From Candidatus Latescibacterota bacterium (GTDB lineage: Bacteria > Latescibacterota > UBA2968 > UBA8231), in the NCBI GenBank assembly GCA_965200315.1, contig OZ241362.1:3840001-3904000 (forward strand): a stretch of DNA of 64,000 nucleotides, given 5' to 3'. Of this stretch, positions 1 through 64,000 are shown in pieces; the first letter of the stretch is position 1; each line of letters starts with the position of its first letter. Under the pieces are notes generated by a model. The model saw only the letters and a list, made by a program, of their open reading frames with translations. It was not told the DNA's origin and made no database searches. The translations under genes and the position numbers were made by a program.

Positions 1-118
1 CGGGTTCTGGCAAAACGCTCCTTATGCACACCCATATTCTGCAAGGCAATTAGTATTTAAGGGCTTGCCATATCTTCTTTATTTTCCTATCTTTATAGTA
101 GTTAAAGGAGGTACGAAA

Positions 119-991
119 ATGAACCTAATAAGCATCTTCAATCAGTACCCCGACCAAGCCGCTTGCATCGCTCATCTAGAGCAAATCCGCTGGAATAATG
201 CCCCCTATTGCCCGTTGTGCGGCGATTGTGACGTTGCCCGCAAAGCGGAGAATGAGCGTGTAGGCCGCTGGAACTGCCACGGCTGCCATTCTAGTTTTAA
301 TGTCTTGTCCCAAACCATTTTTCAGGGGACCAAAATCCCGCTGCAAAAGTGGTTCTTGGCCATCTCGCTAATGGCCAACGCCAAAAAGAGCTTGTCGAGT
401 TGCCAGCTAGCCCGCGATCTGGAACTCAACCAGAAAAGCGCGTGGTTCATGCAACAGCGGATTCGCGCCGCTATGGCATCGGACGAAAAGGCCCTACTGC
501 GCGGCATCATCGAGGCCGACGAAACGTATGTAGGCGGTAAGCCTCGCTACAAGAACGACAACAACAAGCGCGGGCGCGGTACTGGCAAAACGCCCGTCGT
601 TGGAGCCGTCCAGCGCGGGGGGCGCGTCAAAGCCGCTGTACCAGACGACACTAAGGCCGCGACCGTCTTGGACTTTATCGCGCAGTCTGTCGAGGTAGAA
701 GAATCGTCGTTGATTACGGACGAGTACACGGTTTATTTCAACGCTCACAAGCTGATGCCGCACCGCACCGTCAACCACCGCACCGAGGAATACGTTGACG
801 CCAGCAACAAGACCCTACACACCAATACCATTGAAGGCTTTTGGTCGTTGCTCAAACGCGCTTGGTACGGCTCGCATCATAAGTACACGAAAGGTTGGTC
901 GCCCTTGTTCGTAGCAGAAGCGGTCTGGAAATACAACCACCGCAAAGACGCCGACGCCTTCAACGGTTTCTTGCGGGCCTGCTTTGCGTAG
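119..991 (+). CDS. IS1595-family (ISXO2-like) transposase
   Basis: AAGGAGG RBS before ATG119. N-terminal Zn ribbon CPLC..CHGC; motifs EADETYVGG, ITDE and HTNTIEGFWSLLKR. Confidence 0.95.
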   Translation: MNLISIFNQYPDQAACIAHLEQIRWNNAPYCPLCGDCDVARKAENERVGRWNCHGCHSSFNVLSQTIFQGTKIPLQKWFLAISLMANAKKSLSSCQLARDLELNQKSAWFMQQRIRAAMASDEKALLRGIIEADETYVGGKPRYKNDNNKRGRGTGKTPVVGAVQRGGRVKAAVPDDTKAATVLDFIAQSVEVEESSLITDEYTVYFNAHKLMPHRTVNHRTEEYVDASNKTLHTNTIEGFWSLLKRAWYGSHHKYTKGWSPLFVAEAVWKYNHRKDADAFNGFLRACFA

Positions 992-1001
992 CCATACGGA
1001 G

Positions 1002-1253
1002 TCAATCAAATGACTGCTCCTCAGCAGGGTGGTTCTGGTGGTAATTTGCAAAAAAATCAGCCAGTACAAGAGCCTCATTTCGAGGAATCAAATAGTGGCA
1101 TTCATCGAAAGACAGCAAAAAGTGAGAAGCAGGGTCCGGCTCAACAGGCAAAACGCGAATCTCTCCTGCCTTATAGATTTGAAATTGTTTTTCTATCCCC
1201 ATCTCGGCTAGTACATGCAAGAGATTTTTCCCCGTAATTGGCACAATCGCCAT
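1002..1253 (-). CDS. hypothetical protein, IS passenger (83 aa)
   Basis: ATG preceded by AAAGGA; converges on the transposase stop; no recognisable motif. Confidence 0.55.
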   Translation of the reverse strand: MAIVPITGKNLLHVLAEMGIEKQFQIYKAGEIRVLPVEPDPASHFLLSFDECHYLIPRNEALVLADFFANYHQNHPAEEQSFD

Positions 1254-1286
1254 CGTCGTCCTTTCTGTTGGTTAGGGGTAGTACTT

Positions 1287-1317
1287 AGCCCGTAGAAGTT
1301 CGCACCTTCTACGGGCT
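1287..1317. terminator. hairpin / probable intrinsic terminator
   Basis: AGCCCGTAGAAG-7nt-CTTCTACGGGCT, a 12-bp perfect stem between the two passengers. Confidence 0.6.
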
Positions 1318-1320
1318 TTC

Positions 1321-1831
1321 TCATGGTATCAAACGTTTCCTTAGTGCTTTTTCTTGTAGTCGGTATTTTTCGGTTAGCTGCTGGGCTAATTCAACGCTTT
1401 GACGGGCTTTCCCCAATAGTTCCGCTATAACTTGTTGTTCGGAGAGGGGGGGTAGATCGAAGAGGATAGTTGCAAGAGATTTCCCATGTACGTGGGGGAT
1501 CGTAGTACCCGTTCTTGTTGCTTTTTCTCTTACAGGCTGCGTAGAAAAAGTCAAGATCAACGATTTGAGTATTGGGATTAAGCAGGGCAACCGTCGAAGA
1601 TACTACGCCTCTCTTGGCTCGTATAAAGTCCCCAGCGTTTGCCCCATCCCATAGCAGTAGGATGTCTCCATCGGACGCCAGAAGGCTATTAGAATCGGGT
1701 TTGACTAGCGGCGGTTCGTTTTTTTCCCCGCGAAGGTACTCCATCGTCAGATAGGGTATATCTCCATCAAAGGCGGTCGGAGCAGCCCCCTTGCGGACGG
1801 TACAAATATCGCCAAGTCTAACTCTGTTCAT
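1321..1831 (-). pseudogene. hsdS: single-TRD type I R-M specificity subunit (HsdS-like), frameshifted near 1520-1530
   Basis: ORF 1391-1831 gives RLGDIC..KG, GDILLLWDGANAG. ORF 1321-1590 supplies TGTTIPHV..LPPLSEQQVIAELL, the conserved HsdS helix. Confidence 0.8.
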
Positions 1832-1972
1832 ACAGAGAAAAGTACTAGAGAATCAAGGGACAGTCAAGCCCTTAAATACTAATTGCCAAATGCAAACTGC
1901 CATATTCTCTTGGCACCGATCATTTGAATCGGCAACTTACGCTTTTCTAATATCCCACAAAGAGGAAACTCC

Positions 1973-3349
1973 ATGACTGCATTCGACTTAGTAGTCATCG
2001 GCGCAGGGCCGGGCGGCTATGTGGCCGCAAGTAAGGCGGCGCAACTCGGCATGAAGGTGGCCTGTATCGACAAAAGCTACCTCGGCGGCACCTGCCTCAA
2101 TGTCGGCTGTATCCCCAGCAAGGCCCTGCTGGAGTCGAGTGATTTGTTCTACCGGGCGAAGAAGGGGTTGGGGCATCACGGGATTGGTCAGGGCGAAGTG
2201 GGCTTGGACTTGCAGGCCATGATGGCGCGGAAAGAGAAGATCGTGCAGACCATGACCAAGGGCATTGAAGGGCTGTTTAAGGGCCAGGGGGTGACGCATT
2301 TCGTCGGCGCGGGACAAGTCCGCGCCCCGGGTAGCGTGTCGGTGCAAGGTGCTGGCGGCGAGCAGATCCTGTCTGCCAAGCACATCCTATTGGCCACCGG
2401 GAGCGTACCCATAGAGCTGCCGAACCTGCCTTTTGACGGCGAGCACATAATCAGTTCCACCGAAGCCCTAACGCTAAAAAAGGTGCCTGAGCGGCTCGTC
2501 GTCATTGGCGGCGGTGCCATTGGGTTGGAACTGGGGTCCGTGTGGGCGCGGCTAGGTGCCCAAGTGCTCGTAGTGGAAGCCATGGATCAGATTTTGCCGG
2601 AGATGGATCAAGAGATGGCTAAGCAGCTAGAGCGGCTGCTCAAGCGACAAGGGCTAAAGTTTCTGCTCGGAGCCAAGGCCCAAGAAGCCGCGATCGAAAA
2701 AGGTCAAGTCGCGCTGACCATAGCAGCCGGCGCTCAAGAGCACGTCGAGACGTGCGATCTGGTATTAGTGGCCGTGGGGCGCAAACCATGCAGCGCAGGA
2801 TTGGGGCTGGAAGACGTGGGTGTGGCGCTCAACGAGCGCGGACAGGTCCTAGTTGACGCGCAGGGGCGCACCAATGTCGAGGGCATCTGGGCTATCGGCG
2901 ACCTCGTGCCCGGACCGATGCTGGCCCACAAGGCCGAGGCCGAAGGCGTCGCAGTCGCCGAGCGGATGGCCGGACGCGCCGGGCAGGTCAACTACGATGC
3001 CATACCCTCGGTCGTGTACACCCACCCAGAACTAGCCTCTGTGGGCGCGAGCGAGGAAGCAGCCACAGCAGCCGGCCACGAGGTCGCCATCGGCAAACAC
3101 CAATTTCGCAGCAATGCCCGCGCCCACTGCATGGACGACATCAACGGCCTAGTCCAGGTTGTCGCCGATGCACACACCGACCAGCTCTTGGGGATGCACA
3201 TCCTCGGCCCGCAGGCTTCGCACCTGATCGCCGAGGGCGTCTTGGCCTTAGAGTTCGGCGCGAGTGCCGAGGATGTCGCCCGCACCGTTCACGCGCATCC
3301 GGCGCTGTCAGAAGTCATAGGCGAAGCAGCGCGAGCCGTAGCCTCGTGA
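1973..3349 (+). CDS. lpdA: dihydrolipoyl dehydrogenase
   Basis: GAGPGGY, GGTCLNVGCIPSK disulfide motif, GGGAIGLE, HAHPALSE. Confidence 0.97.
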   Translation: MTAFDLVVIGAGPGGYVAASKAAQLGMKVACIDKSYLGGTCLNVGCIPSKALLESSDLFYRAKKGLGHHGIGQGEVGLDLQAMMARKEKIVQTMTKGIEGLFKGQGVTHFVGAGQVRAPGSVSVQGAGGEQILSAKHILLATGSVPIELPNLPFDGEHIISSTEALTLKKVPERLVVIGGGAIGLELGSVWARLGAQVLVVEAMDQILPEMDQEMAKQLERLLKRQGLKFLLGAKAQEAAIEKGQVALTIAAGAQEHVETCDLVLVAVGRKPCSAGLGLEDVGVALNERGQVLVDAQGRTNVEGIWAIGDLVPGPMLAHKAEAEGVAVAERMAGRAGQVNYDAIPSVVYTHPELASVGASEEAATAAGHEVAIGKHQFRSNARAHCMDDINGLVQVVADAHTDQLLGMHILGPQASHLIAEGVLALEFGASAEDVARTVHAHPALSEVIGEAARAVAS

Positions 3350-4119
3350 AGCTCGCCGACAAAGTAGTACTCATCACCGGCGCGGGCGCGGGCATCGGCC
3401 GCCAAACCGCGCTGCACTGCGCCCGTGAGGGCGCGCACATTGCGGCCGTTGACATCAACGCAGCCACAGCCGAGGAAACGGCCGCCACCATCGCCGCTGA
3501 CAACGGGCAAGCCATCGCCATCGCGGCCGACGTGTCCCGCGCCGCCGACTGCGAGCGCATGGTGCAGCAGACCGAAGCCGCTTATGGCCGCCTCGGTGTG
3601 CTGTTCAACAACGCCGGTATCTCACACCACGCCGACGCCGACGCCATCGACACCGAAGAAGCGGTGTGGGACTTGACCATGGCCGTCAATCTCAAGGGCG
3701 TCTTTTTGGGCTGCAAATACGGCATTCCAGCCCTGCGCCGCGCCGGCGGTGGCGCGATCGTCAACACCGCCTCTTTTGTCGCCTTGCTCGGAGCAGCCAC
3801 GCCGCAACTGGCCTATACCGCCAGCAAGGGCGGCGTCCTCGCCCTGACGCGCGAGCTAGCCGTTGTCCACGCCCGCGAAAACATCCGCGTCAACGCGCTC
3901 TGCCCTGGCCCCCTACGCACCGAGCTACTGATGAAATACCTCGACAGCGAGGCCAAGCGTCAGCGTCGCTTGGTCCACATCCCCATGGGCCGCTTCGGCG
4001 AGGCCGAGGAGATCGCCCGCACGGTCGTCTTCTTGGCCTCGGACGACGCCTCCTTCATCACGGGCGCTACCTTTGTCGTCGATGGCGGCATCACCGCGGC
4101 CTACGTCACTCCAGAGTGA
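3346..4119 (+). CDS. short-chain dehydrogenase/reductase
   Basis: TGAGAGIG, NNAG, YTASKG, VDGG; overlaps the lpdA stop (GTGA). Confidence 0.93.
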   Translation: MKLADKVVLITGAGAGIGRQTALHCAREGAHIAAVDINAATAEETAATIAADNGQAIAIAADVSRAADCERMVQQTEAAYGRLGVLFNNAGISHHADADAIDTEEAVWDLTMAVNLKGVFLGCKYGIPALRRAGGGAIVNTASFVALLGAATPQLAYTASKGGVLALTRELAVVHARENIRVNALCPGPLRTELLMKYLDSEAKRQRRLVHIPMGRFGEAEEIARTVVFLASDDASFITGATFVVDGGITAAYVTPE

Positions 4120-4126
4120 GGCCGCC

Positions 4127-4777
4127 ATGCGCTTTGCGGCCACAGTTTTCGACCTCGACGGCACCCTGCTCGACACGCTCGCAGACTTGGCGGATTCGAC
4201 CAACGCCGCACTCGCCGCAGCCGGGCACCCACCCCATCCCACCGACGCGTACCGCTACTTCATCGGCAACGGCATTGAAAACTTGGTGCGCTGCGCCCTG
4301 CCAGCCACGGCCCGCGACGACGCTTCTGTCGCCTGTGCCAAGGCCGCAATGGAAGCCGAGTACAGTCGGCGCTGGCAGGACAAAACCCAGCCCTACGCGG
4401 GCGTACCCGAGCTACTCGACGCATTGAGTACCCGCCAGATGCCCATGGCCATCCTCTCCAACAAACCCCAAGCCTTTGCGCGCCTCGCCGTTGATGCACT
4501 GCTGCCGCGCTGGTCCTTCCACCCGGTCTGCGGGGCGCAGCCCGATGTCCCGCGCAAGCCCGAGCCGGCGGCGGCCCTGCACATCGCCGCCACCCTCGGC
4601 CTCAGCCCGGCGGCCTGCCTTTACTTGGGCGACACGGACACGGATATGCAGACCGCCACGCGGGCTGGCATGTACGCCTTGGGGGCCACGTGGGGCTTTC
4701 GCTCCGCGGACGAACTCCGCCAAAGTGGTGCCCGCGCCTTGCTCGCCAAACCGCTGGACCTGTTGAATTTTCTGTAA
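4127..4777 (+). CDS. HAD-family hydrolase (phosphoglycolate phosphatase-like)
   Basis: [26 protein letters not shown]. Confidence 0.92.
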
Positions 4778-4806
4778 CCCACCGCCTAACTCAGAAAGGG
4801 CAAACC

Positions 4807-6081
4807 ATGAGCGAATTTTTTCAGGGCATCAAAAAAATTGCCTACGAAGGCCCGGATTCTAAGAACCCCCTATCCTTCAAGCACTACGACGCCGAGGGCA
4901 CAATCGGCGGCAAGACCATGGCCGAGCACCTGCGCTTCTCCGTGGCCTTTTGGCACAGCTTTAAGGGCGGGGGTATCGATCCTTTCGGCCCGACTCCGGT
5001 GTACGACCGGCCTTGGGACCGCGCGGCCTTTGAGTTCATCACCAAGCTCGGCGCACCCTTCTACTGCTGGCACGACCGCGACATCGCGCCCGAAGGCGAG
5101 ACCCTCAAAGAGAGCAACGACCGCCTCGACCACATCGTAGGGCTGGCCGAGCAATTACAGGCCGATACGGGCGTTCGCTTGCTCTGGGGCACGTCCAATT
5201 GCTTCTCGCACGCGCGCTTTACCCACGGGGCCGCCACCAACCCGGACGCCCACGTCTTCGCGTGGGCCGCGGCTCAGATCAAGAAGGCCATGGAATGCAC
5301 TCATCGGCTCGGGGGGGCCAACTACGTGTTTTGGGGTGGGCGCGAGGGGTACTCCAGCCTGCTCAACACCCAGATGGCCCACGAGCAGGACCAACTCGCG
5401 CGCTTCTTGCAGATGGCCGTTGAGCACAAAAAGGCACTCGGCTTTACCGGCACCCTGCTCGTGGAGCCCAAGCCCAAAGAGCCGACCAAGCACCAGTACG
5501 ACTACGACGCGGCCACCGTCTTGAGCTTTCTCCGCAAATACGACCTGTTGGACGAGTTCAAGCTCAACATCGAAGCCAATCACGCCACCTTGGCTGGCCA
5601 CACCTTTGAGCACGATCTCCAGCTCGCCTCAGCCGAGGGCAAACTAGGCAGCATTGACGCCAATCGCGGCGACTACCTGCTCGGCTGGGACACCGACCAG
5701 TTCCCCACGGACCTCTACTCCTCCACCTATGCCATGTTGGCGATTCTCAAACAAGACGGCATCGCGCCCGGCGGCATCAACTTCGACGCCAAGGTGCGGC
5801 GCGGCTCTTGCGATTTGGAAGATCTCTTCCACGCCCACATCGGCGGCATGGACTCGTTTGCCCGCGGGCTAACGCTAGCCCAGCGCATCATCGACGACGG
5901 CGCACTCGACGCCTTTGTCGAGGCGCGCTATGCCTCGTACCGCAGCGGCATTGGCGAGAAAATCATGCGCGGCGATACCAACTTCGCCGAGCTAGAGGCC
6001 TACGTCCACCAGCACGGCGAACCGGAACGGCGCAGCGGCCGCGAGGAAATGCTAGAGAATATCGTCAATAGTTATTTATAG
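4807..6081 (+). CDS. xylA: xylose isomerase (class II), with an apparent short in-frame deletion
   Basis: [53 protein letters not shown]. Confidence 0.95.
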
Positions 6082-6148
6082 CGGGTTAAAGGGAGCGGGC
6101 TATACGGAAATCAGATACACTTCCACTTATCGTACATGATGGAGTATT

Positions 6149-6674
6149 ATGATGCTGCTCGACGATTTGGTCGGCGCGATTGACATCCTCAAAGAACGCA
6201 TCCGCACCCACGTTCCAGATTTGCAAGCCAACGAAACACGCACACGGATGGCACTTATTGACCCACTGCTACAAGTGCTGGAGTGGGATCCGGCCGATCC
6301 AGCGTTGGTGATTCCGGAATACGCCTCTGACTCTGGTCCGGTTGACTATTCCCGGCGAGAGCAGGAATGAGAATAAGATCCAAGAGTGGAAGGATATTTT
6401 AGTGAATACGGCAGAGTGGCTTTATTCAAAAGGCTTGCTCACGAATAACATCCCTGTGTTTAGCGCAAAAGAAAAGCATTATATCGTCCATAAAGAGAAA
6501 AAACATCCAAGTGGATCGCCTTTCAAAAGACCACAACGTCTCAAAGAGGGATTATGGGTGGAAGCGAGAGGTGGCCAACATGCAATAAGAAATGCACGTC
6601 GCCTGTTGAGAGCCTGTGGCCAGAATCCAGCAGAGGTTTGGGTACTCATTATCAAAAAATCGAATTCGGCATGA
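6149..6674 (+). pseudogene. two fragments of an HsdR_N-like restriction-domain protein
   Basis: 6149-6370 has NETRTRMALIDPLLQVLEWD..VIPEY..VDY and then stops. Overlapping ORF 6342-6674 looks like a detached C-terminal part. Confidence 0.6.
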
Positions 6675-7642
6675 ACGAAGAGTACTTGGACAAAATCACA
6701 CGCGGCGACTGCCGAGATCACATTTCGCGCTTGGCCGACAACAGCATTGAACTTTTCCTGTCGGATATTCCCTATGGAATTAGCCTAGACGACTGGGATG
6801 TCTTACACGACAATACAAACTCAGCACTGTTGGGACAGTCGCCCGCCCAAGCTGGGAAATCGGCCTTTAAGAGGCGCGGCAAGCCCATCAATGGCTGGTC
6901 GCAGGCTGATAGGAACATTGGACGCGAGTATCAGCAGTGGTGTCAAAGCTGGACTGAACAGCTTTTGCCAAAAATGAAGCGCGGCGCATCGCTTTTTGTT
7001 TTCGGCGCACGCCGCACCATACACCGCGTCGTCAACGCTTTTGAAGACAGTGGCTTTCTGCTCAAGGACATGCTCGCTTGGCAGAAAGAGTCGGCGCATC
7101 ATCGAGCGCAAAGGGTGAGCATTGTCTTTGCGAGGCGTGGGTTAGAAGCCGAGGCCAAAGCGTGGCGCGGCTGGCGTTTGGGGAACCTCGCACCCGTATA
7201 TGAGCCGATTGCTTGGTTCGTAAAACCCTACAAGATTGGCGGAACCATTGCTGACAACATCCTCGAGCAAGGCGTAGGGGCCATGAATATAGAAGCATGT
7301 CAGATCCATGGCGCGACCCCAACCAATCTCTTGGCGTTTGGTTTCCAAAAGGACGAACAAAAAATTCACGAGGCCCAGAAGCCGCTGCAGCTCATCGAGT
7401 TCCTGATCAAGCTCACAACACAAGAGGGCCAAGTGGTCTTGGATCCGTTCATGGGCAGCGGCACTACGGCCGTTGCCGCACGGCGACTCAACAGGCACTT
7501 CATAGGCTTTGAGATCGCTCCCGAATTTCATCGGGCCGCACTTCAGAGGTTGGATTTAGAATGCGGGATGAGAGATGCAAAAGACGCCCAATCGCTTCAG
7601 CAAATGCTCTTTGAAAAAGCGCGAGATGAATGCAGGGGATAA
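6671..7642 (+). CDS. beta-class N6-adenine DNA methyltransferase, M.HindIII-like
   Basis: SDIPYG...DDWDVLH.NTNSAL.G.S.AQ..FKRRGKP.NGWS.AD, HRAQR, H.AQKPL and DPFMGSGTT follow the M.HindIII sequence as recalled. Confidence 0.88.
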   Translation: MNEEYLDKITRGDCRDHISRLADNSIELFLSDIPYGISLDDWDVLHDNTNSALLGQSPAQAGKSAFKRRGKPINGWSQADRNIGREYQQWCQSWTEQLLPKMKRGASLFVFGARRTIHRVVNAFEDSGFLLKDMLAWQKESAHHRAQRVSIVFARRGLEAEAKAWRGWRLGNLAPVYEPIAWFVKPYKIGGTIADNILEQGVGAMNIEACQIHGATPTNLLAFGFQKDEQKIHEAQKPLQLIEFLIKLTTQEGQVVLDPFMGSGTTAVAARRLNRHFIGFEIAPEFHRAALQRLDLECGMRDAKDAQSLQQMLFEKARDECRG

Positions 7643-7900
7643 TTTTATCGGCAATAAGTACTTCTAACGCATCCCCCACAGCCTTGTTCTGTCGGCTGTT
7701 AGCTGCGAAAGAAATTCAGGAACACTGTTGACATAGCAATCCGAAATGAGTTGCGGGGCTTGAAGGATTGCACATGCATCAGCGTGGTGGTCGGTGCAGG
7801 CGTCCTTGGCCCGCGCGCGCTGCGCATCTTAGCGGCGGTCTGCAAGTTCTCATTGGGTGGGGCGACGAGGCGGGTGCGTGGTCTTAGCCGCCGGCGTTTT

Positions 7901-7927
7901 TCGAGGGCGAGACGCCCTCGATCCCAG
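7901..7927 (+). repeat. REP-like hairpin family A, copy 1
   Basis: TCGAGGGCG-AGA-CGCCCTCGA-TCCCAG; related copies at 10678 and 46187. Confidence 0.7.
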
Positions 7928-7959
7928 ATCCTTGGAGCCCAATGGGGGTTTTCAGACCG

Positions 7960-8268
7960 GTTTTAAGGTCGGCTTGAGCAGCGCGGCGAGCTCCTCAAAC
8001 CAAGCGGCGTAGGCTCCTTTTTCTTTTTCTCAAAATAAGTGCCCGTTATAATTTTTCGTAAGGTTGTAGGGAGGATCGAGAATGAGGAGATCGGCGAAGC
8101 AGGTGGGCAGTAAGGGAAGGACGCGAAAGGCGTCCCCGTAAATAATTCTATTGGCGGTTTGATCGAGTGCCGCTGGCTCGGTCAGCACTAGCAAGTCGCG
8201 TGCAAGACTCTCGAACTCTTCGGCGTCACAAGTGAGCGTTCTGTTCCTCAGGGCTCTTTTCTTTATGC
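7960..8268 (-). pseudogene. truncated N6/N4 DNA methyltransferase fragment
   Basis: Manual minus-strand translation: KKRALRNRTLTC...NRIIYGDAFRVLPLLPTCFADLLILDPPYNLTKNYNGHLF*EKEKGAYAAWFEE. It has a DPPY motif, an internal stop, and no start or SAM-binding half. Confidence 0.75.
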
Positions 8269-8270
8269 CA

Positions 8271-8329
8271 CAAAAAACTCAGTGGTCCCGCGGCACCGCC
8301 ATCATCCACTCCAACGCCCGCCGCGCCCC
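8271..8329 (-). repeat. duplicate of the nadA 3' end (direct repeat with 9341-9399)
   Basis: 56/59 identity to 9341-9399, including the stop codon; copies are 1070 bp apart. Confidence 0.93.
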
Positions 8330-8342
8330 GGCAACCCCTCGC

Positions 8343-8957
8343 TCAAGTTTGAATTTGTTTTTTCTCTTTTGTACCGCAATACTGGGAGAGCCTTTTTTCT
8401 ACTCCATCTCCAAATTCTTCCAAACAGGATTTTAAGTGTTCTCGAACCTTCTGTATCGCTTCTTGCAACGTCTCTATACGCCGCCGAATATGTGGGTGAG
8501 GCTCCAAGGCGTACAGTTGTTTAGATACTTCTACATCCAATTCAAGCCGACCTATCGCATTATAAAAATACGAAATTTTCTTCCTATACTTTTCTACATC
8601 ACCGTCCACCACCTCATTAATCTCATCCCAATCAAAAATAATCGGCTGAGAGTCTTCAAGGGAAACCTCCTTGAATCCCATTTTCCATTCCCTTGCTAGC
8701 TTTCGCAGTGCAGGCAATCGTTCCGGCCAATTATAAAGAATATCTGGCGAAAATTCTGCTCCATTGGGCCACGTCAGCAGATCATCCTCTATGCTAACTT
8801 GGTTAAACAAGGAAAGATCTTTTAGGGGGCTAAAGATCCGACCTGCCAAAACCGGACGAAAGTCTATATCTTGGTGCGCATCGTCCTCGAAAAAGACACG
8901 CAGCCTGTACGGCCCTAGGACCTTAAAGCTCATCACACTATGAAGGATAGATTCCAT
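8343..8957 (-). CDS. DUF2442-domain putative antitoxin with C-terminal extension
   Basis: Y.LRV.FED....IDF..L.G.IF.PLKD...F.QV....L.WPNGAEF.PD.LY. Confidence 0.82.
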   Translation of the reverse strand: MESILHSVMSFKVLGPYRLRVFFEDDAHQDIDFRPVLAGRIFSPLKDLSLFNQVSIEDDLLTWPNGAEFSPDILYNWPERLPALRKLAREWKMGFKEVSLEDSQPIIFDWDEINEVVDGDVEKYRKKISYFYNAIGRLELDVEVSKQLYALEPHPHIRRRIETLQEAIQKVREHLKSCLEEFGDGVEKRLSQYCGTKEKKQIQT

Positions 8958-8962
8958 CTGTA

Positions 8963-9238
8963 TTACTCCAGCGGCTCAATTGGACCAGGAGATAGGCCTT
9001 GTTGTAACAGATCCCAAGCGGTCTCAAGCTCTATTCTATGCTCCGTCGCCCATTTCATTACTTGTCGATGCTTATTTCTAGGTAGTGAACCCTCAAGCTT
9101 CTCTATCTTACCCTGAGCAATCGCATAAACAGCCTGATGACCTGAGTACCTCGCATGAAAATGCGACCGATGGTGAGGGCTACCTACTTCTGGAAACATT
9201 CGGATAATAATTCCATAAAATTCTGCGAGTTTCGCCAT
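8963..9238 (-). CDS. DUF4160-domain putative toxin
   Basis: FYGIIIRMF...H...HFHARY, GSLP, W...H..EL...W, IEPL; paired with DUF2442. Confidence 0.88.
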   Translation of the reverse strand: MAKLAEFYGIIIRMFPEVGSPHHRSHFHARYSGHQAVYAIAQGKIEKLEGSLPRNKHRQVMKWATEHRIELETAWDLLQQGLSPGPIEPLE

Positions 9239-9348
9239 ACACTCCTGTTAGACAGAATCAGTTTAGTGGATTTGCAACGTTTCATCTGTATAACTCGTTA
9301 CCAAAAAAATGAACTCTGTCGTTTTCGAGTACTAATGCTCCAAAAAAC

Positions 9349-10335
9349 TCAATTGTCCCGCGGCACCGCCATCATCCGCTCCAACGCCCGCCGCGCCCCC
9401 ACAATCACCTCGTCGTCCAGTGTAATTTCGTAGCGCTCGTAGAGCAGCGAAAAGTACACGTCTTGCAGGTCGGTGATTTTCATGTAGGGGCAGTGTAGCC
9501 GGCAGCCAATGCAGCCATCGGCCGCGACGAACTCTTGGTGCGGGAAGCGCTGCCGGAGCTGATGCAACATGCCGTTTTCCGTGGCGATGATGAAGCTCTT
9601 GGCCTCGGGATACTTTTCGACGGCCTTGAGCATCCCGGTGGTCGAGCACACTTCGTGCGCGATTTCGACCACATCTTGGCGGCATTCCGGGTGCGCGATG
9701 ATGACGGCCTCGGGAAACTCGCTACGAGTGCGCTCGACGCTAGCGGCGCGCAGCACGTCGTGCGTCGGGCAAGCACCGTCGTACACGACGACCTCTTTCT
9801 CCGGCACCTGCTCGGCCACCCAACGGCCTAAGTTGCGGTCCGGCGTAAAGAGAATCTTGTCGCTGTCGAGGCTGCGCACCACCGAGACGGCGTTGGCCGA
9901 GGTGCAGCAGATGTCGGACTCGGCCTTCACCTCGGCCGTGGAGTTGACATACGTCACCACCGCGTGATCGGGATAGTCCGCTTTCCAATCGTCGAGGCTT
10001 TCCGGGGTGATGGAGTCGGCCAGCGAACAGCCCGCGCCCAAATGAGGCAAGAACACTTGCTTGTCGGGGCTGAGGATTTTGGCCGACTCGGCCATGAAAT
10101 GCACACCGCAAAAAACGATGCGCTCGGCATCCGCCTTGGCAGCTTCCACCGACAGCCCGAGCGAATCGCCCGTGAAGTCGGCCAAGTCCTGGATCGGCGG
10201 AATCTGGTAGTTGTGCGCGAGGATGACCGCGTTTTTCTCGCGGCGCAAGTGGTTGATCTGGGTAATGAGCTCCTCGGCGGGCAGGTCGCTGTGGTACTGC
10301 GCTGCGGCTGGGGCGATCGTCTCTGAGTAGGTCAT
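9349..10335 (-). CDS. nadA: quinolinate synthase
   Basis: ILAHNYQ, GDSL, FCGVHFMAE, AGCSLAD, YVNS, CCTSANA, AHPEC, CPYMK. ATG10335 overlaps the upstream stop. Confidence 0.96.
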   Translation of the reverse strand: MTYSETIAPAAAQYHSDLPAEELITQINHLRREKNAVILAHNYQIPPIQDLADFTGDSLGLSVEAAKADAERIVFCGVHFMAESAKILSPDKQVFLPHLGAGCSLADSITPESLDDWKADYPDHAVVTYVNSTAEVKAESDICCTSANAVSVVRSLDSDKILFTPDRNLGRWVAEQVPEKEVVVYDGACPTHDVLRAASVERTRSEFPEAVIIAHPECRQDVVEIAHEVCSTTGMLKAVEKYPEAKSFIIATENGMLHQLRQRFPHQEFVAADGCIGCRLHCPYMKITDLQDVYFSLLYERYEITLDDEVIVGARRALERMMAVPRDN

Positions 10336-10541
10336 GGCTTGACTTGCGCTCCTTCGTCGGGGGGAATGGTCTCGGTGCCGTTGGGGAAAACGCGCCAAAA
10401 CTCCTTGCGAATGAGGCCGGTGATCATGGCACTCTTGCTGCTGCCGTGATAGCGGGCAATCGCGTCGAGCATCTCGTGATCCCGGTCGGGCGCCGAAAAG
10501 GTCCTCACCTTGGCCCGGCGACTGTGGTCTTTGGGTGGCAT
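10332..10541 (-). CDS. small ribbon-helix-helix (CopG/Arc/MetJ-like) protein
   Basis: Beta strand VRTFS, helix DHEMLDAIARYHG, then SKSAMITGLIRKEF; ATGA-coupled to nadA. Confidence 0.75.
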   Translation of the reverse strand: MPPKDHSRRAKVRTFSAPDRDHEMLDAIARYHGSSKSAMITGLIRKEFWRVFPNGTETIPPDEGAQVKP

Positions 10542-10610
10542 TATATCTTTCTTATATAAAATTTGATTAAATTATGTATGTAATCTAACGAATCGCTGGC
10601 GGCGAGTCAA
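10541..10610 (-). promoter_or_regulatory. sigma70-type promoter and candidate operator of the RHH-nadA operon
   Basis: TTGACT(10610-10605)-N17-TAGATT(10587-10582). Near-palindrome AATTTGATTAAATT at 10560-10573; TTATAT direct repeats at 10541 and 10552. Confidence 0.6.
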
Positions 10611-10677
10611 TATAGATGCTAAATACACGACACCTACTCTGCGTACGCGTCTTCTCCGCAATCCTTAATCGCGCCCA

Positions 10678-10703
10678 CGCGAGCGAGACGCCCGCGCTCC
10701 CAG
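10678..10703 (+). repeat. REP-like hairpin family A, copy 2
   Basis: CGCGAGCG-AGA-CGCCCGCG-CTCCCAG. Confidence 0.65.
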
Positions 10704-10800
10704 CTAAGACCGTAGTGTCGTGTACGTAAGATATAGATGTAACCATTTTTAACGGAATTTTCGCAAACGAGCCGCAACGATAGGAAGGATAGACCCGGCC

Positions 10801-12027
10801 CTAGAGTTGGCTAATCCGCGCCATGGCCTCTTCGATCCGGTCGCGGTGGTTAAAGGCCGACAGGCGCAAGTACCCCTCCCCAGCCGCGCCAAAACCCGCC
10901 CCCGGCGTCCCGACGATGTGAGCCTTGTCGAGCAAGTAGTCGAAGTAAGCCCAACTGTCCTGCCCGTCGGGCGTGGCCACCCACAAATAGGGAGCGTGCT
11001 CGCCCCCGTACACGGTAAGCCCGGCCGCCCCCAACTGCTGGCGCATGATCGCGGCGTTTTCCATGTAGAACGCAATGCGCTCGGCAATGCCCTGCTGGCC
11101 AGCCGGCGAATACGCGGCCTCCGCAGCGCGCTGCACCGGATACGCCACACCGTTGAACTTGGTCGAGTGCCGCCGCGCCCACAGCCGATGCAAATCCACT
11201 TCCTCGCCCGAGGCAGCGCGGCCGGCAAGCTCCTTCGGCACCACGATGTACCCACAGCGCAGGCCGGTAAAGCCGGCGTTCTTGGAAAAACTGCGAAATT
11301 CTATCGCCACCTCGCGGGCGCCTTCGACCTCGTAGATAGAGCGCGGGAGCACCGGATCGGCAATGTAGCTTTCATAGGCCGCGTCAAATAGAATGACGGC
11401 CTGCTCGCGACGGGCGTATTCGACCCAGCGGGCCAAGGCACTGCGGGTCATGGCCGCGCCCGTGGGATTGTTGGGCGAGCACAAGTAGATCAGATCGACG
11501 TGACCGGCGGGCAGGTCTGGGATGAAGTCATTGGCGGCCGTACATGGCATGTAGATCAAGCCGGCGTACGAACCATTCGCGTCGGCTGGGCCCGTGCGGC
11601 CGGCCATGACGTTGGAATCGCAGTACACCGGATAGACCGGATCGGTCAGCGCGACCACGCAATCGCTGGCAAAAATTTCCTGCACCGCGCCCGAGTCGCA
11701 CTTGGACCCGTCGGAGACAAAAATCTCGTCGCTGTGAACGCGTACGCCGCGCGCGCTAAAGTCGTGCTCGACAATGGCCTCGCGCAAAAAATCCTGGCCC
11801 TGGTCGGGCGGATAGCCCTGCAAGGTGTCGTCGTGCGCCATTTCCTCGACGGCCTCTTTCATCGCATCGACCATCGGCCGCGGGATGCCCTTGACCACAT
11901 CGCCGATCCCCAAGCGGATCACGTCGGCTTGGGGATGAGCAGCGGCAAACGCATCGACCCGGCGGGCGATTTCGGGAAAGAGGTACCCGGCTTTGAGCTT
12001 GAGATAGTGATCGTTGATATGCACCAT
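10801..12027 (-). CDS. dapL: LL-diaminopimelate aminotransferase
   Basis: [46 protein letters not shown]. Confidence 0.96.
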
Positions 12028-12050
12028 GGTATTTGCTTTCTTGGAAGGTA

Positions 12051-12106
12051 TTGGAAATTGGGAAGTAGGAATTATCAATCATTAGTTCCTAGTTCGCAAT
12101 TCCCAA
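12051..12106. repeat. inverted array of degenerate heptamers (TTGGGAA / TTCCCAA)
   Basis: 12051-12073 vs reverse complement of 12084-12106: 19/23 identical. Confidence 0.6.
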
Positions 12107-12232
12107 CTGATGTTACGCATTGTAGGGGCAACCTTCTTGGAGCCGGCCGGCTGAATGCGTCGTGCGGCGGGACGCCCCCACACCTACCGATTCGGCGGCA
12201 ATTCCCTAATTCATTCAAAAGGAGACTCGCTC

Positions 12233-13183
12233 GTGGATATAAGCTTTATGACCAGTGCCGGCGGCCCCCACCATTGGACCCTCGACGAATGCGCCCGCTG
12301 GGCGCGAGAGCACGATTTCGACTGCGTACGCCTAAACGACTCCGGCGCCCTCGACTCGGACCACATTCTAGCGGTCGGGCCAGACTCGGTGCTAGCGACC
12401 TTGCGCCAGCACGGCCTGTACCTCGCCGCCCTCACCGCGCACTACAACTTGCTCGACGACGACCGCGAGCAGGCCCGCGCCGCCCAAGCCAAGCTGCTCA
12501 AGGCCATTGCGTCGGCCCGCGCCCTCGGCTGCCCAGTCATCGTCACCAGCAGCGGCGCGCCCGTGCGCAACGGCCAGTTCTACGGCATGTTCTCCTCCGA
12601 ACCCGGCAATCCCAGCGACCGCTCCGACGAACTAGTAAGCCGCTTCCAAGCCATGTTTGAACCCGTGGTACAAGCGGCCGAAGACAGCGGCGTCCGGCTC
12701 GCGCTCGACGTGGCCGTGCGCATGGGCCAAATAGGCTGCAACCCAGAGATGTGGGAAAAAATCCTCGACGCCGTGCCCTCCGATCACCTCGGCTTATCCT
12801 GCGACCCCTCGCACTGGCTGTGGATGCACATCCTGCCGGTCGAAGACGTCATCCGCGACTTTGCCGGCCATTGGTACTACGCCGATGTCAAGGACTGCGA
12901 GATTAGCCAGCGGATGCTCTACCGCCAAGGCATCATCGGCAATTGGTGGTGGCAATACCGCGTCCCCGGCCGCGGCCAGCTCAACTGGAGCACCATCATC
13001 GGCGCACTGTGGGAATCCGGCTACGACTACGTGCTGTGCGTCGAAAACGAGGACCGCGGCTTCCCCGGCCTAGAGGGCTTTGCCTTTGGCGGCCAACACC
13101 TGCGCAGCTTGCTGCCGCCCAAGGAGGCAGGCTTTAAGCGGCAAGGGGGGCATTGGCAGACGAGCGGGTGGGAGCGCAAGTAA
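12233..13183 (+). CDS. sugar phosphate isomerase/epimerase (AP endonuclease 2 TIM barrel)
   Basis: AGGAGA RBS before GTG; DPSHW, VKD, PGRGQLNW, GYD..L.VENED. Confidence 0.85.
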   Translation: MDISFMTSAGGPHHWTLDECARWAREHDFDCVRLNDSGALDSDHILAVGPDSVLATLRQHGLYLAALTAHYNLLDDDREQARAAQAKLLKAIASARALGCPVIVTSSGAPVRNGQFYGMFSSEPGNPSDRSDELVSRFQAMFEPVVQAAEDSGVRLALDVAVRMGQIGCNPEMWEKILDAVPSDHLGLSCDPSHWLWMHILPVEDVIRDFAGHWYYADVKDCEISQRMLYRQGIIGNWWWQYRVPGRGQLNWSTIIGALWESGYDYVLCVENEDRGFPGLEGFAFGGQHLRSLLPPKEAGFKRQGGHWQTSGWERK

Positions 13184-13258
13184 GGAGCAACTTGCCGTTA
13201 GGACCATTTGCCCTTCTATTATTTTAATTGCTGCGTTGCCAACAGCCACAGAGGATCC

Positions 13259-14932
13259 ATGAGCACAGACAAAAACCGCGACTTCATCCGCGAAGCCATC
13301 GACACCGACCTCAAAAACGGCCGCTACGACCGCGTCATCACCCGCTTCCCGCCAGAGCCTAACGCGCATCTGCACATCGGCCACGCCAAGGCGATCTGCA
13401 TCAATTTCGGCATTGCCGCCTCCTATGGTGGCCAGTGCAATCTCCGCTACGACGACACCAATCCCACCCGCGAAGAGCAGGAATACGTGGACTCCATGCA
13501 GGAAGACATCCGCTGGCTCGGCTTCGACTGGGGGCCGCAGCCGTACTATGCTTCCGACTATTTCGGCCAACTCTACGAATGGGCCGTCGCACTCGTCAAA
13601 AAGGGCTTGGCGTACGTGGATGACCAAACCGCGGACGAGATCCGGGAAAATCGCGGCACGCTTACCGAACCGGGCAAAAACAGCCCGTACCGCGACCGCT
13701 CCATCGCGGAAAACCTCGACCTATTCGCGCAGATGAAAGACGGCTCATTCCCCGATGGCTCGCGTGTGTTGCGCGCCAAAATTGACATGGCCGCACCCAA
13801 CATCAACCTGCGCGACCCCGTCATGTACCGCATCATGCACACCACCCATCACCGCACCGGCAACGCTTGGTGCATTTATCCCATGTACGACTGGGCCCAC
13901 GGCCAGAGCGACGCCATCGAGGGCGTTACGCATTCGCTGTGCTCAGACGAATTTACCAACAACCGACCGCTCTACGACTGGTTCATCGAAAAACTCGGCA
14001 TCTTCCCCTCGCGCCAAATCGAGTATGCCCGCGGCAACATCACCTACACACTCCTCTCCAAGCGATACCTGCTGTCGCTCATCGAGCAAAATCTCGTCTC
14101 CGGTTGGGACGATCCCCGGCTCTACACCCTGCGCGGCCTGCGCCGCTTGGGCTACCCACCGGCGGCCATCCGCCGCTTCTGGACCGAAGCCGGCATTGCC
14201 AAACGCGGCAACAACATCGACATCGCCCTCCTCGAATACTGCATCCGCGACCAGCTCAACCAGACCGCGCCTAGGCGCATGGCCGTGCTCAATCCGCTCA
14301 AGGTCGTCATTGAAAACTACCCAGAAGACCAAAGCGAGATACTAACGGCCATCAACAACCCGGAAGACGACAGCGCCGGCACCCGCACTATCCCCTTTTC
14401 GCGGCACCTCTACATCGAGCGTGAGGACTTTATGGAAGACCCGCCGCGCAAGTTCTTTCGCCTCGCCCCGGGCCGCGAGGTCCGCTTGCGCTACGCCTAC
14501 TTCATCACCTGTACCGAGGTCGTCAAAGACGCCAGCGGCGAAATCGTCGAGTTGCGCTGCACGTACGACCCGGCCACCCGCGGCGGCAACGCGCCCGATG
14601 GCCGCAAGGTCAAGGCCACCCTGCACTGGGTCTCGGTCCCCCACGCGGTCCCCGCCGAGGTGCGGCTCTACGACCGGCTCTTCAAGGTCGAAAAACCGCT
14701 CGAAGCACCACCCGGGGGCACCTGGTTGGACAACCTCAACCCAGACTCGCTCAAAGTCCTCAGCCCTTGCTATCTAGAGCCGTCCCTCGCCGACATGGCC
14801 CCGGGGGACTCCTGCCAGTTTGAGCGGCTCGGCTACTTCTGCGCCGACCGCGAGGACCACGCGCCAGACGCGCCCGTCTTCAACCGCACCGTCACCTTGC
14901 GCGACACTTGGGCGCGGATGCAGAAGGGCTAG
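13259..14932 (+). CDS. glnS: glutamine--tRNA ligase
   Basis: [38 protein letters not shown]. Confidence 0.96.
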
Positions 14933-14950
14933 CCACACCCACCGCCGCAC

Positions 14951-15721
14951 ATGCGGATTTCGCGTCTCCTATTGGCCCTGCTACTCTCGGCACCCGTCGC
15001 CGCCGAAGAGGTCGTCGTGCCAGCCGGTCACTTCACCATGGGCATCGACCACCCGCGAGCCACCGACGAAAAGCCCAGCCGCCAAATCTATCTGAGCGCC
15101 TTTTCCATCGACCGCTACGAAGTCACCAACGCCCACTTCGCCGCCTTTGTCGCGGCCACCGGCTATCAGACGAAGGCGGAAAAACGCGGGGCTGAAAAGG
15201 CCGACGGCATTAGCTGGCGGCAGCCCCACGGCCCCGGTTCGGCAGCCGAGCCAACCCATCCGGTCGTCTATGTCAACTGGCAGGATGCCCACGCGTATTG
15301 CGCTTGGCGCGGCGGACGGCTGCCCACCGAAGCCGAGTGGGAAAAAAGTGCGCGCGGCAGCGACGGTCGCCTCTGGCCCTGGGGCACAAAGTTTGCGGCA
15401 GGACGCGCCAATCTCTGGGGCGCGGAAGACAGATACGAACAACTGGCACCAGTCGGCTCTTTTCCAGCAGGGGCCAGCCCATACGGCGCGCTCGACATGG
15501 CCGGCAACGTATGGGAGTGGTGCGCCGACTGGTACGACGCCAACTACTATGCCACCGGCCCGACCAAAGACCCGCAAGGGCCAGAGACGGGCCGCTTCAA
15601 GGTCTTGCGCGGCGGCTCGTGGATCAACCCAGCACCGGTCCTGCGCAGCATCAATCGCTTCGAGGTTTTGCCCGTAGAGCGCAGCCCCTATATCGGTTTC
15701 CGCTGCGCCCGCTCTCCATGA
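14951..15721 (+). CDS. exported formylglycine-generating-enzyme (SUMF1/FGE-sulfatase) domain protein
   Basis: Signal peptide; HPVV.V.W.DA.AYC.W, RLPTEAEWEK, DMAGNVWEW, RGGSW, GFRC. Confidence 0.9.
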   Translation: MRISRLLLALLLSAPVAAEEVVVPAGHFTMGIDHPRATDEKPSRQIYLSAFSIDRYEVTNAHFAAFVAATGYQTKAEKRGAEKADGISWRQPHGPGSAAEPTHPVVYVNWQDAHAYCAWRGGRLPTEAEWEKSARGSDGRLWPWGTKFAAGRANLWGAEDRYEQLAPVGSFPAGASPYGALDMAGNVWEWCADWYDANYYATGPTKDPQGPETGRFKVLRGGSWINPAPVLRSINRFEVLPVERSPYIGFRCARSP

Positions 15722-17358
15722 CCCTGCTTACCGCACTCTGCGTCGCGCTTCTGGCCGCGTGCGACGCGCCCCCACCAAACCTCACCTCCGTCCGCTTCAC
15801 CGACGTTACCGCAGCGTGCGGCTTGGATTTCCGCATGTACTCGGGCAGCCGAGTCAAAAACTACATCATTGAGGCCAAGGGCGGCGGTGGTGCCTTCCTC
15901 GACTACGACGGCGATGGCTGGCTCGACATCTACTTGGTCAACGGCTCGCGCCTCGAAGGCTATCCCAACCCGACCGCGGCCCCGACCAACGCCCTCTACC
16001 GCAACATGGGCGACGGCACCTTCACGAACCATACCCGCACAGCCGGGGTCGGCGATGCAGGTTGGGGCATGGGCTGCGCAGCGGCCGACTACGACGGGGA
16101 TGGAGACCTCGATCTCTACGTGACCAATTACGGCCCCAACATCCTCTATCGGAACGAAGGCAACGGCCGATTCCGCGACGTCGGCCCGGCCGCAGGCGTC
16201 GCCCTAGCAGGATGGAGCACGGGTGCCAGCTTCGGCGACTACGATGGCGATGGCGATCCAGACCTCTACGTGGCCCAGTACTTGCACTTTGCGCCCGAGC
16301 GCGTTCCGCCTCGCGGCGGGATGTGGAAGGGCGTTCTCGTGTTCGCCGGCCCGCTCGGCCTCCTTGGGGCGCAGGATGTCCTCTACCGCAACGAAGGCGA
16401 TGGCACCTTTCGCAATGTCACCCGCCAAGCTCACCTCGAGCAAGCAGAGCCGACCTACGGACTCGGTGCCCTTTTTTGCGACTACGACCAAGACGGCGAC
16501 CCAGACCTCTACGTGGCCAATGACTCGGCACCCAATTTTCTCTACCGCAACGAAGGCAACGGCCAATTCCGCGACGTCGGCGTGGAAGCCGGAGCCGCCC
16601 TCAGCGCCGAGGGAGGCGCACAGGCTGGCATGGGCATCGCCTATGGGGATTACGACCGCGACGGGTTTGGAGATTTTCTGGTGACTCATTTTGAGGACGA
16701 TTACAACACCCTCTATCGCAATCGCAGCGATGGGACCTTTGCCGTGGCTAGCGCCACCGTTGGCCTCGCCGAGCCGAGCCTGCCGCACTTATCCTTCGGC
16801 ACGTTCTTTTTCGATTACGACAACGATCAAGACCAAGACCTGTTTGTGGCCAACGGCCACGTCTATCCCCAGATCAGGCACCTTGCGCCCGATGGCTACG
16901 CCGAACCCAACCAACTCTTCGCCAATCAGGGCCCAACCGGCGCCTACCGCTTCTCAGAAGTCGCAGCCGGAGATGTGAGCCGCCCCGCCGTCAGCCGCGG
17001 TGCCGCCAAAGGGGACTACGACAACGATGGGGACGTAGATGTTTTGGTCTTCAACCTCGACGGTCCGCCGCAACTTTTGCGCAACGACGGCGGCAATCAG
17101 CGCAACTGGCTGAGCCTGCGCTTGGTCGGCGGTGGTCTAGGGGCGAAAGTCGCCAGCGCCAGCGGCGGGGTCGAGCAGGTCGCGGAGATCGTCAGCGGCG
17201 GCAGCTTCCTCTCGCACAGCGACGGGCGCGTCCACTTTGGTCTGGGCTCCAATCAGGCAGCCGATTGGCTCGAGATTCGCTGGCCCTCGGGTCGCGTCCA
17301 GCGCTTCGAGAACGTGGCCGCGAATCAGTTTTTAGTGGTGGAAGAGCCGAGGCGCTAG
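15718..17358 (+). CDS. CRTAC1-family (FG-GAP repeats + ASPIC/UnbV) lipoprotein
   Basis: Lipobox LAAC; repeated DYDGDG..DLY motifs; C-terminal HFGLG...WPSG. Confidence 0.9.
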   Translation: MTLLTALCVALLAACDAPPPNLTSVRFTDVTAACGLDFRMYSGSRVKNYIIEAKGGGGAFLDYDGDGWLDIYLVNGSRLEGYPNPTAAPTNALYRNMGDGTFTNHTRTAGVGDAGWGMGCAAADYDGDGDLDLYVTNYGPNILYRNEGNGRFRDVGPAAGVALAGWSTGASFGDYDGDGDPDLYVAQYLHFAPERVPPRGGMWKGVLVFAGPLGLLGAQDVLYRNEGDGTFRNVTRQAHLEQAEPTYGLGALFCDYDQDGDPDLYVANDSAPNFLYRNEGNGQFRDVGVEAGAALSAEGGAQAGMGIAYGDYDRDGFGDFLVTHFEDDYNTLYRNRSDGTFAVASATVGLAEPSLPHLSFGTFFFDYDNDQDQDLFVANGHVYPQIRHLAPDGYAEPNQLFANQGPTGAYRFSEVAAGDVSRPAVSRGAAKGDYDNDGDVDVLVFNLDGPPQLLRNDGGNQRNWLSLRLVGGGLGAKVASASGGVEQVAEIVSGGSFLSHSDGRVHFGLGSNQAADWLEIRWPSGRVQRFENVAANQFLVVEEPRR

Positions 17359-17363
17359 CGGTC

Positions 17364-19193
17364 TCATCGATCTCGCTCCAATCGCGCCAACTGTTGTCGT
17401 GCCTCGGCGTGATCGGGGTCGTGTTGCAAGGCGCTGGCAAAAGCGCCCCGAGCCTCGTCCGCTGAACCATGGCGCACCAACAGCAAGCCCTGCCTATAAA
17501 GAGCTTCCACGTCGCTGGGATCTAGCTCAACACACGCCTGCAAGCTGCGCCAAGCTGGGCGCGGCTGCCCCAATTGCAGATACGCCAGGCCGAGCAAATA
17601 GTAGCTGTCGCGGTGATCGGGGTCGCTGGCCAAGGCGCGCTGGCTGGCAATCACCGCGGCCTGCGGATCGCCAGCTTGGTACGCTACCTTGGCTAGGCCG
17701 TGATGCGCTCGCACGGAAGTAGAATCCGCGCCAAGCGCTTGGGCAAAGAAATGGCGCGCAGAGTCTGGCTGGCCGCTGGCTGCGTACGCCTCGCCTAATA
17801 GACAGTGAATCTCCAGATGACCTGGAGCCAGCGTGCGCGCGCGTTTGAGGACCGAGACGCCTTGGGAGAGTGCATCTTGATACAGATAGACCATGCCCAA
17901 GCGAATGTGCGCCAGTACGTGAGAGGAGTCAGCCGCCACCGCTTGGGCCAGCAGAGTAGCTGCGCGATCCCAAGAGCCGCGATTGGCATTGCGCAGCCCC
18001 TCTTTGTAGTGGCGATCGGCCGCACTTAGCCGCTGGAACTCGGCCGCGGCTGCCGCAGCTTGATCCGGCTGGCCCACCTGCGCGTATGCCAAGCTCAATA
18101 GATAACAGATGCTGTGATCGGCCGGATTTAACTGAAGAGCACGTTCCAAGGCAACGACTGCTTCGGGATGACGCTGCTCCTTGGTATAGACGCCGGCCAA
18201 ATCGACGAGGGCCGCTGCGTTCTTCGGCTCCAAGGCCAAGACCCTTTTAAGCCCGGTCTCAGCCGCAGCCAAATCGCCGCTGCGGGCGAGCAAGTCGCTA
18301 CGCCGGTACAAGGCTTTGGCATGGTCGGGTTGTAGTGTGAGCACCGCACCGTACGCGGTCAAAGCCCCCTCAAAGTCCGCCAAAGATCGACGTACCTCTC
18401 CGAGGCGAAAGTGGTAGTGGGGCTGGTCCGCACTCCGTTCAATGGCCCGCTGAAAACAAACTGCCGCGCCCTCGTACTGGTGCTGCATCTGCAAGGCGGT
18501 GCCTAATGAGTAGTGAAAGTCGGCCTTTTCCGGCGCTAGGGCTACGGCCCGTTCAAACGCGGATGCGGCCCGTTCGTTTTCATCCAAGCGGGCATGGGCC
18601 AACCCCATATAGAAGTGCGTCTGTGCGAGGTCTGGAGCATGCGCGGCCGCTCGTTCCAGCACGGCGAGGGCCTTGCGGTGGCGGCCTTGCTTGAGCAACG
18701 CTCCCCCGCGCTGACTCAACAGGCCCCCCCACTGCTGGCCCTTGTGCACCAGCAATGAATCTGGCAACGCCCGTTCCAGCGGATCGGGATAGACGCGCAC
18801 CTCGTGGCCGCGCCGTTCTCGCAAGCTCGCCAACAAAGCCCCGCGCTCGCCCTTCATTAGGGCGGCTGGGTACTGATTTTGGTAATAAGCGCGGATCTCT
18901 TCTGTGGCTAGCTCGGTGCTGTCCAAGCCCTGAGCACGGGCCTCCGCCAGCAATAAATAGCGATCTATGATGAGCTGGAGGTATTGGCGTCTAACCGCTG
19001 CCGCATCTTGGGCTCGGACTGCATCCAATAGGCTGAGGGCTTCGGCTGGAAGCTGTGCAACGTAAGTGCGCAACGCGTCGGCCTCAATCCGGTGCGGACC
19101 AAGCTCGGCGACGACGGGTGCGTCGGCCGGCTTACACGCTGGCAGCAGGCCGGCCCAAACGACCCACCACAGCGCACCCCTTCCCCAGTGCAT
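17364..19193 (-). CDS. TPR lipoprotein with SurA-like N-terminal remnant
   Basis: Lipobox-like LPAC; the first ~130 aa resemble both termini of PPIase 33027-34691; many TPRs follow. Confidence 0.8.
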   Translation of the reverse strand: MHWGRGALWWVVWAGLLPACKPADAPVVAELGPHRIEADALRTYVAQLPAEALSLLDAVRAQDAAAVRRQYLQLIIDRYLLLAEARAQGLDSTELATEEIRAYYQNQYPAALMKGERGALLASLRERRGHEVRVYPDPLERALPDSLLVHKGQQWGGLLSQRGGALLKQGRHRKALAVLERAAAHAPDLAQTHFYMGLAHARLDENERAASAFERAVALAPEKADFHYSLGTALQMQHQYEGAAVCFQRAIERSADQPHYHFRLGEVRRSLADFEGALTAYGAVLTLQPDHAKALYRRSDLLARSGDLAAAETGLKRVLALEPKNAAALVDLAGVYTKEQRHPEAVVALERALQLNPADHSICYLLSLAYAQVGQPDQAAAAAAEFQRLSAADRHYKEGLRNANRGSWDRAATLLAQAVAADSSHVLAHIRLGMVYLYQDALSQGVSVLKRARTLAPGHLEIHCLLGEAYAASGQPDSARHFFAQALGADSTSVRAHHGLAKVAYQAGDPQAAVIASQRALASDPDHRDSYYLLGLAYLQLGQPRPAWRSLQACVELDPSDVEALYRQGLLLVRHGSADEARGAFASALQHDPDHAEARQQLARLERDR

Positions 19194-19198
19194 CTGAA

Positions 19199-21331
19199 TC
19201 AATAGACGAGCGAGATAGTGCCGACCCGGCTCGCGGTCTCTGCGTCCGTATCCAGTGAGATGCGGTAGATATAGTGGCCCGGAGGCACCGGCTGACCCGC
19301 ATCGTCGCGGCCATCCCACACGGGCACGGCTGCACCGCGGTCGAACAAGCCTCGAATCGCGCTTAGGTGCTTTAGCCGGCGCACCGGACGGCCAGCCAGA
19401 TCGTAGATGCCAACAATCAGATCGCGCTGCACCGACACATCGTGTAACTGAAAACGAAATTCGGCCGCGTCGTTGAGGCCATCGCCGTTGGGGGTAAATG
19501 GATTGGGCGCGACGCGAACTTGCGCGAGTGGATTCGCGCCCAATTCGTCGGTGCGCACCCCAAGGGAATTGCCCGGAAAGTCGATGTTTGCGTCCCCGGG
19601 GGCAATGAGTTGTTTGACGCCGTCGCTCTCGCTGTCGAAGACCCAGCCTTGGAATTGGGTTCCATAGCGCACCACGTGGGTAGCGAACTCTACCTCAATG
19701 AGCTTGAACGTGTCGCTCGTGCCCGCCAGCTTGGGCAGGGCCACGACGATGCGGTCGTCGAGAATTTCGACCGGAAAGTCGCTGCCCAAGGCGACGCCAT
19801 CAACGCGCACGGCATGCACGGCCTCGGCGCGGGTCAGCGTGAAAATTTCCAGCCGATCAAAGCCCGTGTCGCTCGGATCAAAGGTTGGGCGCACGCTATA
19901 AGTGAAGTCCGTGCTCTCGCTGCGCGAGACGTCCTGAGGCCAGATCTCCCCGACGACCTCTAAAGCGGCTGGCGGTGCGAACTGAATCTCCAACTCGCGC
20001 AGCGCACCGGCTTGGTACAGGCTCGATAAGAAGATGACCTGAATTTGCAAATAGCGCTCGGGGCCGGGCGAGAGAATGGGAGTGCCGTCCACCCACGCTG
20101 ACACCTCTGCGGTAGAATCGCGCTGACCGGCCGTCAGCGCGTAGGGAGCCGACCAGAAACTCCAGTTTTCTTCGTCGAGGGTCGTAAAGCGCACGGACAA
20201 ATCGGCGCGTTCAAACTCCTTGCGGATTAGCTGCGTCGGCTCGCCTTCTATGTTGCTCGGCACCCAGTACAAATTGGGGTCTGGATCGCGGCCCGAGCGA
20301 GTGCGAATAATCACACTAGACCCCTCCTCAAACGCGCCGTCCCAGCGGATCTTGCCCCACGCCATGGGCGTACCAAAGTCGAGCACGGCCGTGGTGTACA
20401 CGGCGCGTTCGACAAAGCCCTCGCCGAAGATCTCGAGTTCGGCGATTTCCCAGTTTTCAATCGGGTTGAGCGGGCGCACAGCCACCCACTGGAATTGCTG
20501 GGTTGGGAAGCGGACATCGACGATTGGGTCCAAATTTTCGGTTTCCCTGCTCAGCGTAATCAGCCGCGGGTCGTTGGGCGGGTCCACGCGACGGCTGCTT
20601 ATCCGGGTGAACCAGCGGTTCGAGGGAGTGCTCAGATAGCAGTGAGAAGCAAAGTTGTTGAAGCTGTTGGCCGCCGAGACCTCGTACCACGGCAGAAAGT
20701 TCTCGGTAAAATCCTCCTCGGCCAAGTTTTCCTTGGCCAAGCGCGGCTCTCCCATCACCTCGAGCAGTTCGTCGATTTTGGGGTTGGCAGTGCCCAGCCG
20801 CGGGTAGAAGCGGATCCGATTGATAGGATAGTTGACGCCTAGTTCGACAATCGAATTCTGGACGTACAACCGACTCTGGATCCCGCTGCTTTCGCTGGTG
20901 CTGACGTTGAAAAACGCCGCCGTGTTGGGATCGCCATCGAACATGGGCGCAACCTGCACCAATTGGGTGGAGATGTCGCTGCAGCTCCCGCTGGTGGTGA
21001 TGTTGTTGGAAATGCCGCGGGCAATGCGCGTGCGGACATCGGGATGCGCTAAGTTCAAGTCTGGCGGCACGAAAAACGGGCGCATCCACTGCCCATTGTC
21101 CGCATCGACGATCTCGTTGAGCGTGTCTTCCCAAGTGGCGTACTCGATATTAGAAGCCACCGGTCGCATCTCGAGCGGCAGGCCCGCAGAATCGAGCACT
21201 GCGTAGTGGCCCGGCTCAAAAGACAGAGCCGTCGTCCAAGCATTACCGTCCTCGCCGCCGAGTTTGTACGCGTTGAAAGCAAGGGCCGGCGGGACAACCA
21301 GTGCGCCGAGCAAAAGACCAACAAAGAGCAT
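19199..21331 (-). CDS. large exported protein, paralog 1, with C-terminal FlgD-Ig/CHU_C-like domain
   Basis: Signal peptide; NPFTPNGDG.ND, IYDLAGR.V, WDGRD..G..VPPG.Y. Confidence 0.82.
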   Translation of the reverse strand: MLFVGLLLGALVVPPALAFNAYKLGGEDGNAWTTALSFEPGHYAVLDSAGLPLEMRPVASNIEYATWEDTLNEIVDADNGQWMRPFFVPPDLNLAHPDVRTRIARGISNNITTSGSCSDISTQLVQVAPMFDGDPNTAAFFNVSTSESSGIQSRLYVQNSIVELGVNYPINRIRFYPRLGTANPKIDELLEVMGEPRLAKENLAEEDFTENFLPWYEVSAANSFNNFASHCYLSTPSNRWFTRISSRRVDPPNDPRLITLSRETENLDPIVDVRFPTQQFQWVAVRPLNPIENWEIAELEIFGEGFVERAVYTTAVLDFGTPMAWGKIRWDGAFEEGSSVIIRTRSGRDPDPNLYWVPSNIEGEPTQLIRKEFERADLSVRFTTLDEENWSFWSAPYALTAGQRDSTAEVSAWVDGTPILSPGPERYLQIQVIFLSSLYQAGALRELEIQFAPPAALEVVGEIWPQDVSRSESTDFTYSVRPTFDPSDTGFDRLEIFTLTRAEAVHAVRVDGVALGSDFPVEILDDRIVVALPKLAGTSDTFKLIEVEFATHVVRYGTQFQGWVFDSESDGVKQLIAPGDANIDFPGNSLGVRTDELGANPLAQVRVAPNPFTPNGDGLNDAAEFRFQLHDVSVQRDLIVGIYDLAGRPVRRLKHLSAIRGLFDRGAAVPVWDGRDDAGQPVPPGHYIYRISLDTDAETASRVGTISLVY

Positions 21332-21455
21332 ATCCCGACCTCGACAACTTTTAAGGGGTGGGGGGCGTGAGTGCAACATACTAAAAAAAAACTCGCTATG
21401 CACTCTTTTGGCTAGGGTCTATATTAGCATGTCCATCTCTAATAGTCAGGTTTTT

Positions 21456-24134
21456 ATGCCTTATCGGCTCGTGGTGGGCATTCTCTGGGGCCTCCTAGCG
21501 CTCGGGACCGACCTGCTGGCACTCGATACCCTACGCGTGGGCAACAACGGCAACGTTTCTTGGGCCGGGCAAACCTTCGGCTCAGCCGTGCAGCCGCTCT
21601 CCGCCGAATACAAGGTCAGTCGGTTCTTCACCGAGGTCGGCAATGTACCGGGCAACGTCATCGACTTGTCCAACCTAGCGGTGGTAAGCCCCCAAGTGCT
21701 GGTCAAGACCCTCATCCAAGCACCGCCCGAATTGCTTTCCGGGGAAGTGGCCCTAGCAGAGGAAAAGCTGCTAGACGCAGTCTCGGCCCTGCCGGGAGTG
21801 ACGGCGATTACGCCTTCTCAGCGCGAGGGGCTCTCCCTGATTCGCATTGATCTTGCGGACGACATCCTTCTCGACGAGGCCGTGGCACAGGTTGCCGCCG
21901 CACTAGCGCCGGTGCGTTCGACCGGCGTTGATCCGCTCATTCTGCCGGTCTTGTTAAGCCCGGATCACGTCGTCCGCGGTGAAAACGTGGCCCTGCGCGC
22001 CCTCGGATGGGGCGGCGGCATTACGGCACCGGCCATCAAGGACGTGCCCGCATCTACTCTGGAGGAGACTCTGCTGGAGCTAATCGAGCCGGGCGGAGCC
22101 GAAGACGCGTTCGCCCGCAAGGGGGCTTTTGGGGCCTTGGGCACCTTTATCGTCCTCGATCTCGGCAGTCCCATTGGCATCAACCGAATCCGCTTCTATC
22201 CGCGCAACACCGTGCAGAACGCACCCCAATACCCCTTTCAGACGGATTTTATCCGCCAGTTCGAGTTGCTCGCCCACGACGGGCAAGAGCTCGTCTTAGA
22301 CGGCACCGGACGCCTCGTGCCCCAGCTCGACGACTTCGAGATGCTGCTGAAGACCTCGGCCAACGAAGAGTCGGTAGTAGAAGTGGTGATTGACCCCGCC
22401 GAAACCGCACGCTTTGTGCGGCTCAAATCCACGTCCTCCTTCCCCTATGAAATCGACGAGTTTGAGGTTTTCGGCGAGGGCTTTATCGGCACCAGCCGCT
22501 ACATCTCCCACGTGTACGACTTGGGTGCGCCGGCTACTTGGGGGAATATAAGTTGGCGCGAAAAAATCGTGGATTTGCGCGTCCGCAGCGATCTAACCGG
22601 ACCCGCTCCCCAAGCCAGCGCCTGCCGCATCGAATCCGCGGTGTTCATCAAGCCCGACGACATCCCAAGCGACTACGGCGACTGCGCCCCAACGTCGCGT
22701 TTTACCGATGATCAAGGCTACACCAACGTGTACGAGTGCTTCCAGACCCACTGCGGCGAGGCCGTGCTGCCGGGCCGCCAGCAAAGTGCTGAGCCAACAA
22801 CCAACGAACCCGCGCACCCGTTGGGGCGCACCAACGACGTCTCCGAGATCATCGTCCGCACTCGCACGGGGACCGATCCGACCCCGGTGCTCTACAAGCG
22901 CGGCAACGTGCAGCGCGTGTCAGACGACCAACTCGGCACCTCCATCGACTCCCCGGGCGAACAGCTCGCACGCGACGAATATCTCGATCTCGAGCCTGAT
23001 CTCGAAGCCGTACCTCCGCAGGTTTGGGGCAAGGGAGCAATCGAAGAGGACCTGCAAAACTGGAGTCCCTGGTCGTCGCCCCATCAAGGGGGGGAACGAG
23101 AGGGCGGCACACCGGTTTTATCGCCAGGGCCGCGTCGCTACATCCAGTTTTCAGTCGATTTCCGCAACAGCGAAATCAACGCCACTAAGGCACTGGAACA
23201 GCTAGCCATTGAATACTTGCTGCCGCCGATAGCCGAGGAACTCGTCGCCGAGATTTTCCCACGGGAAGTGGAGGTCTTTGAATCGGTGGATTTCACCTAT
23301 GCCGTGCGTGCTAAAATGGAGTTTGAGGGTGTCAAGGGGTTCGACACCTTTGAACTATTGACCTCTAACCGAGTGCTGGGCATCGACAAAATCGAAATCT
23401 GGGAACTCCCCGACCGACTAGTGACAGAGCAGGCCCTGAACGCCGACATCGTGACGGCTCCCAATGGTCAAGCGGCGGTCCAAACATCCGATGGCACCCA
23501 ACACGCCCTGCCCTACACGGTAGAATCCGCCGATGGCGGCTCCTTTGTCATCCAAGCGGTAACCGAGCGCAACGCGATCGTGCGCTTTCCCCAAATCACC
23601 CGGCCAGCCGATGGCGGCCAGATGCTGCTAAAAATCAAGTTCCGCGGGCGCGTACTGCTGTACAGCACCTTGTTTCGCGGGCAGGCCGTGCTCTCGTCGC
23701 AGGCCGGCAGCATCCAGCGCATCTCCGCCGGCAACGCCGACTTCTTAGGGGAAGGCGACCTGCCCACGGCCTCTGGAATCACCGTGCTGAGCCCAGACAT
23801 CACCAAGGGCGACCTGTTCGGCTCCTTTGCCATCGAACCGAGCGTGTTCACCCCCAATGGCGACGCCATAAACGACGCCGCGACCATCGGCTACGACATC
23901 CTCGCGGTGACCCGACCAACCTCCGTAGAAGTACAGGTCTTTGACCTGTCTGGCCGCCTCGTAAAGTCGCTCTACTCAGGAGCTGAGCTGAGCGGGCACT
24001 ACGACCACCTGTCTTGGGATGGACGCGACGCCGACGGCAACCGGGTGCCGCCGGGGCTGTACTTGGTATCGCTTTCCGTAGATGGCGACGCACGTCAGAC
24101 GCGCAGGGTGCGCACGGTAGGCGTGGCGTATTGA
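21456..24134 (+). CDS. large exported protein, paralog 2, with C-terminal FlgD-Ig/CHU_C-like domain
   Basis: Signal peptide; shares INRIRFYPR, FGEGF, RTR.G.DP.P, SPGP.RY.Q and the FlgD-like tail with paralog 1; divergently transcribed from it. Confidence 0.82.
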   Translation: MPYRLVVGILWGLLALGTDLLALDTLRVGNNGNVSWAGQTFGSAVQPLSAEYKVSRFFTEVGNVPGNVIDLSNLAVVSPQVLVKTLIQAPPELLSGEVALAEEKLLDAVSALPGVTAITPSQREGLSLIRIDLADDILLDEAVAQVAAALAPVRSTGVDPLILPVLLSPDHVVRGENVALRALGWGGGITAPAIKDVPASTLEETLLELIEPGGAEDAFARKGAFGALGTFIVLDLGSPIGINRIRFYPRNTVQNAPQYPFQTDFIRQFELLAHDGQELVLDGTGRLVPQLDDFEMLLKTSANEESVVEVVIDPAETARFVRLKSTSSFPYEIDEFEVFGEGFIGTSRYISHVYDLGAPATWGNISWREKIVDLRVRSDLTGPAPQASACRIESAVFIKPDDIPSDYGDCAPTSRFTDDQGYTNVYECFQTHCGEAVLPGRQQSAEPTTNEPAHPLGRTNDVSEIIVRTRTGTDPTPVLYKRGNVQRVSDDQLGTSIDSPGEQLARDEYLDLEPDLEAVPPQVWGKGAIEEDLQNWSPWSSPHQGGEREGGTPVLSPGPRRYIQFSVDFRNSEINATKALEQLAIEYLLPPIAEELVAEIFPREVEVFESVDFTYAVRAKMEFEGVKGFDTFELLTSNRVLGIDKIEIWELPDRLVTEQALNADIVTAPNGQAAVQTSDGTQHALPYTVESADGGSFVIQAVTERNAIVRFPQITRPADGGQMLLKIKFRGRVLLYSTLFRGQAVLSSQAGSIQRISAGNADFLGEGDLPTASGITVLSPDITKGDLFGSFAIEPSVFTPNGDAINDAATIGYDILAVTRPTSVEVQVFDLSGRLVKSLYSGAELSGHYDHLSWDGRDADGNRVPPGLYLVSLSVDGDARQTRRVRTVGVAY

Positions 24135-24158
24135 GGGAACCGGCGAATGGGATAGAAT

Positions 24159-24362
24159 ATGCCTACGGTCCCCCATCGCTTTCACTTTCTATCAAGTGAT
24201 CGAACCGAACCACCGCACGTTCATGTGAAGCGAGATAATGGATTTGCCAAGTTCTGGCTGAACCCTGTACAATTGCAAAAAAGCGACAACTTTACCGCAA
24301 GGGAACGTCGCATCATTCACAGGATGGTTGAACAAAATCAAGCAGCATTTCTGGAGGCTTAG
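24159..24362 (+). pseudogene. degenerate DUF4160 toxin
   Basis: EPPHVHV.R....AKFWL.P; shortened N-terminus and early stop (FLEA*). Confidence 0.7.
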
Positions 24363-24363
24363 T

Positions 24364-24798
24364 GTGACTACTTCGATGATTGAATTAGAAGTGCCCGATG
24401 CAAAGAGCATTGCGGTTACAGAAGCTAAACTCACCGTCGAGCTTGCAGACGGTCGCATGATCTCCGTTCCGCTAGCTTGGTACCCGCGGCTCGTCCACGC
24501 GACACCAGCCGAACGCAACAATTGGGAGTTGATCGCTGCGAACCGCCACATCCACTCGGAAGATTTGGACGAGGACATTAGCGTGGAAGGGCTGCTGGCG
24601 GGCCGTCGCTCCGGGGAGAGCGAGGCTTCGTTCAAACGCTGGCTCGAAGCGAACGGGACGGGGCGTCGCGCTCTACGAACTCGGACGTGCCAAACGCTAG
24701 CGCCCACTTCCCCTCAACTGCCCTTCCCACTGCTCTCTAAGCTGCTCAAAAATCTCCGCCGAGCGTCCCTCTCGGTAGTACTCTGTAAACTGCTCTAA
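24364..24798 (+). CDS. DUF2442 antitoxin; apparently lost its stop and runs into the convergent gene
   Basis: LADGR.ISVPLAWYPRL..AT..ER.NWE, LDEDISVEGLLAG..SGES..SF.RWL. Confidence 0.8.
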   Translation: MTTSMIELEVPDAKSIAVTEAKLTVELADGRMISVPLAWYPRLVHATPAERNNWELIAANRHIHSEDLDEDISVEGLLAGRRSGESEASFKRWLEANGTGRRALRTRTCQTLAPTSPQLPFPLLSKLLKNLRRASLSVVLCKLL

Positions 24799-26898
24799 GT
24801 GCTGCACTCCTTTGAGCGTATCTCCCAAAACCATGTACAAATGGCCGGCCAAGCGGTTGCCCTGATAGTGCTCTGGCTGAACGGCCAAAATAGCCTGCAC
24901 CTGTTCCATCGCGGCCGCAGCGCGGTGCTCGACGATATACTGGGTGGCCAATAGCAAGCGGGCATCGACCGCGTCCGAGTTGCGGGCAATCACTTGCTGC
25001 AAATGGAGCTTGGCTTCCTCGGCTTGGTTGGCAAAAAAGAGCAAGCGAGCCAAGCGGTAGCGCGCCGCAGCGTCCAGCGAATCCGCCGCTAGGATCTGCC
25101 GGTATTCGGCGCGTGCTGCATCCAAGCGTTCCAACTGCTCGTATAGCTCGCCCAATTGCAGGCGCGCCTGTAGTGAATCCGGCTTAGCAGCTACGAGCTC
25201 CTCATACGCGACCGCAGCTTGCCCCAACTGCCCCAACTGAGCGTGGGCATAACCGAGCCGCCCGTAGAGATCCGCCGCGTCCGCATCTTCGGCACTCAAC
25301 AGGCCCTCGTATGCAGTGATCGCTTCGGCATAGCGACCGGTTCGCAAATAGACGTTTCCCAGCGCCAGCCGCGCCCGCGACACTTCGGGAAAGCGGCCGA
25401 TGAATTCGCCGTATGCAGCAGTGGCCCGGTTGTACTCGCCGCTCCGGGCATACAGAGAGGCCAAGTTGAAACGCGCCCACTTGATATCCGGGTCGAGAGC
25501 CAGCGCTTGCTCATAAGCGGCCACAGCATTGATGGGCAGACCCTTTTTCTCGTACACATAGCCCAGTCGATAATGCGTCTGGGCATCGCCCTCCACATTC
25601 ATCCCTCCCACGCGAAAATTGCACGCGACCGCCAACAGAGATGCGACACCGCAACCAATGAGTAGGTCTCGGTACGCTCCCCGTCGCCCCAGCAGGTAGA
25701 GCTCCCGACCACCATACGCGGCAAATATCAGTAGGATGGGGACCACAGGCAGGCGATAGCGTGCGCTAATAAAAAAAGCCACCACCGTCAGCATGTACGC
25801 ACCGGCGAACAAGGCGAGCAACAGGGGTTCGGGGCGGCGCAGCAAGCCGCTCCGATAGCTCAAGCCCAACCCCAGCAGCGCGAGCGGTGCCAGCAGCCCA
25901 AAGGGGAAGGCCACGCCGTACTTCCAAAGCAAGACTTGCAGCAACGGCGCGTACTGGCGGGCAAAGTACAGGTCCTGATTGCGGCCAATCTCGTCGCCAT
26001 GCCAAAACAGATACAGCTTGTACAGCAGCAGCTTCAGGTAGGCAAAAGGCTGATGAAAAATAAAATCCCAAGCCTCGGCAAAGAAAAAGCGGGATTGGGC
26101 CGAAGGCTGGGTCGCGTCGGCTTCCACGCGCGGCCGCGCAGTCAATTCCAGCCACGCCGGCCCCGGCTGGATCGCCACGGTCTCGTCGTACTGGGCGTTG
26201 TTGCCAATGTAAAAATTAAGACCCGCGTTGGAAGAAATAAGCACCCAATCGCCGCCCACATAGTAGTTGCGCAAGGTGACCGGCGCGATGGCCAAAGCGG
26301 TCCCCAACAACAGCACACACACCCCCACTAGCCGGCCGCGACGCGCCCATACCAACCACAGCGCAGCCACCGGCACAAACGCCAGCACATTAGCCACACA
26401 TAGCGCGGAAAGGCCGAAGATAAACCCGGGCAGCAGAAGCCGCTGCGGCCGCCCCTGGGCCGCCCATAGCAGTGCCCATAGCGCGAGCAGGTTTAGAACC
26501 AGCGCAAGGACCGGCGGCAGCAACTCGGCCTCAAAGAAGATGAAAGGCCCATAGCAAGCGGCTAGTCCGGCCGCTAGATAGCCTACGGCGGGAGAAAAGA
26601 CGCACCCCAAGCGAAAAATCAGCAGGCACAGCGTGGCCCCCAGCGCGGCTTGGACTAACCGCGGCAGGGTAAAACTCGGCTCAAAAAGCGCGTAGAGCGC
26701 ACCGAGAAAATGCGGGTAGAGCGGAGGTTGCCAAAAGGGCTGATCGCCGAAGTGGCCGAGGGCCATAGCGGCAGCCGCTTGGGTATAGGTCTTGGCATCA
26801 ACGAGGGGAAAATCGTAGAACGGGCTGCGCTGGCTCTGGATGATGTACAATAGCCGCAGCGCAAAGGCCGCGCCCCAGATGAGCGCGAGTTTTCCCAC
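24697..26898 (-). CDS. GT-C (PMT/ArnT-like, family 39-type) glycosyltransferase fused to TPRs
   Basis: DA..Y, PFWQPPLYP.FL, multiple TM helices, RNY, G.NFYIGNN, FF..ARYRLP; TPR C-terminus. Confidence 0.85.
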   Translation of the reverse strand: MGKLALIWGAAFALRLLYIIQSQRSPFYDFPLVDAKTYTQAAAAMALGHFGDQPFWQPPLYPHFLGALYALFEPSFTLPRLVQAALGATLCLLIFRLGCVFSPAVGYLAAGLAACYGPFIFFEAELLPPVLALVLNLLALWALLWAAQGRPQRLLLPGFIFGLSALCVANVLAFVPVAALWLVWARRGRLVGVCVLLLGTALAIAPVTLRNYYVGGDWVLISSNAGLNFYIGNNAQYDETVAIQPGPAWLELTARPRVEADATQPSAQSRFFFAEAWDFIFHQPFAYLKLLLYKLYLFWHGDEIGRNQDLYFARQYAPLLQVLLWKYGVAFPFGLLAPLALLGLGLSYRSGLLRRPEPLLLALFAGAYMLTVVAFFISARYRLPVVPILLIFAAYGGRELYLLGRRGAYRDLLIGCGVASLLAVACNFRVGGMNVEGDAQTHYRLGYVYEKKGLPINAVAAYEQALALDPDIKWARFNLASLYARSGEYNRATAAYGEFIGRFPEVSRARLALGNVYLRTGRYAEAITAYEGLLSAEDADAADLYGRLGYAHAQLGQLGQAAVAYEELVAAKPDSLQARLQLGELYEQLERLDAARAEYRQILAADSLDAAARYRLARLLFFANQAEEAKLHLQQVIARNSDAVDARLLLATQYIVEHRAAAAMEQVQAILAVQPEHYQGNRLAGHLYMVLGDTLKGVQHLEQFTEYYREGRSAEIFEQLREQWEGQLRGSGR

Positions 26899-26902
26899 CT
26901 CG

Positions 26903-29611
26903 CTAGATGCCCAAGCCGGCGTACACCGTTATAAAACCCTCGGTCACCGTGCGGGTTTTGATGTCTGGGTCTTCAAAGTCGCGGGCGTCGAACTTCAGGC
27001 CGACCTGCGTGGTCAGCACGTAGCCCTGATATTCGGCCACATTGGTGACTTGAGCGGCCGTGATGAAAGACTGGAAGTTATTGATCTCGGCCACCAGATC
27101 CCGAAGCAGCACGTATTCGACGCCGGTGGCTATGGTGGTGCGACGCATCACGGGCAGTTCTACTACCACGCCGAATATCTCGGTCAGCTCCTCGCGGGCG
27201 TCCTTGGTAAACAGGTCGTAGGTCTGGCGGCGGTATTCGCTTTTCCATCTCGGCAGCACCCGTAGGCGCGACAACTCGACGAGATAGTCGGCCTTGTTGA
27301 TGACGCCAAAGAAAAACTCGTCCTCGCCCAAGCCGAACTGGGTGCGCGCTGTTTGGCCGAGGCGCTGGTGCCACAGGTCGTATTTGAGCGAATTTTTAAT
27401 TGTCAAATCTTCCAGCGGTTCGTACGTATGGCCGATGTACAGCGAATTGTTGAGCGCGTCGCGCGCCAACAGCGGGTCCAGCACTTCCACATTGCGGGAG
27501 TCGCGCAAGGTGTTGCGGTTGTCCCACTGGATTAGGTTGTCAGGAATGTCGTCCTTCACGCTTTTGAGCACTTCCATGACCTTGAGCCGCCCCCAATTCG
27601 GATGGTTCACATCGACGGTCATCACGCCATATATGGCGCGGTTGCGCTGGTCTGAGGTGATCCGCTCCTCGCGCAAATGCCCGACGGTCGCGCGGATTTC
27701 TGGGGTGATATTGACGCCAGCGTACACGTTGAAGCCACTGCGGTCGCGCTTGTAGGGGAAGTCCGGCTCGTTGTCGTTTTCAAAGCGATCTACCCAGCCG
27801 TTGTTGTTGGCGTCAATGCCGTAGAGAAATTCGGGCCGATCTACGTGTTGGCGGAGGAAAGGCTCCTCGTAGTCTGGAATCAGATTGATAACGCGGCCAT
27901 TGTCGTTTTGGTTGAAATCGGGGATGAAGTCGTTGTTTTCGTCCCAACCCGGAAAGACCGCACGATCTACCGACAGGGCGTCGTTGCGGCCCCAATCCGG
28001 GGTGCGGTCTTGATCGTCGTTGTCCTCGACGAATTCCACCAAGAACCGCTCGTTGCTACCCGGGTTGTGGTCGGCAAAATAACCAGAGTTGTAATCGATA
28101 AAGCCGTCCTGCTCGCTGATGTACGTCGAAGTGGCATAATCCGGGTCCATATGAAATACCTCGGCAAAAAAGAAATACGGAGAAGCGCGCTTCCAAAGAT
28201 TGAGCATAAAAGCGTCCGCCGAGGGATTCTCGGACGTACCCGCCGAGGTACTGTGATCGGTATTGCCTTGGTCGGCACTCGGATAGGGATACTTGCGATA
28301 CGTGCGGCTGTTGTCCCACTCGCCATACAAGTGTAAGCCCTTGACATCTTCCAATGCGAGCGTGAACCCAAATATCTGCGTTGCAGTGGGCAGGCCGTAC
28401 TCAAACGACACGACCCGCAAATTGGTGTTGTCCTTGACGTTGCCTGTGGCCCGCACGACCAGTAGGAATATGGGGTCGTTGCTGCGGCCGGTTTGGCGGT
28501 TGGACGTAGCCTGCACCTTGTAGTCGTTGCCCAGCACCAAGTCGAACTGGACCTTGCGAATCTGCGACTTGTCCTGAGACGCGACTAGCAAAAAATCCGT
28601 GCTGTTGAAATCGTAGCGCAGGCGGATTTGCTCATTGCCGTCGGCCGAGATAAACCCTTCCTGCGGGAAACCGCCTTCGACGACCGGTTCAAACCCAATT
28701 TCCTTGCCGCGGTCCACGCTGCCGTCCAAATAGGTGATGATGATATCCGAGCCGGCACTAAAAAACGCCGCGCCACCCTCGCCATCGGCCGGCGAGTCGT
28801 CGCTGAGCAAAATTTCAATCCAAGAGATGGCTTCGTTCTTTTGGTCCACGGTCAATTCGCCCGTGAGGGGATTGCCGCCAAAGCCGTCGGTGAGCGTATT
28901 CGACTGGTGTGCGTTGACGAAGTTGAACCCCAACGTGGTAAAATCTCCCACTTGAACGGTGGTGCGCCCCCCCATCAGCGAGGTGTTGTTGGTGCGGTTG
29001 ATGCCCTCGACATTCGTGCCTGAGCCACCCGATTCGCTCAGCCGCGAATACAGAAAGGTGAGCAAGTATTTGTCCGTAGCTAAGTCGAACTGGACCCCGT
29101 CAAAATCGGGCTTGGAAAAAGTCATGGGCGTCAGGGTCGTGCGGATGCCGTTGCCAATGGTGAGGGCGTAGTGGTATTCGCCGATGGAGTCCGAAGCGAT
29201 CAGCAGGCTGTTAAACCAAGTGCCAAAACGGGCGTCCTTGAACAGCTCGTTGCCGCGCTGCAAGGGCTGGCTCTGGCTATTGTTGTAAATGAGCCAACCG
29301 CGATTGACGAAATTGCCGAAGAAGTCGTAGAAGTAGCTGCCTTCCAACGCCACATCGACGTAGCGCTGGTACTGCGTCCGTGCGTAATTGGAATACTCCC
29401 ACTGCCGCCAGCGGTACTCGTTGAAGAGCTCCTGCGGGATGTACCACTTTTTTACGGCCGGGTCTATCGCATCGAAGAGAACGCCCGACCCCTGTGGCTC
29501 GAACGTGGTCCTGCCGCCGCGCTGAACGCCCAGCCGATTGCCGTAGTCCTGGGCACTGGCCGCGGCGGCGAGGAGGCATAACAAAGACGCAAGAAAAAAA
29601 GGTGATCTCAT
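26903..29611 (-). CDS. exported hypothetical protein, putative outer-membrane beta-barrel with DxDxD-type Ca-binding loops
   Basis: Signal peptide; amphipathic strands ending FITVYAGLGI; DNDDQD, DENNDF and DANNNGWVD motifs. Confidence 0.6.
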   Translation of the reverse strand: MRSPFFLASLLCLLAAAASAQDYGNRLGVQRGGRTTFEPQGSGVLFDAIDPAVKKWYIPQELFNEYRWRQWEYSNYARTQYQRYVDVALEGSYFYDFFGNFVNRGWLIYNNSQSQPLQRGNELFKDARFGTWFNSLLIASDSIGEYHYALTIGNGIRTTLTPMTFSKPDFDGVQFDLATDKYLLTFLYSRLSESGGSGTNVEGINRTNNTSLMGGRTTVQVGDFTTLGFNFVNAHQSNTLTDGFGGNPLTGELTVDQKNEAISWIEILLSDDSPADGEGGAAFFSAGSDIIITYLDGSVDRGKEIGFEPVVEGGFPQEGFISADGNEQIRLRYDFNSTDFLLVASQDKSQIRKVQFDLVLGNDYKVQATSNRQTGRSNDPIFLLVVRATGNVKDNTNLRVVSFEYGLPTATQIFGFTLALEDVKGLHLYGEWDNSRTYRKYPYPSADQGNTDHSTSAGTSENPSADAFMLNLWKRASPYFFFAEVFHMDPDYATSTYISEQDGFIDYNSGYFADHNPGSNERFLVEFVEDNDDQDRTPDWGRNDALSVDRAVFPGWDENNDFIPDFNQNDNGRVINLIPDYEEPFLRQHVDRPEFLYGIDANNNGWVDRFENDNEPDFPYKRDRSGFNVYAGVNITPEIRATVGHLREERITSDQRNRAIYGVMTVDVNHPNWGRLKVMEVLKSVKDDIPDNLIQWDNRNTLRDSRNVEVLDPLLARDALNNSLYIGHTYEPLEDLTIKNSLKYDLWHQRLGQTARTQFGLGEDEFFFGVINKADYLVELSRLRVLPRWKSEYRRQTYDLFTKDAREELTEIFGVVVELPVMRRTTIATGVEYVLLRDLVAEINNFQSFITAAQVTNVAEYQGYVLTTQVGLKFDARDFEDPDIKTRTVTEGFITVYAGLGI

Positions 29612-29790
29612 ACTAGGCTCCTTGTCTGCGAATCTGTAGGCTGAGGAGTTTGGGAGAAGTCAACAACCTTAAACCCGTGCTCCTGCTCTCTCTGTCGCAA
29701 CGCTATCGCCAAGCGATCAAGATCATATTCAAATTGCCGAGCCAGTGCGTCTTTTGCTTTCCATACGTCTTCGATTATTTCATCTTTCAT
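29608..29790 (-). CDS. small putative antitoxin (PIN-toxin partner type)
   Basis: DEIIEDVWKAKDALARQFEYDLD.L...L; directly follows a PIN remnant. Confidence 0.65.
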   Translation of the reverse strand: MKDEIIEDVWKAKDALARQFEYDLDRLAIALRQREQEHGFKVVDFSQTPQPTDSQTRSLV

Positions 29791-30050
29791 CTAACCGTCT
29801 CCCATGAGTTCTTGCGAAGTGCAGATCTCTGGATAGTAATGACTATACAGCATACAAAGTTCACGGATACTTGGTTTGAAGTTCCAAGTCATAAGATAAT
29901 CGCTCCGATGAACAGCAGAGCGCGCAATATGAAGCGCATCATCTATTGCTTTTTCCGCTAAAGGGCCTTCGTTTATCATTCTGCGAGCTAACCCAACCGC
30001 AGAATCTGTTGTTGCGAGTATAGGTATTCCCTCAAGGAAGTTTCGTCGCC
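29791..30050 (-). pseudogene. PIN/VapC-like toxin remnant
   Basis: DALHIA.S......YL.TWNFK....PEICT..EL C-terminal motifs; N-terminal half disrupted; start boundary approximate. Confidence 0.7.
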
Positions 30051-30146
30051 GAATCTAATCCTTTGCTTTAATTCAGCGGCCGCTGAAGGTAGACAGCATC
30101 TGGACCATCACGAAACGCGGGATTTTAAGAGGCTTTCATAAAAATA

Positions 30147-30175
30147 AGGCGATGGGCTTGACTAGCCCATCGCCT
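30147..30175 (-). terminator. intrinsic terminator after the 30214 gene
   Basis: AGGCGATGGGCT-5nt-AGCCCATCGCCT followed by TATTTTT on the minus strand. Confidence 0.8.
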
Positions 30176-30213
30176 GTAAATCTAAACCGAATGCCGGGTC
30201 GAGCCAGCAGGAC

Positions 30214-31119
30214 CTAGCGATTAAACTCGGTCTTGATGCGGCCCCAAGTGCTGGATTCAACGGCTGTGGAAGAAGCGGCTCCCCAGTCAATGGCGTCGTC
30301 GAGCTCGCTCATGACCATGTCGTTGTCCGCGCGGCAGCATTTGTTGGGCGAAGTTGACCAAAAACCTTGGTAGTCTTCAAGTACAGAGCCGCCTTCAATG
30401 TCGAAGTCGCCGAAGGTCCAGCTAATGGCGATGATCTGGCCTTCTTCGAGGTCGGTCTCCTCAGCAGCGTCCCGGTCGCCATCGTCGGGAATGAAGTCAA
30501 AGGGCCGGATCCAAGCCTCGTATAAATACGTGCTCTCGCCGAACTCTTCCCCTTCAAACGTGTACGCGAATTTCCAAGCATCGTTGTTGTCTGGATCGAG
30601 GACCCAATCAAACGGGGGATTGTAACCGCCCCACGCGCCAGCCGTCGGCGGCATGGACCAGTTGTATCCCACCTTGAGGATGCCGCCTTCTTGGCCGGGG
30701 GCATAGCCACCGCCGCCCTCAACCTCGGGGTGGGTCGGCGACACATAGACTTCCCAAGCGTCGTCGGACCACCAAGCATTCGGCTCTTCAGCGTCGCGGG
30801 TGTGGACGTTATCGAACACTTCGGCCATGAAATAGAGCAAGTTGGTGTTGTCGTTCCAGCCGACAATCTGCCGTACGCTCAGGTCGCTTACGTCGATCTC
30901 ACCGCGCGCCTTGCTGTACACCGAATCCGAGTACTTGTCGTTGCCGACTTCGTAGGGAATCTGAGGCACAGCAGCCCAATCGGCGTGATTACCGTCAATG
31001 ACCGGTATGTTTTCATCTGGGAACTGCACGGCGAACAGGAGTTCGCCAGGCGGAAAGTGAGCCAGAGCCGGTAGCGCAACCACCGCGGCGAGTAAGGCAC
31101 TTACTAACATTTGGCGCAT
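30214..31119 (-). CDS. exported acidic CBM9/DOMON-like protein with C-terminal TAVE..TWG.IK motif
   Basis: AAGGAG RBS; signal peptide; PVIDG...DW, W.....LY...V.DN, DD.WE; ends STAVESSTWGRIKTEFNR. Confidence 0.72.
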   Translation of the reverse strand: MRQMLVSALLAAVVALPALAHFPPGELLFAVQFPDENIPVIDGNHADWAAVPQIPYEVGNDKYSDSVYSKARGEIDVSDLSVRQIVGWNDNTNLLYFMAEVFDNVHTRDAEEPNAWWSDDAWEVYVSPTHPEVEGGGGYAPGQEGGILKVGYNWSMPPTAGAWGGYNPPFDWVLDPDNNDAWKFAYTFEGEEFGESTYLYEAWIRPFDFIPDDGDRDAAEETDLEEGQIIAISWTFGDFDIEGGSVLEDYQGFWSTSPNKCCRADNDMVMSELDDAIDWGAASSTAVESSTWGRIKTEFNR

Positions 31120-31235
31120 CTCTATCTCCTTGTGAAAGAGGGCATAAGAAAACGAGCTCTTGGGCATAGCAAGGCTCAAGATACTTCCAACAACATTGAA
31201 AGTCAATATCCTTGCGCCGTTGGGGGCCGCGATTC

Positions 31236-32978
31236 CTACCGCTGTCCCAGCATCTGACGAATGCGCTCGGCCTCGCGGTGCGCTGGGTCGAGACGCAGCA
31301 AGGTCGTCCAAGCAGCCGCCATTTCCTCGCGGCGTTGCTGGCGGCGGTATAGCTCGCCCAAGCGGTAATACGCCTTGGTCGCTTCGGGATTCAACGCCAC
31401 GAGCGCTGTGTATTGCCGGATGGCGTCTTCTGTGCGGCCGACGCGCTCGTAGGCACGGCCTAAGTTGTAGTAAGCTCTCAGATGGTTCGGCACCAAATTC
31501 AGTACCTTACCATAGTGTCCTATAGCCTCCTCGTAGCACCCAGTTTTCTGATAGGTTAGGCCGAGGTTGAAGTGCGTTTCAACGTGGGTGGGATTCAGGG
31601 CCAGTGAGGTTTTGAAGGACGCGATAGCCTCCTCGTAGCGCCGCGCCGCACTGTGCAGGATGCCGAGATTGAAATGTGCTCGCAGCCGAGTCGGCTGGAT
31701 GGCCACGGCCCGCTGATAGTGGCGGAAAGCGCGGGCGTATTGCTTCTGCTGATAGTACGCAAACGCGAGATTGTCGTGGGCGCGGGCGTTGTCTGGATAA
31801 TGAGTCAAAACCGCGGCAAACAAGCGGGCGTCGCTGTGCCAATCTCGGTTGCGGACGATGGTACGCGCACCACACAGCACAACCGCGACCAGCACGACCG
31901 CCCAAATCAGGCGTCGCTGTCCCGGACTTCTCCGCAGATAGCACTGCCCAGCCCACCCCCAAGTCAAGGCCACCGGAATCATGGCCAAGTGCAGATAGCG
32001 CTCGGCCATGCCGCTGGGCGCGAGAAAAAGCAAATTGGCCACCGGCAGCAGGCACGCGCCAAAGAACGCGATGGCAAAGGTGAGAAAACGCGAGCGCCCC
32101 ACCCAAGGCAGCGCGACCAACGCGGCCATACATACCAAGCCAGCGATAAACCACCAATCCCAAGGCGACATCACTGGGAGAATCGACGCATAGGAGTAAT
32201 CAGCCGACAAATGCAGCGGCGCGGCGATCAGCAGCAAATAGCGCGGCAGAATGGCCACTGCCGTGCCGAGCCGCTGCCACAGACCAAGGTCGGCCAAAAA
32301 ATTGGTAGAGACCGGCCCGGCCGGGGCGTCGGCCAATGCCAGCCAACGCAACGCCAAGACGCCGAGCAGAGCCAAAGCATACCCCCAGTGTCGTTTACAC
32401 CAAGCCACTACCCCTTCCCGTGAGTCGGCCAAGAACAGCGCGACCGGCAAAACCATCGCCGTCTCCTTCGCCAAGCACGCCCCTGCGTACAGCAAATAGG
32501 CTAGTACGCGCCGCCGCCGATGCGCTAGCAACGCACTCAGCGACAATAGGCTAGCCAGCAAGTCGCCCCGCGCCGAGACCCAAGCCACCACTTCGGTCTG
32601 GAGGGGATGACTCGCGTACAACAAAGCAGCCCACAGCGCAGCGCGATCTTCGCCGAGCAGGTCTCGGGCCAAGGCGTACAGGAGCAGGCTATTGACCGCG
32701 TGCAACAGGACGTTGGTCAAATGATAGCCCCACGGGGCTTCTCCGAAGAGCTGGAAATCGAGGCCGAGCGAGAGCAAGGTGAGCGGCCGGTATAGCTCCA
32801 ACCCCATCCAATTGGAACAAAAGATGTCGCTGATCGCCAACTTCCGCACTGCGTCGCTAGCGAGGTACGCGGAGTCGTCGAACACAAAGCCGTTGCCCAA
32901 GGTGTTGGCGTAACACGCCAAGGCCAACGCTGCTATACAAATGGTGTGTGAAGCTGAAAACCGGATGCTAAAGCGCAT
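31236..32978 (-). CDS. TMTC-like (DUF1736) GT-C protein O-glycosyltransferase with TPRs
   Basis: FVFDD, YRPLT.LS, YHL.NV.LH, HP..TE.V.W...R..LL, KE, P..LSADY, AERYL, RN.DW, then TPRs. Confidence 0.88.
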   Translation of the reverse strand: MRFSIRFSASHTICIAALALACYANTLGNGFVFDDSAYLASDAVRKLAISDIFCSNWMGLELYRPLTLLSLGLDFQLFGEAPWGYHLTNVLLHAVNSLLLYALARDLLGEDRAALWAALLYASHPLQTEVVAWVSARGDLLASLLSLSALLAHRRRRVLAYLLYAGACLAKETAMVLPVALFLADSREGVVAWCKRHWGYALALLGVLALRWLALADAPAGPVSTNFLADLGLWQRLGTAVAILPRYLLLIAAPLHLSADYSYASILPVMSPWDWWFIAGLVCMAALVALPWVGRSRFLTFAIAFFGACLLPVANLLFLAPSGMAERYLHLAMIPVALTWGWAGQCYLRRSPGQRRLIWAVVLVAVVLCGARTIVRNRDWHSDARLFAAVLTHYPDNARAHDNLAFAYYQQKQYARAFRHYQRAVAIQPTRLRAHFNLGILHSAARRYEEAIASFKTSLALNPTHVETHFNLGLTYQKTGCYEEAIGHYGKVLNLVPNHLRAYYNLGRAYERVGRTEDAIRQYTALVALNPEATKAYYRLGELYRRQQRREEMAAAWTTLLRLDPAHREAERIRQMLGQR

Positions 32979-33026
32979 GACGGCATTTCCTTAAACAAAT
33001 GTTTCTTTGTATAATGCAAAGTAATT

Positions 33027-34691
33027 ATGAACATTCTAAGCAGAAATTTTTTGCGGCGCAGATGCGCCTCGGCGTGGGCGGTGCTGGCCCTGTCGGTCGC
33101 GTGCAGCCAGCAAAACGAGCCGCCAGTAGCCCTAGTCGGCGATGTGCCCATCACGGGCGCTGAGTTGCGCCAATTTGCATTAAACGTGCTGCCGGGGCTG
33201 CGTCCGGCCCAACAGGGACCAGCCGCGCGGCAGGACTATTTGCAAACCTTGATTGACCGTCAGCTCATGCTGCGTCAAGCGCACGAAATGGGGCTAGACC
33301 GCGAACCAGCCGTGTGGGTCGAGCAGCTACTTCAGCGGCGCACCTATCTGGCGAACCTGTACCGCAAGCGCGACCTGCATCCCCAAGCGCAAGTTACAGA
33401 CGCGGACATTGACCGCTTTTTCGCCGAACACGATCTCGGGCGCGAGCGTCTCCTGACGGCCATTCTGGTCCAGACCAAGGCCGAAGCACAAGCGATCCAG
33501 CGTCAACTCGCAGCCGGTGCTTCCTTTGAAGAACTGTCTGCCCAGCACACGCTCGACCCGCGTGCGGCCGCTCAGCGCGGTCGGATCGGTTTTATCAATC
33601 GCTCCATGGCCAGCCACCTTGGGGTGCCAGAAGTCGTATTCGATCACCAACCGACCGGCGTCGTATCCGAGCCGTTGCCCTTGGGCCGGCGATTTCACTT
33701 GGTGCGCTTTATAGAGGATCGCCAAGTAGAGGTCGATAGCCAGCGAGACTTGCTCGCCCGCGAGCTAGCCAAAGCCAAGAGGCGGGAGGTGGAAAAAAAG
33801 CAGGTCGAGCTCCTCGCCTATGAATTGGGCTGGCATTTGACCCCACAGGGCCTAGCCGCCCTGCCATCGCGCGCCAATGCACCCCTGTTCTCATACGCCA
33901 GAGGACAAGTCTCCACCGAAGAATATCTAGAAGTTATTAAGAGGCATCGGGTAACGCGCCCAGAGGCGCTGCAAGACAGCGCGACCATTGCGGCCTTTGC
34001 GCGCCGCACCATCCTGCCAGAGCTCGTTTTAGCCGACGCGGCCGAAAAGGCGGGCTATCACCAAGAGTTAGAGGCCGCAGCACATTTAGCCCAAGCCGCC
34101 GAAGAGTTGCTGCTCAAAGCCGCGTATCAACGCCAAGTAAGCGACTCTGTCACTGTAGCCACAGCCGATGTAGAGCGCTATATCACAGCGCATCCCGAGC
34201 AATTCACCATCCCGGAGTCCATCTGTTTTGACGAGTTGATCGCGCCCAGCCTACAAGAGGCCCGCCAGCTCAAAGACACCTTGACCGGCCAAGAGGATTT
34301 GGCCGCCCTAGCCAAGGCTCGCGGCTTCCCGCTGCGGCCGCGCCGCGCCGATGGCCTCGTCTGCATGCACCGCTACAACAGCGTCCCGTACCCCCAACTC
34401 TGGCCTGCCTTGCAACAGGCCGAGATCGGCGTCCTAAACGGCCCAGTGCGAACTCGCGAGGGATTTGCCTTATTCGTGGTGATCCGCATTGAGCCCGCTC
34501 ACCCAGAGTCGCCACAGCAGTCCGAGCAACGGGCGCGGGCGGCCCTCGTGCAGCAAGCTGAACAAGTGCGCTTTGACCAATGGATTGCGTTGCTGCGAAA
34601 AAAATACCGCGACGAAATCGACATATCCGCCGAGCAACTCGCCGTTGCCCTGCCCGATTCGCTGTTGGCTAGCCTAATACAGCGCGAGTAA
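33027..34691 (+). CDS. SurA/PrsA-like lipoprotein with two parvulin-type PPIase domains
   Basis: Lipobox SVAC; ILV.T..EA.....L..G.SFEEL, G.IG, VSEP, GPVRT..GF..F; the first parvulin domain is clearer than the second. Confidence 0.82.
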   Translation: MNILSRNFLRRRCASAWAVLALSVACSQQNEPPVALVGDVPITGAELRQFALNVLPGLRPAQQGPAARQDYLQTLIDRQLMLRQAHEMGLDREPAVWVEQLLQRRTYLANLYRKRDLHPQAQVTDADIDRFFAEHDLGRERLLTAILVQTKAEAQAIQRQLAAGASFEELSAQHTLDPRAAAQRGRIGFINRSMASHLGVPEVVFDHQPTGVVSEPLPLGRRFHLVRFIEDRQVEVDSQRDLLARELAKAKRREVEKKQVELLAYELGWHLTPQGLAALPSRANAPLFSYARGQVSTEEYLEVIKRHRVTRPEALQDSATIAAFARRTILPELVLADAAEKAGYHQELEAAAHLAQAAEELLLKAAYQRQVSDSVTVATADVERYITAHPEQFTIPESICFDELIAPSLQEARQLKDTLTGQEDLAALAKARGFPLRPRRADGLVCMHRYNSVPYPQLWPALQQAEIGVLNGPVRTREGFALFVVIRIEPAHPESPQQSEQRARAALVQQAEQVRFDQWIALLRKKYRDEIDISAEQLAVALPDSLLASLIQRE

Positions 34692-34710
34692 AACCTTGGA
34701 GCAAATTCAA

Positions 34711-37700
34711 ATGACCATCCAACGCATACCCCTAAGCTGGGGCCTGCCGTTGCTCCTTTTCTTGAGCCATGCGGGAGCACAAGAGGGGTTTGAGCTAACC
34801 GCCGATGGCGTGACCATAAATCGCGCCGCGCAATGGGAACACTGGACGCAGCCCAAACACGCCGTACACATCGACCTCCAAACCCACGCCCTCACTCCGC
34901 GCCGCATCGACCAAGCGACCAATGCCATCCTAGACATCGAGCACTTCCAGACCCTGATCGGCGACCAGAAGGCATACGACAAGATAGTCAAGGAATTAAA
35001 CCGCGCCGACCGCCCCGTACCACTCAACATCCGCACGGCGCCAGCCACGGTGGCCGGAGTGCCGATCGTCTATCTAAAGGCCAACACAAAAAAGAACATT
35101 GAGGTCGGCGATCCGATCATCTGGTACTACTATCACGGTGGCATCCGCCACGCTGGCACCAGCGTCGAAACCGCCGCCGCCATTCTCGACGCTGATCCCA
35201 CGACCTATTGGGAACCCAGCACCTTGGTCTCCCGCGCCGAGTACGACGATCTCGCGCCGGCCGCTAAAGGGCCTATCTACTATGTTGTCAAAGGCGACGA
35301 TGGCCTAGAGCAGCGGGTAGATGAGGCCACCTATGACGCCGCCCCGGGCGATCGCCGCGTCGAATACCACAACCACTCGCTCGAAAATTGGACTGTTGAT
35401 ATCGACCTCGGCCGGCTGGTCCCCGTCGCCAAGGTGGTGCTGCGCTTCCTAGATCCCAGCGAAGGCGAGCCTTTCCGCCAAGTGCGCTTGCTCGGAACGC
35501 CTTCGGATGCGCGGAATGCGGCTTTGTCGCTCATAGACCGCACTATTGCTCCCGTCGAAAACGAAACCGCGGTGGAGTTCAACCTCGACCCGGACGACGC
35601 GGGTATTTACCAGCAACTCCACATCCTCCGCATCGCAGTCACAGACAGCAAGCTAGACAAGTTCGCGGTCGTGCCGGAAGCCGAGTTTGCGGCCCTGCCG
35701 CTCAACGAACAGGGCGGCATTGACTACTACATAGTCAACGCGGCCGGGACCGAGACCAAGGTCGCCCGCAGCATATACGAGGACGTCGCTCCCGAGCGCC
35801 GCGGTCGCCTCGTTCACTACCGCCGCGAGCGGCCCCGCCTAGCGGCTGTAGAAGTGTGGAGCCAAGGCGACAACATCGCCCTCGACATTATCAATGGCGG
35901 CGGTAGCGTCGAGCTGACCGGCACCTTCGGCGGCCTGCCCGGGTTCGACGGCCGCTACGAGAGTAACTTCCTCCAATTCGTCTGGTCGCCCGACCCTCGC
36001 TTTGAAGACCGCGGTATTATGATCCTCGACCTTGGGGCGCGCTTCTGGCTCAATTACTTCCGCATGGTCGGCAGCATCAGCGGAGTCGATGAAATGGTCG
36101 TCCGCATCTCCGACGGCACCCGGGATTCCAACGGCAGCCTAAAGTGGAGCGAGATGCACCGCCAAAACGGCGGCACCGTGGAGAGCGAGTTTGAACAGCT
36201 AGAGCAAGTGCGCTATCTCACCAGCCAGATATACACCAGCCAAGCGGGTCGCGCTGGCGGATACAACGCCGGCGACCGCATCCGCGAGGTGCAGCTATTC
36301 GGCGCGGGCTATCCCTCTGAGGTCACGCTCACCTCGCCGATGATTGAGCTGCCCGGCTCAATCATTCTCGGCCGCATTGAGTGGGAGGCCGATCTGCCGG
36401 ATTCAGCCCTAGTCGATGTACAAATCCGAACGCGCACCGGCGACCGCCTCGTGGAAACCGTCGAGTACTTCGGCAACGGCGGCGATCCCAAAACTGAAAC
36501 CGACTACAACAACCTGCCGACTAGTTTTAAGGGGCCGGTCGTGAATCGACTACAGCCCGGCGGCGGCTGGAGCAGTTGGAGCCAGCGCTATACGCGCCCG
36601 GGCCAGCTTGTGACCTCCCCCAGCCCGCGCCGCTTCTTGCAACTCCAAGCGCGGCTGCTCTCCACCTCGCCCGAGGTGGCGGCGAGCCTGCGCTCCATTG
36701 CCGTGGAATTCCTGCCTCCAATAGCCCAGCGGACTGTCGCCGAAATTTGGCCCAATACAGTCGAGCCGCGGGCAATGGGCGAGTTCGCGCTTTACCTCAA
36801 ACCCACCTTTGTGGAGCACCAGCCCGAAGGACCGCCCAGCCGGCGCTTTGACGAGATTTGGCTGGACGCCGCGCCGATAGAGACGCTTTCCATCGTCGAC
36901 GTAGCACTCGGCCGGGAGGAGGATTTTGCTCGAGGCCAACCCCGCCATCTCTTTTCCGCCTCTGACGCAGACGTGCTGATCAATGCGGCCACGGGCGATT
37001 CCCTGAAGGTCTTCCCGGCGGACACCGGCTCCGGCCTGCGGTTGCTCCTCCCCGAAAAGGTGGCCTTGCAGGCCGCCGGCGACGACACCCGCACCTATTA
37101 TCGGGTCGTAACAGAGGAGGGCGAGCAGGTGCCCGTAGATGGCGATGGCCGCATACTCAACGAGCTAACCTATCTCGGTCTGCCGCCCGAGGCGCAGGGC
37201 GACCTCCTCTACTTCGCCCTGCGCGGCCACGACGCGGATGGCAACCCCATTACCGAAACCGTAGAGGAGTTCGCATACCGGAGCTTGGCCGATTCGCTCC
37301 AAGGCGAGATTCGCTACTTTCGTCGGTTGATAGGTAAAGGCGGGGAATTCCCTTTTGACCAACAGGGGAACCCATTGACCCAAGCCGCGTACAACGCCCT
37401 GCCCCGGAGCCAGCGGGGCTCCATCGCCGCAGCCGGCGAACTGGTAAGGGTGCGCTTTCACGCCTCGGTGCTGCTCAACGGCACCACAATAGATGCCGCA
37501 ATCCGCGATTCGGCTTTTCCCGCTATCTACCAGCAAGTCGATCCAGGCGACGCCACGCCCCTGACACCCGGCACCGCCCTGAGCATCTCCGTGCCCTTGT
37601 CCAACCGCGTCGTACAGGGCGTCGCCATTGTGCCGAATCCTTTTACCCCAAATGGAGACGGCACCAACGATCAAGCCCACATACGCTTTGCACTCGGCAA

Positions 37701-37929
37701 TCTCAATGCCGAGCGCACCATCGAGGTGCGCATCTTCGACTTGGCTGGACATCCCGTGTGGAGCGGGCATCGGCAGAGCTTTGGTGAGCAGGTATTCACT
37801 TGGGACGGACGTGGCAACGACGGGCAACTCGTGCCGCCGGGGACGTATCTCTGCAAGATAGACGCCGACGTAGATGCAGCTTCTGCGTCCCATACGAGTG
37901 AGACGCATTTGATCGGGGTGGCGTACTGA
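34711..37929 (+). CDS. large exported protein, paralog 3, with internal repeats and C-terminal FlgD-Ig/CHU_C-like domain
   Basis: Signal peptide; IRTRTGD, WS.WS..Y, SPSPRRFLQ, EIWP, NPFTPNGDG.ND, WDGR...G..VPPG.Y. Confidence 0.82.
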   Translation: MTIQRIPLSWGLPLLLFLSHAGAQEGFELTADGVTINRAAQWEHWTQPKHAVHIDLQTHALTPRRIDQATNAILDIEHFQTLIGDQKAYDKIVKELNRADRPVPLNIRTAPATVAGVPIVYLKANTKKNIEVGDPIIWYYYHGGIRHAGTSVETAAAILDADPTTYWEPSTLVSRAEYDDLAPAAKGPIYYVVKGDDGLEQRVDEATYDAAPGDRRVEYHNHSLENWTVDIDLGRLVPVAKVVLRFLDPSEGEPFRQVRLLGTPSDARNAALSLIDRTIAPVENETAVEFNLDPDDAGIYQQLHILRIAVTDSKLDKFAVVPEAEFAALPLNEQGGIDYYIVNAAGTETKVARSIYEDVAPERRGRLVHYRRERPRLAAVEVWSQGDNIALDIINGGGSVELTGTFGGLPGFDGRYESNFLQFVWSPDPRFEDRGIMILDLGARFWLNYFRMVGSISGVDEMVVRISDGTRDSNGSLKWSEMHRQNGGTVESEFEQLEQVRYLTSQIYTSQAGRAGGYNAGDRIREVQLFGAGYPSEVTLTSPMIELPGSIILGRIEWEADLPDSALVDVQIRTRTGDRLVETVEYFGNGGDPKTETDYNNLPTSFKGPVVNRLQPGGGWSSWSQRYTRPGQLVTSPSPRRFLQLQARLLSTSPEVAASLRSIAVEFLPPIAQRTVAEIWPNTVEPRAMGEFALYLKPTFVEHQPEGPPSRRFDEIWLDAAPIETLSIVDVALGREEDFARGQPRHLFSASDADVLINAATGDSLKVFPADTGSGLRLLLPEKVALQAAGDDTRTYYRVVTEEGEQVPVDGDGRILNELTYLGLPPEAQGDLLYFALRGHDADGNPITETVEEFAYRSLADSLQGEIRYFRRLIGKGGEFPFDQQGNPLTQAAYNALPRSQRGSIAAAGELVRVRFHASVLLNGTTIDAAIRDSAFPAIYQQVDPGDATPLTPGTALSISVPLSNRVVQGVAIVPNPFTPNGDGTNDQAHIRFALGNLNAERTIEVRIFDLAGHPVWSGHRQSFGEQVFTWDGRGNDGQLVPPGTYLCKIDADVDAASASHTSETHLIGVAY

Positions 37930-37993
37930 TAGCACCACTCCCATTCATTATAGATGTCTTCATGAAGCCATCCCCCGACCTTCACCCCATCCC

Positions 37994-39946
37994 TTGAGCG
38001 CGATTTCACCAACGGCACAGCGGCCCGGCCTCCGTGCCCTCCTCGTCGGCGCAGCCGGTGCTGGGGCTATTGGTGCCGGCGTTCCGTATTGCAACATGGT
38101 GCTCCACGGCTCCCGGATCGCCTCGTACTTCAATACGCCGGCCGCCATTATCCTCTTCTTCCTGCTCGTCTTTGTCGTCAACACCCTGTTGGGCTTGGCT
38201 CGCCGCTCGTGGATGTTCAATCGAGCCGAACTGGCCCTGATCTACATCATGTGGATCGTCGCCACTGCCATCCCCGAATGGGGTCTGACCGCCTTCTTGC
38301 TACCCGATATCACCAGCCTGATCTACTATGCCACCCCCGAGAACAACTGGAACGAACTAGTCCTGCCTTATGTGCCGGACTGGATAATTCCGCACCACGA
38401 TTTCACCCGCATCCAACACTTCTACGAAGGGGCTCCCCAAGGCCAAGCTATACCTTGGAATTTGTGGCTCCGGCCGCTGGCCTACTGGTTGCCCTTTATT
38501 TTGGCGCTCTATCTGGCCATGATCACCTCCATGGTCATTCTGCGCCGTCAATGGGTTGAGCGCGAGCGCCTGATTTTCCCTTTGGTGCAGGTGCCGCTGT
38601 CCATGCTCCAAGGGGATGAAGACAGCCGCTCGCTGCTCAAGCCCTTCTTCCGCAATCCACTCATGTGGGTCGGCTTTGCCCTGCCGGCCATCCTGCAAAG
38701 CCTCAACGGTCTCAACCACTATTTCCCCTTTGTACCCACAATCAGTCTCGACGCCTCGGTATCCCTTTTCCGCGACACCATCCACATTCCGTTGCGCATT
38801 AGTTTCCAAATGATCGGATTCTCCTATTTCGTCAACCCCGATATCGCCTTTGGCCTGTGTTTCTTCTATCTGCTCAATACCGTGCAGCAGGGCCTTTTCA
38901 ACGTCTTGGGCTTCCAGACCATAGACCCTGTCCTCGGCGTGTACAGCGCCTATACCGGCTCCATTGTCGTGCATCAAGGCTTTGGTGCCATTCTAGTGCT
39001 GGTGCTCTTTGGTCTGTGGACTGCCCGGGGGCACTTGAAGGCCGTCGTCGGCAAAGCCTTGGGCCTCAACCCCAAAGTCGACGACGGAGATGAGATTCTC
39101 TCCTACCGGACCGCCTTCTTCCTGTTGTTGGGCAGCCTTGCATTCATGGGCGTCTGGCTGTGGAAATCGGGGCTACCGGCCTGGATCACGCCGATCTACC
39201 TGCTCTTGGTTTTCTTACTATTCATCGGCATCACCCGGGTGGTCGCCGAAGGGGGGCTCGCCTTTATCTTCGCGCCCATGATCGCCTCGGATTTCGTCGC
39301 GGCCGGTTTTGGCACCCGCGCCTTAGGCCCCACTGGCACCGTCGCCTTGGCCTTCACCTATGTCTGGGCCTCGGACATTCTCACCTTTGTCATGGCCTCT
39401 TGCGCCAACGGCCTCAGGCTGGTCGAAGAGACCATCTCCAAAGGCCGTCGGCTGGTCTTTTGGGCCATGCTAGTGGCTATTGTCGCGACCCTGGGGGCGT
39501 CGATCTGGGCTATCATCGACTTGGCCTACCGCTACGGCGGCATCAATACCGACCAGTTCTTTTTTGGCGGAGCCGCCCGCTATCCCTTTGACAATGCGGC
39601 CGCCCGCATTGCCGCTCCCACGGGTCCCAATTGGGCCAACTGGGGCTACACGGGAATTGGTGCCGGGTTTATGGGGTTACTCATGCTGGCGCGGCAGCGA
39701 TTTTTATGGTGGCCTTTCCATCCCTTGGGCTTTCCCATCAGCGCTGTTTTCGGCACCATGTTCTTCAGCGTCTTTTTGGCTTGGTTGCTCAAGACCGTAG
39801 TGATGAAATACGGCGGGCCCCGGCTCTATCTAAAGACCAAGCCCTTCTTTCTCGGTCTGATCCTCGGCCAATTCGTCACCGCCGGCCTCTGGTACGCCAT
39901 CGACCACTTGGCCGGCGAGAGCGGCAACGCGGTTATGATTTGGTAG
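37994..39946 (+). CDS. polytopic membrane protein, DUF6785/DUF6784 family (putative transporter)
   Basis: Many TM helices; RRQW...ERL.FPL, RVVAEGG, WWPFHPLG, YGG..LY....PFFLG.I.G. Confidence 0.72.
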   Translation: MSAISPTAQRPGLRALLVGAAGAGAIGAGVPYCNMVLHGSRIASYFNTPAAIILFFLLVFVVNTLLGLARRSWMFNRAELALIYIMWIVATAIPEWGLTAFLLPDITSLIYYATPENNWNELVLPYVPDWIIPHHDFTRIQHFYEGAPQGQAIPWNLWLRPLAYWLPFILALYLAMITSMVILRRQWVERERLIFPLVQVPLSMLQGDEDSRSLLKPFFRNPLMWVGFALPAILQSLNGLNHYFPFVPTISLDASVSLFRDTIHIPLRISFQMIGFSYFVNPDIAFGLCFFYLLNTVQQGLFNVLGFQTIDPVLGVYSAYTGSIVVHQGFGAILVLVLFGLWTARGHLKAVVGKALGLNPKVDDGDEILSYRTAFFLLLGSLAFMGVWLWKSGLPAWITPIYLLLVFLLFIGITRVVAEGGLAFIFAPMIASDFVAAGFGTRALGPTGTVALAFTYVWASDILTFVMASCANGLRLVEETISKGRRLVFWAMLVAIVATLGASIWAIIDLAYRYGGINTDQFFFGGAARYPFDNAAARIAAPTGPNWANWGYTGIGAGFMGLLMLARQRFLWWPFHPLGFPISAVFGTMFFSVFLAWLLKTVVMKYGGPRLYLKTKPFFLGLILGQFVTAGLWYAIDHLAGESGNAVMIW

Positions 39947-39998
39947 GGCGGCACTGCTGGCGGCGGTTGCCGCCGTATTTTAATTTCAACTAACGCAG

Positions 39999-42900
39999 AT
40001 GACCACTCCACCCCTCCAATCCATACTCGCGCCGCTAACTGTCCTGCGCCGCCGCGCCCTCGCCTTCGCCCTCGGTTCTGGAGTAGCCCTGTGCCTAGCT
40101 GCCGGTCTGAGCCTCGGCTTGCTGTGGGTCCTGCTTGAAGCCCTGTTTTTTTTCTCGCCGCCTTGGCGCACGGGCCTCGGCCTTACTGCATTCGGAGGAA
40201 CTTGTGGGGTGCTGGCATTTGCTCTCAGGCGGCACTTGCCCGTTCTCCTCTCGCAGCACCGCTTCGCCCTCTTCGTCGAAAGGCGCTGTACCCCGCTCCA
40301 ACAGCAGCTAATTAGTGCCTTGGAGCTATCCGATGCAGACTCAGCTCAGCACTCGCCGGCGTTGCTTGCGGCTGCAAGCGAGCGGGCCGCCGCGCTCTTG
40401 CGCGCTACCAACCCTTCCCAAATCCTCGACCGTCGGCCGCTCTATGCCTACCTGCGCCTGCTTGGCGGCTCAGCAGCCGTCGCGCTCCTCTGCGGTGCGC
40501 TGTTGGGCGACGACCTCACCCAAGCGGTCTATCGCTGCGCCCATCCCCTCACCGCGTACGAGCGGCCGCCGCGTACCCTGATCACCGTCCAGCCCGGCGA
40601 CCTCGAAGTCATCAAGGGCGACGACGCCACCCTGCAAGTGCATTTTGCCGGCGACAAGCCGCGCCGCGCCCGCATCGTGCGCCGTGCGAGCGCAGAAGCA
40701 CCCTACCAGAGCGAAGAACTCGTAATCGATCGCGCCGACTCAGTCGCTTATACCTTCCCCCAAGTCCAGCGCTCCTTCCGCTACGCCATCGCGGCTGGCG
40801 ACGACCGCTCGCCCGAGTACGAGGTACTCGTCATCGACCCTCCGGCCGTCAAGCACTTGCGCTTGCACTACCAGTATCCGGCGTATAGCCAACTACCCGC
40901 CCGCATCGATTTGGAAGGCGGCGACATAGAGGGCTTGCCCGGCACCCACGTCGCCCTCGAAATCGCGGCCAACAAACCCCTGTCCAAGGCCACCTTGGTC
41001 CTCGACGACACCCTAGCGACCTCCGCCCAACTCGACGGAGCGAGTGCCCGCGTCGCCTTCCAAATCGAGCGCCCGGGCGCGTACCACATCGCCCTCGTCG
41101 ATCGCAAGGGCGCGACAAACCGCGACCCCATCCGCTACGCCATCCAAGTGCGCGAAGACCAAAAGCCAGTGGTCACCATCGTCGATCCCGGCCGCGACAG
41201 CGACCTGCCCGAATCCCTCAAGGTGCTGCTCAAGGCCGAGGCCAGCGATGACTTTTCCGTCGAGGAAATAGCCTTAGTCTATCGAGTCAACAGCGGCCCC
41301 GAACAGCACCGAGCTTTACCCATCAACCCTCAGCGCGAGGTGCTCGTCAGCCACATCTGGGACCTCTCGGCCACCAACCTTCAGCTGAGCTCAGGTCGAA
41401 GCCTCTTGCCCGAAGACCGCATCTACTACCACCTAGAGGCCCTCGACAACAATCAAGTAGCCGGTCCGCAAAAGGGTCAGAGCCGCCAGTACGTATTGCG
41501 CTTCCCCTCCCTGCACGAACTCTACTCAGAGGCCGACCAAGCCCAAGAGGAACAACTATCCTCCTTGGAAGAGCTAGCGGCCGAAGGACAGGCTCATCAG
41601 GAGTACATAGAACGGGTGCGCCGCGAGTTGCTCAAAAGCGAGGAGCTGAGTTGGGAGCAAAAAAAGGAACTCGAAGCGACGCTCGCGGCCGAAGCCGAGC
41701 GCGCCCGCGCCGTAGAGGAGTTGGCGGCTGAGTTGGAAAAATCCATCGATTCCATGCAGGCCGAGGACACGGGTGCCGAAGAGCTGCTCGACAAGCTCAA
41801 CCACATCCGCGAGCTCATGGGCGACATCGCCACCCCCGAAATGCAGCAGGCCCTCGCCGACCTGCAAAAAGCCGCCAGCAACCCAGACCCCCAAGCCCTC
41901 GCCGACGCCCTCAAGCGCTTTAACGAAGACCAGCAAGCCTTCCAGCAACGGCTCGACCGCACCATTGCCCTGCTTGAACAGGTGCGGACCGAGCAGCAGC
42001 TTCGCGCCATCGTCGAGCAAGCCGCAGAGCTAGCCCGACGCCAGAGCCAGATAAACCGCGAGCTTGCGGACGGCCAGAGCGGCCTGCGCCAGCAACTACA
42101 GGAAGGCAGTTTGCAGCGCGATACCGAGCGGCTCGCCGAGCAGCTCCAAGACCTGAGCGAATCCACAGCCGAGCAAAACCCCGCGCTCTCCGAACAGCTA
42201 GCCCACCGCGCCGAGGACATAGAGCGCAAGGCACTCGCCGAGCGGATGCGTCAGATGGTGAACCAGATTCGGGCCAAATCCCCAAGTGCGGCCCAGCAGA
42301 GCGGACAGGCCCTAGCCGCCGATCTCGACTCGCTAGCCGAGGGCTTGCAGCAACTGCAAGACGAATACCTCTCTGAAGAAAAAGACCAACTCAGCCGCGA
42401 ACTGCGCCGCGCCATGCGCGATCTCATCCAACTATCTCAACGCCAAGAGAGCCTATTCGCCGACACCCGAGCCCAAGACCAATTCGCGCTTATGCAAGGC
42501 ACCAGTCAGGTCGTGGAGCGCATCGCCACCGTGGGCCGGCGCACCCTAGCCCTCGCCCCCGATTTGAGCGCAACCGTCGGCTACGCCCTGCGCGATATGC
42601 AACACGCAGCCCAGCGCCTCGGCCAGCGCGACGTGCAAGGGGCGCACCATTTCCAGCGCAAGGCCATGCGCTATCTCAATGAGACCGTGCTCCTCTTGCG
42701 CGAGAGCCTCGACAACCTCGCCAAGGCGCAGACCCCTTCGGCCTTTGCCGAGGCCATGCAGCAGCTACTCGGCCTCTCCGAGCAGCAAAACCAACTAAAC
42801 CAAGCCTCCGAGCAGGTCATGGGCCAAACGCCAAGCCCTGCGCTCCAAGGGCAAATCGCGCGCCTCAGCTCCCAACAGCAGGGCCTCATGCAAACGCTCG

Positions 42901-43295
42901 ACGAGATCGCCCGCTCGCTGCGCGGGCACCGAGGAGCGCAACAGCGAGTGCAGGCCATCGAGGACGAGGTGCGGGACGTGCTCGCCGACTTACAGCGCGG
43001 TCGGCTCACCCGGCGCACGCGGCAAAATCAAGAGCGCATCTATCAGCGCATGCTCGACGCCAGCCGCTCCATCCACAGCCGCGGCTTTGACGAAAAGCGG
43101 CGCAGCATCGCGGCTACCGACCAGCCCTACGCCGGCCCAACCGCCCTACCCACCGGTCGCGGGCAGACGCCCGACCTGTGGCGCGAGGCCCTGCGCCAAG
43201 CGCTCGCTGGTCCTTATCCCGAAGAGTACCGCGCCTTGCTCCGGCACTACTACGACCAAATCTACCAAGACCTACAAGCGCACGAAGCCCCATGA
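39999..43295 (+). CDS. DUF4175-like membrane-anchored Ig + coiled-coil protein
   Basis: 3 TM helices, YPAY, D..P.V....PG.D, A.DD, long Gln-rich coiled coil, RMLDA.RS, P.EY......YY. Confidence 0.75.
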   Translation: MTTPPLQSILAPLTVLRRRALAFALGSGVALCLAAGLSLGLLWVLLEALFFFSPPWRTGLGLTAFGGTCGVLAFALRRHLPVLLSQHRFALFVERRCTPLQQQLISALELSDADSAQHSPALLAAASERAAALLRATNPSQILDRRPLYAYLRLLGGSAAVALLCGALLGDDLTQAVYRCAHPLTAYERPPRTLITVQPGDLEVIKGDDATLQVHFAGDKPRRARIVRRASAEAPYQSEELVIDRADSVAYTFPQVQRSFRYAIAAGDDRSPEYEVLVIDPPAVKHLRLHYQYPAYSQLPARIDLEGGDIEGLPGTHVALEIAANKPLSKATLVLDDTLATSAQLDGASARVAFQIERPGAYHIALVDRKGATNRDPIRYAIQVREDQKPVVTIVDPGRDSDLPESLKVLLKAEASDDFSVEEIALVYRVNSGPEQHRALPINPQREVLVSHIWDLSATNLQLSSGRSLLPEDRIYYHLEALDNNQVAGPQKGQSRQYVLRFPSLHELYSEADQAQEEQLSSLEELAAEGQAHQEYIERVRRELLKSEELSWEQKKELEATLAAEAERARAVEELAAELEKSIDSMQAEDTGAEELLDKLNHIRELMGDIATPEMQQALADLQKAASNPDPQALADALKRFNEDQQAFQQRLDRTIALLEQVRTEQQLRAIVEQAAELARRQSQINRELADGQSGLRQQLQEGSLQRDTERLAEQLQDLSESTAEQNPALSEQLAHRAEDIERKALAERMRQMVNQIRAKSPSAAQQSGQALAADLDSLAEGLQQLQDEYLSEEKDQLSRELRRAMRDLIQLSQRQESLFADTRAQDQFALMQGTSQVVERIATVGRRTLALAPDLSATVGYALRDMQHAAQRLGQRDVQGAHHFQRKAMRYLNETVLLLRESLDNLAKAQTPSAFAEAMQQLLGLSEQQNQLNQASEQVMGQTPSPALQGQIARLSSQQQGLMQTLDEIARSLRGHRGAQQRVQAIEDEVRDVLADLQRGRLTRRTRQNQERIYQRMLDASRSIHSRGFDEKRRSIAATDQPYAGPTALPTGRGQTPDLWREALRQALAGPYPEEYRALLRHYYDQIYQDLQAHEAP
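41384..41403 (-). repeat. REP-like family B remnant inside a CDS
   Basis: GCTGAGCTCAGGTCGAAGCC vs intergenic GCTGAGCCGGTCGAAGCC (48644-48661). Confidence 0.55.
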
Positions 43296-44155
43296 AAATA
43301 CCCGCCCTCATCTGCGCCCTCGGCCTGTGGAGCACGGCTGCCGCAGCCGCCGACCTGCCAGCTCAGACTTCGGCAAGCTCAGTCGAGCAGTCGAGCAAGC
43401 GAGCAGTCGAGCAAGCGCACCTATTGCTAGAGCACGATGCCCGAGGCGCTTGCACCGCCCTGCAAGCGGTGATCAAAGCCCCGCAGCACGGGCCGTGGAC
43501 CGAGCCGGCCCAACTGCTGTTCGCCGAGTGCAGCCTGCGCCTCGGCGACCTAGACCGCGCCGATAGCTTGTGGGCCCACTTGGAACAGCGCGGCGGTCCG
43601 GCTGTATACGCGGCTCGCTATCACCGCGCCGAACTGCTTTACTTCCGCGGCGACTTTGCCGCAGCTATAGTCGCCTTGGCCACGCTGGCCACAGCCGACG
43701 ACGCGGGCCATGACTTTGCCAACGATGTCCTCGCCCTACTCGCCATCTGCGAAGAGTACGCCGCGGCCGATGGCCTCGCCGATCTCAGCCGCGCTCAGCT
43801 CTTAGAGCGGCAAGGACAGAGCGCAGCGGCCGACGCGCACTGGGCTACCCTCGAAGACGGTGCCGACCCGGGCCTTGCCGAGTGGAGCTTGCTCCTCCGC
43901 GCCGAATTGTGCGCTCAACAAGATCGTCTCGACGAGGCCGGCGCCCTATATCAGCGCCAAATCGCCCGCTTCCCCCAAGGCGAGCACATCGTCGCCGCCC
44001 ACCTCGGCCTAGCCGCGATCTACGAGCGCCAAGGCGCGATTGAGCAAGCCCTCAAAACCTACGAGACCGCGCTCCTCCAGCACCCACACGATGCCCGCGC
44101 CCCAGAGGCGCGCCTACACATTGAGCGGCTCCGTCACCTGCGCGAAAGCGGCTGA
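43292..44155 (+). CDS. exported TPR protein
   Basis: ATGA overlap with the upstream gene; signal peptide; TPR helices. Confidence 0.78.
   Translation: MKIPALICALGLWSTAAAAADLPAQTSASSVEQSSKRAVEQAHLLLEHDARGACTALQAVIKAPQHGPWTEPAQLLFAECSLRLGDLDRADSLWAHLEQRGGPAVYAARYHRAELLYFRGDFAAAIVALATLATADDAGHDFANDVLALLAICEEYAAADGLADLSRAQLLERQGQSAAADAHWATLEDGADPGLAEWSLLLRAELCAQQDRLDEAGALYQRQIARFPQGEHIVAAHLGLAAIYERQGAIEQALKTYETALLQHPHDARAPEARLHIERLRHLRESG
43366..43416 (+). repeat. REP-like family B remnant plus perfect 16-bp tandem duplication inside a CDS
   Basis: GACTTCGGCAAGCTCAGTC, then GAGCAGTCGAGCAAGC x2 (43385-43416). Confidence 0.6.
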
Positions 44156-44159
44156 TCTC

Positions 44160-45419
44160 ATGCCCATTTTCATTGCCCTAGCCCTTGGCACCCTCGCCCT
44201 CCTCCCGGCCCGCGCCGAGCAGATCCTCGTGCCCATGGACACCTCTCAGCGCGACCACCTGCGGGCCTACGGCCTCGCTTTTTGGACCTTGGAACGCGGC
44301 ATTCCGGTTGCGTGGCTGCTCAACTACCGCGGCGGCGCATTCCTCGTCGAAGCACACGCCCTCATCGCCAGCGAAGCCATCCTGCGCGGCATCAGCACCG
44401 AGCACATCTCCGAGGCCCAAGCCGCCCAGATCTACGCGGAGATCGATGCGTCCAACATGGAAGTCGTGCGCTTGGAAAAGGTGCCGAAGATCGCCGTGTA
44501 CACGCCGCCGAACAAACAGCCTTGGGACGACGCGGTGACCCTTGCGCTGGAATACGCCCAAATCGACTACGAAAAAATCTGGGACGACGAAGTGCTCCAA
44601 GGTGCGCTCGACAACTACGATTGGCTGCACCTGCACCACGAGGACTTCACCGGCCAGTACGGCAAGTTCTACGGCTCCTACAGCAATCAGGCTTGGTACC
44701 GCGAACAGCAGACCGCGTACGAGCAGATGGCGCACCGCCTCGGCTATGCCAAGGTCTCCGCGCAAAAGAAGGCCGTGGTCGTCAAGATCTACGAATATAT
44801 GGCAGCGGGTGGCTTCCTCTTCGCCATGTGCTCGGCCACCGATACCTTTGACATCGCCCTCGCCGCGCTCTCCGTGGATATATGCCACGCGGTTTTTGAC
44901 GGCGACGCGGCCGACCCCAACGCCCAAGCCCAACTCGACTTCAGCCGCACCGTGGCCTTTGAGAACTTCGTGCTCGAAACCAACCCGCTCGTGTACGAAT
45001 TCTCAAACATCGACACCACGCCAGACGACATGCGCCGGGTCCGCACGGCTGAGGCCGAGTATTTCACGCTGTTTGAGTTTTCCGCCAAATACGACCCGGT
45101 GCCGACGATGCTCACCCAGTGTCACACCAACATCGTCGATGGCTTCCTCGGCCAGACCACGGCCTTCCGCCGGTCGCTGATCAAGGACTCGGTCATCCTC
45201 CTCGGCCAAGAAGAGGGCACCGACAGCGTCAAGTACATCCACGGCCGCGTCGGCAAGGGCACCTTTACCTTCTACGCCGGTCACGACCCAGAAGACCACA
45301 GGCACCACGTCTATGATCCGCCGACCAACCTCACCCTGCATCCCAACTCGCCCGGCTACCGGCTCATTTTGAACAACGTGCTCTTCCCGGCGGCCAAGAA
45401 AAAGGAGCGCAAGACCTGA
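44160..45419 (+). CDS. conserved exported protein of the family often labelled asparagine synthetase B (GATase-like fold); function unknown
   Basis: WLLNYRGG, PWDDAVT, DWLHLHHEDFTG, FAMCSATD, GHDPED, SPGYRLILNN. Confidence 0.75.
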   Translation: MPIFIALALGTLALLPARAEQILVPMDTSQRDHLRAYGLAFWTLERGIPVAWLLNYRGGAFLVEAHALIASEAILRGISTEHISEAQAAQIYAEIDASNMEVVRLEKVPKIAVYTPPNKQPWDDAVTLALEYAQIDYEKIWDDEVLQGALDNYDWLHLHHEDFTGQYGKFYGSYSNQAWYREQQTAYEQMAHRLGYAKVSAQKKAVVVKIYEYMAAGGFLFAMCSATDTFDIALAALSVDICHAVFDGDAADPNAQAQLDFSRTVAFENFVLETNPLVYEFSNIDTTPDDMRRVRTAEAEYFTLFEFSAKYDPVPTMLTQCHTNIVDGFLGQTTAFRRSLIKDSVILLGQEEGTDSVKYIHGRVGKGTFTFYAGHDPEDHRHHVYDPPTNLTLHPNSPGYRLILNNVLFPAAKKKERKT

Positions 45420-45470
45420 GCGAGGAAAGGGAACTGCTATGAAGCCGTTTTCTCATAGGAGGGATTGACT

Positions 45471-45713
45471 ATGCCCATGATAGCTGTGCCCGCCCATTTT
45501 GATGGGAAGCGCATTTGCTTGGATGAACCATTTGACTTAGCACCGAATGCAAAACTGATCGTCACCATTCTACCAAATCAGGAGTCCGATAGTGAGCATT
45601 CAGCTTGGTCGCGTTTATCCGGTCAAAGACTAAAAGACGCCTATGGGGAAAACGAGCCTGAGTATTCATCGGATTTGCTCAAAGAGGTGAATCCCGACTA
45701 TGAAGGAAGGTGA
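45471..45713 (+). CDS. putative antitoxin
   Basis: AHFDG..I.LDEP, W..LS...L..AYGE.EPEY; overlaps the toxin start. Confidence 0.75.
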   Translation: MPMIAVPAHFDGKRICLDEPFDLAPNAKLIVTILPNQESDSEHSAWSRLSGQRLKDAYGENEPEYSSDLLKEVNPDYEGR

Positions 45714-46053
45714 CGTCGTTATTACACCAGTACCTCAGGCTGATGGAGAACTAAAGGACCGACCTGCCATTTTTCTACGGGAAATGCCATTCTATCGCGA
45801 TCTGCTTGTTTGCGGTGTAAGCACTCAGTTCCATCAGTATGTCGAGGAATTTGATGAAGTCATTTCCCTTGCCGACGCGGATTTCAAGTCGAGTGGTCTG
45901 CGCTCAAAATCTCTGATTCGACTAGGCTTTCTCGCTGTGTTACCGCGTCATCGCGTACTTGGCTCTATAGGGTCTATTTCGCCTGAACGGCACAGACGTC
46001 TATTGAGCAAGCTGAGTGATTACCTTCTCAAGGCCGCAAGAGGAATCGGCTGA
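45700..46053 (+). CDS. PemK/MazF-family toxin
   Basis: GDVV....PQADG..K.RPA, CGVST, SGL...S.IR, GSIS. Confidence 0.85.
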   Translation: MKEGDVVITPVPQADGELKDRPAIFLREMPFYRDLLVCGVSTQFHQYVEEFDEVISLADADFKSSGLRSKSLIRLGFLAVLPRHRVLGSIGSISPERHRRLLSKLSDYLLKAARGIG

Positions 46054-46107
46054 TCTTGGACAACGTGCTCTTCCCGGCGGCCAAGAAAAAGGAGCGCAAG
46101 ACCTGAG
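46047..46107 (+). repeat. duplicate of the 3' end of gene 44160-45419 (direct repeat with 45360-45420)
   Basis: 58/61 identity with a 48-bp perfect core; copies are 687 bp apart. Confidence 0.95.
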
Positions 46108-46186
46108 TAGGCATGCCGTCCTAAATGAGTTGAAAGCATGGAACGTTCAGCGGCTCCGTCTTCGCTGCGTTCCCGGCCATAGACCA

Positions 46187-46211
46187 GCGGACGAGACGCC
46201 CGCGCATCCAG
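46187..46211 (+). repeat. REP-like hairpin family A, copy 3
   Basis: GCGGACG-AGA-CGCCCGCGCATCCAG. Confidence 0.55.
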
Positions 46212-46376
46212 CCATACTTCGCATCTTATGAATGACGGAGGATTGCTATAGGCCCAGACCACTCAAAACGGTCTGGGCTGTTGTTGCGTGAGGCGGGGGT
46301 GAAAATCGCCGACTCCGAGGCGCAGCTATTGGTAGGCTCTGTTGCGGAGTTCCTTTGGACTCCTTTAGAACAAGAA

Positions 46377-46419
46377 CATATAGAGGCTGGGCCTACTCAT
46401 AAGGCCCAGCCTCTATATG
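46377..46419. terminator. perfect 18-bp stem-loop, probable terminator
   Basis: CATATAGAGGCTGGGCCT-7nt-AGGCCCAGCCTCTATATG. Confidence 0.7.
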
Positions 46420-46434
46420 CTATGCTGCGACCAG

Positions 46435-46620
46435 CTACTTGGCCACCGTGCGCGACGTGACAGCCGGCACGAAAATCGCAATGATCACATCGACGAAATT
46501 GGCTTCCGTCTCAATGGTATAGTCGGTGGCCTCCCCGGGCATGGCTTTTGTATCCACCTCGTTGATCGGTGCCAAGTCGAGGATGTACCACCTGGCTGTG
46601 ATTGCCCGAGAACATTGAGG
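46435..46620 (-). pseudogene. C-terminal remnant of a small Bor/Iss-like lipoprotein
   Basis: RWYIL.LAPINEVDTKAM...ATDYTI.TE..F.D.II.....VTSRTV; no signal peptide upstream. Confidence 0.45.
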
Positions 46621-46717
46621 CCGCAGAACGGGCACGAATGGCTTGCAAACTGGCCAAGCAGCACCTTCTCCCATATCTTCTGCCAATTCACTTACCCGTT
46701 GCATTGAAAGGAAGTAC

Positions 46718-47707
46718 ATGTCGGATGTCGAGGCCGTAGCCCAACTCGGCCAAATCAGGGACCGCATCTACGGCGAGATCGGCCAAGTAATTATCGGCCA
46801 GAAGCAGATTGTCGAAGAGCTGCTCATAGCCTTGCTCGCCGGCGGCCACTGCCTGCTCGTAGGTGTACCTGGCCTAGCCAAAACTACGCTCATCCAAACC
46901 CTCGCCCGCACGCTCGACCTCTCCTTTGGCCGCATCCAATTCACTCCGGATCTGATGCCCTCGGACATCACCGGCACCGAGGTACTCGAAGAGGACATCG
47001 ACACCGGCCGCAAGGCATTTCGCTTCATCCGCGGGCCCCTGTTTGCCAACGTCATCCTCGCCGACGAAATCAACCGCACGCCGCCCAAGACCCAAGCGGC
47101 CCTGCTCCAAGCCATGCAGGAACACGCGGTCACCGCGGCTGGTGAGACCATGCAGCTCAGCGAGCCATTCTTCGTGCTCGCCACCCAAAACCCCATTGAG
47201 CAGGAAGGGACCTACCCCCTGCCCGAAGCCCAGCTCGACCGCTTTATCTTCGAGCTATGGATCGACTATCCCAGCGACCGCGAGGAAGAGGACATCGTCC
47301 GCGCCACCACCAGCGTCGCCCAAGCAACTGTCCGCCAAGTCGTCGATGCCGAGCAGATCGTCGAGCTGCAACAACTCGTGCGCCGGGTGCCCGTGGCCGA
47401 TCACTGCGTCCGCTACGCCGTCTCGCTGGTGCGCTCCTCCCGGCCCGGGGACGCCCAAGCACCGGACTACATCCGCGAAATGGTCAGTTGGGGTGCCGGG
47501 CCGCGAGCCTCCCAGTACTTGGTCTTAGCGGCCAAGGCGCGGGCCATCCTCGCCGGGCGGCACTCGGTCGCCATCGAGGACATCCTCGCCGTGGCGCTGC
47601 CGGTGATGCGCCACCGCATGGTCGTCAACTTCCACGCCGAAGCGCAAAACATCAGCGCGGTTGGCCTGATTCAACGCCTGCTCGCCGACGTGGAGCCAGA
47701 GTCCTGA
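46718..47707 (+). CDS. MoxR-family AAA+ ATPase
   Basis: GVPGLAKT, RIQFTPDLMPSD, DEINR.PPKTQ, ATQNPIEQEGTYPLPEAQLDRF. Confidence 0.95.
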   Translation: MSDVEAVAQLGQIRDRIYGEIGQVIIGQKQIVEELLIALLAGGHCLLVGVPGLAKTTLIQTLARTLDLSFGRIQFTPDLMPSDITGTEVLEEDIDTGRKAFRFIRGPLFANVILADEINRTPPKTQAALLQAMQEHAVTAAGETMQLSEPFFVLATQNPIEQEGTYPLPEAQLDRFIFELWIDYPSDREEEDIVRATTSVAQATVRQVVDAEQIVELQQLVRRVPVADHCVRYAVSLVRSSRPGDAQAPDYIREMVSWGAGPRASQYLVLAAKARAILAGRHSVAIEDILAVALPVMRHRMVVNFHAEAQNISAVGLIQRLLADVEPES

Positions 47708-47708
47708 C

Positions 47709-48608
47709 GTGAGCGAAGCCGTCTCCTATCTCCACCCGGAAACCATCTCGCGCCTCGCGCGCCTCGACCTGATTGCGCGGCTCGTGGTCGAAGGCTTTAT
47801 CACCGGCCTGCACCGCAGCCCGTATCACGGCTTCTCGGTCGAATTCTCCGAGCACCGCCCCTACCTGCCGGGTGACCCTCTGCGCGACCTCGATTGGAAG
47901 GCATACGCCAAGTCTGGCCGCCTGTACGTCAAACAGTACGAAGAGGAAACCAACCTCAAAGCCTATCTGCTGCTCGACGTGTCCGGCTCCATGGACTTTG
48001 CGGCCGGCGCGCCGCTGAGCAAGTTTCGCTACGCGGCCTCTTTGGCGGCCGCCCTGTCTTACCTCATGCTCAAGCAGCGCGACGCGGTCGGCTTGTTGCT
48101 CTACCATCACCAGACCTCAGCATACGTGCCGCCGCGCTCGGTGCAAAGCCACCTCCAAGTGCTCCTCAAGACCATTGACCAAGCAAGGCCACACAGCGAG
48201 ACGAGCATGGCCCCGGCCTTCCACGACCTCGCCGAGCGCATCCGCCGTCGCGGCCTCGTCATCGTGCTGTCCGACCTGCTCGACGCGCCCGACCAAGTCC
48301 TCGAAGGGCTGCGCCACTTCCGCCACCTGCGGCACGAAGTGATCGTCTTCCACCTGCTCGACCCCCGCGAGCGCGACCTCGCCTTCCGCGACCAGACTCG
48401 CTTCTACGCCCTCGAAGCCCCAGACCAAACCCTCACCACCCAGCCTTGGCACATCCAGCACGAATACCGCGCGCTGATGGACGAGCTGATCCAAACCTAT
48501 CGGCTCGGGTGCGCCGAGGCCGGCATCGACTACGCCCTGCTCGACACGGCGACTCCCTTTGACGTGGCCCTATCGCGCTACTTAGCGCAGCGCAAAAAAA
48601 TGGGTTAG
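47709..48608 (+). CDS. DUF58 (VWA-like) MoxR partner
   Basis: G.HRS...G.S.EF.EHR.Y.PGD, D.SGSM, LSD. Confidence 0.93.
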   Translation: MSEAVSYLHPETISRLARLDLIARLVVEGFITGLHRSPYHGFSVEFSEHRPYLPGDPLRDLDWKAYAKSGRLYVKQYEEETNLKAYLLLDVSGSMDFAAGAPLSKFRYAASLAAALSYLMLKQRDAVGLLLYHHQTSAYVPPRSVQSHLQVLLKTIDQARPHSETSMAPAFHDLAERIRRRGLVIVLSDLLDAPDQVLEGLRHFRHLRHEVIVFHLLDPRERDLAFRDQTRFYALEAPDQTLTTQPWHIQHEYRALMDELIQTYRLGCAEAGIDYALLDTATPFDVALSRYLAQRKKMG

Positions 48609-48612
48609 CCGT

Positions 48613-48662
48613 CCTTCGACAAGCTTAGGGGCGCCGCCCTTGGGCTGAGCCGGTCGAAGCCC
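48613..48662. repeat. inverted pair of REP-like family B (CTTCGACAAGCTCAG type)
   Basis: CCTTCGACAAGCTTAGGG ... GGGCTGAGCCGGTCGAAGCCC. Confidence 0.65.
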
Positions 48663-48732
48663 GCCCTGAAACTTGACTTTTTTGTACAGATTTCTAAGTT
48701 CTTGAGACTGCGCATACATACAAGGAGCCACC

Positions 48733-50196
48733 ATGAGCGAAAGCACCCAAACCCTAGAGCAATTTGCCAACCGCGACTACGAGTGGGGATTCGTCACCGA
48801 CGTGGAGGCTGACTCGGCCCCGCCCGGCCTCAACGAAGAGATCATCCGCTTCATCTCCGCCAAAAAGGACGAGCCTGAGTTCATGCTCGAGTGGCGGCTC
48901 AAAGCCTATCGCCGCTGGCTTGCCATGGATGATCCAACGCGCCGCAAAGAGAGCCAGCGCTGGGCCATGGTCCACTATCCCAACATCAACTACCAAGACA
49001 TCGTTTACTACTCGGCCCCCAAGAAGAAACAGCTCGACAGCCTCGACGAGGTTGATCCTGAAATTTTGGCCACCTACCAGAAGCTCGGTATCCCGCTTGA
49101 AGAGCAGAAAATGCTCTCCGGCGTGGCCGTGGACGCCGTCTTCGACAGCGTCTCGGTGGCCACCACGTTCAAGGACAAGCTAGCCGAGTTAGGCATCGTC
49201 TTCTGCTCCATGTCCGAAGCCATCCACAATCACCCCGCGCTCGTGCAAAAGTACCTCGGCTCGGTCGTGCCCTATTCCGACAATTTCTTCGCCACCCTCA
49301 ATTCCGCGGTCTTTACCGACGGCTCCTTCGTGTACGTACCTCCGGGCGTGCGCTGCCCCATGGAGCTATCGACGTACTTCCGCATCAACGCGGCGAACAC
49401 CGGCCAATTCGAGCGCACCTTGGTCATCGCCGACGAAGGGGCGTATGTGTCGTATTTAGAGGGCTGTACGGCGCCCATGCGCGACGAAAACCAGCTCCAC
49501 GCGGCCGTCGTCGAGCTCGTAGCCCTCGGCGATGCGCAGATCAAGTACTCCACCGTGCAGAACTGGTACCCCGGCGATGAAAACGGCAAAGGCGGGATCT
49601 ACAACTTCGTCACCAAGCGCGGTGCCTGTCGCGGCGACCGCTCCAAGATTTCGTGGACCCAAGTCGAGACCGGCTCGGCCATCACCTGGAAGTACCCAAG
49701 CTGCATCCTCCAAGGCGACGACTCGATCGGCGAATTTTACTCGGTGGCCGTCACGTCCAAGCGGCAGCAGGCCGACACCGGTACCAAGATGCACCACATC
49801 GGCAAAAACACCCGCAGCACCATCGTCTCCAAGGGCATTTCGGCCCAGCGCGGCCAAAACACCTATCGCGGCAAGGTCCAAGTGCTCAAAAACGCGACCG
49901 GTGCCCGCAACTTCACCCAGTGCGATTCCATGCTCATCGGCGACCAATGCGGCGCGCATACCTTTCCCTACATCGAGGTGCGCAATCCCACCGCCCACGT
50001 CGAGCACGAGGCTTCTACCTCCAAGATCGGCGAGGACCAAATTTTCTACTGCAACCAGCGCGGAATTTCCACGGAAGACGCCATCTCCATGATCGTCAAC
50101 GGCTTCTGCAAGGAAGTCCTCGCTGAGCTGCCGATGGAATTCGCCGTCGAAGCGCAAAAGCTGCTCGGCATTAGCCTCGAAGGCAGCGTTGGGTAG
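48733..50196 (+). CDS. sufB: Fe-S cluster assembly protein SufB
   Basis: [42 protein letters not shown]. Confidence 0.97.
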
Positions 50197-50264
50197 ATAA
50201 GTCAGAACGAACTCACCTAGTTCGTCGCAGATATCCCTTGACCAAAACAGTACGAGGTTGAACC

Positions 50265-51287
50265 ATGTCTAGCACCATCCCGTACCAAGAGCACACCACC
50301 GAATCAGTCGATCTAGCAGAGGCAGGGGTGCCCACCATTATGTTGCCCAATGGCGAGCGGTTGGAGTTTCCCGGCTGCCGCGCCTACAAGATGTCCCTAT
50401 CCGAACTGGAAGAGTACGAGGGCCGATACGAGTATTGGTATGGTCCCACCGAAACCCTCATCGTCGTGGCCGAGGAACCCAGAGTTAGCGGGGACCACGA
50501 ACTGCCCGCGTCCTATCTGATGCAACTAGTTCAACAAATTGCCGACGAGTGCGGGGCGCACTTTGTCCCCTTTGGCACGGTCAGCATCTGGGATGCAAAT
50601 GCCGAAGGCGTCCCCCGGGTCGTCCTGCGTCCCGATCAATGCCTTTACTTGCGTCCCGAGTCGGCGCGATTGCCCGCAAAGGACGGGTTGAAGTTGGGCT
50701 TTCACACCTTGCCCGATGTGGTGTTGGAAGTCGATCACACGACCGACATTCGGCGGGGGAAGCTGCATCAGTACGCGTTGTGGGGCTTTCCCGAAGTGTG
50801 GGTCGAAGTCCCCGAGGCGTACACGCCTAGCCGACGGGCCGGCAAGCCTCGACTGACGATCTATGTATTGGAAGGCAGGCAATATCGCGAGGTCGCGGCG
50901 AGCCGGGCGTTGGCGGGTTGGACGGCGAAAGAAATACACCGGGCACTCAACGAGCGGTTGAGGTGGTCGTCGGAGACGACAGCGGCACTGTTGAGGGTGG
51001 CGCGGGCGCTAACGGCGCGTTTGGGCACGGCTGGGCCTGAAGGTACGCCGCGCTTGCGAATGCACCGTGAAGAAGGCCGTGAAGAAGGCCGTGAAGAAGG
51101 CCGTGAAGAAGGTAAGCGGGCTTTGTGCTATCAAGCAGCACTGCGGTTTGGCGAGGATGTGGCCAAGGATTTGGCGTCATTGCTCGCAGGCGTGTCGGGT
51201 GAAAACCTGACGCATGTGGGCGGCTGGATCGTAACATCCCACAGTGGCGATGAACTACTCAGCCGAGTGCGAGAGAATAGGGCCTAG
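50265..51287 (+). CDS. Uma2/DUF820-family PD-(D/E)xK-like protein with REEG repeats and DUF4351-like tail
   Basis: PDQCLY, PDVVLEVD, K...Y...G.PEVW; 12-bp CCGTGAAGAAGG x4 at 51065-51112. Confidence 0.82.
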   Translation: MSSTIPYQEHTTESVDLAEAGVPTIMLPNGERLEFPGCRAYKMSLSELEEYEGRYEYWYGPTETLIVVAEEPRVSGDHELPASYLMQLVQQIADECGAHFVPFGTVSIWDANAEGVPRVVLRPDQCLYLRPESARLPAKDGLKLGFHTLPDVVLEVDHTTDIRRGKLHQYALWGFPEVWVEVPEAYTPSRRAGKPRLTIYVLEGRQYREVAASRALAGWTAKEIHRALNERLRWSSETTAALLRVARALTARLGTAGPEGTPRLRMHREEGREEGREEGREEGKRALCYQAALRFGEDVAKDLASLLAGVSGENLTHVGGWIVTSHSGDELLSRVRENRA

Positions 51288-51331
51288 CTTGGCATTGATT
51301 TTGAATAAATGCTGTGAAATGGAGACACCCC

Positions 51332-54300
51332 GTGAACACGACCATTGACCGCCCCAATAGAGACGCGCTCAACAAGGCGTTGGACATCTACCGCGACGCC
51401 ATGCGGCCCTTCATCATCCGCACCCTAAAGAGAGTTCGGGGCCAGCAGGTCGAAGATGCGATACGCCGCATCCTAAACGACCGACAGGCCGAGCAGTTCA
51501 GCCAGAATCTGAATAAGAATGGGCACAATGCAGAAGCCTCAATAGATATTGGCGACTTTCCCCACCTGATCAATAGAAAATGGAAAGAGGTCTTCCAACA
51601 GCCGTTCAGAGACGAGAGGGGCGTCCAAAGTGCGCTATGGCTGATAAAGGAAGCACGAGATAAAGCGGCTCATCCTAGCCCACAGGACATCGATACAGAG
51701 TTCGCTAGAACCCACCTGTTTCACATCGCCGATGTGCTCGGCAAAATCAATGCGCCGGAGCAGAAGCAGGCCGTGGAAGCGATTCGGGATCAACTCGCCA
51801 GCCCTACTAGCCAACCCGATACCCCCTCACCAGCACCTGCCAAGAGCCAACCCAAAACGCCGTCATCCCGTCTCGCCCCTTGGCGGACGGTCATCCGTCC
51901 CAACCCTGATGTAGCCCTAGGCAACTTCCAAGAGGCCGAGTTTGCCGCTGACCTTCAACAGGTCCACGACGGACGCGCCGACGCGACTCAATACTGCAAT
52001 CCGGTCAGCTTCTTCAATCATACGTACATCACTCCGGGCATCCGCACTCTGCTAGTGAACACGTTGAAGCGGCTCAGTGGCAACGGGGGCGATCCGGTTA
52101 TCCAGACCAAAACGGGCTTTGGCGGCGGCAAGACGCACAGCCTCATCGCGCTCTATCACCTAGTGAATAGCACCGACGCCTTGACCAATCCGAGCGGAAA
52201 TAGCCAATCCGAGCAAACCCACAACGAGATACACAACATTATAGAAGAGGCCGGGCTGGAGCCAAGCACTGGCGTTCAGGCCCACATCTCCGTGCTCGAC
52301 GGCACGTTTCTTTCGCCCACCGATGCAGCCAAAACCCCAAACGGCGATCCGCTTAATACCCTGTGGGGCGTGATGGCGTACCAACTCGGTCGCCAAGACG
52401 CCTACGACCTAGTCGGCCAAGCAGCGCGGCAAGGGACCGCGCCCGGCGGCGCTCAGCTCGACCAGCTATTCGCACACGTCGGGCCGTGCGTCATCCTCAT
52501 CGACGAGCTTGTGGCATATATCCGCAACGCCGGAAGCGCACAGGATAGCATCTTAACTTTCGTTCAGGCCCTCACCCAAGCAGTCCGTAGAAACAGCAAC
52601 ACGGCTCTTGTAGTAACCCTGCCCGAAAGCAATGTCGAGGCGGGAAGCGAGGCCGGTATGGCGGCCCTCAATCGGCTTGAGCACCTGTTGGGGCGTATTG
52701 AGGCTGTGTGGGAACCCCTTGAGACTAACGAAGCATTTGAGGTGGTGCGCCGCAGATTGTTCGGGAATGACATCGACGAGGCCGCCAGGGATCGCACCTG
52801 TGAAGCCTTCGCCGCTATGTACAGTAGGGCAAGAAACGAGTACCCCCGCGAGGTCGGCGAGCAGCACTACCTCGAGCGGCTGCGAGCCTGCTACCCCATC
52901 CACCCAGAGATTTTCGACCGCCTCTATTTGGATTGGTCTTCTATTACCCAGTTCCAGCGCACGCGCGGGGTCCTGCGGATGATGGCCAACTGCGTCAGCC
53001 GTCTGTTTTTGGACAATGATCCTTCCCCGCTGATCATGCCAGCCAATCTGACCTTGAGCGATACGGCATTGGCCAACGAGTTTGTCCGGCTGCTTGGTAG
53101 CCAATGGGGCCCCGTCCTGTCAGAAATAGATAGCAACAACTCCAAGACCGACAACATCGACCGCACATCCCAGCGATTCGGCGAGGTCGGCGGGGCCGCC
53201 CGGCGCATAGCGCGCACAATTTTCCTCGGCAGCTCTGGCAGCGGGGCCGTCAAAGGCATTGATGACCGTCAGATCCGCCTCGGGGTGGTCCAGCCTAAAC
53301 ACGGCGTCTCGGTGTACAATGATGCTCTCAGCAAAATTAGCGGCGGTCTCTACTACCTTTATAGTAGTGAGGGGCGGTACTACTTTCACGCTGAAGAAAA
53401 CCTCAACAAGGTCGCCACCGATCGCGCCGCGGCCCTGAGCGGAAGAGCCATTAACGATCACATAGTCGCGCAGTTGCAAGAGGCAGTCGGACGACGATCA
53501 GACGTTATTGTCTGCCCAGCTAACTCCGGGGATGTACCCGACGCGGATGCAGTACGCCTCGTACTTTTGCTCCCTGATATGTCCCTGCCGAGTCGAGCCA
53601 GCGAGAAAGACGACGCCGAGCTAGAAGTGCAGCAGATACTACAGTACTGCGGTGACAACCCCCGAGTTCGCCGGAATACCTTGCTCTTTCTAGCGGCGAG
53701 AAAAGACGAGGTTCGCGATCTGAACAACAGGGTTAAGACGTTCCTCGCGTGGCATTCCATCGTCAACGGTGAGCGCCGAATCGAAAACCTCTCAGGCGAC
53801 CGTCTTAAACAGGCTCAGAGCAGTCTCTCGACGGTAGAAACAGAAGTGCGATCTGCCTTAGTCAGAGCCTATCGCTGGGCCATCGCCCCGGTCCAAGACG
53901 ACCCCCAGCAGGCTGAATACCGCTTGGTTGTCTCTCAAATTGACGCCACAGATGGTGAGATCATCAACAATGCCTTCGACAAGTTCATTGGAGACGAGGC
54001 TCTCGTAGAGAACATAAGCCCTTCGGCACTAGCTACCATGTTGAAGCAGTACGTATGGAACAATCCCAACCATCGAGACCACATTAGCATAGATATCTTG
54101 TGGGATATAATGACCCGCTATATGTACATGCACCGTCTGCGGAGCAGAAAGGTCCTCCAACATTGTATCGACCAAGGTGTGCCCGACGGGGCTTTCGGCT
54201 ACGCCGAGTCCTACGCTGACGATCAGTACAAGGGGATGCGCTTCCGCGAGCCGATAAACGGCTCGGCATCTACTGCGAGCGAGCGCAGCACCACGCTTTT

Positions 54301-54691
54301 GGTCAATCCCGAGATGGCAGCACTTGTAAAGGAGGAAGGAGCAACGCCAGAGAGGCAGTCAGCGCAAGGGCTACCGCCGGATGATATGCCTACCGAGCAA
54401 TCGTCCGCAGCCGCAGACGAGTCAGCACCGCATAGCCCCACACGCATCGTCGCCAGCAAGATAGCCGCAGACGACGTGTCGCTGGACGACTTCAACCTGT
54501 TGCGCGAGGAAATTATCCGCACCTTGCGCGACGGTGGCGGCACAGTGACCGTTACCATCACCATCGCGGCGGACAACACCGATAGCTTTTCCGCAAGCAC
54601 GGTCCGCGCCGTGTGCGAAAACGGCCATCAGTTGGGCGTCAGCGTTCAAACGGGGGATCAAGCAGTTGCTGCACACCACCATACCACCTAG
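51332..54691 (+). CDS. Swt1-like HEPN fused to DUF499 AAA+ ATPase
   Basis: N-terminal RDKAAH (RX4H); PWR....P..DV..G.F...EFAADL, Walker A GFGGGKTH, Walker B LIDE, YPIHPE, FQRTRGVLR. Confidence 0.88.
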   Translation: MNTTIDRPNRDALNKALDIYRDAMRPFIIRTLKRVRGQQVEDAIRRILNDRQAEQFSQNLNKNGHNAEASIDIGDFPHLINRKWKEVFQQPFRDERGVQSALWLIKEARDKAAHPSPQDIDTEFARTHLFHIADVLGKINAPEQKQAVEAIRDQLASPTSQPDTPSPAPAKSQPKTPSSRLAPWRTVIRPNPDVALGNFQEAEFAADLQQVHDGRADATQYCNPVSFFNHTYITPGIRTLLVNTLKRLSGNGGDPVIQTKTGFGGGKTHSLIALYHLVNSTDALTNPSGNSQSEQTHNEIHNIIEEAGLEPSTGVQAHISVLDGTFLSPTDAAKTPNGDPLNTLWGVMAYQLGRQDAYDLVGQAARQGTAPGGAQLDQLFAHVGPCVILIDELVAYIRNAGSAQDSILTFVQALTQAVRRNSNTALVVTLPESNVEAGSEAGMAALNRLEHLLGRIEAVWEPLETNEAFEVVRRRLFGNDIDEAARDRTCEAFAAMYSRARNEYPREVGEQHYLERLRACYPIHPEIFDRLYLDWSSITQFQRTRGVLRMMANCVSRLFLDNDPSPLIMPANLTLSDTALANEFVRLLGSQWGPVLSEIDSNNSKTDNIDRTSQRFGEVGGAARRIARTIFLGSSGSGAVKGIDDRQIRLGVVQPKHGVSVYNDALSKISGGLYYLYSSEGRYYFHAEENLNKVATDRAAALSGRAINDHIVAQLQEAVGRRSDVIVCPANSGDVPDADAVRLVLLLPDMSLPSRASEKDDAELEVQQILQYCGDNPRVRRNTLLFLAARKDEVRDLNNRVKTFLAWHSIVNGERRIENLSGDRLKQAQSSLSTVETEVRSALVRAYRWAIAPVQDDPQQAEYRLVVSQIDATDGEIINNAFDKFIGDEALVENISPSALATMLKQYVWNNPNHRDHISIDILWDIMTRYMYMHRLRSRKVLQHCIDQGVPDGAFGYAESYADDQYKGMRFREPINGSASTASERSTTLLVNPEMAALVKEEGATPERQSAQGLPPDDMPTEQSSAAADESAPHSPTRIVASKIAADDVSLDDFNLLREEIIRTLRDGGGTVTVTITIAADNTDSFSASTVRAVCENGHQLGVSVQTGDQAVAAHHHTT

Positions 54692-54806
54692 GCACAGCTC
54701 AACGCACCAAGAGCGAACAAACTCGTTGGGGCGCAATGGGACGATATGAGATCTGGCAAGATCATTCCGCCGCAATCGCCGACTGCTGTAGAGGGCCCAA
54801 CCTGTC

Positions 54807-55709
54807 ATGGCCGATATTGACACCATTTCCAAGCGTCTGATCCAAGCCTACCCGGCTGACTTCGTCCGCTTCAGCCTCAAGCGAGACGATGTTGAATTCG
54901 TCGAAGTCCTCGACACCGAGCTGCCCACGGTCGAAGCCCGCCGCGCCGACAGCCTCATTCTGGTCCGCAGCCACGGCGAGAAGGTCTTAGTCCACACCGA
55001 GTTTCAGACCACCGACCACACCAACCCACCTATGCCCCGCCGCATGGCCGGCTACATCGGCCGGATTATTGAGCACTACGGTCTGCCGGTATGGGCCCAC
55101 GTTATCTACCTGCGTCCCGAGGCTGGTCGGCGCGACCCGGGGCACTACATACAGGAGCACACTAGCTACCAAGTGACCGTGCGCTACCAAGTGATTCGGC
55201 TCGTTGAGTTGGAAGGCCAAAGCGTCTTCGCCGCGTCGGCGTGGGGTCTGCTTCCGTTTGCGCCGCTGATGCAGCCGCCGGCCGGGCTGACGGCGGAGGC
55301 GTGGTTGCAGCAGTGCGTTCAAGCAGCCCACGCACTGCCGATGGGCCGGTCCGACAAAGCCGACTTTCTCGCGGGTCTGACGCTTTTAGGCGGACTGGCG
55401 TACGAACCGCAGACCATTAGAACTATCATTTCCAAGGAGAACCTCATGGACCTCATCCGCGAATCTTCCTTTGCCCAATATCTCACTCAACAGGGCATCG
55501 AACAGGGCATCGAACAGGGCGAAAGAAAGCGGGCTGTCAAAGACATTCTCGACGTGTTGGTCCTTCGATTCCAGCCAGCCGCCGCAGAGACCGCGGCCAA
55601 CCGTTTAGTCGCCATCGACGATTTGCAGCAGCTCGAGCAGTTGCTATCCGCCGCCATACAAGCGAACAGCATAGACGAATTCTGCGAGCGGTTAGAAGCC
55701 TGCGGATAA
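54807..55709 (+). CDS. Rpn/YhgA-like PD-(D/E)xK nuclease
   Basis: D...K.L, RADSL, H.EFQ, MP.RM..Y; GIEQGIEQG repeats before a C-terminal helical domain. Confidence 0.85.
   Translation: MADIDTISKRLIQAYPADFVRFSLKRDDVEFVEVLDTELPTVEARRADSLILVRSHGEKVLVHTEFQTTDHTNPPMPRRMAGYIGRIIEHYGLPVWAHVIYLRPEAGRRDPGHYIQEHTSYQVTVRYQVIRLVELEGQSVFAASAWGLLPFAPLMQPPAGLTAEAWLQQCVQAAHALPMGRSDKADFLAGLTLLGGLAYEPQTIRTIISKENLMDLIRESSFAQYLTQQGIEQGIEQGERKRAVKDILDVLVLRFQPAAAETAANRLVAIDDLQQLEQLLSAAIQANSIDEFCERLEACG
55446..55709 (+). CDS. candidate internally translated small Rpn antitoxin (87 aa)
   Basis: AAGGAG Shine-Dalgarno 6 nt before an in-frame ATG (55446) that precedes the GIEQ repeats. Confidence 0.6.
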   Translation: MDLIRESSFAQYLTQQGIEQGIEQGERKRAVKDILDVLVLRFQPAAAETAANRLVAIDDLQQLEQLLSAAIQANSIDEFCERLEACG

Positions 55710-55754
55710 AAGGCTTTCTTCGCGTCTTCGCCCCCTTGCTCAAACAAAAAGGCC

Positions 55755-58565
55755 ATGAACTACCGCCGCAAACTCATCGAGATTGACCTGCCGCTCGACG
55801 CCATCAACGCCGAGTCGGCCCGCGAGAAGTCCATTCGGCACGGCCATCCTTCGACTTTGCACTTGTGGTGGGCGCGGCGTCCGTTGGCGGCTTGCCGTGC
55901 CGTTATTTTTGCCAGCATGGTGGACGACCCGGCCGATTGCCCCGAGTTCGCCACTGATGCGGAGAAACGCGCCGAGCGCGGGCGGCTCCACGACATCATT
56001 CGGCGACTTGTCCGATGGGAGAACACGGACGAAAGTAAAACCGCAGGCAGGGAACTCTGGGCGGAAGCGCGATACGAAATTGCTCGCTCCGTGGCGCGTA
56101 CACGCGGCGAAACCGCGCCCACCGATCCGGCGGAAGTGCTGCGCTATCTCAACGACAATGTCCGACCAATCTACGACCCCTTCGCTGGCGGCGGCTCCAT
56201 ACCCCTAGAAGCGCAACGGCTTGGGCTGCGGGCGGTCGCCTCTGACCTTAACCCGGTCGCCGTGCTCATCAACAAGGCCCTTCTCGAATTGCCGCCCAAA
56301 TTCAAGGGCCGCCCGCCCGTCAACCCCGATGCGGACCCCATGGCAATGACCGTCGGTAAGGGCAAGCAGCAACAGCGTCTCCCTTGGCGCGGCGCAGCGG
56401 GACTAGCCGACGACATCCGCTACTACGGGCGTTGGCTGCGCGAGGCGGCGTTTGAGCGGATCGGCCATCTTTATCCGCAGGTGAAACTGCCCGATGGTAG
56501 CGACGCTACCGTAATTGCGTGGCTTTGGGCGCGAACCGTTCCCTGTCCGAATCCGGCGTGTGGCATCGCCATGCCGCTAATGGCCACGTTCCAACTGTCA
56601 AAAAAGAAAGGCAACGAACACTGGATCAAACCCGTCATTGACCGCGAAAAAAGCAGCATCTCTTTTGTGGTACAGAACCACACTGACGGTGTCCCCGAAA
56701 GCGGCACAGTAAACAGAAACGGCGCGACCTGTCTCGGCTGCGGCAACACGGTAAAACTGCCCTACGTGCGTGAGCAAGGACGAGCAGGTAACATAGGCGA
56801 GCAAATGACGGCGATTGTCGCCGAGGGAAACCGCAAGCGGCTGTTCCTGTCGCCTACCGACGAACATATCCAAGCCGCTCAGGAAGCTACCCCCGCTTGG
56901 CGGCCTAGCGGAAGTCTGCCTGAGCGGGCATTGAGCATTCGTGCACAGATTTACGGGTTCACGGAATGGTACAAACTTTTCACTGAACGTCAGCTAACCG
57001 CGCTGACCACGTTCAGCGATTTGCTGCCAGAAGTTCGTAGATTGATTCTGGAACACGGAGCGTCTGTGGAATATGCCGATGCGATTTGCACGTATCTTGG
57101 ACTTGCTGTTGGCAGGACTGCCGCAAGTGGTTGCAGCTTTGCTAGATGGGGTAGTTCCCGTGATATTGTCGCCGGGGTTTTCGGAAGACAAGGAATTGGG
57201 ATGATTTGGGATTTCGCCGAAGCTAATATCTTCTCTACTTCAACACAGAACTGGCTGGGCCAGATTGAATGGGTCGCTGAGGCTGTCGAACATCTGCCCT
57301 CCGACGTAAACGGTGGCGAGGCGCATCAGGCCGACGCATCCACCACCATTCACGCGCATAACGGCCCGGTCATCGTCACCGATCCACCCTATTACGACAA
57401 CATACACTATGCTGATTCATCAGACTTTTTCTATGTCTGGCTGCGCCCCTTGCTCCGAGACACCTACCCCGACTTGTTTGCTGGCATACTGACCCCCAAG
57501 AACGAGGAAATGGTTGCCAACCGATTCCGTTTTGAAAATTACAGTCAACAATTTGAGGACCAGCTAAGCAAGACGCTGCGGTTGATACGGGAACGCTGCT
57601 CGGCTGAGTTCCCATCGTCCATTTTCTACGCCTACAAGCAACAGGAGGAAGAGCGTACAGGCAGAGCCTCCACCGGCTGGGAAACCATGTTGAGCGCCAT
57701 CGTCTCGACAGGCTTTCAGATAGTCGGTACTTGGCCGACGCGTACCGAATTAGGCAATCGCCCAAATTCAATGGGTACAAACGCCCTCGCCACCTCCGTC
57801 GTCCTCGTCTGCCGTCCGCGCCCCAAGGATGCGCCCGTTGCCACGCGCCGCCAATTTATCGACGCACTCAATCGAGAACTGCCCGCGGCCCTCAATCAAC
57901 TCACCCGCGAAGGCCACATTGCCCCAACCGATTTAGCGCAAGCTGCCATCGGGCCGGGAATGCAGATTTACTCCCGCTACAGCCGCGTGGAGACCATAAG
58001 CGGCGAGCCGGTGCCGGTACGCGAGGCCTTGGCGGCCATCAACCGCGCCATTGCCGATTACGACGAGCAACAAGAGGGCGATCTGGATTCCGAGAGCCGC
58101 TTCTGCCTCGATTGGCTCAAACAGCACGGCTATTCGGAGGGTGCCTACGGCGACGCCGAGACCTTGTCCCGCGCCAAGAACGTCGCCATCGGCAAGCTAG
58201 CTGACTTCGACCGCCTGCTCACCGCTGAAAGCGGACGTGTAAGACTGCTGCCTCTTGATGAGTTTGGCGACAGTCGCCCCTCAACCCTCGACGGCATGAC
58301 CGCGTGGGAAGGCTGCTTCCGCATGGCGTACCACCTCAACCACGAGCATGGCGGCGGCATCGAAGGCGCGGCGTATGTCGCTCAGGCAATGGGCGGCAAC
58401 GTCGAATCCGTCGAGCGGCTAGCGCGCATTCTCTACAACCACTATGACCGCAAAGCCGATTCACCAAACGCGGCCGTCTTCAACAAGCTCGTCTCCGCGT
58501 GGCAAGACATCCTTTCTGCCCTCTCAAGGACGAAAGAAGATGAACAGGGTCAGCTGTTCCAATAA
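55755..58565 (+). CDS. DUF1156-containing adenine DNA methyltransferase
   Basis: LIE..LPL..IN, GHP.TLHLWWARRPL, DPFAGGGSIPLE, CPNPAC...CLGC, TDPPYYDN. Confidence 0.92.
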   Translation: MNYRRKLIEIDLPLDAINAESAREKSIRHGHPSTLHLWWARRPLAACRAVIFASMVDDPADCPEFATDAEKRAERGRLHDIIRRLVRWENTDESKTAGRELWAEARYEIARSVARTRGETAPTDPAEVLRYLNDNVRPIYDPFAGGGSIPLEAQRLGLRAVASDLNPVAVLINKALLELPPKFKGRPPVNPDADPMAMTVGKGKQQQRLPWRGAAGLADDIRYYGRWLREAAFERIGHLYPQVKLPDGSDATVIAWLWARTVPCPNPACGIAMPLMATFQLSKKKGNEHWIKPVIDREKSSISFVVQNHTDGVPESGTVNRNGATCLGCGNTVKLPYVREQGRAGNIGEQMTAIVAEGNRKRLFLSPTDEHIQAAQEATPAWRPSGSLPERALSIRAQIYGFTEWYKLFTERQLTALTTFSDLLPEVRRLILEHGASVEYADAICTYLGLAVGRTAASGCSFARWGSSRDIVAGVFGRQGIGMIWDFAEANIFSTSTQNWLGQIEWVAEAVEHLPSDVNGGEAHQADASTTIHAHNGPVIVTDPPYYDNIHYADSSDFFYVWLRPLLRDTYPDLFAGILTPKNEEMVANRFRFENYSQQFEDQLSKTLRLIRERCSAEFPSSIFYAYKQQEEERTGRASTGWETMLSAIVSTGFQIVGTWPTRTELGNRPNSMGTNALATSVVLVCRPRPKDAPVATRRQFIDALNRELPAALNQLTREGHIAPTDLAQAAIGPGMQIYSRYSRVETISGEPVPVREALAAINRAIADYDEQQEGDLDSESRFCLDWLKQHGYSEGAYGDAETLSRAKNVAIGKLADFDRLLTAESGRVRLLPLDEFGDSRPSTLDGMTAWEGCFRMAYHLNHEHGGGIEGAAYVAQAMGGNVESVERLARILYNHYDRKADSPNAAVFNKLVSAWQDILSALSRTKEDEQGQLFQ

Positions 58566-58911
58566 TTTGTTCGCCAAAAAGTATCAACTAGAACGTACCT
58601 TGCGCCCATTCAATCGGGAGGAGGTACAAAGGCTGCCCAAGGGCCGCTGTGGCCTATATGCCCTGTGGCTGCCCACAGCCGATGCCCCCGACAGACTCTA
58701 CATCGGTATGTCCAAAACCTGCGTCCGCCGCCGCCTGCTCGAACATCTCGCCAACGAAGCTAATCCCGCACTTTGCCGCCAACTTAGCCTGTTCGCCGAC
58801 CTAGTAGCGTTTTCGGTAACATTCACCGAAAATGAGCGAGAAACCCGCGAGTTAGAGGCCGCCCTCATCCGAGCTTGGCAACCTGAAACCAACCGCAAGC
58901 TGCTGTCATAA
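58540..58911 (+). CDS. stand-alone GIY-YIG nuclease
   Basis: GLY...YIG, R.RL..H, LE..LI....P..N; overlaps the methylase stop. Confidence 0.8.
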   Translation: MNRVSCSNNLFAKKYQLERTLRPFNREEVQRLPKGRCGLYALWLPTADAPDRLYIGMSKTCVRRRLLEHLANEANPALCRQLSLFADLVAFSVTFTENERETRELEAALIRAWQPETNRKLLS

Positions 58912-58941
58912 CTCCCTTACAACCCCAACCGAAAGCACACC

Positions 58942-59687
<746 letters not shown>

Positions 59688-59691
<4 letters not shown>

Positions 59692-60962
59692 ACGGCGTTG
59701 CCCATTACCAGTCCTGCTTTAACGACCTCGCCGACACGGGCGCGTTGCTGTCGCGGCGGCAAAAGGCCATTGAGCACTTTGCCGCCGCTGGATTTCCCAC
59801 GACCAAAGACGAGGAATGGGCTTTTACCAACATCGGCCCGCTGACTCGGATCAAATTCAAACTAGCCGCGTCCGCGCTCGCACCGGTCGCTTTCGACGAC
59901 TACCGCTACGGGCTCGAAGGGCTGGTCTTTGTTGATGGCCACTTTGCCGCCGCCCCCGAACTCAACGGCCTGCCCGCTGGGGTGCGCGTCGAGAGCTTGA
60001 GCGAAAACGGCGTAGTCGCGGACTTCTTGGGCCGAGCCGCCACCACCGAGGACGCGGCCTTCACCGCGCTCAATACCGCCTTTTTGCAAGACGGTGCGGT
60101 CGTCTATCTGCCTCGGGGTGCGGTCGTCGAGCAGCCCATTCACTTGCTGTTTGTCTCCACTGGCCAACGCGCCAACGTCGTCTCCCATCCGCGCGTCCTC
60201 GTAGTCGCCGAAGCCAACGCCCAAGCGACGATAATAGAAAGCTACGTCGGCTTGGATTCGGAACCGTATCTGACCAACAGCGTCAGCGAATTCTTCGTCG
60301 GCCCCAATGCCGCGCTCGATCACTACCGAATCCAGCGCGAGTCCGCCGCCGCCTTTCACATCGCAGCGACCCACGTCCGCGAGGAACGCGCCGCCCAATT
60401 CCGCTCGACCGCCATCACCTTGGGCGGACGCCTGACCCGTCACCACATCCACACCGCGCTAGAAGGCGAAGGCGTCGACTCCACGCTCAACGGCCTCTAC
60501 ATCGAAGACGGAGCGCAACACGTCGATAACCACACGCTCATCGAACACGCCCAGCCGCACTGCCAGAGCCACGAGTTCTACAAGGGCATCCTCGGCGGCC
60601 GAGCCACCGGCGTCTTCCGCGGCAAAATCCACGTTCACCAAGCCGCGCAAAAAACCGACGCCTATCAGGCCAACCAAAACCTCCTGCTGTCGGAAACGGC
60701 CCAAATCAACACCAAGCCCCAGCTCGAAATCTACGCCGACGACGTCAAGTGTTCGCACGGAGCCACCATCGGCCAACTCGACGAAGACGCGCTCTTTTAC
60801 CTGCGCTCCCGCGGCATCGGCCACCAAGAAGCTGTCCGGGTGCTGACGCGGGCCTTTGCCGGCGAAGTCCTCGACCGCGTACGCGTCCCGGTCCTCAAAA
60901 ACCAACTCGACCAGCTAGTAAATCATCGGCTGGACCAAGCCGCCGCCGGAGTTGCCCGATGA
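59688..60962 (+). CDS. sufD: Fe-S assembly protein SufD
   Basis: [39 protein letters not shown]. Confidence 0.95.
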
Positions 60963-62188
60963 CCGCTTCCTTTGACATCGACAAGATTCGTTGCGACTTC
61001 CCCGTACTCGACGAGAAAATCCGCGGCAAAGATCTCGTCTATTTCGACAACGGCGCAACCACCCAAAAGCCGCTGACGGTCCTCTACGCGCTCCAGCGCT
61101 ACTACGCCCGCGAAAACGCCAACATCCACCGCGGCGTCCACTTCCTCAGCCAACAGGCGACCTTTGCCTACGAGCGGGCGCGCGGCCGGGTCGGCCAGTT
61201 CATCAACGCCGGCGAGAGCAACGAAGTCGTCTTCGTGCGCGGCACCACCGAGGCGCTCAATCTCGTCGCCCACAGCTACGGCCGGCCGCAGCTCGGCCCG
61301 GACGACGAGATCATCGTCTCCCAGCTAGAGCACCATTCCAACATCGTACCGTGGCAAATGCTGTGCGAGGAAAAGGGGGCGCGCCTGCGGGTAGTGCCCA
61401 TCAGCGATACAGGCGAGTTCCGCTTCGACGAGTACGAGCGTCTGCTGTCCGAGCGCACCCGCATCGTGGCCGTCGCCCACGCTTCCAACGCCCTCGGCAC
61501 GATCCTGCCGGTGCAGGAAATCGCCGCCTTGGCCCATCAGCACGGCGCAGTTGTCGTCGTCGATGGGGCGCAAGGAGTGCCCCACTTGCCGGTGGACGTG
61601 CAGGAACTCGACTGCGACTTCTACGCCTTTTCCGGGCACAAGCTCTTCGGCCCCACCGGCATCGGCGTACTCTACGGCAAGCAGGCCCTTTTACACGCCA
61701 TGCCGCCATACCAAGGCGGCGGCTCCATGATCGAGAAGGTGAGCTTTGCCGGCACCACGTATGCTCCCCCGCCGATGCGCTTTGAGGCCGGCACGCCGCA
61801 CATCGCCGGCGTCATTGGCTTGGAGACCGCCATTGATTACGTCAACTCGGTGGGCCGCGAGCAAATCGCGGCGTACGAGGCCGACTTGCTCGCGTACGCA
61901 GACGCAGCCCTTGCCAGCATTCCGGGACTGCGCCTGATCGGCACGGCCCGCGAGCGCGTGGCCGTGATCTCCTTCGCGCTCGACGACATCCACCCGCACG
62001 ACATCGGCACCATTCTCGACGCCGAGGGCATTGCCGTGCGCGCTGGCCACCACTGCGCCCAGCCGACCATGCAGTTTTACCAAGTGCCCGCTACAGTGCG
62101 CGCCTCGTTGGCTTTTTACAACACGCACGCGGAAATCGACGCCCTAGTCGCGGCGTTACACAAGGTCAAGAAGGTGTTTGGGGCGTGA
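60959..62188 (+). CDS. sufS: cysteine desulfurase SufS
   Basis: DNGATTQKP, EHHSNIVPW, SGHK, RAGHHCAQP. Confidence 0.96.
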   Translation: MTASFDIDKIRCDFPVLDEKIRGKDLVYFDNGATTQKPLTVLYALQRYYARENANIHRGVHFLSQQATFAYERARGRVGQFINAGESNEVVFVRGTTEALNLVAHSYGRPQLGPDDEIIVSQLEHHSNIVPWQMLCEEKGARLRVVPISDTGEFRFDEYERLLSERTRIVAVAHASNALGTILPVQEIAALAHQHGAVVVVDGAQGVPHLPVDVQELDCDFYAFSGHKLFGPTGIGVLYGKQALLHAMPPYQGGGSMIEKVSFAGTTYAPPPMRFEAGTPHIAGVIGLETAIDYVNSVGREQIAAYEADLLAYADAALASIPGLRLIGTARERVAVISFALDDIHPHDIGTILDAEGIAVRAGHHCAQPTMQFYQVPATVRASLAFYNTHAEIDALVAALHKVKKVFGA

Positions 62189-62232
62189 GGAATAGATAGT
62201 GATTTACACAACATCCACAAGGTTTTTTAACC

Positions 62233-62685
62233 ATGACTGAGCTTCGCGAGCTGTACCAGCAGATCATCCTCGACCACAACAAAAATCCGCGCAACTTCGG
62301 CAAGCTGCCCGCGGCCAATCGCAGGCAAGAAGGCTACAATCCCCTGTGCGGCGATCACTTGCACATCTATCTCCATGTGGCCGACGAGCGCATTGCCGAC
62401 ATCAGCTTTGACGGGTCGGGTTGCGCCATTTCCAAAGCCTCGGCTTCCCTGATGACCGCCGCGCTCAAAGGCAAGCGTCCCGACGAGGCGGTCGAGCTGT
62501 TCGAGCAGTTCCAGCAGATGGTGACTGCGGAGCCGGACGCGCCCGTTGATCACCAAGCCTTGGGCAAGATGGCCGTCTTCGCTGGGGTGCGCGAATTCCC
62601 CATGCGCGTCAAGTGCGCGACCCTCGCTTGGCACGCCGCCAAAGCAGCCATAGAACAAGACCCGTCGCCTGCATCCACCGAATAG
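62233..62685 (+). CDS. sufU: SUF-system NifU-like protein SufU
   Basis: LYQ..ILDH, NPLCGD, GCAIS.AS, RVKCATL.W. Confidence 0.93.
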   Translation: MTELRELYQQIILDHNKNPRNFGKLPAANRRQEGYNPLCGDHLHIYLHVADERIADISFDGSGCAISKASASLMTAALKGKRPDEAVELFEQFQQMVTAEPDAPVDHQALGKMAVFAGVREFPMRVKCATLAWHAAKAAIEQDPSPASTE

Positions 62686-62713
62686 CAAAGCACCATTTAA
62701 AAAGGAGTCCTCC

Positions 62714-63052
62714 ATGGAACTGTTGCACGAAAAAACCTTCCCCCCCGACTCTACCGAGGCCAAAGTCGTAGCCGTGCTCAAGACCTGCTACGACCCCGAG
62801 ATTCCGGTCGATATCTTTGCCCTCGGCCTAATCTACGACATCGAGGTCAGCGACTCGCAGGACGTCCACGTGACCATGACCTTGACCTCGCCAGCCTGTC
62901 CGGTCGCTGGTACGCTACCGCCAGAAATTGAGCACAAAATCAAGGACCATGTCCCGGGCATCGCCACGGCCTTGGTCGAGGTCGTGTGGGATCCGCCGTG
63001 GACGATCGACATGATGACCGAGGGGGCCAAACTCGAACTAGGCATGATGTAG
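62714..63052 (+). CDS. DUF59 / SufT-like Fe-S assembly protein
   Basis: DPEIPVDI..LGLIY, MTLTSPACP, WDPPW. Confidence 0.9.
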   Translation: MELLHEKTFPPDSTEAKVVAVLKTCYDPEIPVDIFALGLIYDIEVSDSQDVHVTMTLTSPACPVAGTLPPEIEHKIKDHVPGIATALVEVVWDPPWTIDMMTEGAKLELGMM

Positions 63053-63056
63053 AAAG

Positions 63057-63116
63057 GCAGTGGTTAGTGATCAGTGGCCGGTAATCAGTCCGGGGCCACT
63101 GGCTACTGACCTCTGC
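63057..63116. repeat. inverted array of degenerate heptamers (CAGTGGT / ACCACTG)
   Basis: GCAGTGGTTAGTGATCAGTGGCC vs reverse complement of GGCCACTGGCTACTGACCTCTGC, 18/23 identical. Confidence 0.55.
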
Positions 63117-63133
63117 TCAGTGGAGAGATTGTT

Positions 63134-63577
63134 ATGAAACTCAACTCGAGCGAAGAATACGGCTTGCGTTGCCTCTTGCAACTAGCGCGCCAAGCCCCCG
63201 GCAGCCTGACCATCCCGGAAATCAGCCAAGCCGAGGGCATCACCCATCACAACGTCGCCAAGCTCTTGCGCATTCTCCGGCAGGGCGGCTTTGTGGCAAG
63301 CGCCCGCGGCCAGCAAGGCGGCTACGCCCTCGCCAAGCCCCCCCACCAAATCCCCGTAGCTGACGCGCTCGCCACGCTGGGTGGTCGCCTCTTCGACGAC
63401 GATTTCTGCGATCACTTTGCCGGCAGCGCGGATTGCTGTACACACTCGCTCACCGCGTGCTCGGTGCGCGCCCTGTGGGGGCAAGTGCAGCAGGCCGTCG
63501 ATCAAATTTTATCGCGCACAACCCTCGCCGACCTGCTGGAGGCCGACGAAGAGGCCCTGCTCGATATATCGGCTTAG
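63134..63577 (+). CDS. Rrf2-family transcriptional regulator (probable suf regulator)
   Basis: YGLR.L..LA, LR..G.V.S.RG..GGY.L, C-terminal Cys cluster (FC..CC..C). Confidence 0.92.
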   Translation: MKLNSSEEYGLRCLLQLARQAPGSLTIPEISQAEGITHHNVAKLLRILRQGGFVASARGQQGGYALAKPPHQIPVADALATLGGRLFDDDFCDHFAGSADCCTHSLTACSVRALWGQVQQAVDQILSRTTLADLLEADEEALLDISA

Positions 63578-63592
63578 AGATAGTACGCTAAG

Positions 63593-64000
63593 ATGAAAAA
63601 AGTTTTGCTGTGCTGGATTGGCACTACAGATTTGTGTGCCTCACAAGGCGATGATGTTGGCCAGGGTCCTATTGCACAGGCCGTGGAGCAGCGCGGGTTT
63701 GACGAGGTATTTTTGATCTCAAACTACTTGGAGCGAGAGGACCAGTATCCGTGTAGCCGCGTACGTCGAATGGGCAAAGAAACGGAGCTCGACGCCACAC
63801 CAATTATATGAGGAGAAGCTATCAGGCCCGACCCATTTCGGCGAAATCTACAAAGCGGCGAGGCGCGTTTGCGAAAAGGCTTTGGGCGGACAGCACGATC
63901 AAGTGGAATTGACGTTTCACCTGAGTCCTGGGACGCCGGCCATGGCCGCGGTGTGGATCATCTTAGCGAAAACGCGCTTTCCCGCTGAATTGATTGAGTC
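63593..64000 (+). pseudogene. RtcR-like CARF-domain protein, frameshifted, running off the window
   Basis: WIG.TDL..GPI in the first frame; after ~63750 another frame gives PTHFGEIY..LTFHLSPGTPAMAAVWI. Confidence 0.7.

Follow-up and report, generated by a model that had tools for sequence, protein, structure and literature searches.

A multi-copy envelope gene cassette with a predicted outer-membrane barrel in Candidatus Latescibacterota

Gene content of the locus

Within the 5.36-Mb genome of an uncultured member of Candidatus Latescibacterota, positions 14951-39946 of the window (the whole 64,000-nucleotide stretch of DNA that was analysed) hold an envelope cassette, the features of which are collected in Table 1. 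Scans with Pfam and NCBIfam profiles find all of the listed envelope genes of the original prediction in their places, and the very tight junctions that it described are real on the sequence, with 4 nt from the barrel stop to the GT-C start, 4 nt from the PPIase stop to the start of the 1077-aa gene, and 5 nt from the stop of the 710-aa gene to the start of the TPR lipoprotein.

Table 1. Features of the cassette and its flanks (positions in the window)
Feature	Position	Strand	Evidence
FGE-sulfatase-domain exported protein, 256 aa	14951..15721	+	PF03781 E 2.1e-69
CRTAC1-like FG-GAP/UnbV_ASPIC lipoprotein, 546 aa	15718..17358	+	FG-GAP_3 E 1e-57, UnbV_ASPIC E 3e-21
TPR lipoprotein, 609 aa	17364..19193	-	TPR families, lipobox LLPAC
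Tailed surface protein P5, 710 aa	19199..21331	-	CHU_C 31.7 bits, cut-off 27
Tailed surface protein P6, 892 aa	21456..24134	+	FlgD_ig 36.2, CHU_C 27.7 bits (CHU_C cut-off 27)
GT-C glycosyltransferase (PMT_2) with C-terminal TPR, 733 aa	24697..26898	-	PMT_2 32.5 bits, cut-off 26.1
Predicted large outer-membrane beta-barrel B902, 902 aa, undescribed family	26903..29611	-	AlphaFold2 model, fold matches
Terminator-like hairpin, 12-bp stem, T-rich tail, after 301-aa gene	30147..30175	-	consensus scan
Exported CBM9-like protein C365, 301 aa	30214..31119	-	CBM9_1 21.1 bits, below cut-off 23.4
Second GT-C (PMT_2) with TPR, 580 aa	31236..32978	-	PMT_2 39.0 bits, cut-off 26.1
SurA-like lipoprotein, two parvulin PPIase domains, 554 aa	33027..34691	+	Rotamase_2 57.1, Rotamase 47.2 bits
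Tailed surface protein P13, 1077 aa	34696..37929	+	CHU_C 42.8 bits, cut-off 27
DUF6785 and DUF6784 polytopic membrane protein	37994..39946	+	Pfam E 2.5e-129

The three exported proteins P5, P6 and P13 are mutually homologous, as had been proposed for the proteins with FlgD/CHU_C-like tails, with P6 sharing 30 % identity with P5 over 448 aa. P5 consists of a signal peptide, a beta-rich body and a C-terminal CHU_C/FlgD_ig domain; the Atlas clusters nearest to it are CHU_C/FlgD_ig hypotheticals, some of them with F5_F8_type_C. That discoidin-type domain occurs in 11 of 12 P13-type proteins and 2 of 26 P5/P6-type proteins, as well as in 18 of 20 aligned relatives of P13, although P13 of the window does not itself reach E 0.01. 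No catalytic domain was found in the tailed proteins. The two lipoproteins that accompany them appear, from sequence comparison, to have a SurA_N-like N-terminal domain in common: the first ~110 aa of the TPR lipoprotein are homologous to the N-terminus of the PPIase (37 % identity over 109 aa, E 3e-8), which has the lipobox LSVAC and scores 21.9 bits against SurA_N_3, below the cut-off of 27.2.

B902 has no Pfam or NCBIfam family match. Its AlphaFold2 model (pLDDT 78, pTM 0.78) contains ~24-26 long strands, and all of its top fold matches are outer-membrane barrels, including MtrB (E 4e-11), SlpA (Z 13.4, 423 aligned, rmsd 8.5) and the usher FimD (Z 12.4, 304 aligned, rmsd 4.9), so that a large outer-membrane barrel is predicted for B902, in agreement with the original prediction of a membrane barrel. 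The matches are generic, with TM <=0.35 and many unrelated barrels at Z 11-13, and the models of both B902 and DUF6785 are built on shallow paralogue alignments (37 and 20 rows). Conserved columns among the paralogues mark an acidic, Asp/Asn-rich loop at about residues 528-620. The barrel and the adjoining GT-C gene are separated from the 301-aa gene by the hairpin, which comes from a consensus scan whose total of sites was not above that of shuffles.

Both GT-C proteins have multiple transmembrane segments (12 hydrophobic segments in the 733-aa protein), and the 580-aa protein also has a weak match to the TMTC domain DUF1736 (16.9 bits, below cut-off). C365 carries a TAVExxSWGxIK tail, its own end being ...STWGRIKTEFNR. 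The DUF6785 model (pLDDT 83.9, pTM 0.87) has a sole strong fold match, barley YS1 (7wsr_A, TM 0.65/0.69). At the other edge of the locus, the CRTAC1-like gene starts at ATG 15718, overlapping the FGE stop, and encodes the lipobox LLAAC. The 171-aa ORF at 24192-24707 was treated as spurious because it has no family match, no paralogue and an odd composition.

Copy number, linkage and distribution

When the locus proteins were compared by BLAST with all six-frame ORFs of the genome, ~30 paralogous cassettes emerged, and the supposed single 25-kb system is instead one of these. The window region is best described as one copy of an apparently Latescibacterota-specific, multi-copy envelope module, the core of which is a ~900-aa barrel, two to three discoidin-type CHU_C/FlgD_ig-tailed proteins and a SurA-like double-parvulin lipoprotein. 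There are 30 clusters with at least three cassette-family members, 26 of which include the barrel, and paralogue totals reach 43 for the barrel, 26-27 for the PPIase, 41 for DUF6785, ~100-109 for the tailed proteins (108 for P5) and 15-19 for C365. The top matches for every component of the locus lie in the same five cassettes; the cassette genes were duplicated as a block.

The grouping of barrels with tailed paralogues far exceeds chance. In this genome a tailed paralogue lies within 10 kb of 36 of the 38 full-length barrels (8.3 expected by random placement) and directly adjoins 23 of them, while a PPIase lies within 10 kb of 26 of the 38 (random, 4.4); conversely, a barrel lies within 10 kb of 78 of the 100 tailed paralogues and of 22 of the 26 PPIases. 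Similar linkage is seen in 77 related loci, which were taken from the 80 best hits and are not independent, since many come from a single genus: a tailed paralogue adjoins the barrel in all 77, a PPIase is present in 60, the P13 type, usually directly upstream of the barrel, precedes it in 44, and the barrel-then-GT-C order is kept in 58. The exact arrangement of the window persists in loci with 96-97 % barrel identity; where barrel identity is 77 %, that of the PPIase is 45 % and that of the tailed proteins 55-63 %. Across 168 genomes of the phylum, the barrel occurs in 107 and CHU_C in 101, with almost identical patterns per family and each in 0 of 56 genomes of families f2-f4. Barrel numbers range from ~11 to 90 first-look candidates per genome in the window's own family and from 1 to 22 in the other barrel-bearing families. 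In line with the original prediction, the genes form a coherent and conserved envelope module, their families co-occurring and co-localising in the genome itself, in related loci and across the 168 genomes. A literature search found no paper describing the cassette, and the envelope gene set is undescribed.

Other genes assigned to the system turned out to be more loosely attached. The FGE and CRTAC1-like genes, originally counted as members, belong to other multi-copy families and are not core: FGE has 10 paralogues in the genome and is found in none of the 77 related loci (among the 80 best hits), and of the 36-43 CRTAC1-like paralogues, one lies within 10 kb of 16 of 38 barrels, against 5.3 at random. 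The GT-C/TPR enzymes are likewise an optional or loosely linked part, a gene of the 733-aa type lying within 10 kb of just 12 of 38 barrels; the 'glycosylate' step of the original prediction is not general. DUF6785, also predicted as part of the system, is distributed differently from the barrel, being present in all 56 genomes of the barrel-less families f2-f4 and absent from all 13 genomes of the barrel-bearing family f10. It sits at many cassette edges; only 14 of 38 copies have a barrel within 10 kb, and in barrel-less genomes its neighbours are peptidases, sugar-acid enzymes, heparinase-like proteins and sulfatases. Since it has expanded independently of the barrel, DUF6785 is viewed as a loosely attached uptake module, and on its model it is probably an importer with the OPT/Yellow-Stripe fold; for this component the fold favours the 'uptake' alternative of the original prediction. 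No polymer-cutting enzyme lies inside the window cassette and no regulator in the cassettes scanned. In 12 other cassette regions, the 49 ORFs that had no assignment gave nothing beyond flanking genes for catabolism or transport (enolase-superfamily proteins, sulfatases, amidohydrolases, and ABC and SSF transporters); neither a glycoside hydrolase nor a protease was among them.

Runs labelled as sponge metagenomes contain the stretch. Of the words sampled from a 10-kb stretch, two metatranscriptome runs contain 81 % and 71 %, with contigs from these runs covering all 30 bins of 20 kb; this RNA evidence consists of assembled contigs from a single study and may include DNA. Over C365, contigs of the RNA libraries have depths of 232 and 412, compared with 5-18 for its neighbours, which, being contig depths, are a hint only.

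Secretion genes elsewhere in the genome

The original prediction called for a check for type IX secretion system (T9SS) core genes. Outside the cassette, the genome encodes SprA (622 bits, cut-off 200) and PorU (615 bits, cut-off 420), the latter adjoined by a PorV-like gene; with SprA and PorU above their cut-offs, a T9SS route probably exists. GldK/L/M/N gave no match in the genome, in a search whose controls for L, M and N likewise gave no signal. Of a complete T9SS, then, SprA, PorU and the PorV-like neighbour are in evidence, and the tailed proteins would be type B cargo, although their tails score too low for the NCBIfam type B model TIGR04131 (22.4, 20.9 and 25.6 bits, cut-off 35). Translocation of the tailed proteins by the barrel itself found no support, the SprA translocon and PorU being encoded elsewhere.

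What the cassettes may do

The preferred explanation, held tentatively and at a little under an even chance, is that each cassette encodes a cargo-plus-anchor surface complex, in which T9SS type B export would be combined with a PorP/SprF analogue for ligand capture of the kind served by polysaccharide utilisation loci (PULs). The 710-, 892- and 1077-aa proteins would be exported by Sec; the SurA-like parvulin lipoprotein, with the related TPR lipoprotein, would maintain either these proteins or the barrel in a competent state within the periplasm, and the GT-C/TPR enzymes present in cassettes of this sub-type may O-glycosylate the exported proteins. The C-terminal CHU_C/FlgD_ig domain would then take them through the SprA translocon and hold them on the cognate 902-aa barrel, much as PorP/SprF hold type B cargo. 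This would yield a surface complex, lectin-like in its discoidin/CBM-type character, with affinity for one particular glycan or glycoprotein, the presumed substrate, and ~30 diverged cassettes could provide ~30 specificities, as with the PULs of Bacteroidota. OPT-fold DUF6785 permeases, often at cassette edges, may take small products across the inner membrane. If this is true, the cell probably displays many differing capture complexes for food molecules.

Two other roles for the barrel are each unlikely. One is that it serves as the channel of an uptake complex, a SusC analogue without TonB, with the discoidin and CBM9-like proteins as SusD/E/F-like partners and DUF6785 as the importer. The PUL-like amplification, the lectin-like surface proteins, the OPT-fold importer at many cassette edges and the catabolic and transporter genes flanking some cassettes would all fit, as would the count of just 15 Plug-domain receptors in the genome versus 43 barrels; moreover, barrel homologues in a distant family share a gene string with ExbB/ExbD in three of six loci, probably one orthologous locus. 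However, the 12 scanned cassette regions of this genome showed no sign of energy coupling, the barrel matches neither the Plug domain nor TonB-dependent receptors and does not co-occur with DUF6785 across families, and a ring of ~24-26 strands, if unplugged, would leave an open pore of very large size. An equally doubtful proposal makes the barrel a T9SS-independent export or assembly pore for the tailed proteins, with the parvulin as periplasmic chaperone, in the manner of chaperone-usher, two-partner or Slam-like systems. Such a system would look like the set that recurs here, in which a big barrel is accompanied by its own chaperone gene and by several exported, mutually paralogous subunits; FimD is among the fold matches, and the GldKLMN motor and ring went undetected (with the silent controls noted above). 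Yet those matches are generic, the barrel matches none of the usher, POTRA and Slam (DUF560) families, SprA and PorU score above their cut-offs, and the folded subunits, at 650-1100 aa, do not resemble pilins.

Quite improbable is a non-nutritional role, in which the cassettes would be alternative cell-surface coat or adhesin sets whose diversity serves host or phage interaction in a sponge habitat. The massive expansion in the window's own genome family, the presence of the stretch in sponge-metagenome runs, the faster divergence of accessory genes than of the barrel and the apparently very strong representation of one cassette gene in RNA libraries are all compatible with this, but neither invertases nor repeats that could act as switching machinery were seen, RNA contigs, placed on the window cassette alone, cover all of it rather than one expressed copy, and discoidin/CBM-like domains with neighbouring importers suit nutrient capture at least as well.

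Comparison with known systems

Several known systems resemble parts of the cassette. The PMT_2 and TPR genes compare with the PMT/TMTC-type GT-C O-mannosyltransferases with TPR domains, having PMT_2 above cut-off followed by TPR repeats and, in one case, the weak DUF1736 match, but they accompany only some cassettes. The DUF6785/DUF6784 protein resembles barley HvYS1 (7wsr/7wst) in fold along the whole chain (682 columns, E 1e-6), with TM <0.2 for the hits that follow, yet identity is 13 %, with no Pfam OPT match at E 0.01 and no PDB profile match at E 10. B902 is closest in fold, and similar in size, to MtrB (6r2q_B), LptD, the FimD usher and Deinococcus SlpA; at TM 0.16-0.35 and 6-12 % identity, no family-level relation was found.

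The PULs of Bacteroidota pair SusC/SusD with surface glycan-binding proteins. Like them, the cassette is an amplified set of outer-membrane barrel and lectin-like surface proteins, often near importers and catabolic genes; unlike them, it is without a SusC (Plug/TonB-dependent) or SusD homologue, has C-terminal tails instead of lipid anchors, and shows no glycoside hydrolase or regulator in the cassettes scanned. As regards T9SS type B, PorP/SprF are about one-third the size of B902, which differs further in its ~24-26 predicted strands, its acidic loop and the lack of a PorP/SprF sequence match, and the cassette differs in that each barrel has its own SurA-like chaperone and two to three cargo genes, in tails that miss the TIGR04131 cut-off, and in the undetected GldKLMN. 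In both, genes for secreted cargo with a CHU_C-type domain at its very C-terminus lie beside an outer-membrane barrel gene, with many cargo/barrel pairs per genome, and SprA and PorU are present. PorP/SprF outer-membrane proteins are described as the shuttle or anchor for cargo with type B C-terminal domains in Bacteroidota, as in SprB-SprF and PG1035-PorP (PMC9143113, PMC12618676), and, whereas 12 type B substrates are given for F. johnsoniae (PMC12618676), the cassette genome has 43 barrels and ~100 cargo genes.

Gene content of the locus

The locus is a cassette of genes for envelope proteins, in which all genes named by the original prediction were recovered with six-frame ORFs and Pfam/NCBIfam scans. 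The very tight junctions reported there are real, with spacings of 4, 4 and 5 nt, and 'derived' is a fair term for the TPR lipoprotein, since its first ~110 residues are homologous to the N-terminus of the PPIase lipoprotein (37 % identity, E 3e-8). Likely transcription units are GT-C(580)-C365 (C365 being the 301-aa protein), barrel-GT-C(733), PPIase-P13-DUF6785, P5-TPR lipoprotein, P6, and FGE-CRTAC1-like. One strong hairpin resembling a terminator lies 3' of the 301-aa gene; it is a hint from a consensus scan only, and the promoter and terminator site totals of that scan were not above those of shuffles.

Genes of the cassette and flanking features, in window positions
Feature	Position	Strand	Remark
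IS1595-type transposase	65-991		5' of cassette
Lone N6/N4 DNA methylase	6554-7642		5' of cassette
FGE-sulfatase protein	14951-15721	+	Pfam/NCBIfam scan
CRTAC1-like FG-GAP/UnbV_ASPIC lipoprotein	15718-17358	+	ATG overlaps FGE stop
TPR lipoprotein	17364-19193	-	Pfam/NCBIfam scan
P5, exported protein, 710 aa	19199-21331	-	Extreme C-terminal CHU_C/FlgD_ig
P6, exported protein, 892 aa	21456-24134	+	Extreme C-terminal CHU_C/FlgD_ig
171-aa ORF	24192-24707		Rejected as a gene
GT-C(733), PMT_2 + TPR protein, 733 aa	24697-26898	-	
B902, barrel protein, 902 aa	26903-29611	-	Signal peptide; no family match
C365, weakly CBM9-like protein, 301 aa	30214-31119	-	C-terminal end ...TAVESSTWGRIKTEFNR; tail motif at 30214-30270
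GT-C(580), PMT_2 + TPR protein, 580 aa	31236-32978	-	
PPIase, double-parvulin lipoprotein	33027-34691	+	
P13, exported protein, 1077 aa	34696-37929	+	Extreme C-terminal CHU_C/FlgD_ig
DUF6785 + DUF6784 membrane protein	37994-39946	+	
DUF4175 protein	39999-43295		Rejected as a cassette member
MoxR-type stretch	39999-48608		Directly 3' of cassette
Interrupted suf genes	48733-62188		First SufB/D-type gene at 48733-50196

Two ORFs were set aside. The 171-aa ORF looks spurious by Pfam scan, composition and BLAST, which found a single copy, and the single-copy DUF4175 gene (1098 aa) lies in a MoxR/DUF58 cluster. The stretch that it opens continues with a TPR protein, a 459-aa ORF, a MoxR AAA_3 ATPase and a DUF58 protein, and is probably a separate MoxR-type cluster. 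On the 5' side of the cassette, around the transposase and methylase genes, local GC falls to ~0.50-0.53. The suf iron-sulfur genes seem interrupted, as a first SufB/D-type gene is followed, in order, by a Uma2-family gene, genes for a 1125-aa HEPN_Swt1 + DUF499 protein, a 300-aa protein and a 936-aa DUF1156 protein and, beyond these, by an ABC ATPase, a second SufB/D-type gene and a class-V aminotransferase; the interruption looks like a defence-type insertion into an operon.

Amplification of the cassette within the genome

What was originally described as a single locus is one of about 30 paralogous cassettes. The genome is a single contig of 5.36 Mb. When the locus proteins were compared by BLAST with all 16,159 of its six-frame ORFs of at least 90 aa, 30 clusters with three or more family members emerged, 26 of them including a barrel; CHU_C matches occur at 107 places. 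A recurring gene order is two or three tailed genes (those with the C-terminal CHU_C/FlgD_ig domain), then the barrel, then the PPIase. Since the same five cassettes are the top matches for every component, the cassettes must have been duplicated as blocks. Chance grouping of unrelated envelope genes is rejected by the linkage counts below and by synteny in related loci.

Paralogues in the window's own genome, and their linkage to barrels (linkage counts use stricter family definitions, 38 barrels, a 10-kb distance and a random-placement expectation)
Component	Paralogues	Barrels with member <=10 kb	Random
902-aa barrel	43 (best 30: 37-57 % identity, full length)		
Tailed proteins	106-109	36/38 (23 directly adjacent)	8.3
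PPIase	27	26/38	4.4
301-aa protein (C365)	19	14/38	2.5
733-aa-type GT-C		12/38	1.8
CRTAC1-like	43	16/38	5.3
DUF6785	41	13/38	5.2
FGE	10		
DUF4175; 171-aa ORF	1 each		

The 902-aa barrel

No Pfam or NCBIfam family matches B902 at E 0.01, and a profile search of the PDB gave nothing usable. Its AlphaFold2 model, based on 37 paralogues (pLDDT 78, pTM 0.78), shows ~24-26 long strands in antiparallel arrangement, with a domain inserted at ~250-400 and an acidic stretch at ~500-620 that is poorly ordered and contains the most conserved Asp/Asn-rich columns; this acidic loop may bind calcium. Fold matches (Foldseek, VIA-align) are to outer-membrane barrels only, including MtrB (E 4e-11), SlpA (Z 13.4, 423 aligned, rmsd 8.5) and FimD (Z 12.4, 304 aligned, rmsd 4.9), as well as LptD, porins and SprA (Z 10.7), with low TM-scores of at most 0.35. 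The model and its fold matches agree with the membrane barrel of the original prediction, and B902 is thus predicted to be a generic large outer-membrane barrel of no known family.

Distribution and conservation

Among 1.84 billion representative proteins there are only 742 relatives of the barrel at E 1e-3 and 211 at E 1e-30, and by sequence the family is rare and confined to this lineage. With one genome scanned per species, the 80 best matches yielded 77 loci, many of them of one genus and hence non-independent, and the set over-represents the window's own cassette sub-type. Their titles are nearly all Candidatus Latescibacterota MAGs, besides a few Gemmatimonadetes/-ota, one Woeseia and one Handelsmanbacteria. 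A tailed paralogue sits beside the barrel in all 77, accompanied by the 733-type GT-C in 67, the PPIase in 60, C365 in 59 and DUF6785 in 29; FGE was found in 0 of 77. P13 precedes the barrel in 44 of the 77 loci, and the barrel precedes the GT-C gene in 58. The exact window arrangement is kept in loci with 96-97 % barrel identity. In loci whose barrel is 77 % identical, identity drops to 45 % for the PPIase and to 55-63 % for the tailed proteins, which makes the barrel the most conserved part.

The barrel profile matches 107 of 168 genomes of the phylum, among them every one of the 75 in the window's family, at roughly 11-90 first-look candidates per genome; it is present in nine other families (f5-f13) and in 0 of the 56 genomes of three more (f2-f4). 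CHU_C (E 1e-6 or better) has nearly the same family pattern, with 101 of 168 genomes and 0 of 56 in f2-f4. These matching distributions, in related genomes that are non-independent samples, argue that barrel and tailed proteins belong together, and for these two families the proposed co-occurrence and synteny were borne out. DUF6785 does not follow the barrel as had been supposed, for it occurs in 154 of 168 genomes, among them 56 of 56 in f2-f4, and in 0 of the 13 genomes of f10, all 13 of which have the barrel. It is therefore an independent, loosely attached module.

Three distant-family loci (L140, L143 and L145, of genomes G011, G015 and G022) have barrel homologues of ~1000 aa and 20-28 % identity in tandem pairs. 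Each has the order CHU_C-tailed protein, small FadL/PorV-like barrel, two big barrels, ~1100-aa TPR protein, DUF5683, ExbB, ExbD and DUF4159. These loci are probably orthologous and therefore count as one observation, in which ExbB/ExbD hint at energy coupling.

Tailed proteins and type IX secretion

The proteins of 710, 892 and 1077 aa score 31.7, 27.7 and 42.8 bits with CHU_C (PF13585), all above the cut-off of 27, and the same stretch matches FlgD_ig; with the NCBIfam model for the C-terminal domain (CTD) of type B, TIGR04131, they score 22.4, 20.9 and 25.6 bits, and none attains the cut-off of 35. The CHU_C/FlgD_ig matches stop 6-20 residues before the protein end, and N-terminal hydrophobic leaders were read from the sequence. 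Common to the three are the C-terminal domain and a middle region. An F5/8 type C (discoidin) domain is present in 18 of 20 P13-type relatives and, in another count, in 11 of 12 P13-type versus 2 of 26 P5/P6-type proteins; in the window's own P13 the match falls short of E 0.01. No catalytic domain was found in the tailed proteins, and PDB sequence searches with the 710-aa and 1077-aa proteins gave weak FlgD matches only.

The check for T9SS core genes had a mixed outcome. SprA (622 bits, cut-off 200) and PorU (615 bits, cut-off 420) are encoded in the genome, while the PorV-like gene that adjoins them stays below its cut-off (149.8 bits, cut-off 250) and GldL, GldM and GldN are without a match. 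These three models were silent in control genomes too, so the missing matches do not imply absence; GldK hits FGE-domain proteins only, at no more than 68 bits against a cut-off of 350.

Accessory proteins

The 733-aa and 580-aa proteins are predicted from sequence to be PMT_2-type GT-C glycosyltransferases (32.5 and 39.0 bits, cut-off 26.1), with 12 and 5 hydrophobic segments, respectively, in a crude scan. The 554-aa PPIase lipoprotein matches Rotamase_2 (57.1 bits) and Rotamase (47.2 bits) above their cut-offs and SurA_N_3 below it (21.9 bits, cut-off 27.2).

A PDB sequence search with the 301-aa protein gave nothing usable. Its C-terminal tail, T-A-V-E-x-x-[ST]-W-G-x-[ILV]-K-[AS]-x-[FLY], recurs in 46 other own-genome ORFs, and so ends 47 of 16,159 six-frame ORFs versus ~5 expected from core-motif density. 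Of the 47, 41, 38 and 36 keep T at -7, V at -5 and E at -4, respectively, although the search demanded no more than WGx[IVLM]K; an N-terminal hydrophobic leader is present in 38, and 22 have a barrel at a distance of 10 kb or less (random 6.3). The TAVExx[ST]WGx[ILV]K tail is a candidate for an unrecognised sorting or docking signal. Other own-genome cassettes have a recurrent pair of unannotated genes, ~310-335 aa and ~240-265 aa, 5' of the tailed genes or after the barrel (L125:3900-5643, L126:3773-5559, L127:96-1895 and L123:15394-17212). In three of these four pairs (L123, L126, L127) the first member bears a TAVExxSWGxIK tail, which means that BLAST counts underestimate the number of C365-like proteins.

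The DUF6785/DUF6784 protein matches only those two families in Pfam at E 0.01, with no match to the Pfam OPT family, PF03169. Against the PDB, a profile of 20 relatives found no chain at E 10 and a single-sequence search nothing usable. Its model (pLDDT 83.9, pTM 0.87) has a sole fold match, barley Yellow Stripe 1 (7wsr_A, E 1.1e-6, TMq 0.65, TMt 0.69, 682 columns), the next having E > 0.01 and TM < 0.2; this exclusive match points to an OPT importer fold without detectable sequence similarity. Six DUF6785 neighbourhoods in two barrel-free genomes encode peptidases M81, M55 and M20, an aminopeptidase, gamma-glutamyltranspeptidase, GFO/IDH/MocA and enolase-superfamily enzymes, heparinase II/III-like proteins, a sulfatase and an ABC binding protein, which fits an importer role. 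Also near DUF6785 in barrel-free genomes are pairs of a PorV-like small barrel with an unannotated protein of ~740-810 aa (L115:1534-4714, L118:14680-18528), which may be a different outer-membrane module in the same place. No paper mentioning 'DUF6785' was found in the literature searched, and this unstudied family is here placed as OPT-fold importers in degradative contexts.

Expression

In two metatranscriptome runs of one study, 81 % and 71 % of words sampled from a 10-kb stretch were present, and all were present in runs labelled sponge metagenome, of which one may be where the stretch came from. RNA-library contigs covered all 30 bins over 20 kb. The contig over the 301-aa gene had depths of 232 and 412 in the two runs versus 5-18 for neighbour contigs, figures that are contig depths from one study with DNA carry-over possible, and a run whose type is unrecorded (probably DNA) gave flat contig depths of 12-27. 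These depths hint that the 301-aa protein is abundant.

Interpretation

The cassettes are tentatively read, with a little less than even confidence, as putative cargo-plus-anchor surface complexes for ligand capture that have been amplified like polysaccharide utilization loci (PULs), with DUF6785 importers and GT-C enzymes as optional add-ons. In place of an anchor, the barrel might be an uptake channel, which is unlikely, or the cassette's own export pore with the PPIase as chaperone, which we also consider improbable; a complex prediction that paired residues 21-902 of the barrel with the last 113 of the 1077-aa protein (score 0.00, mark 0.32) is evidence neither way. That the cassettes are variable coat or adhesin sets is more doubtful still.

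A bolder reading, possible but on balance not expected, sees an unrecognised class of outer-membrane machine, whose giant barrel, of a new family and served by a SurA-like chaperone of its own, would dock sets of CTD-tagged lectins, export them or act as their channel. With dozens of specificities per genome through amplification, this machine would be to the Latescibacterota what Sus-type PULs are to other bacteria, and would depend on the canonical T9SS motor only in part or not at all. If the cassettes are read correctly here, more than one-tenth of the 5.36-Mb genome would lie in one uncharacterised surface system (~30 cassettes, most ~10-35 kb), and the cassettes would be a main key to feeding or attachment in this uncultured, widespread phylum. 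The logic of type IX secretion, 'CTD cargo plus cognate barrel', would then reach beyond Bacteroidota, with a new barrel family, and a large unannotated protein family would gain a concrete, testable role. Literature searches on Latescibacter together with sponge, type IX secretion, FlgD, discoidin, PUL or oligopeptide transporter found no description of the cassette. Term searches of the main texts of PMC12993501 and PMC4454575 gave no mention of it, and the latter assumes non-specific porins.

Comparison with known secretion and uptake systems

Unlike a Sus-like polysaccharide utilization locus, the cassette has no SusC-like or SusD-like family among the locus's 15 proteins (Pfam/NCBIfam). 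The barrel differs from TonB-dependent transporters such as SusC in having no Plug or TonB_dep_Rec match, the genome's 15 Plug matches lying elsewhere. For FimD/PapC ushers there is no Pfam match, and the fold match to FimD is no better than those to porins and other barrels. With T9SS type B cargo, the three tailed proteins share an extreme C-terminal domain and an N-terminal leader. No sequence match links the barrel to the PorP/SprF family model (TIGR03519 / PF11751; Pfam/NCBIfam, E 0.01), but it is like PorP/SprF in being a predicted outer-membrane barrel beside a candidate type B CTD gene, directly adjacent to a tailed paralogue in 23 of 38 cases, a likeness of working and not of membership. 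A whole-genome search with TIGR03519 gave no match, which does not imply absence, as control genomes were silent everywhere. According to PMC9143113 and PMC12618676, type B CTD cargo of Bacteroidota binds and needs cognate PorP/SprF barrels, which are often genetically linked to it. The same logic is seen in the Latescibacterota cassettes, but with a different and much larger barrel.
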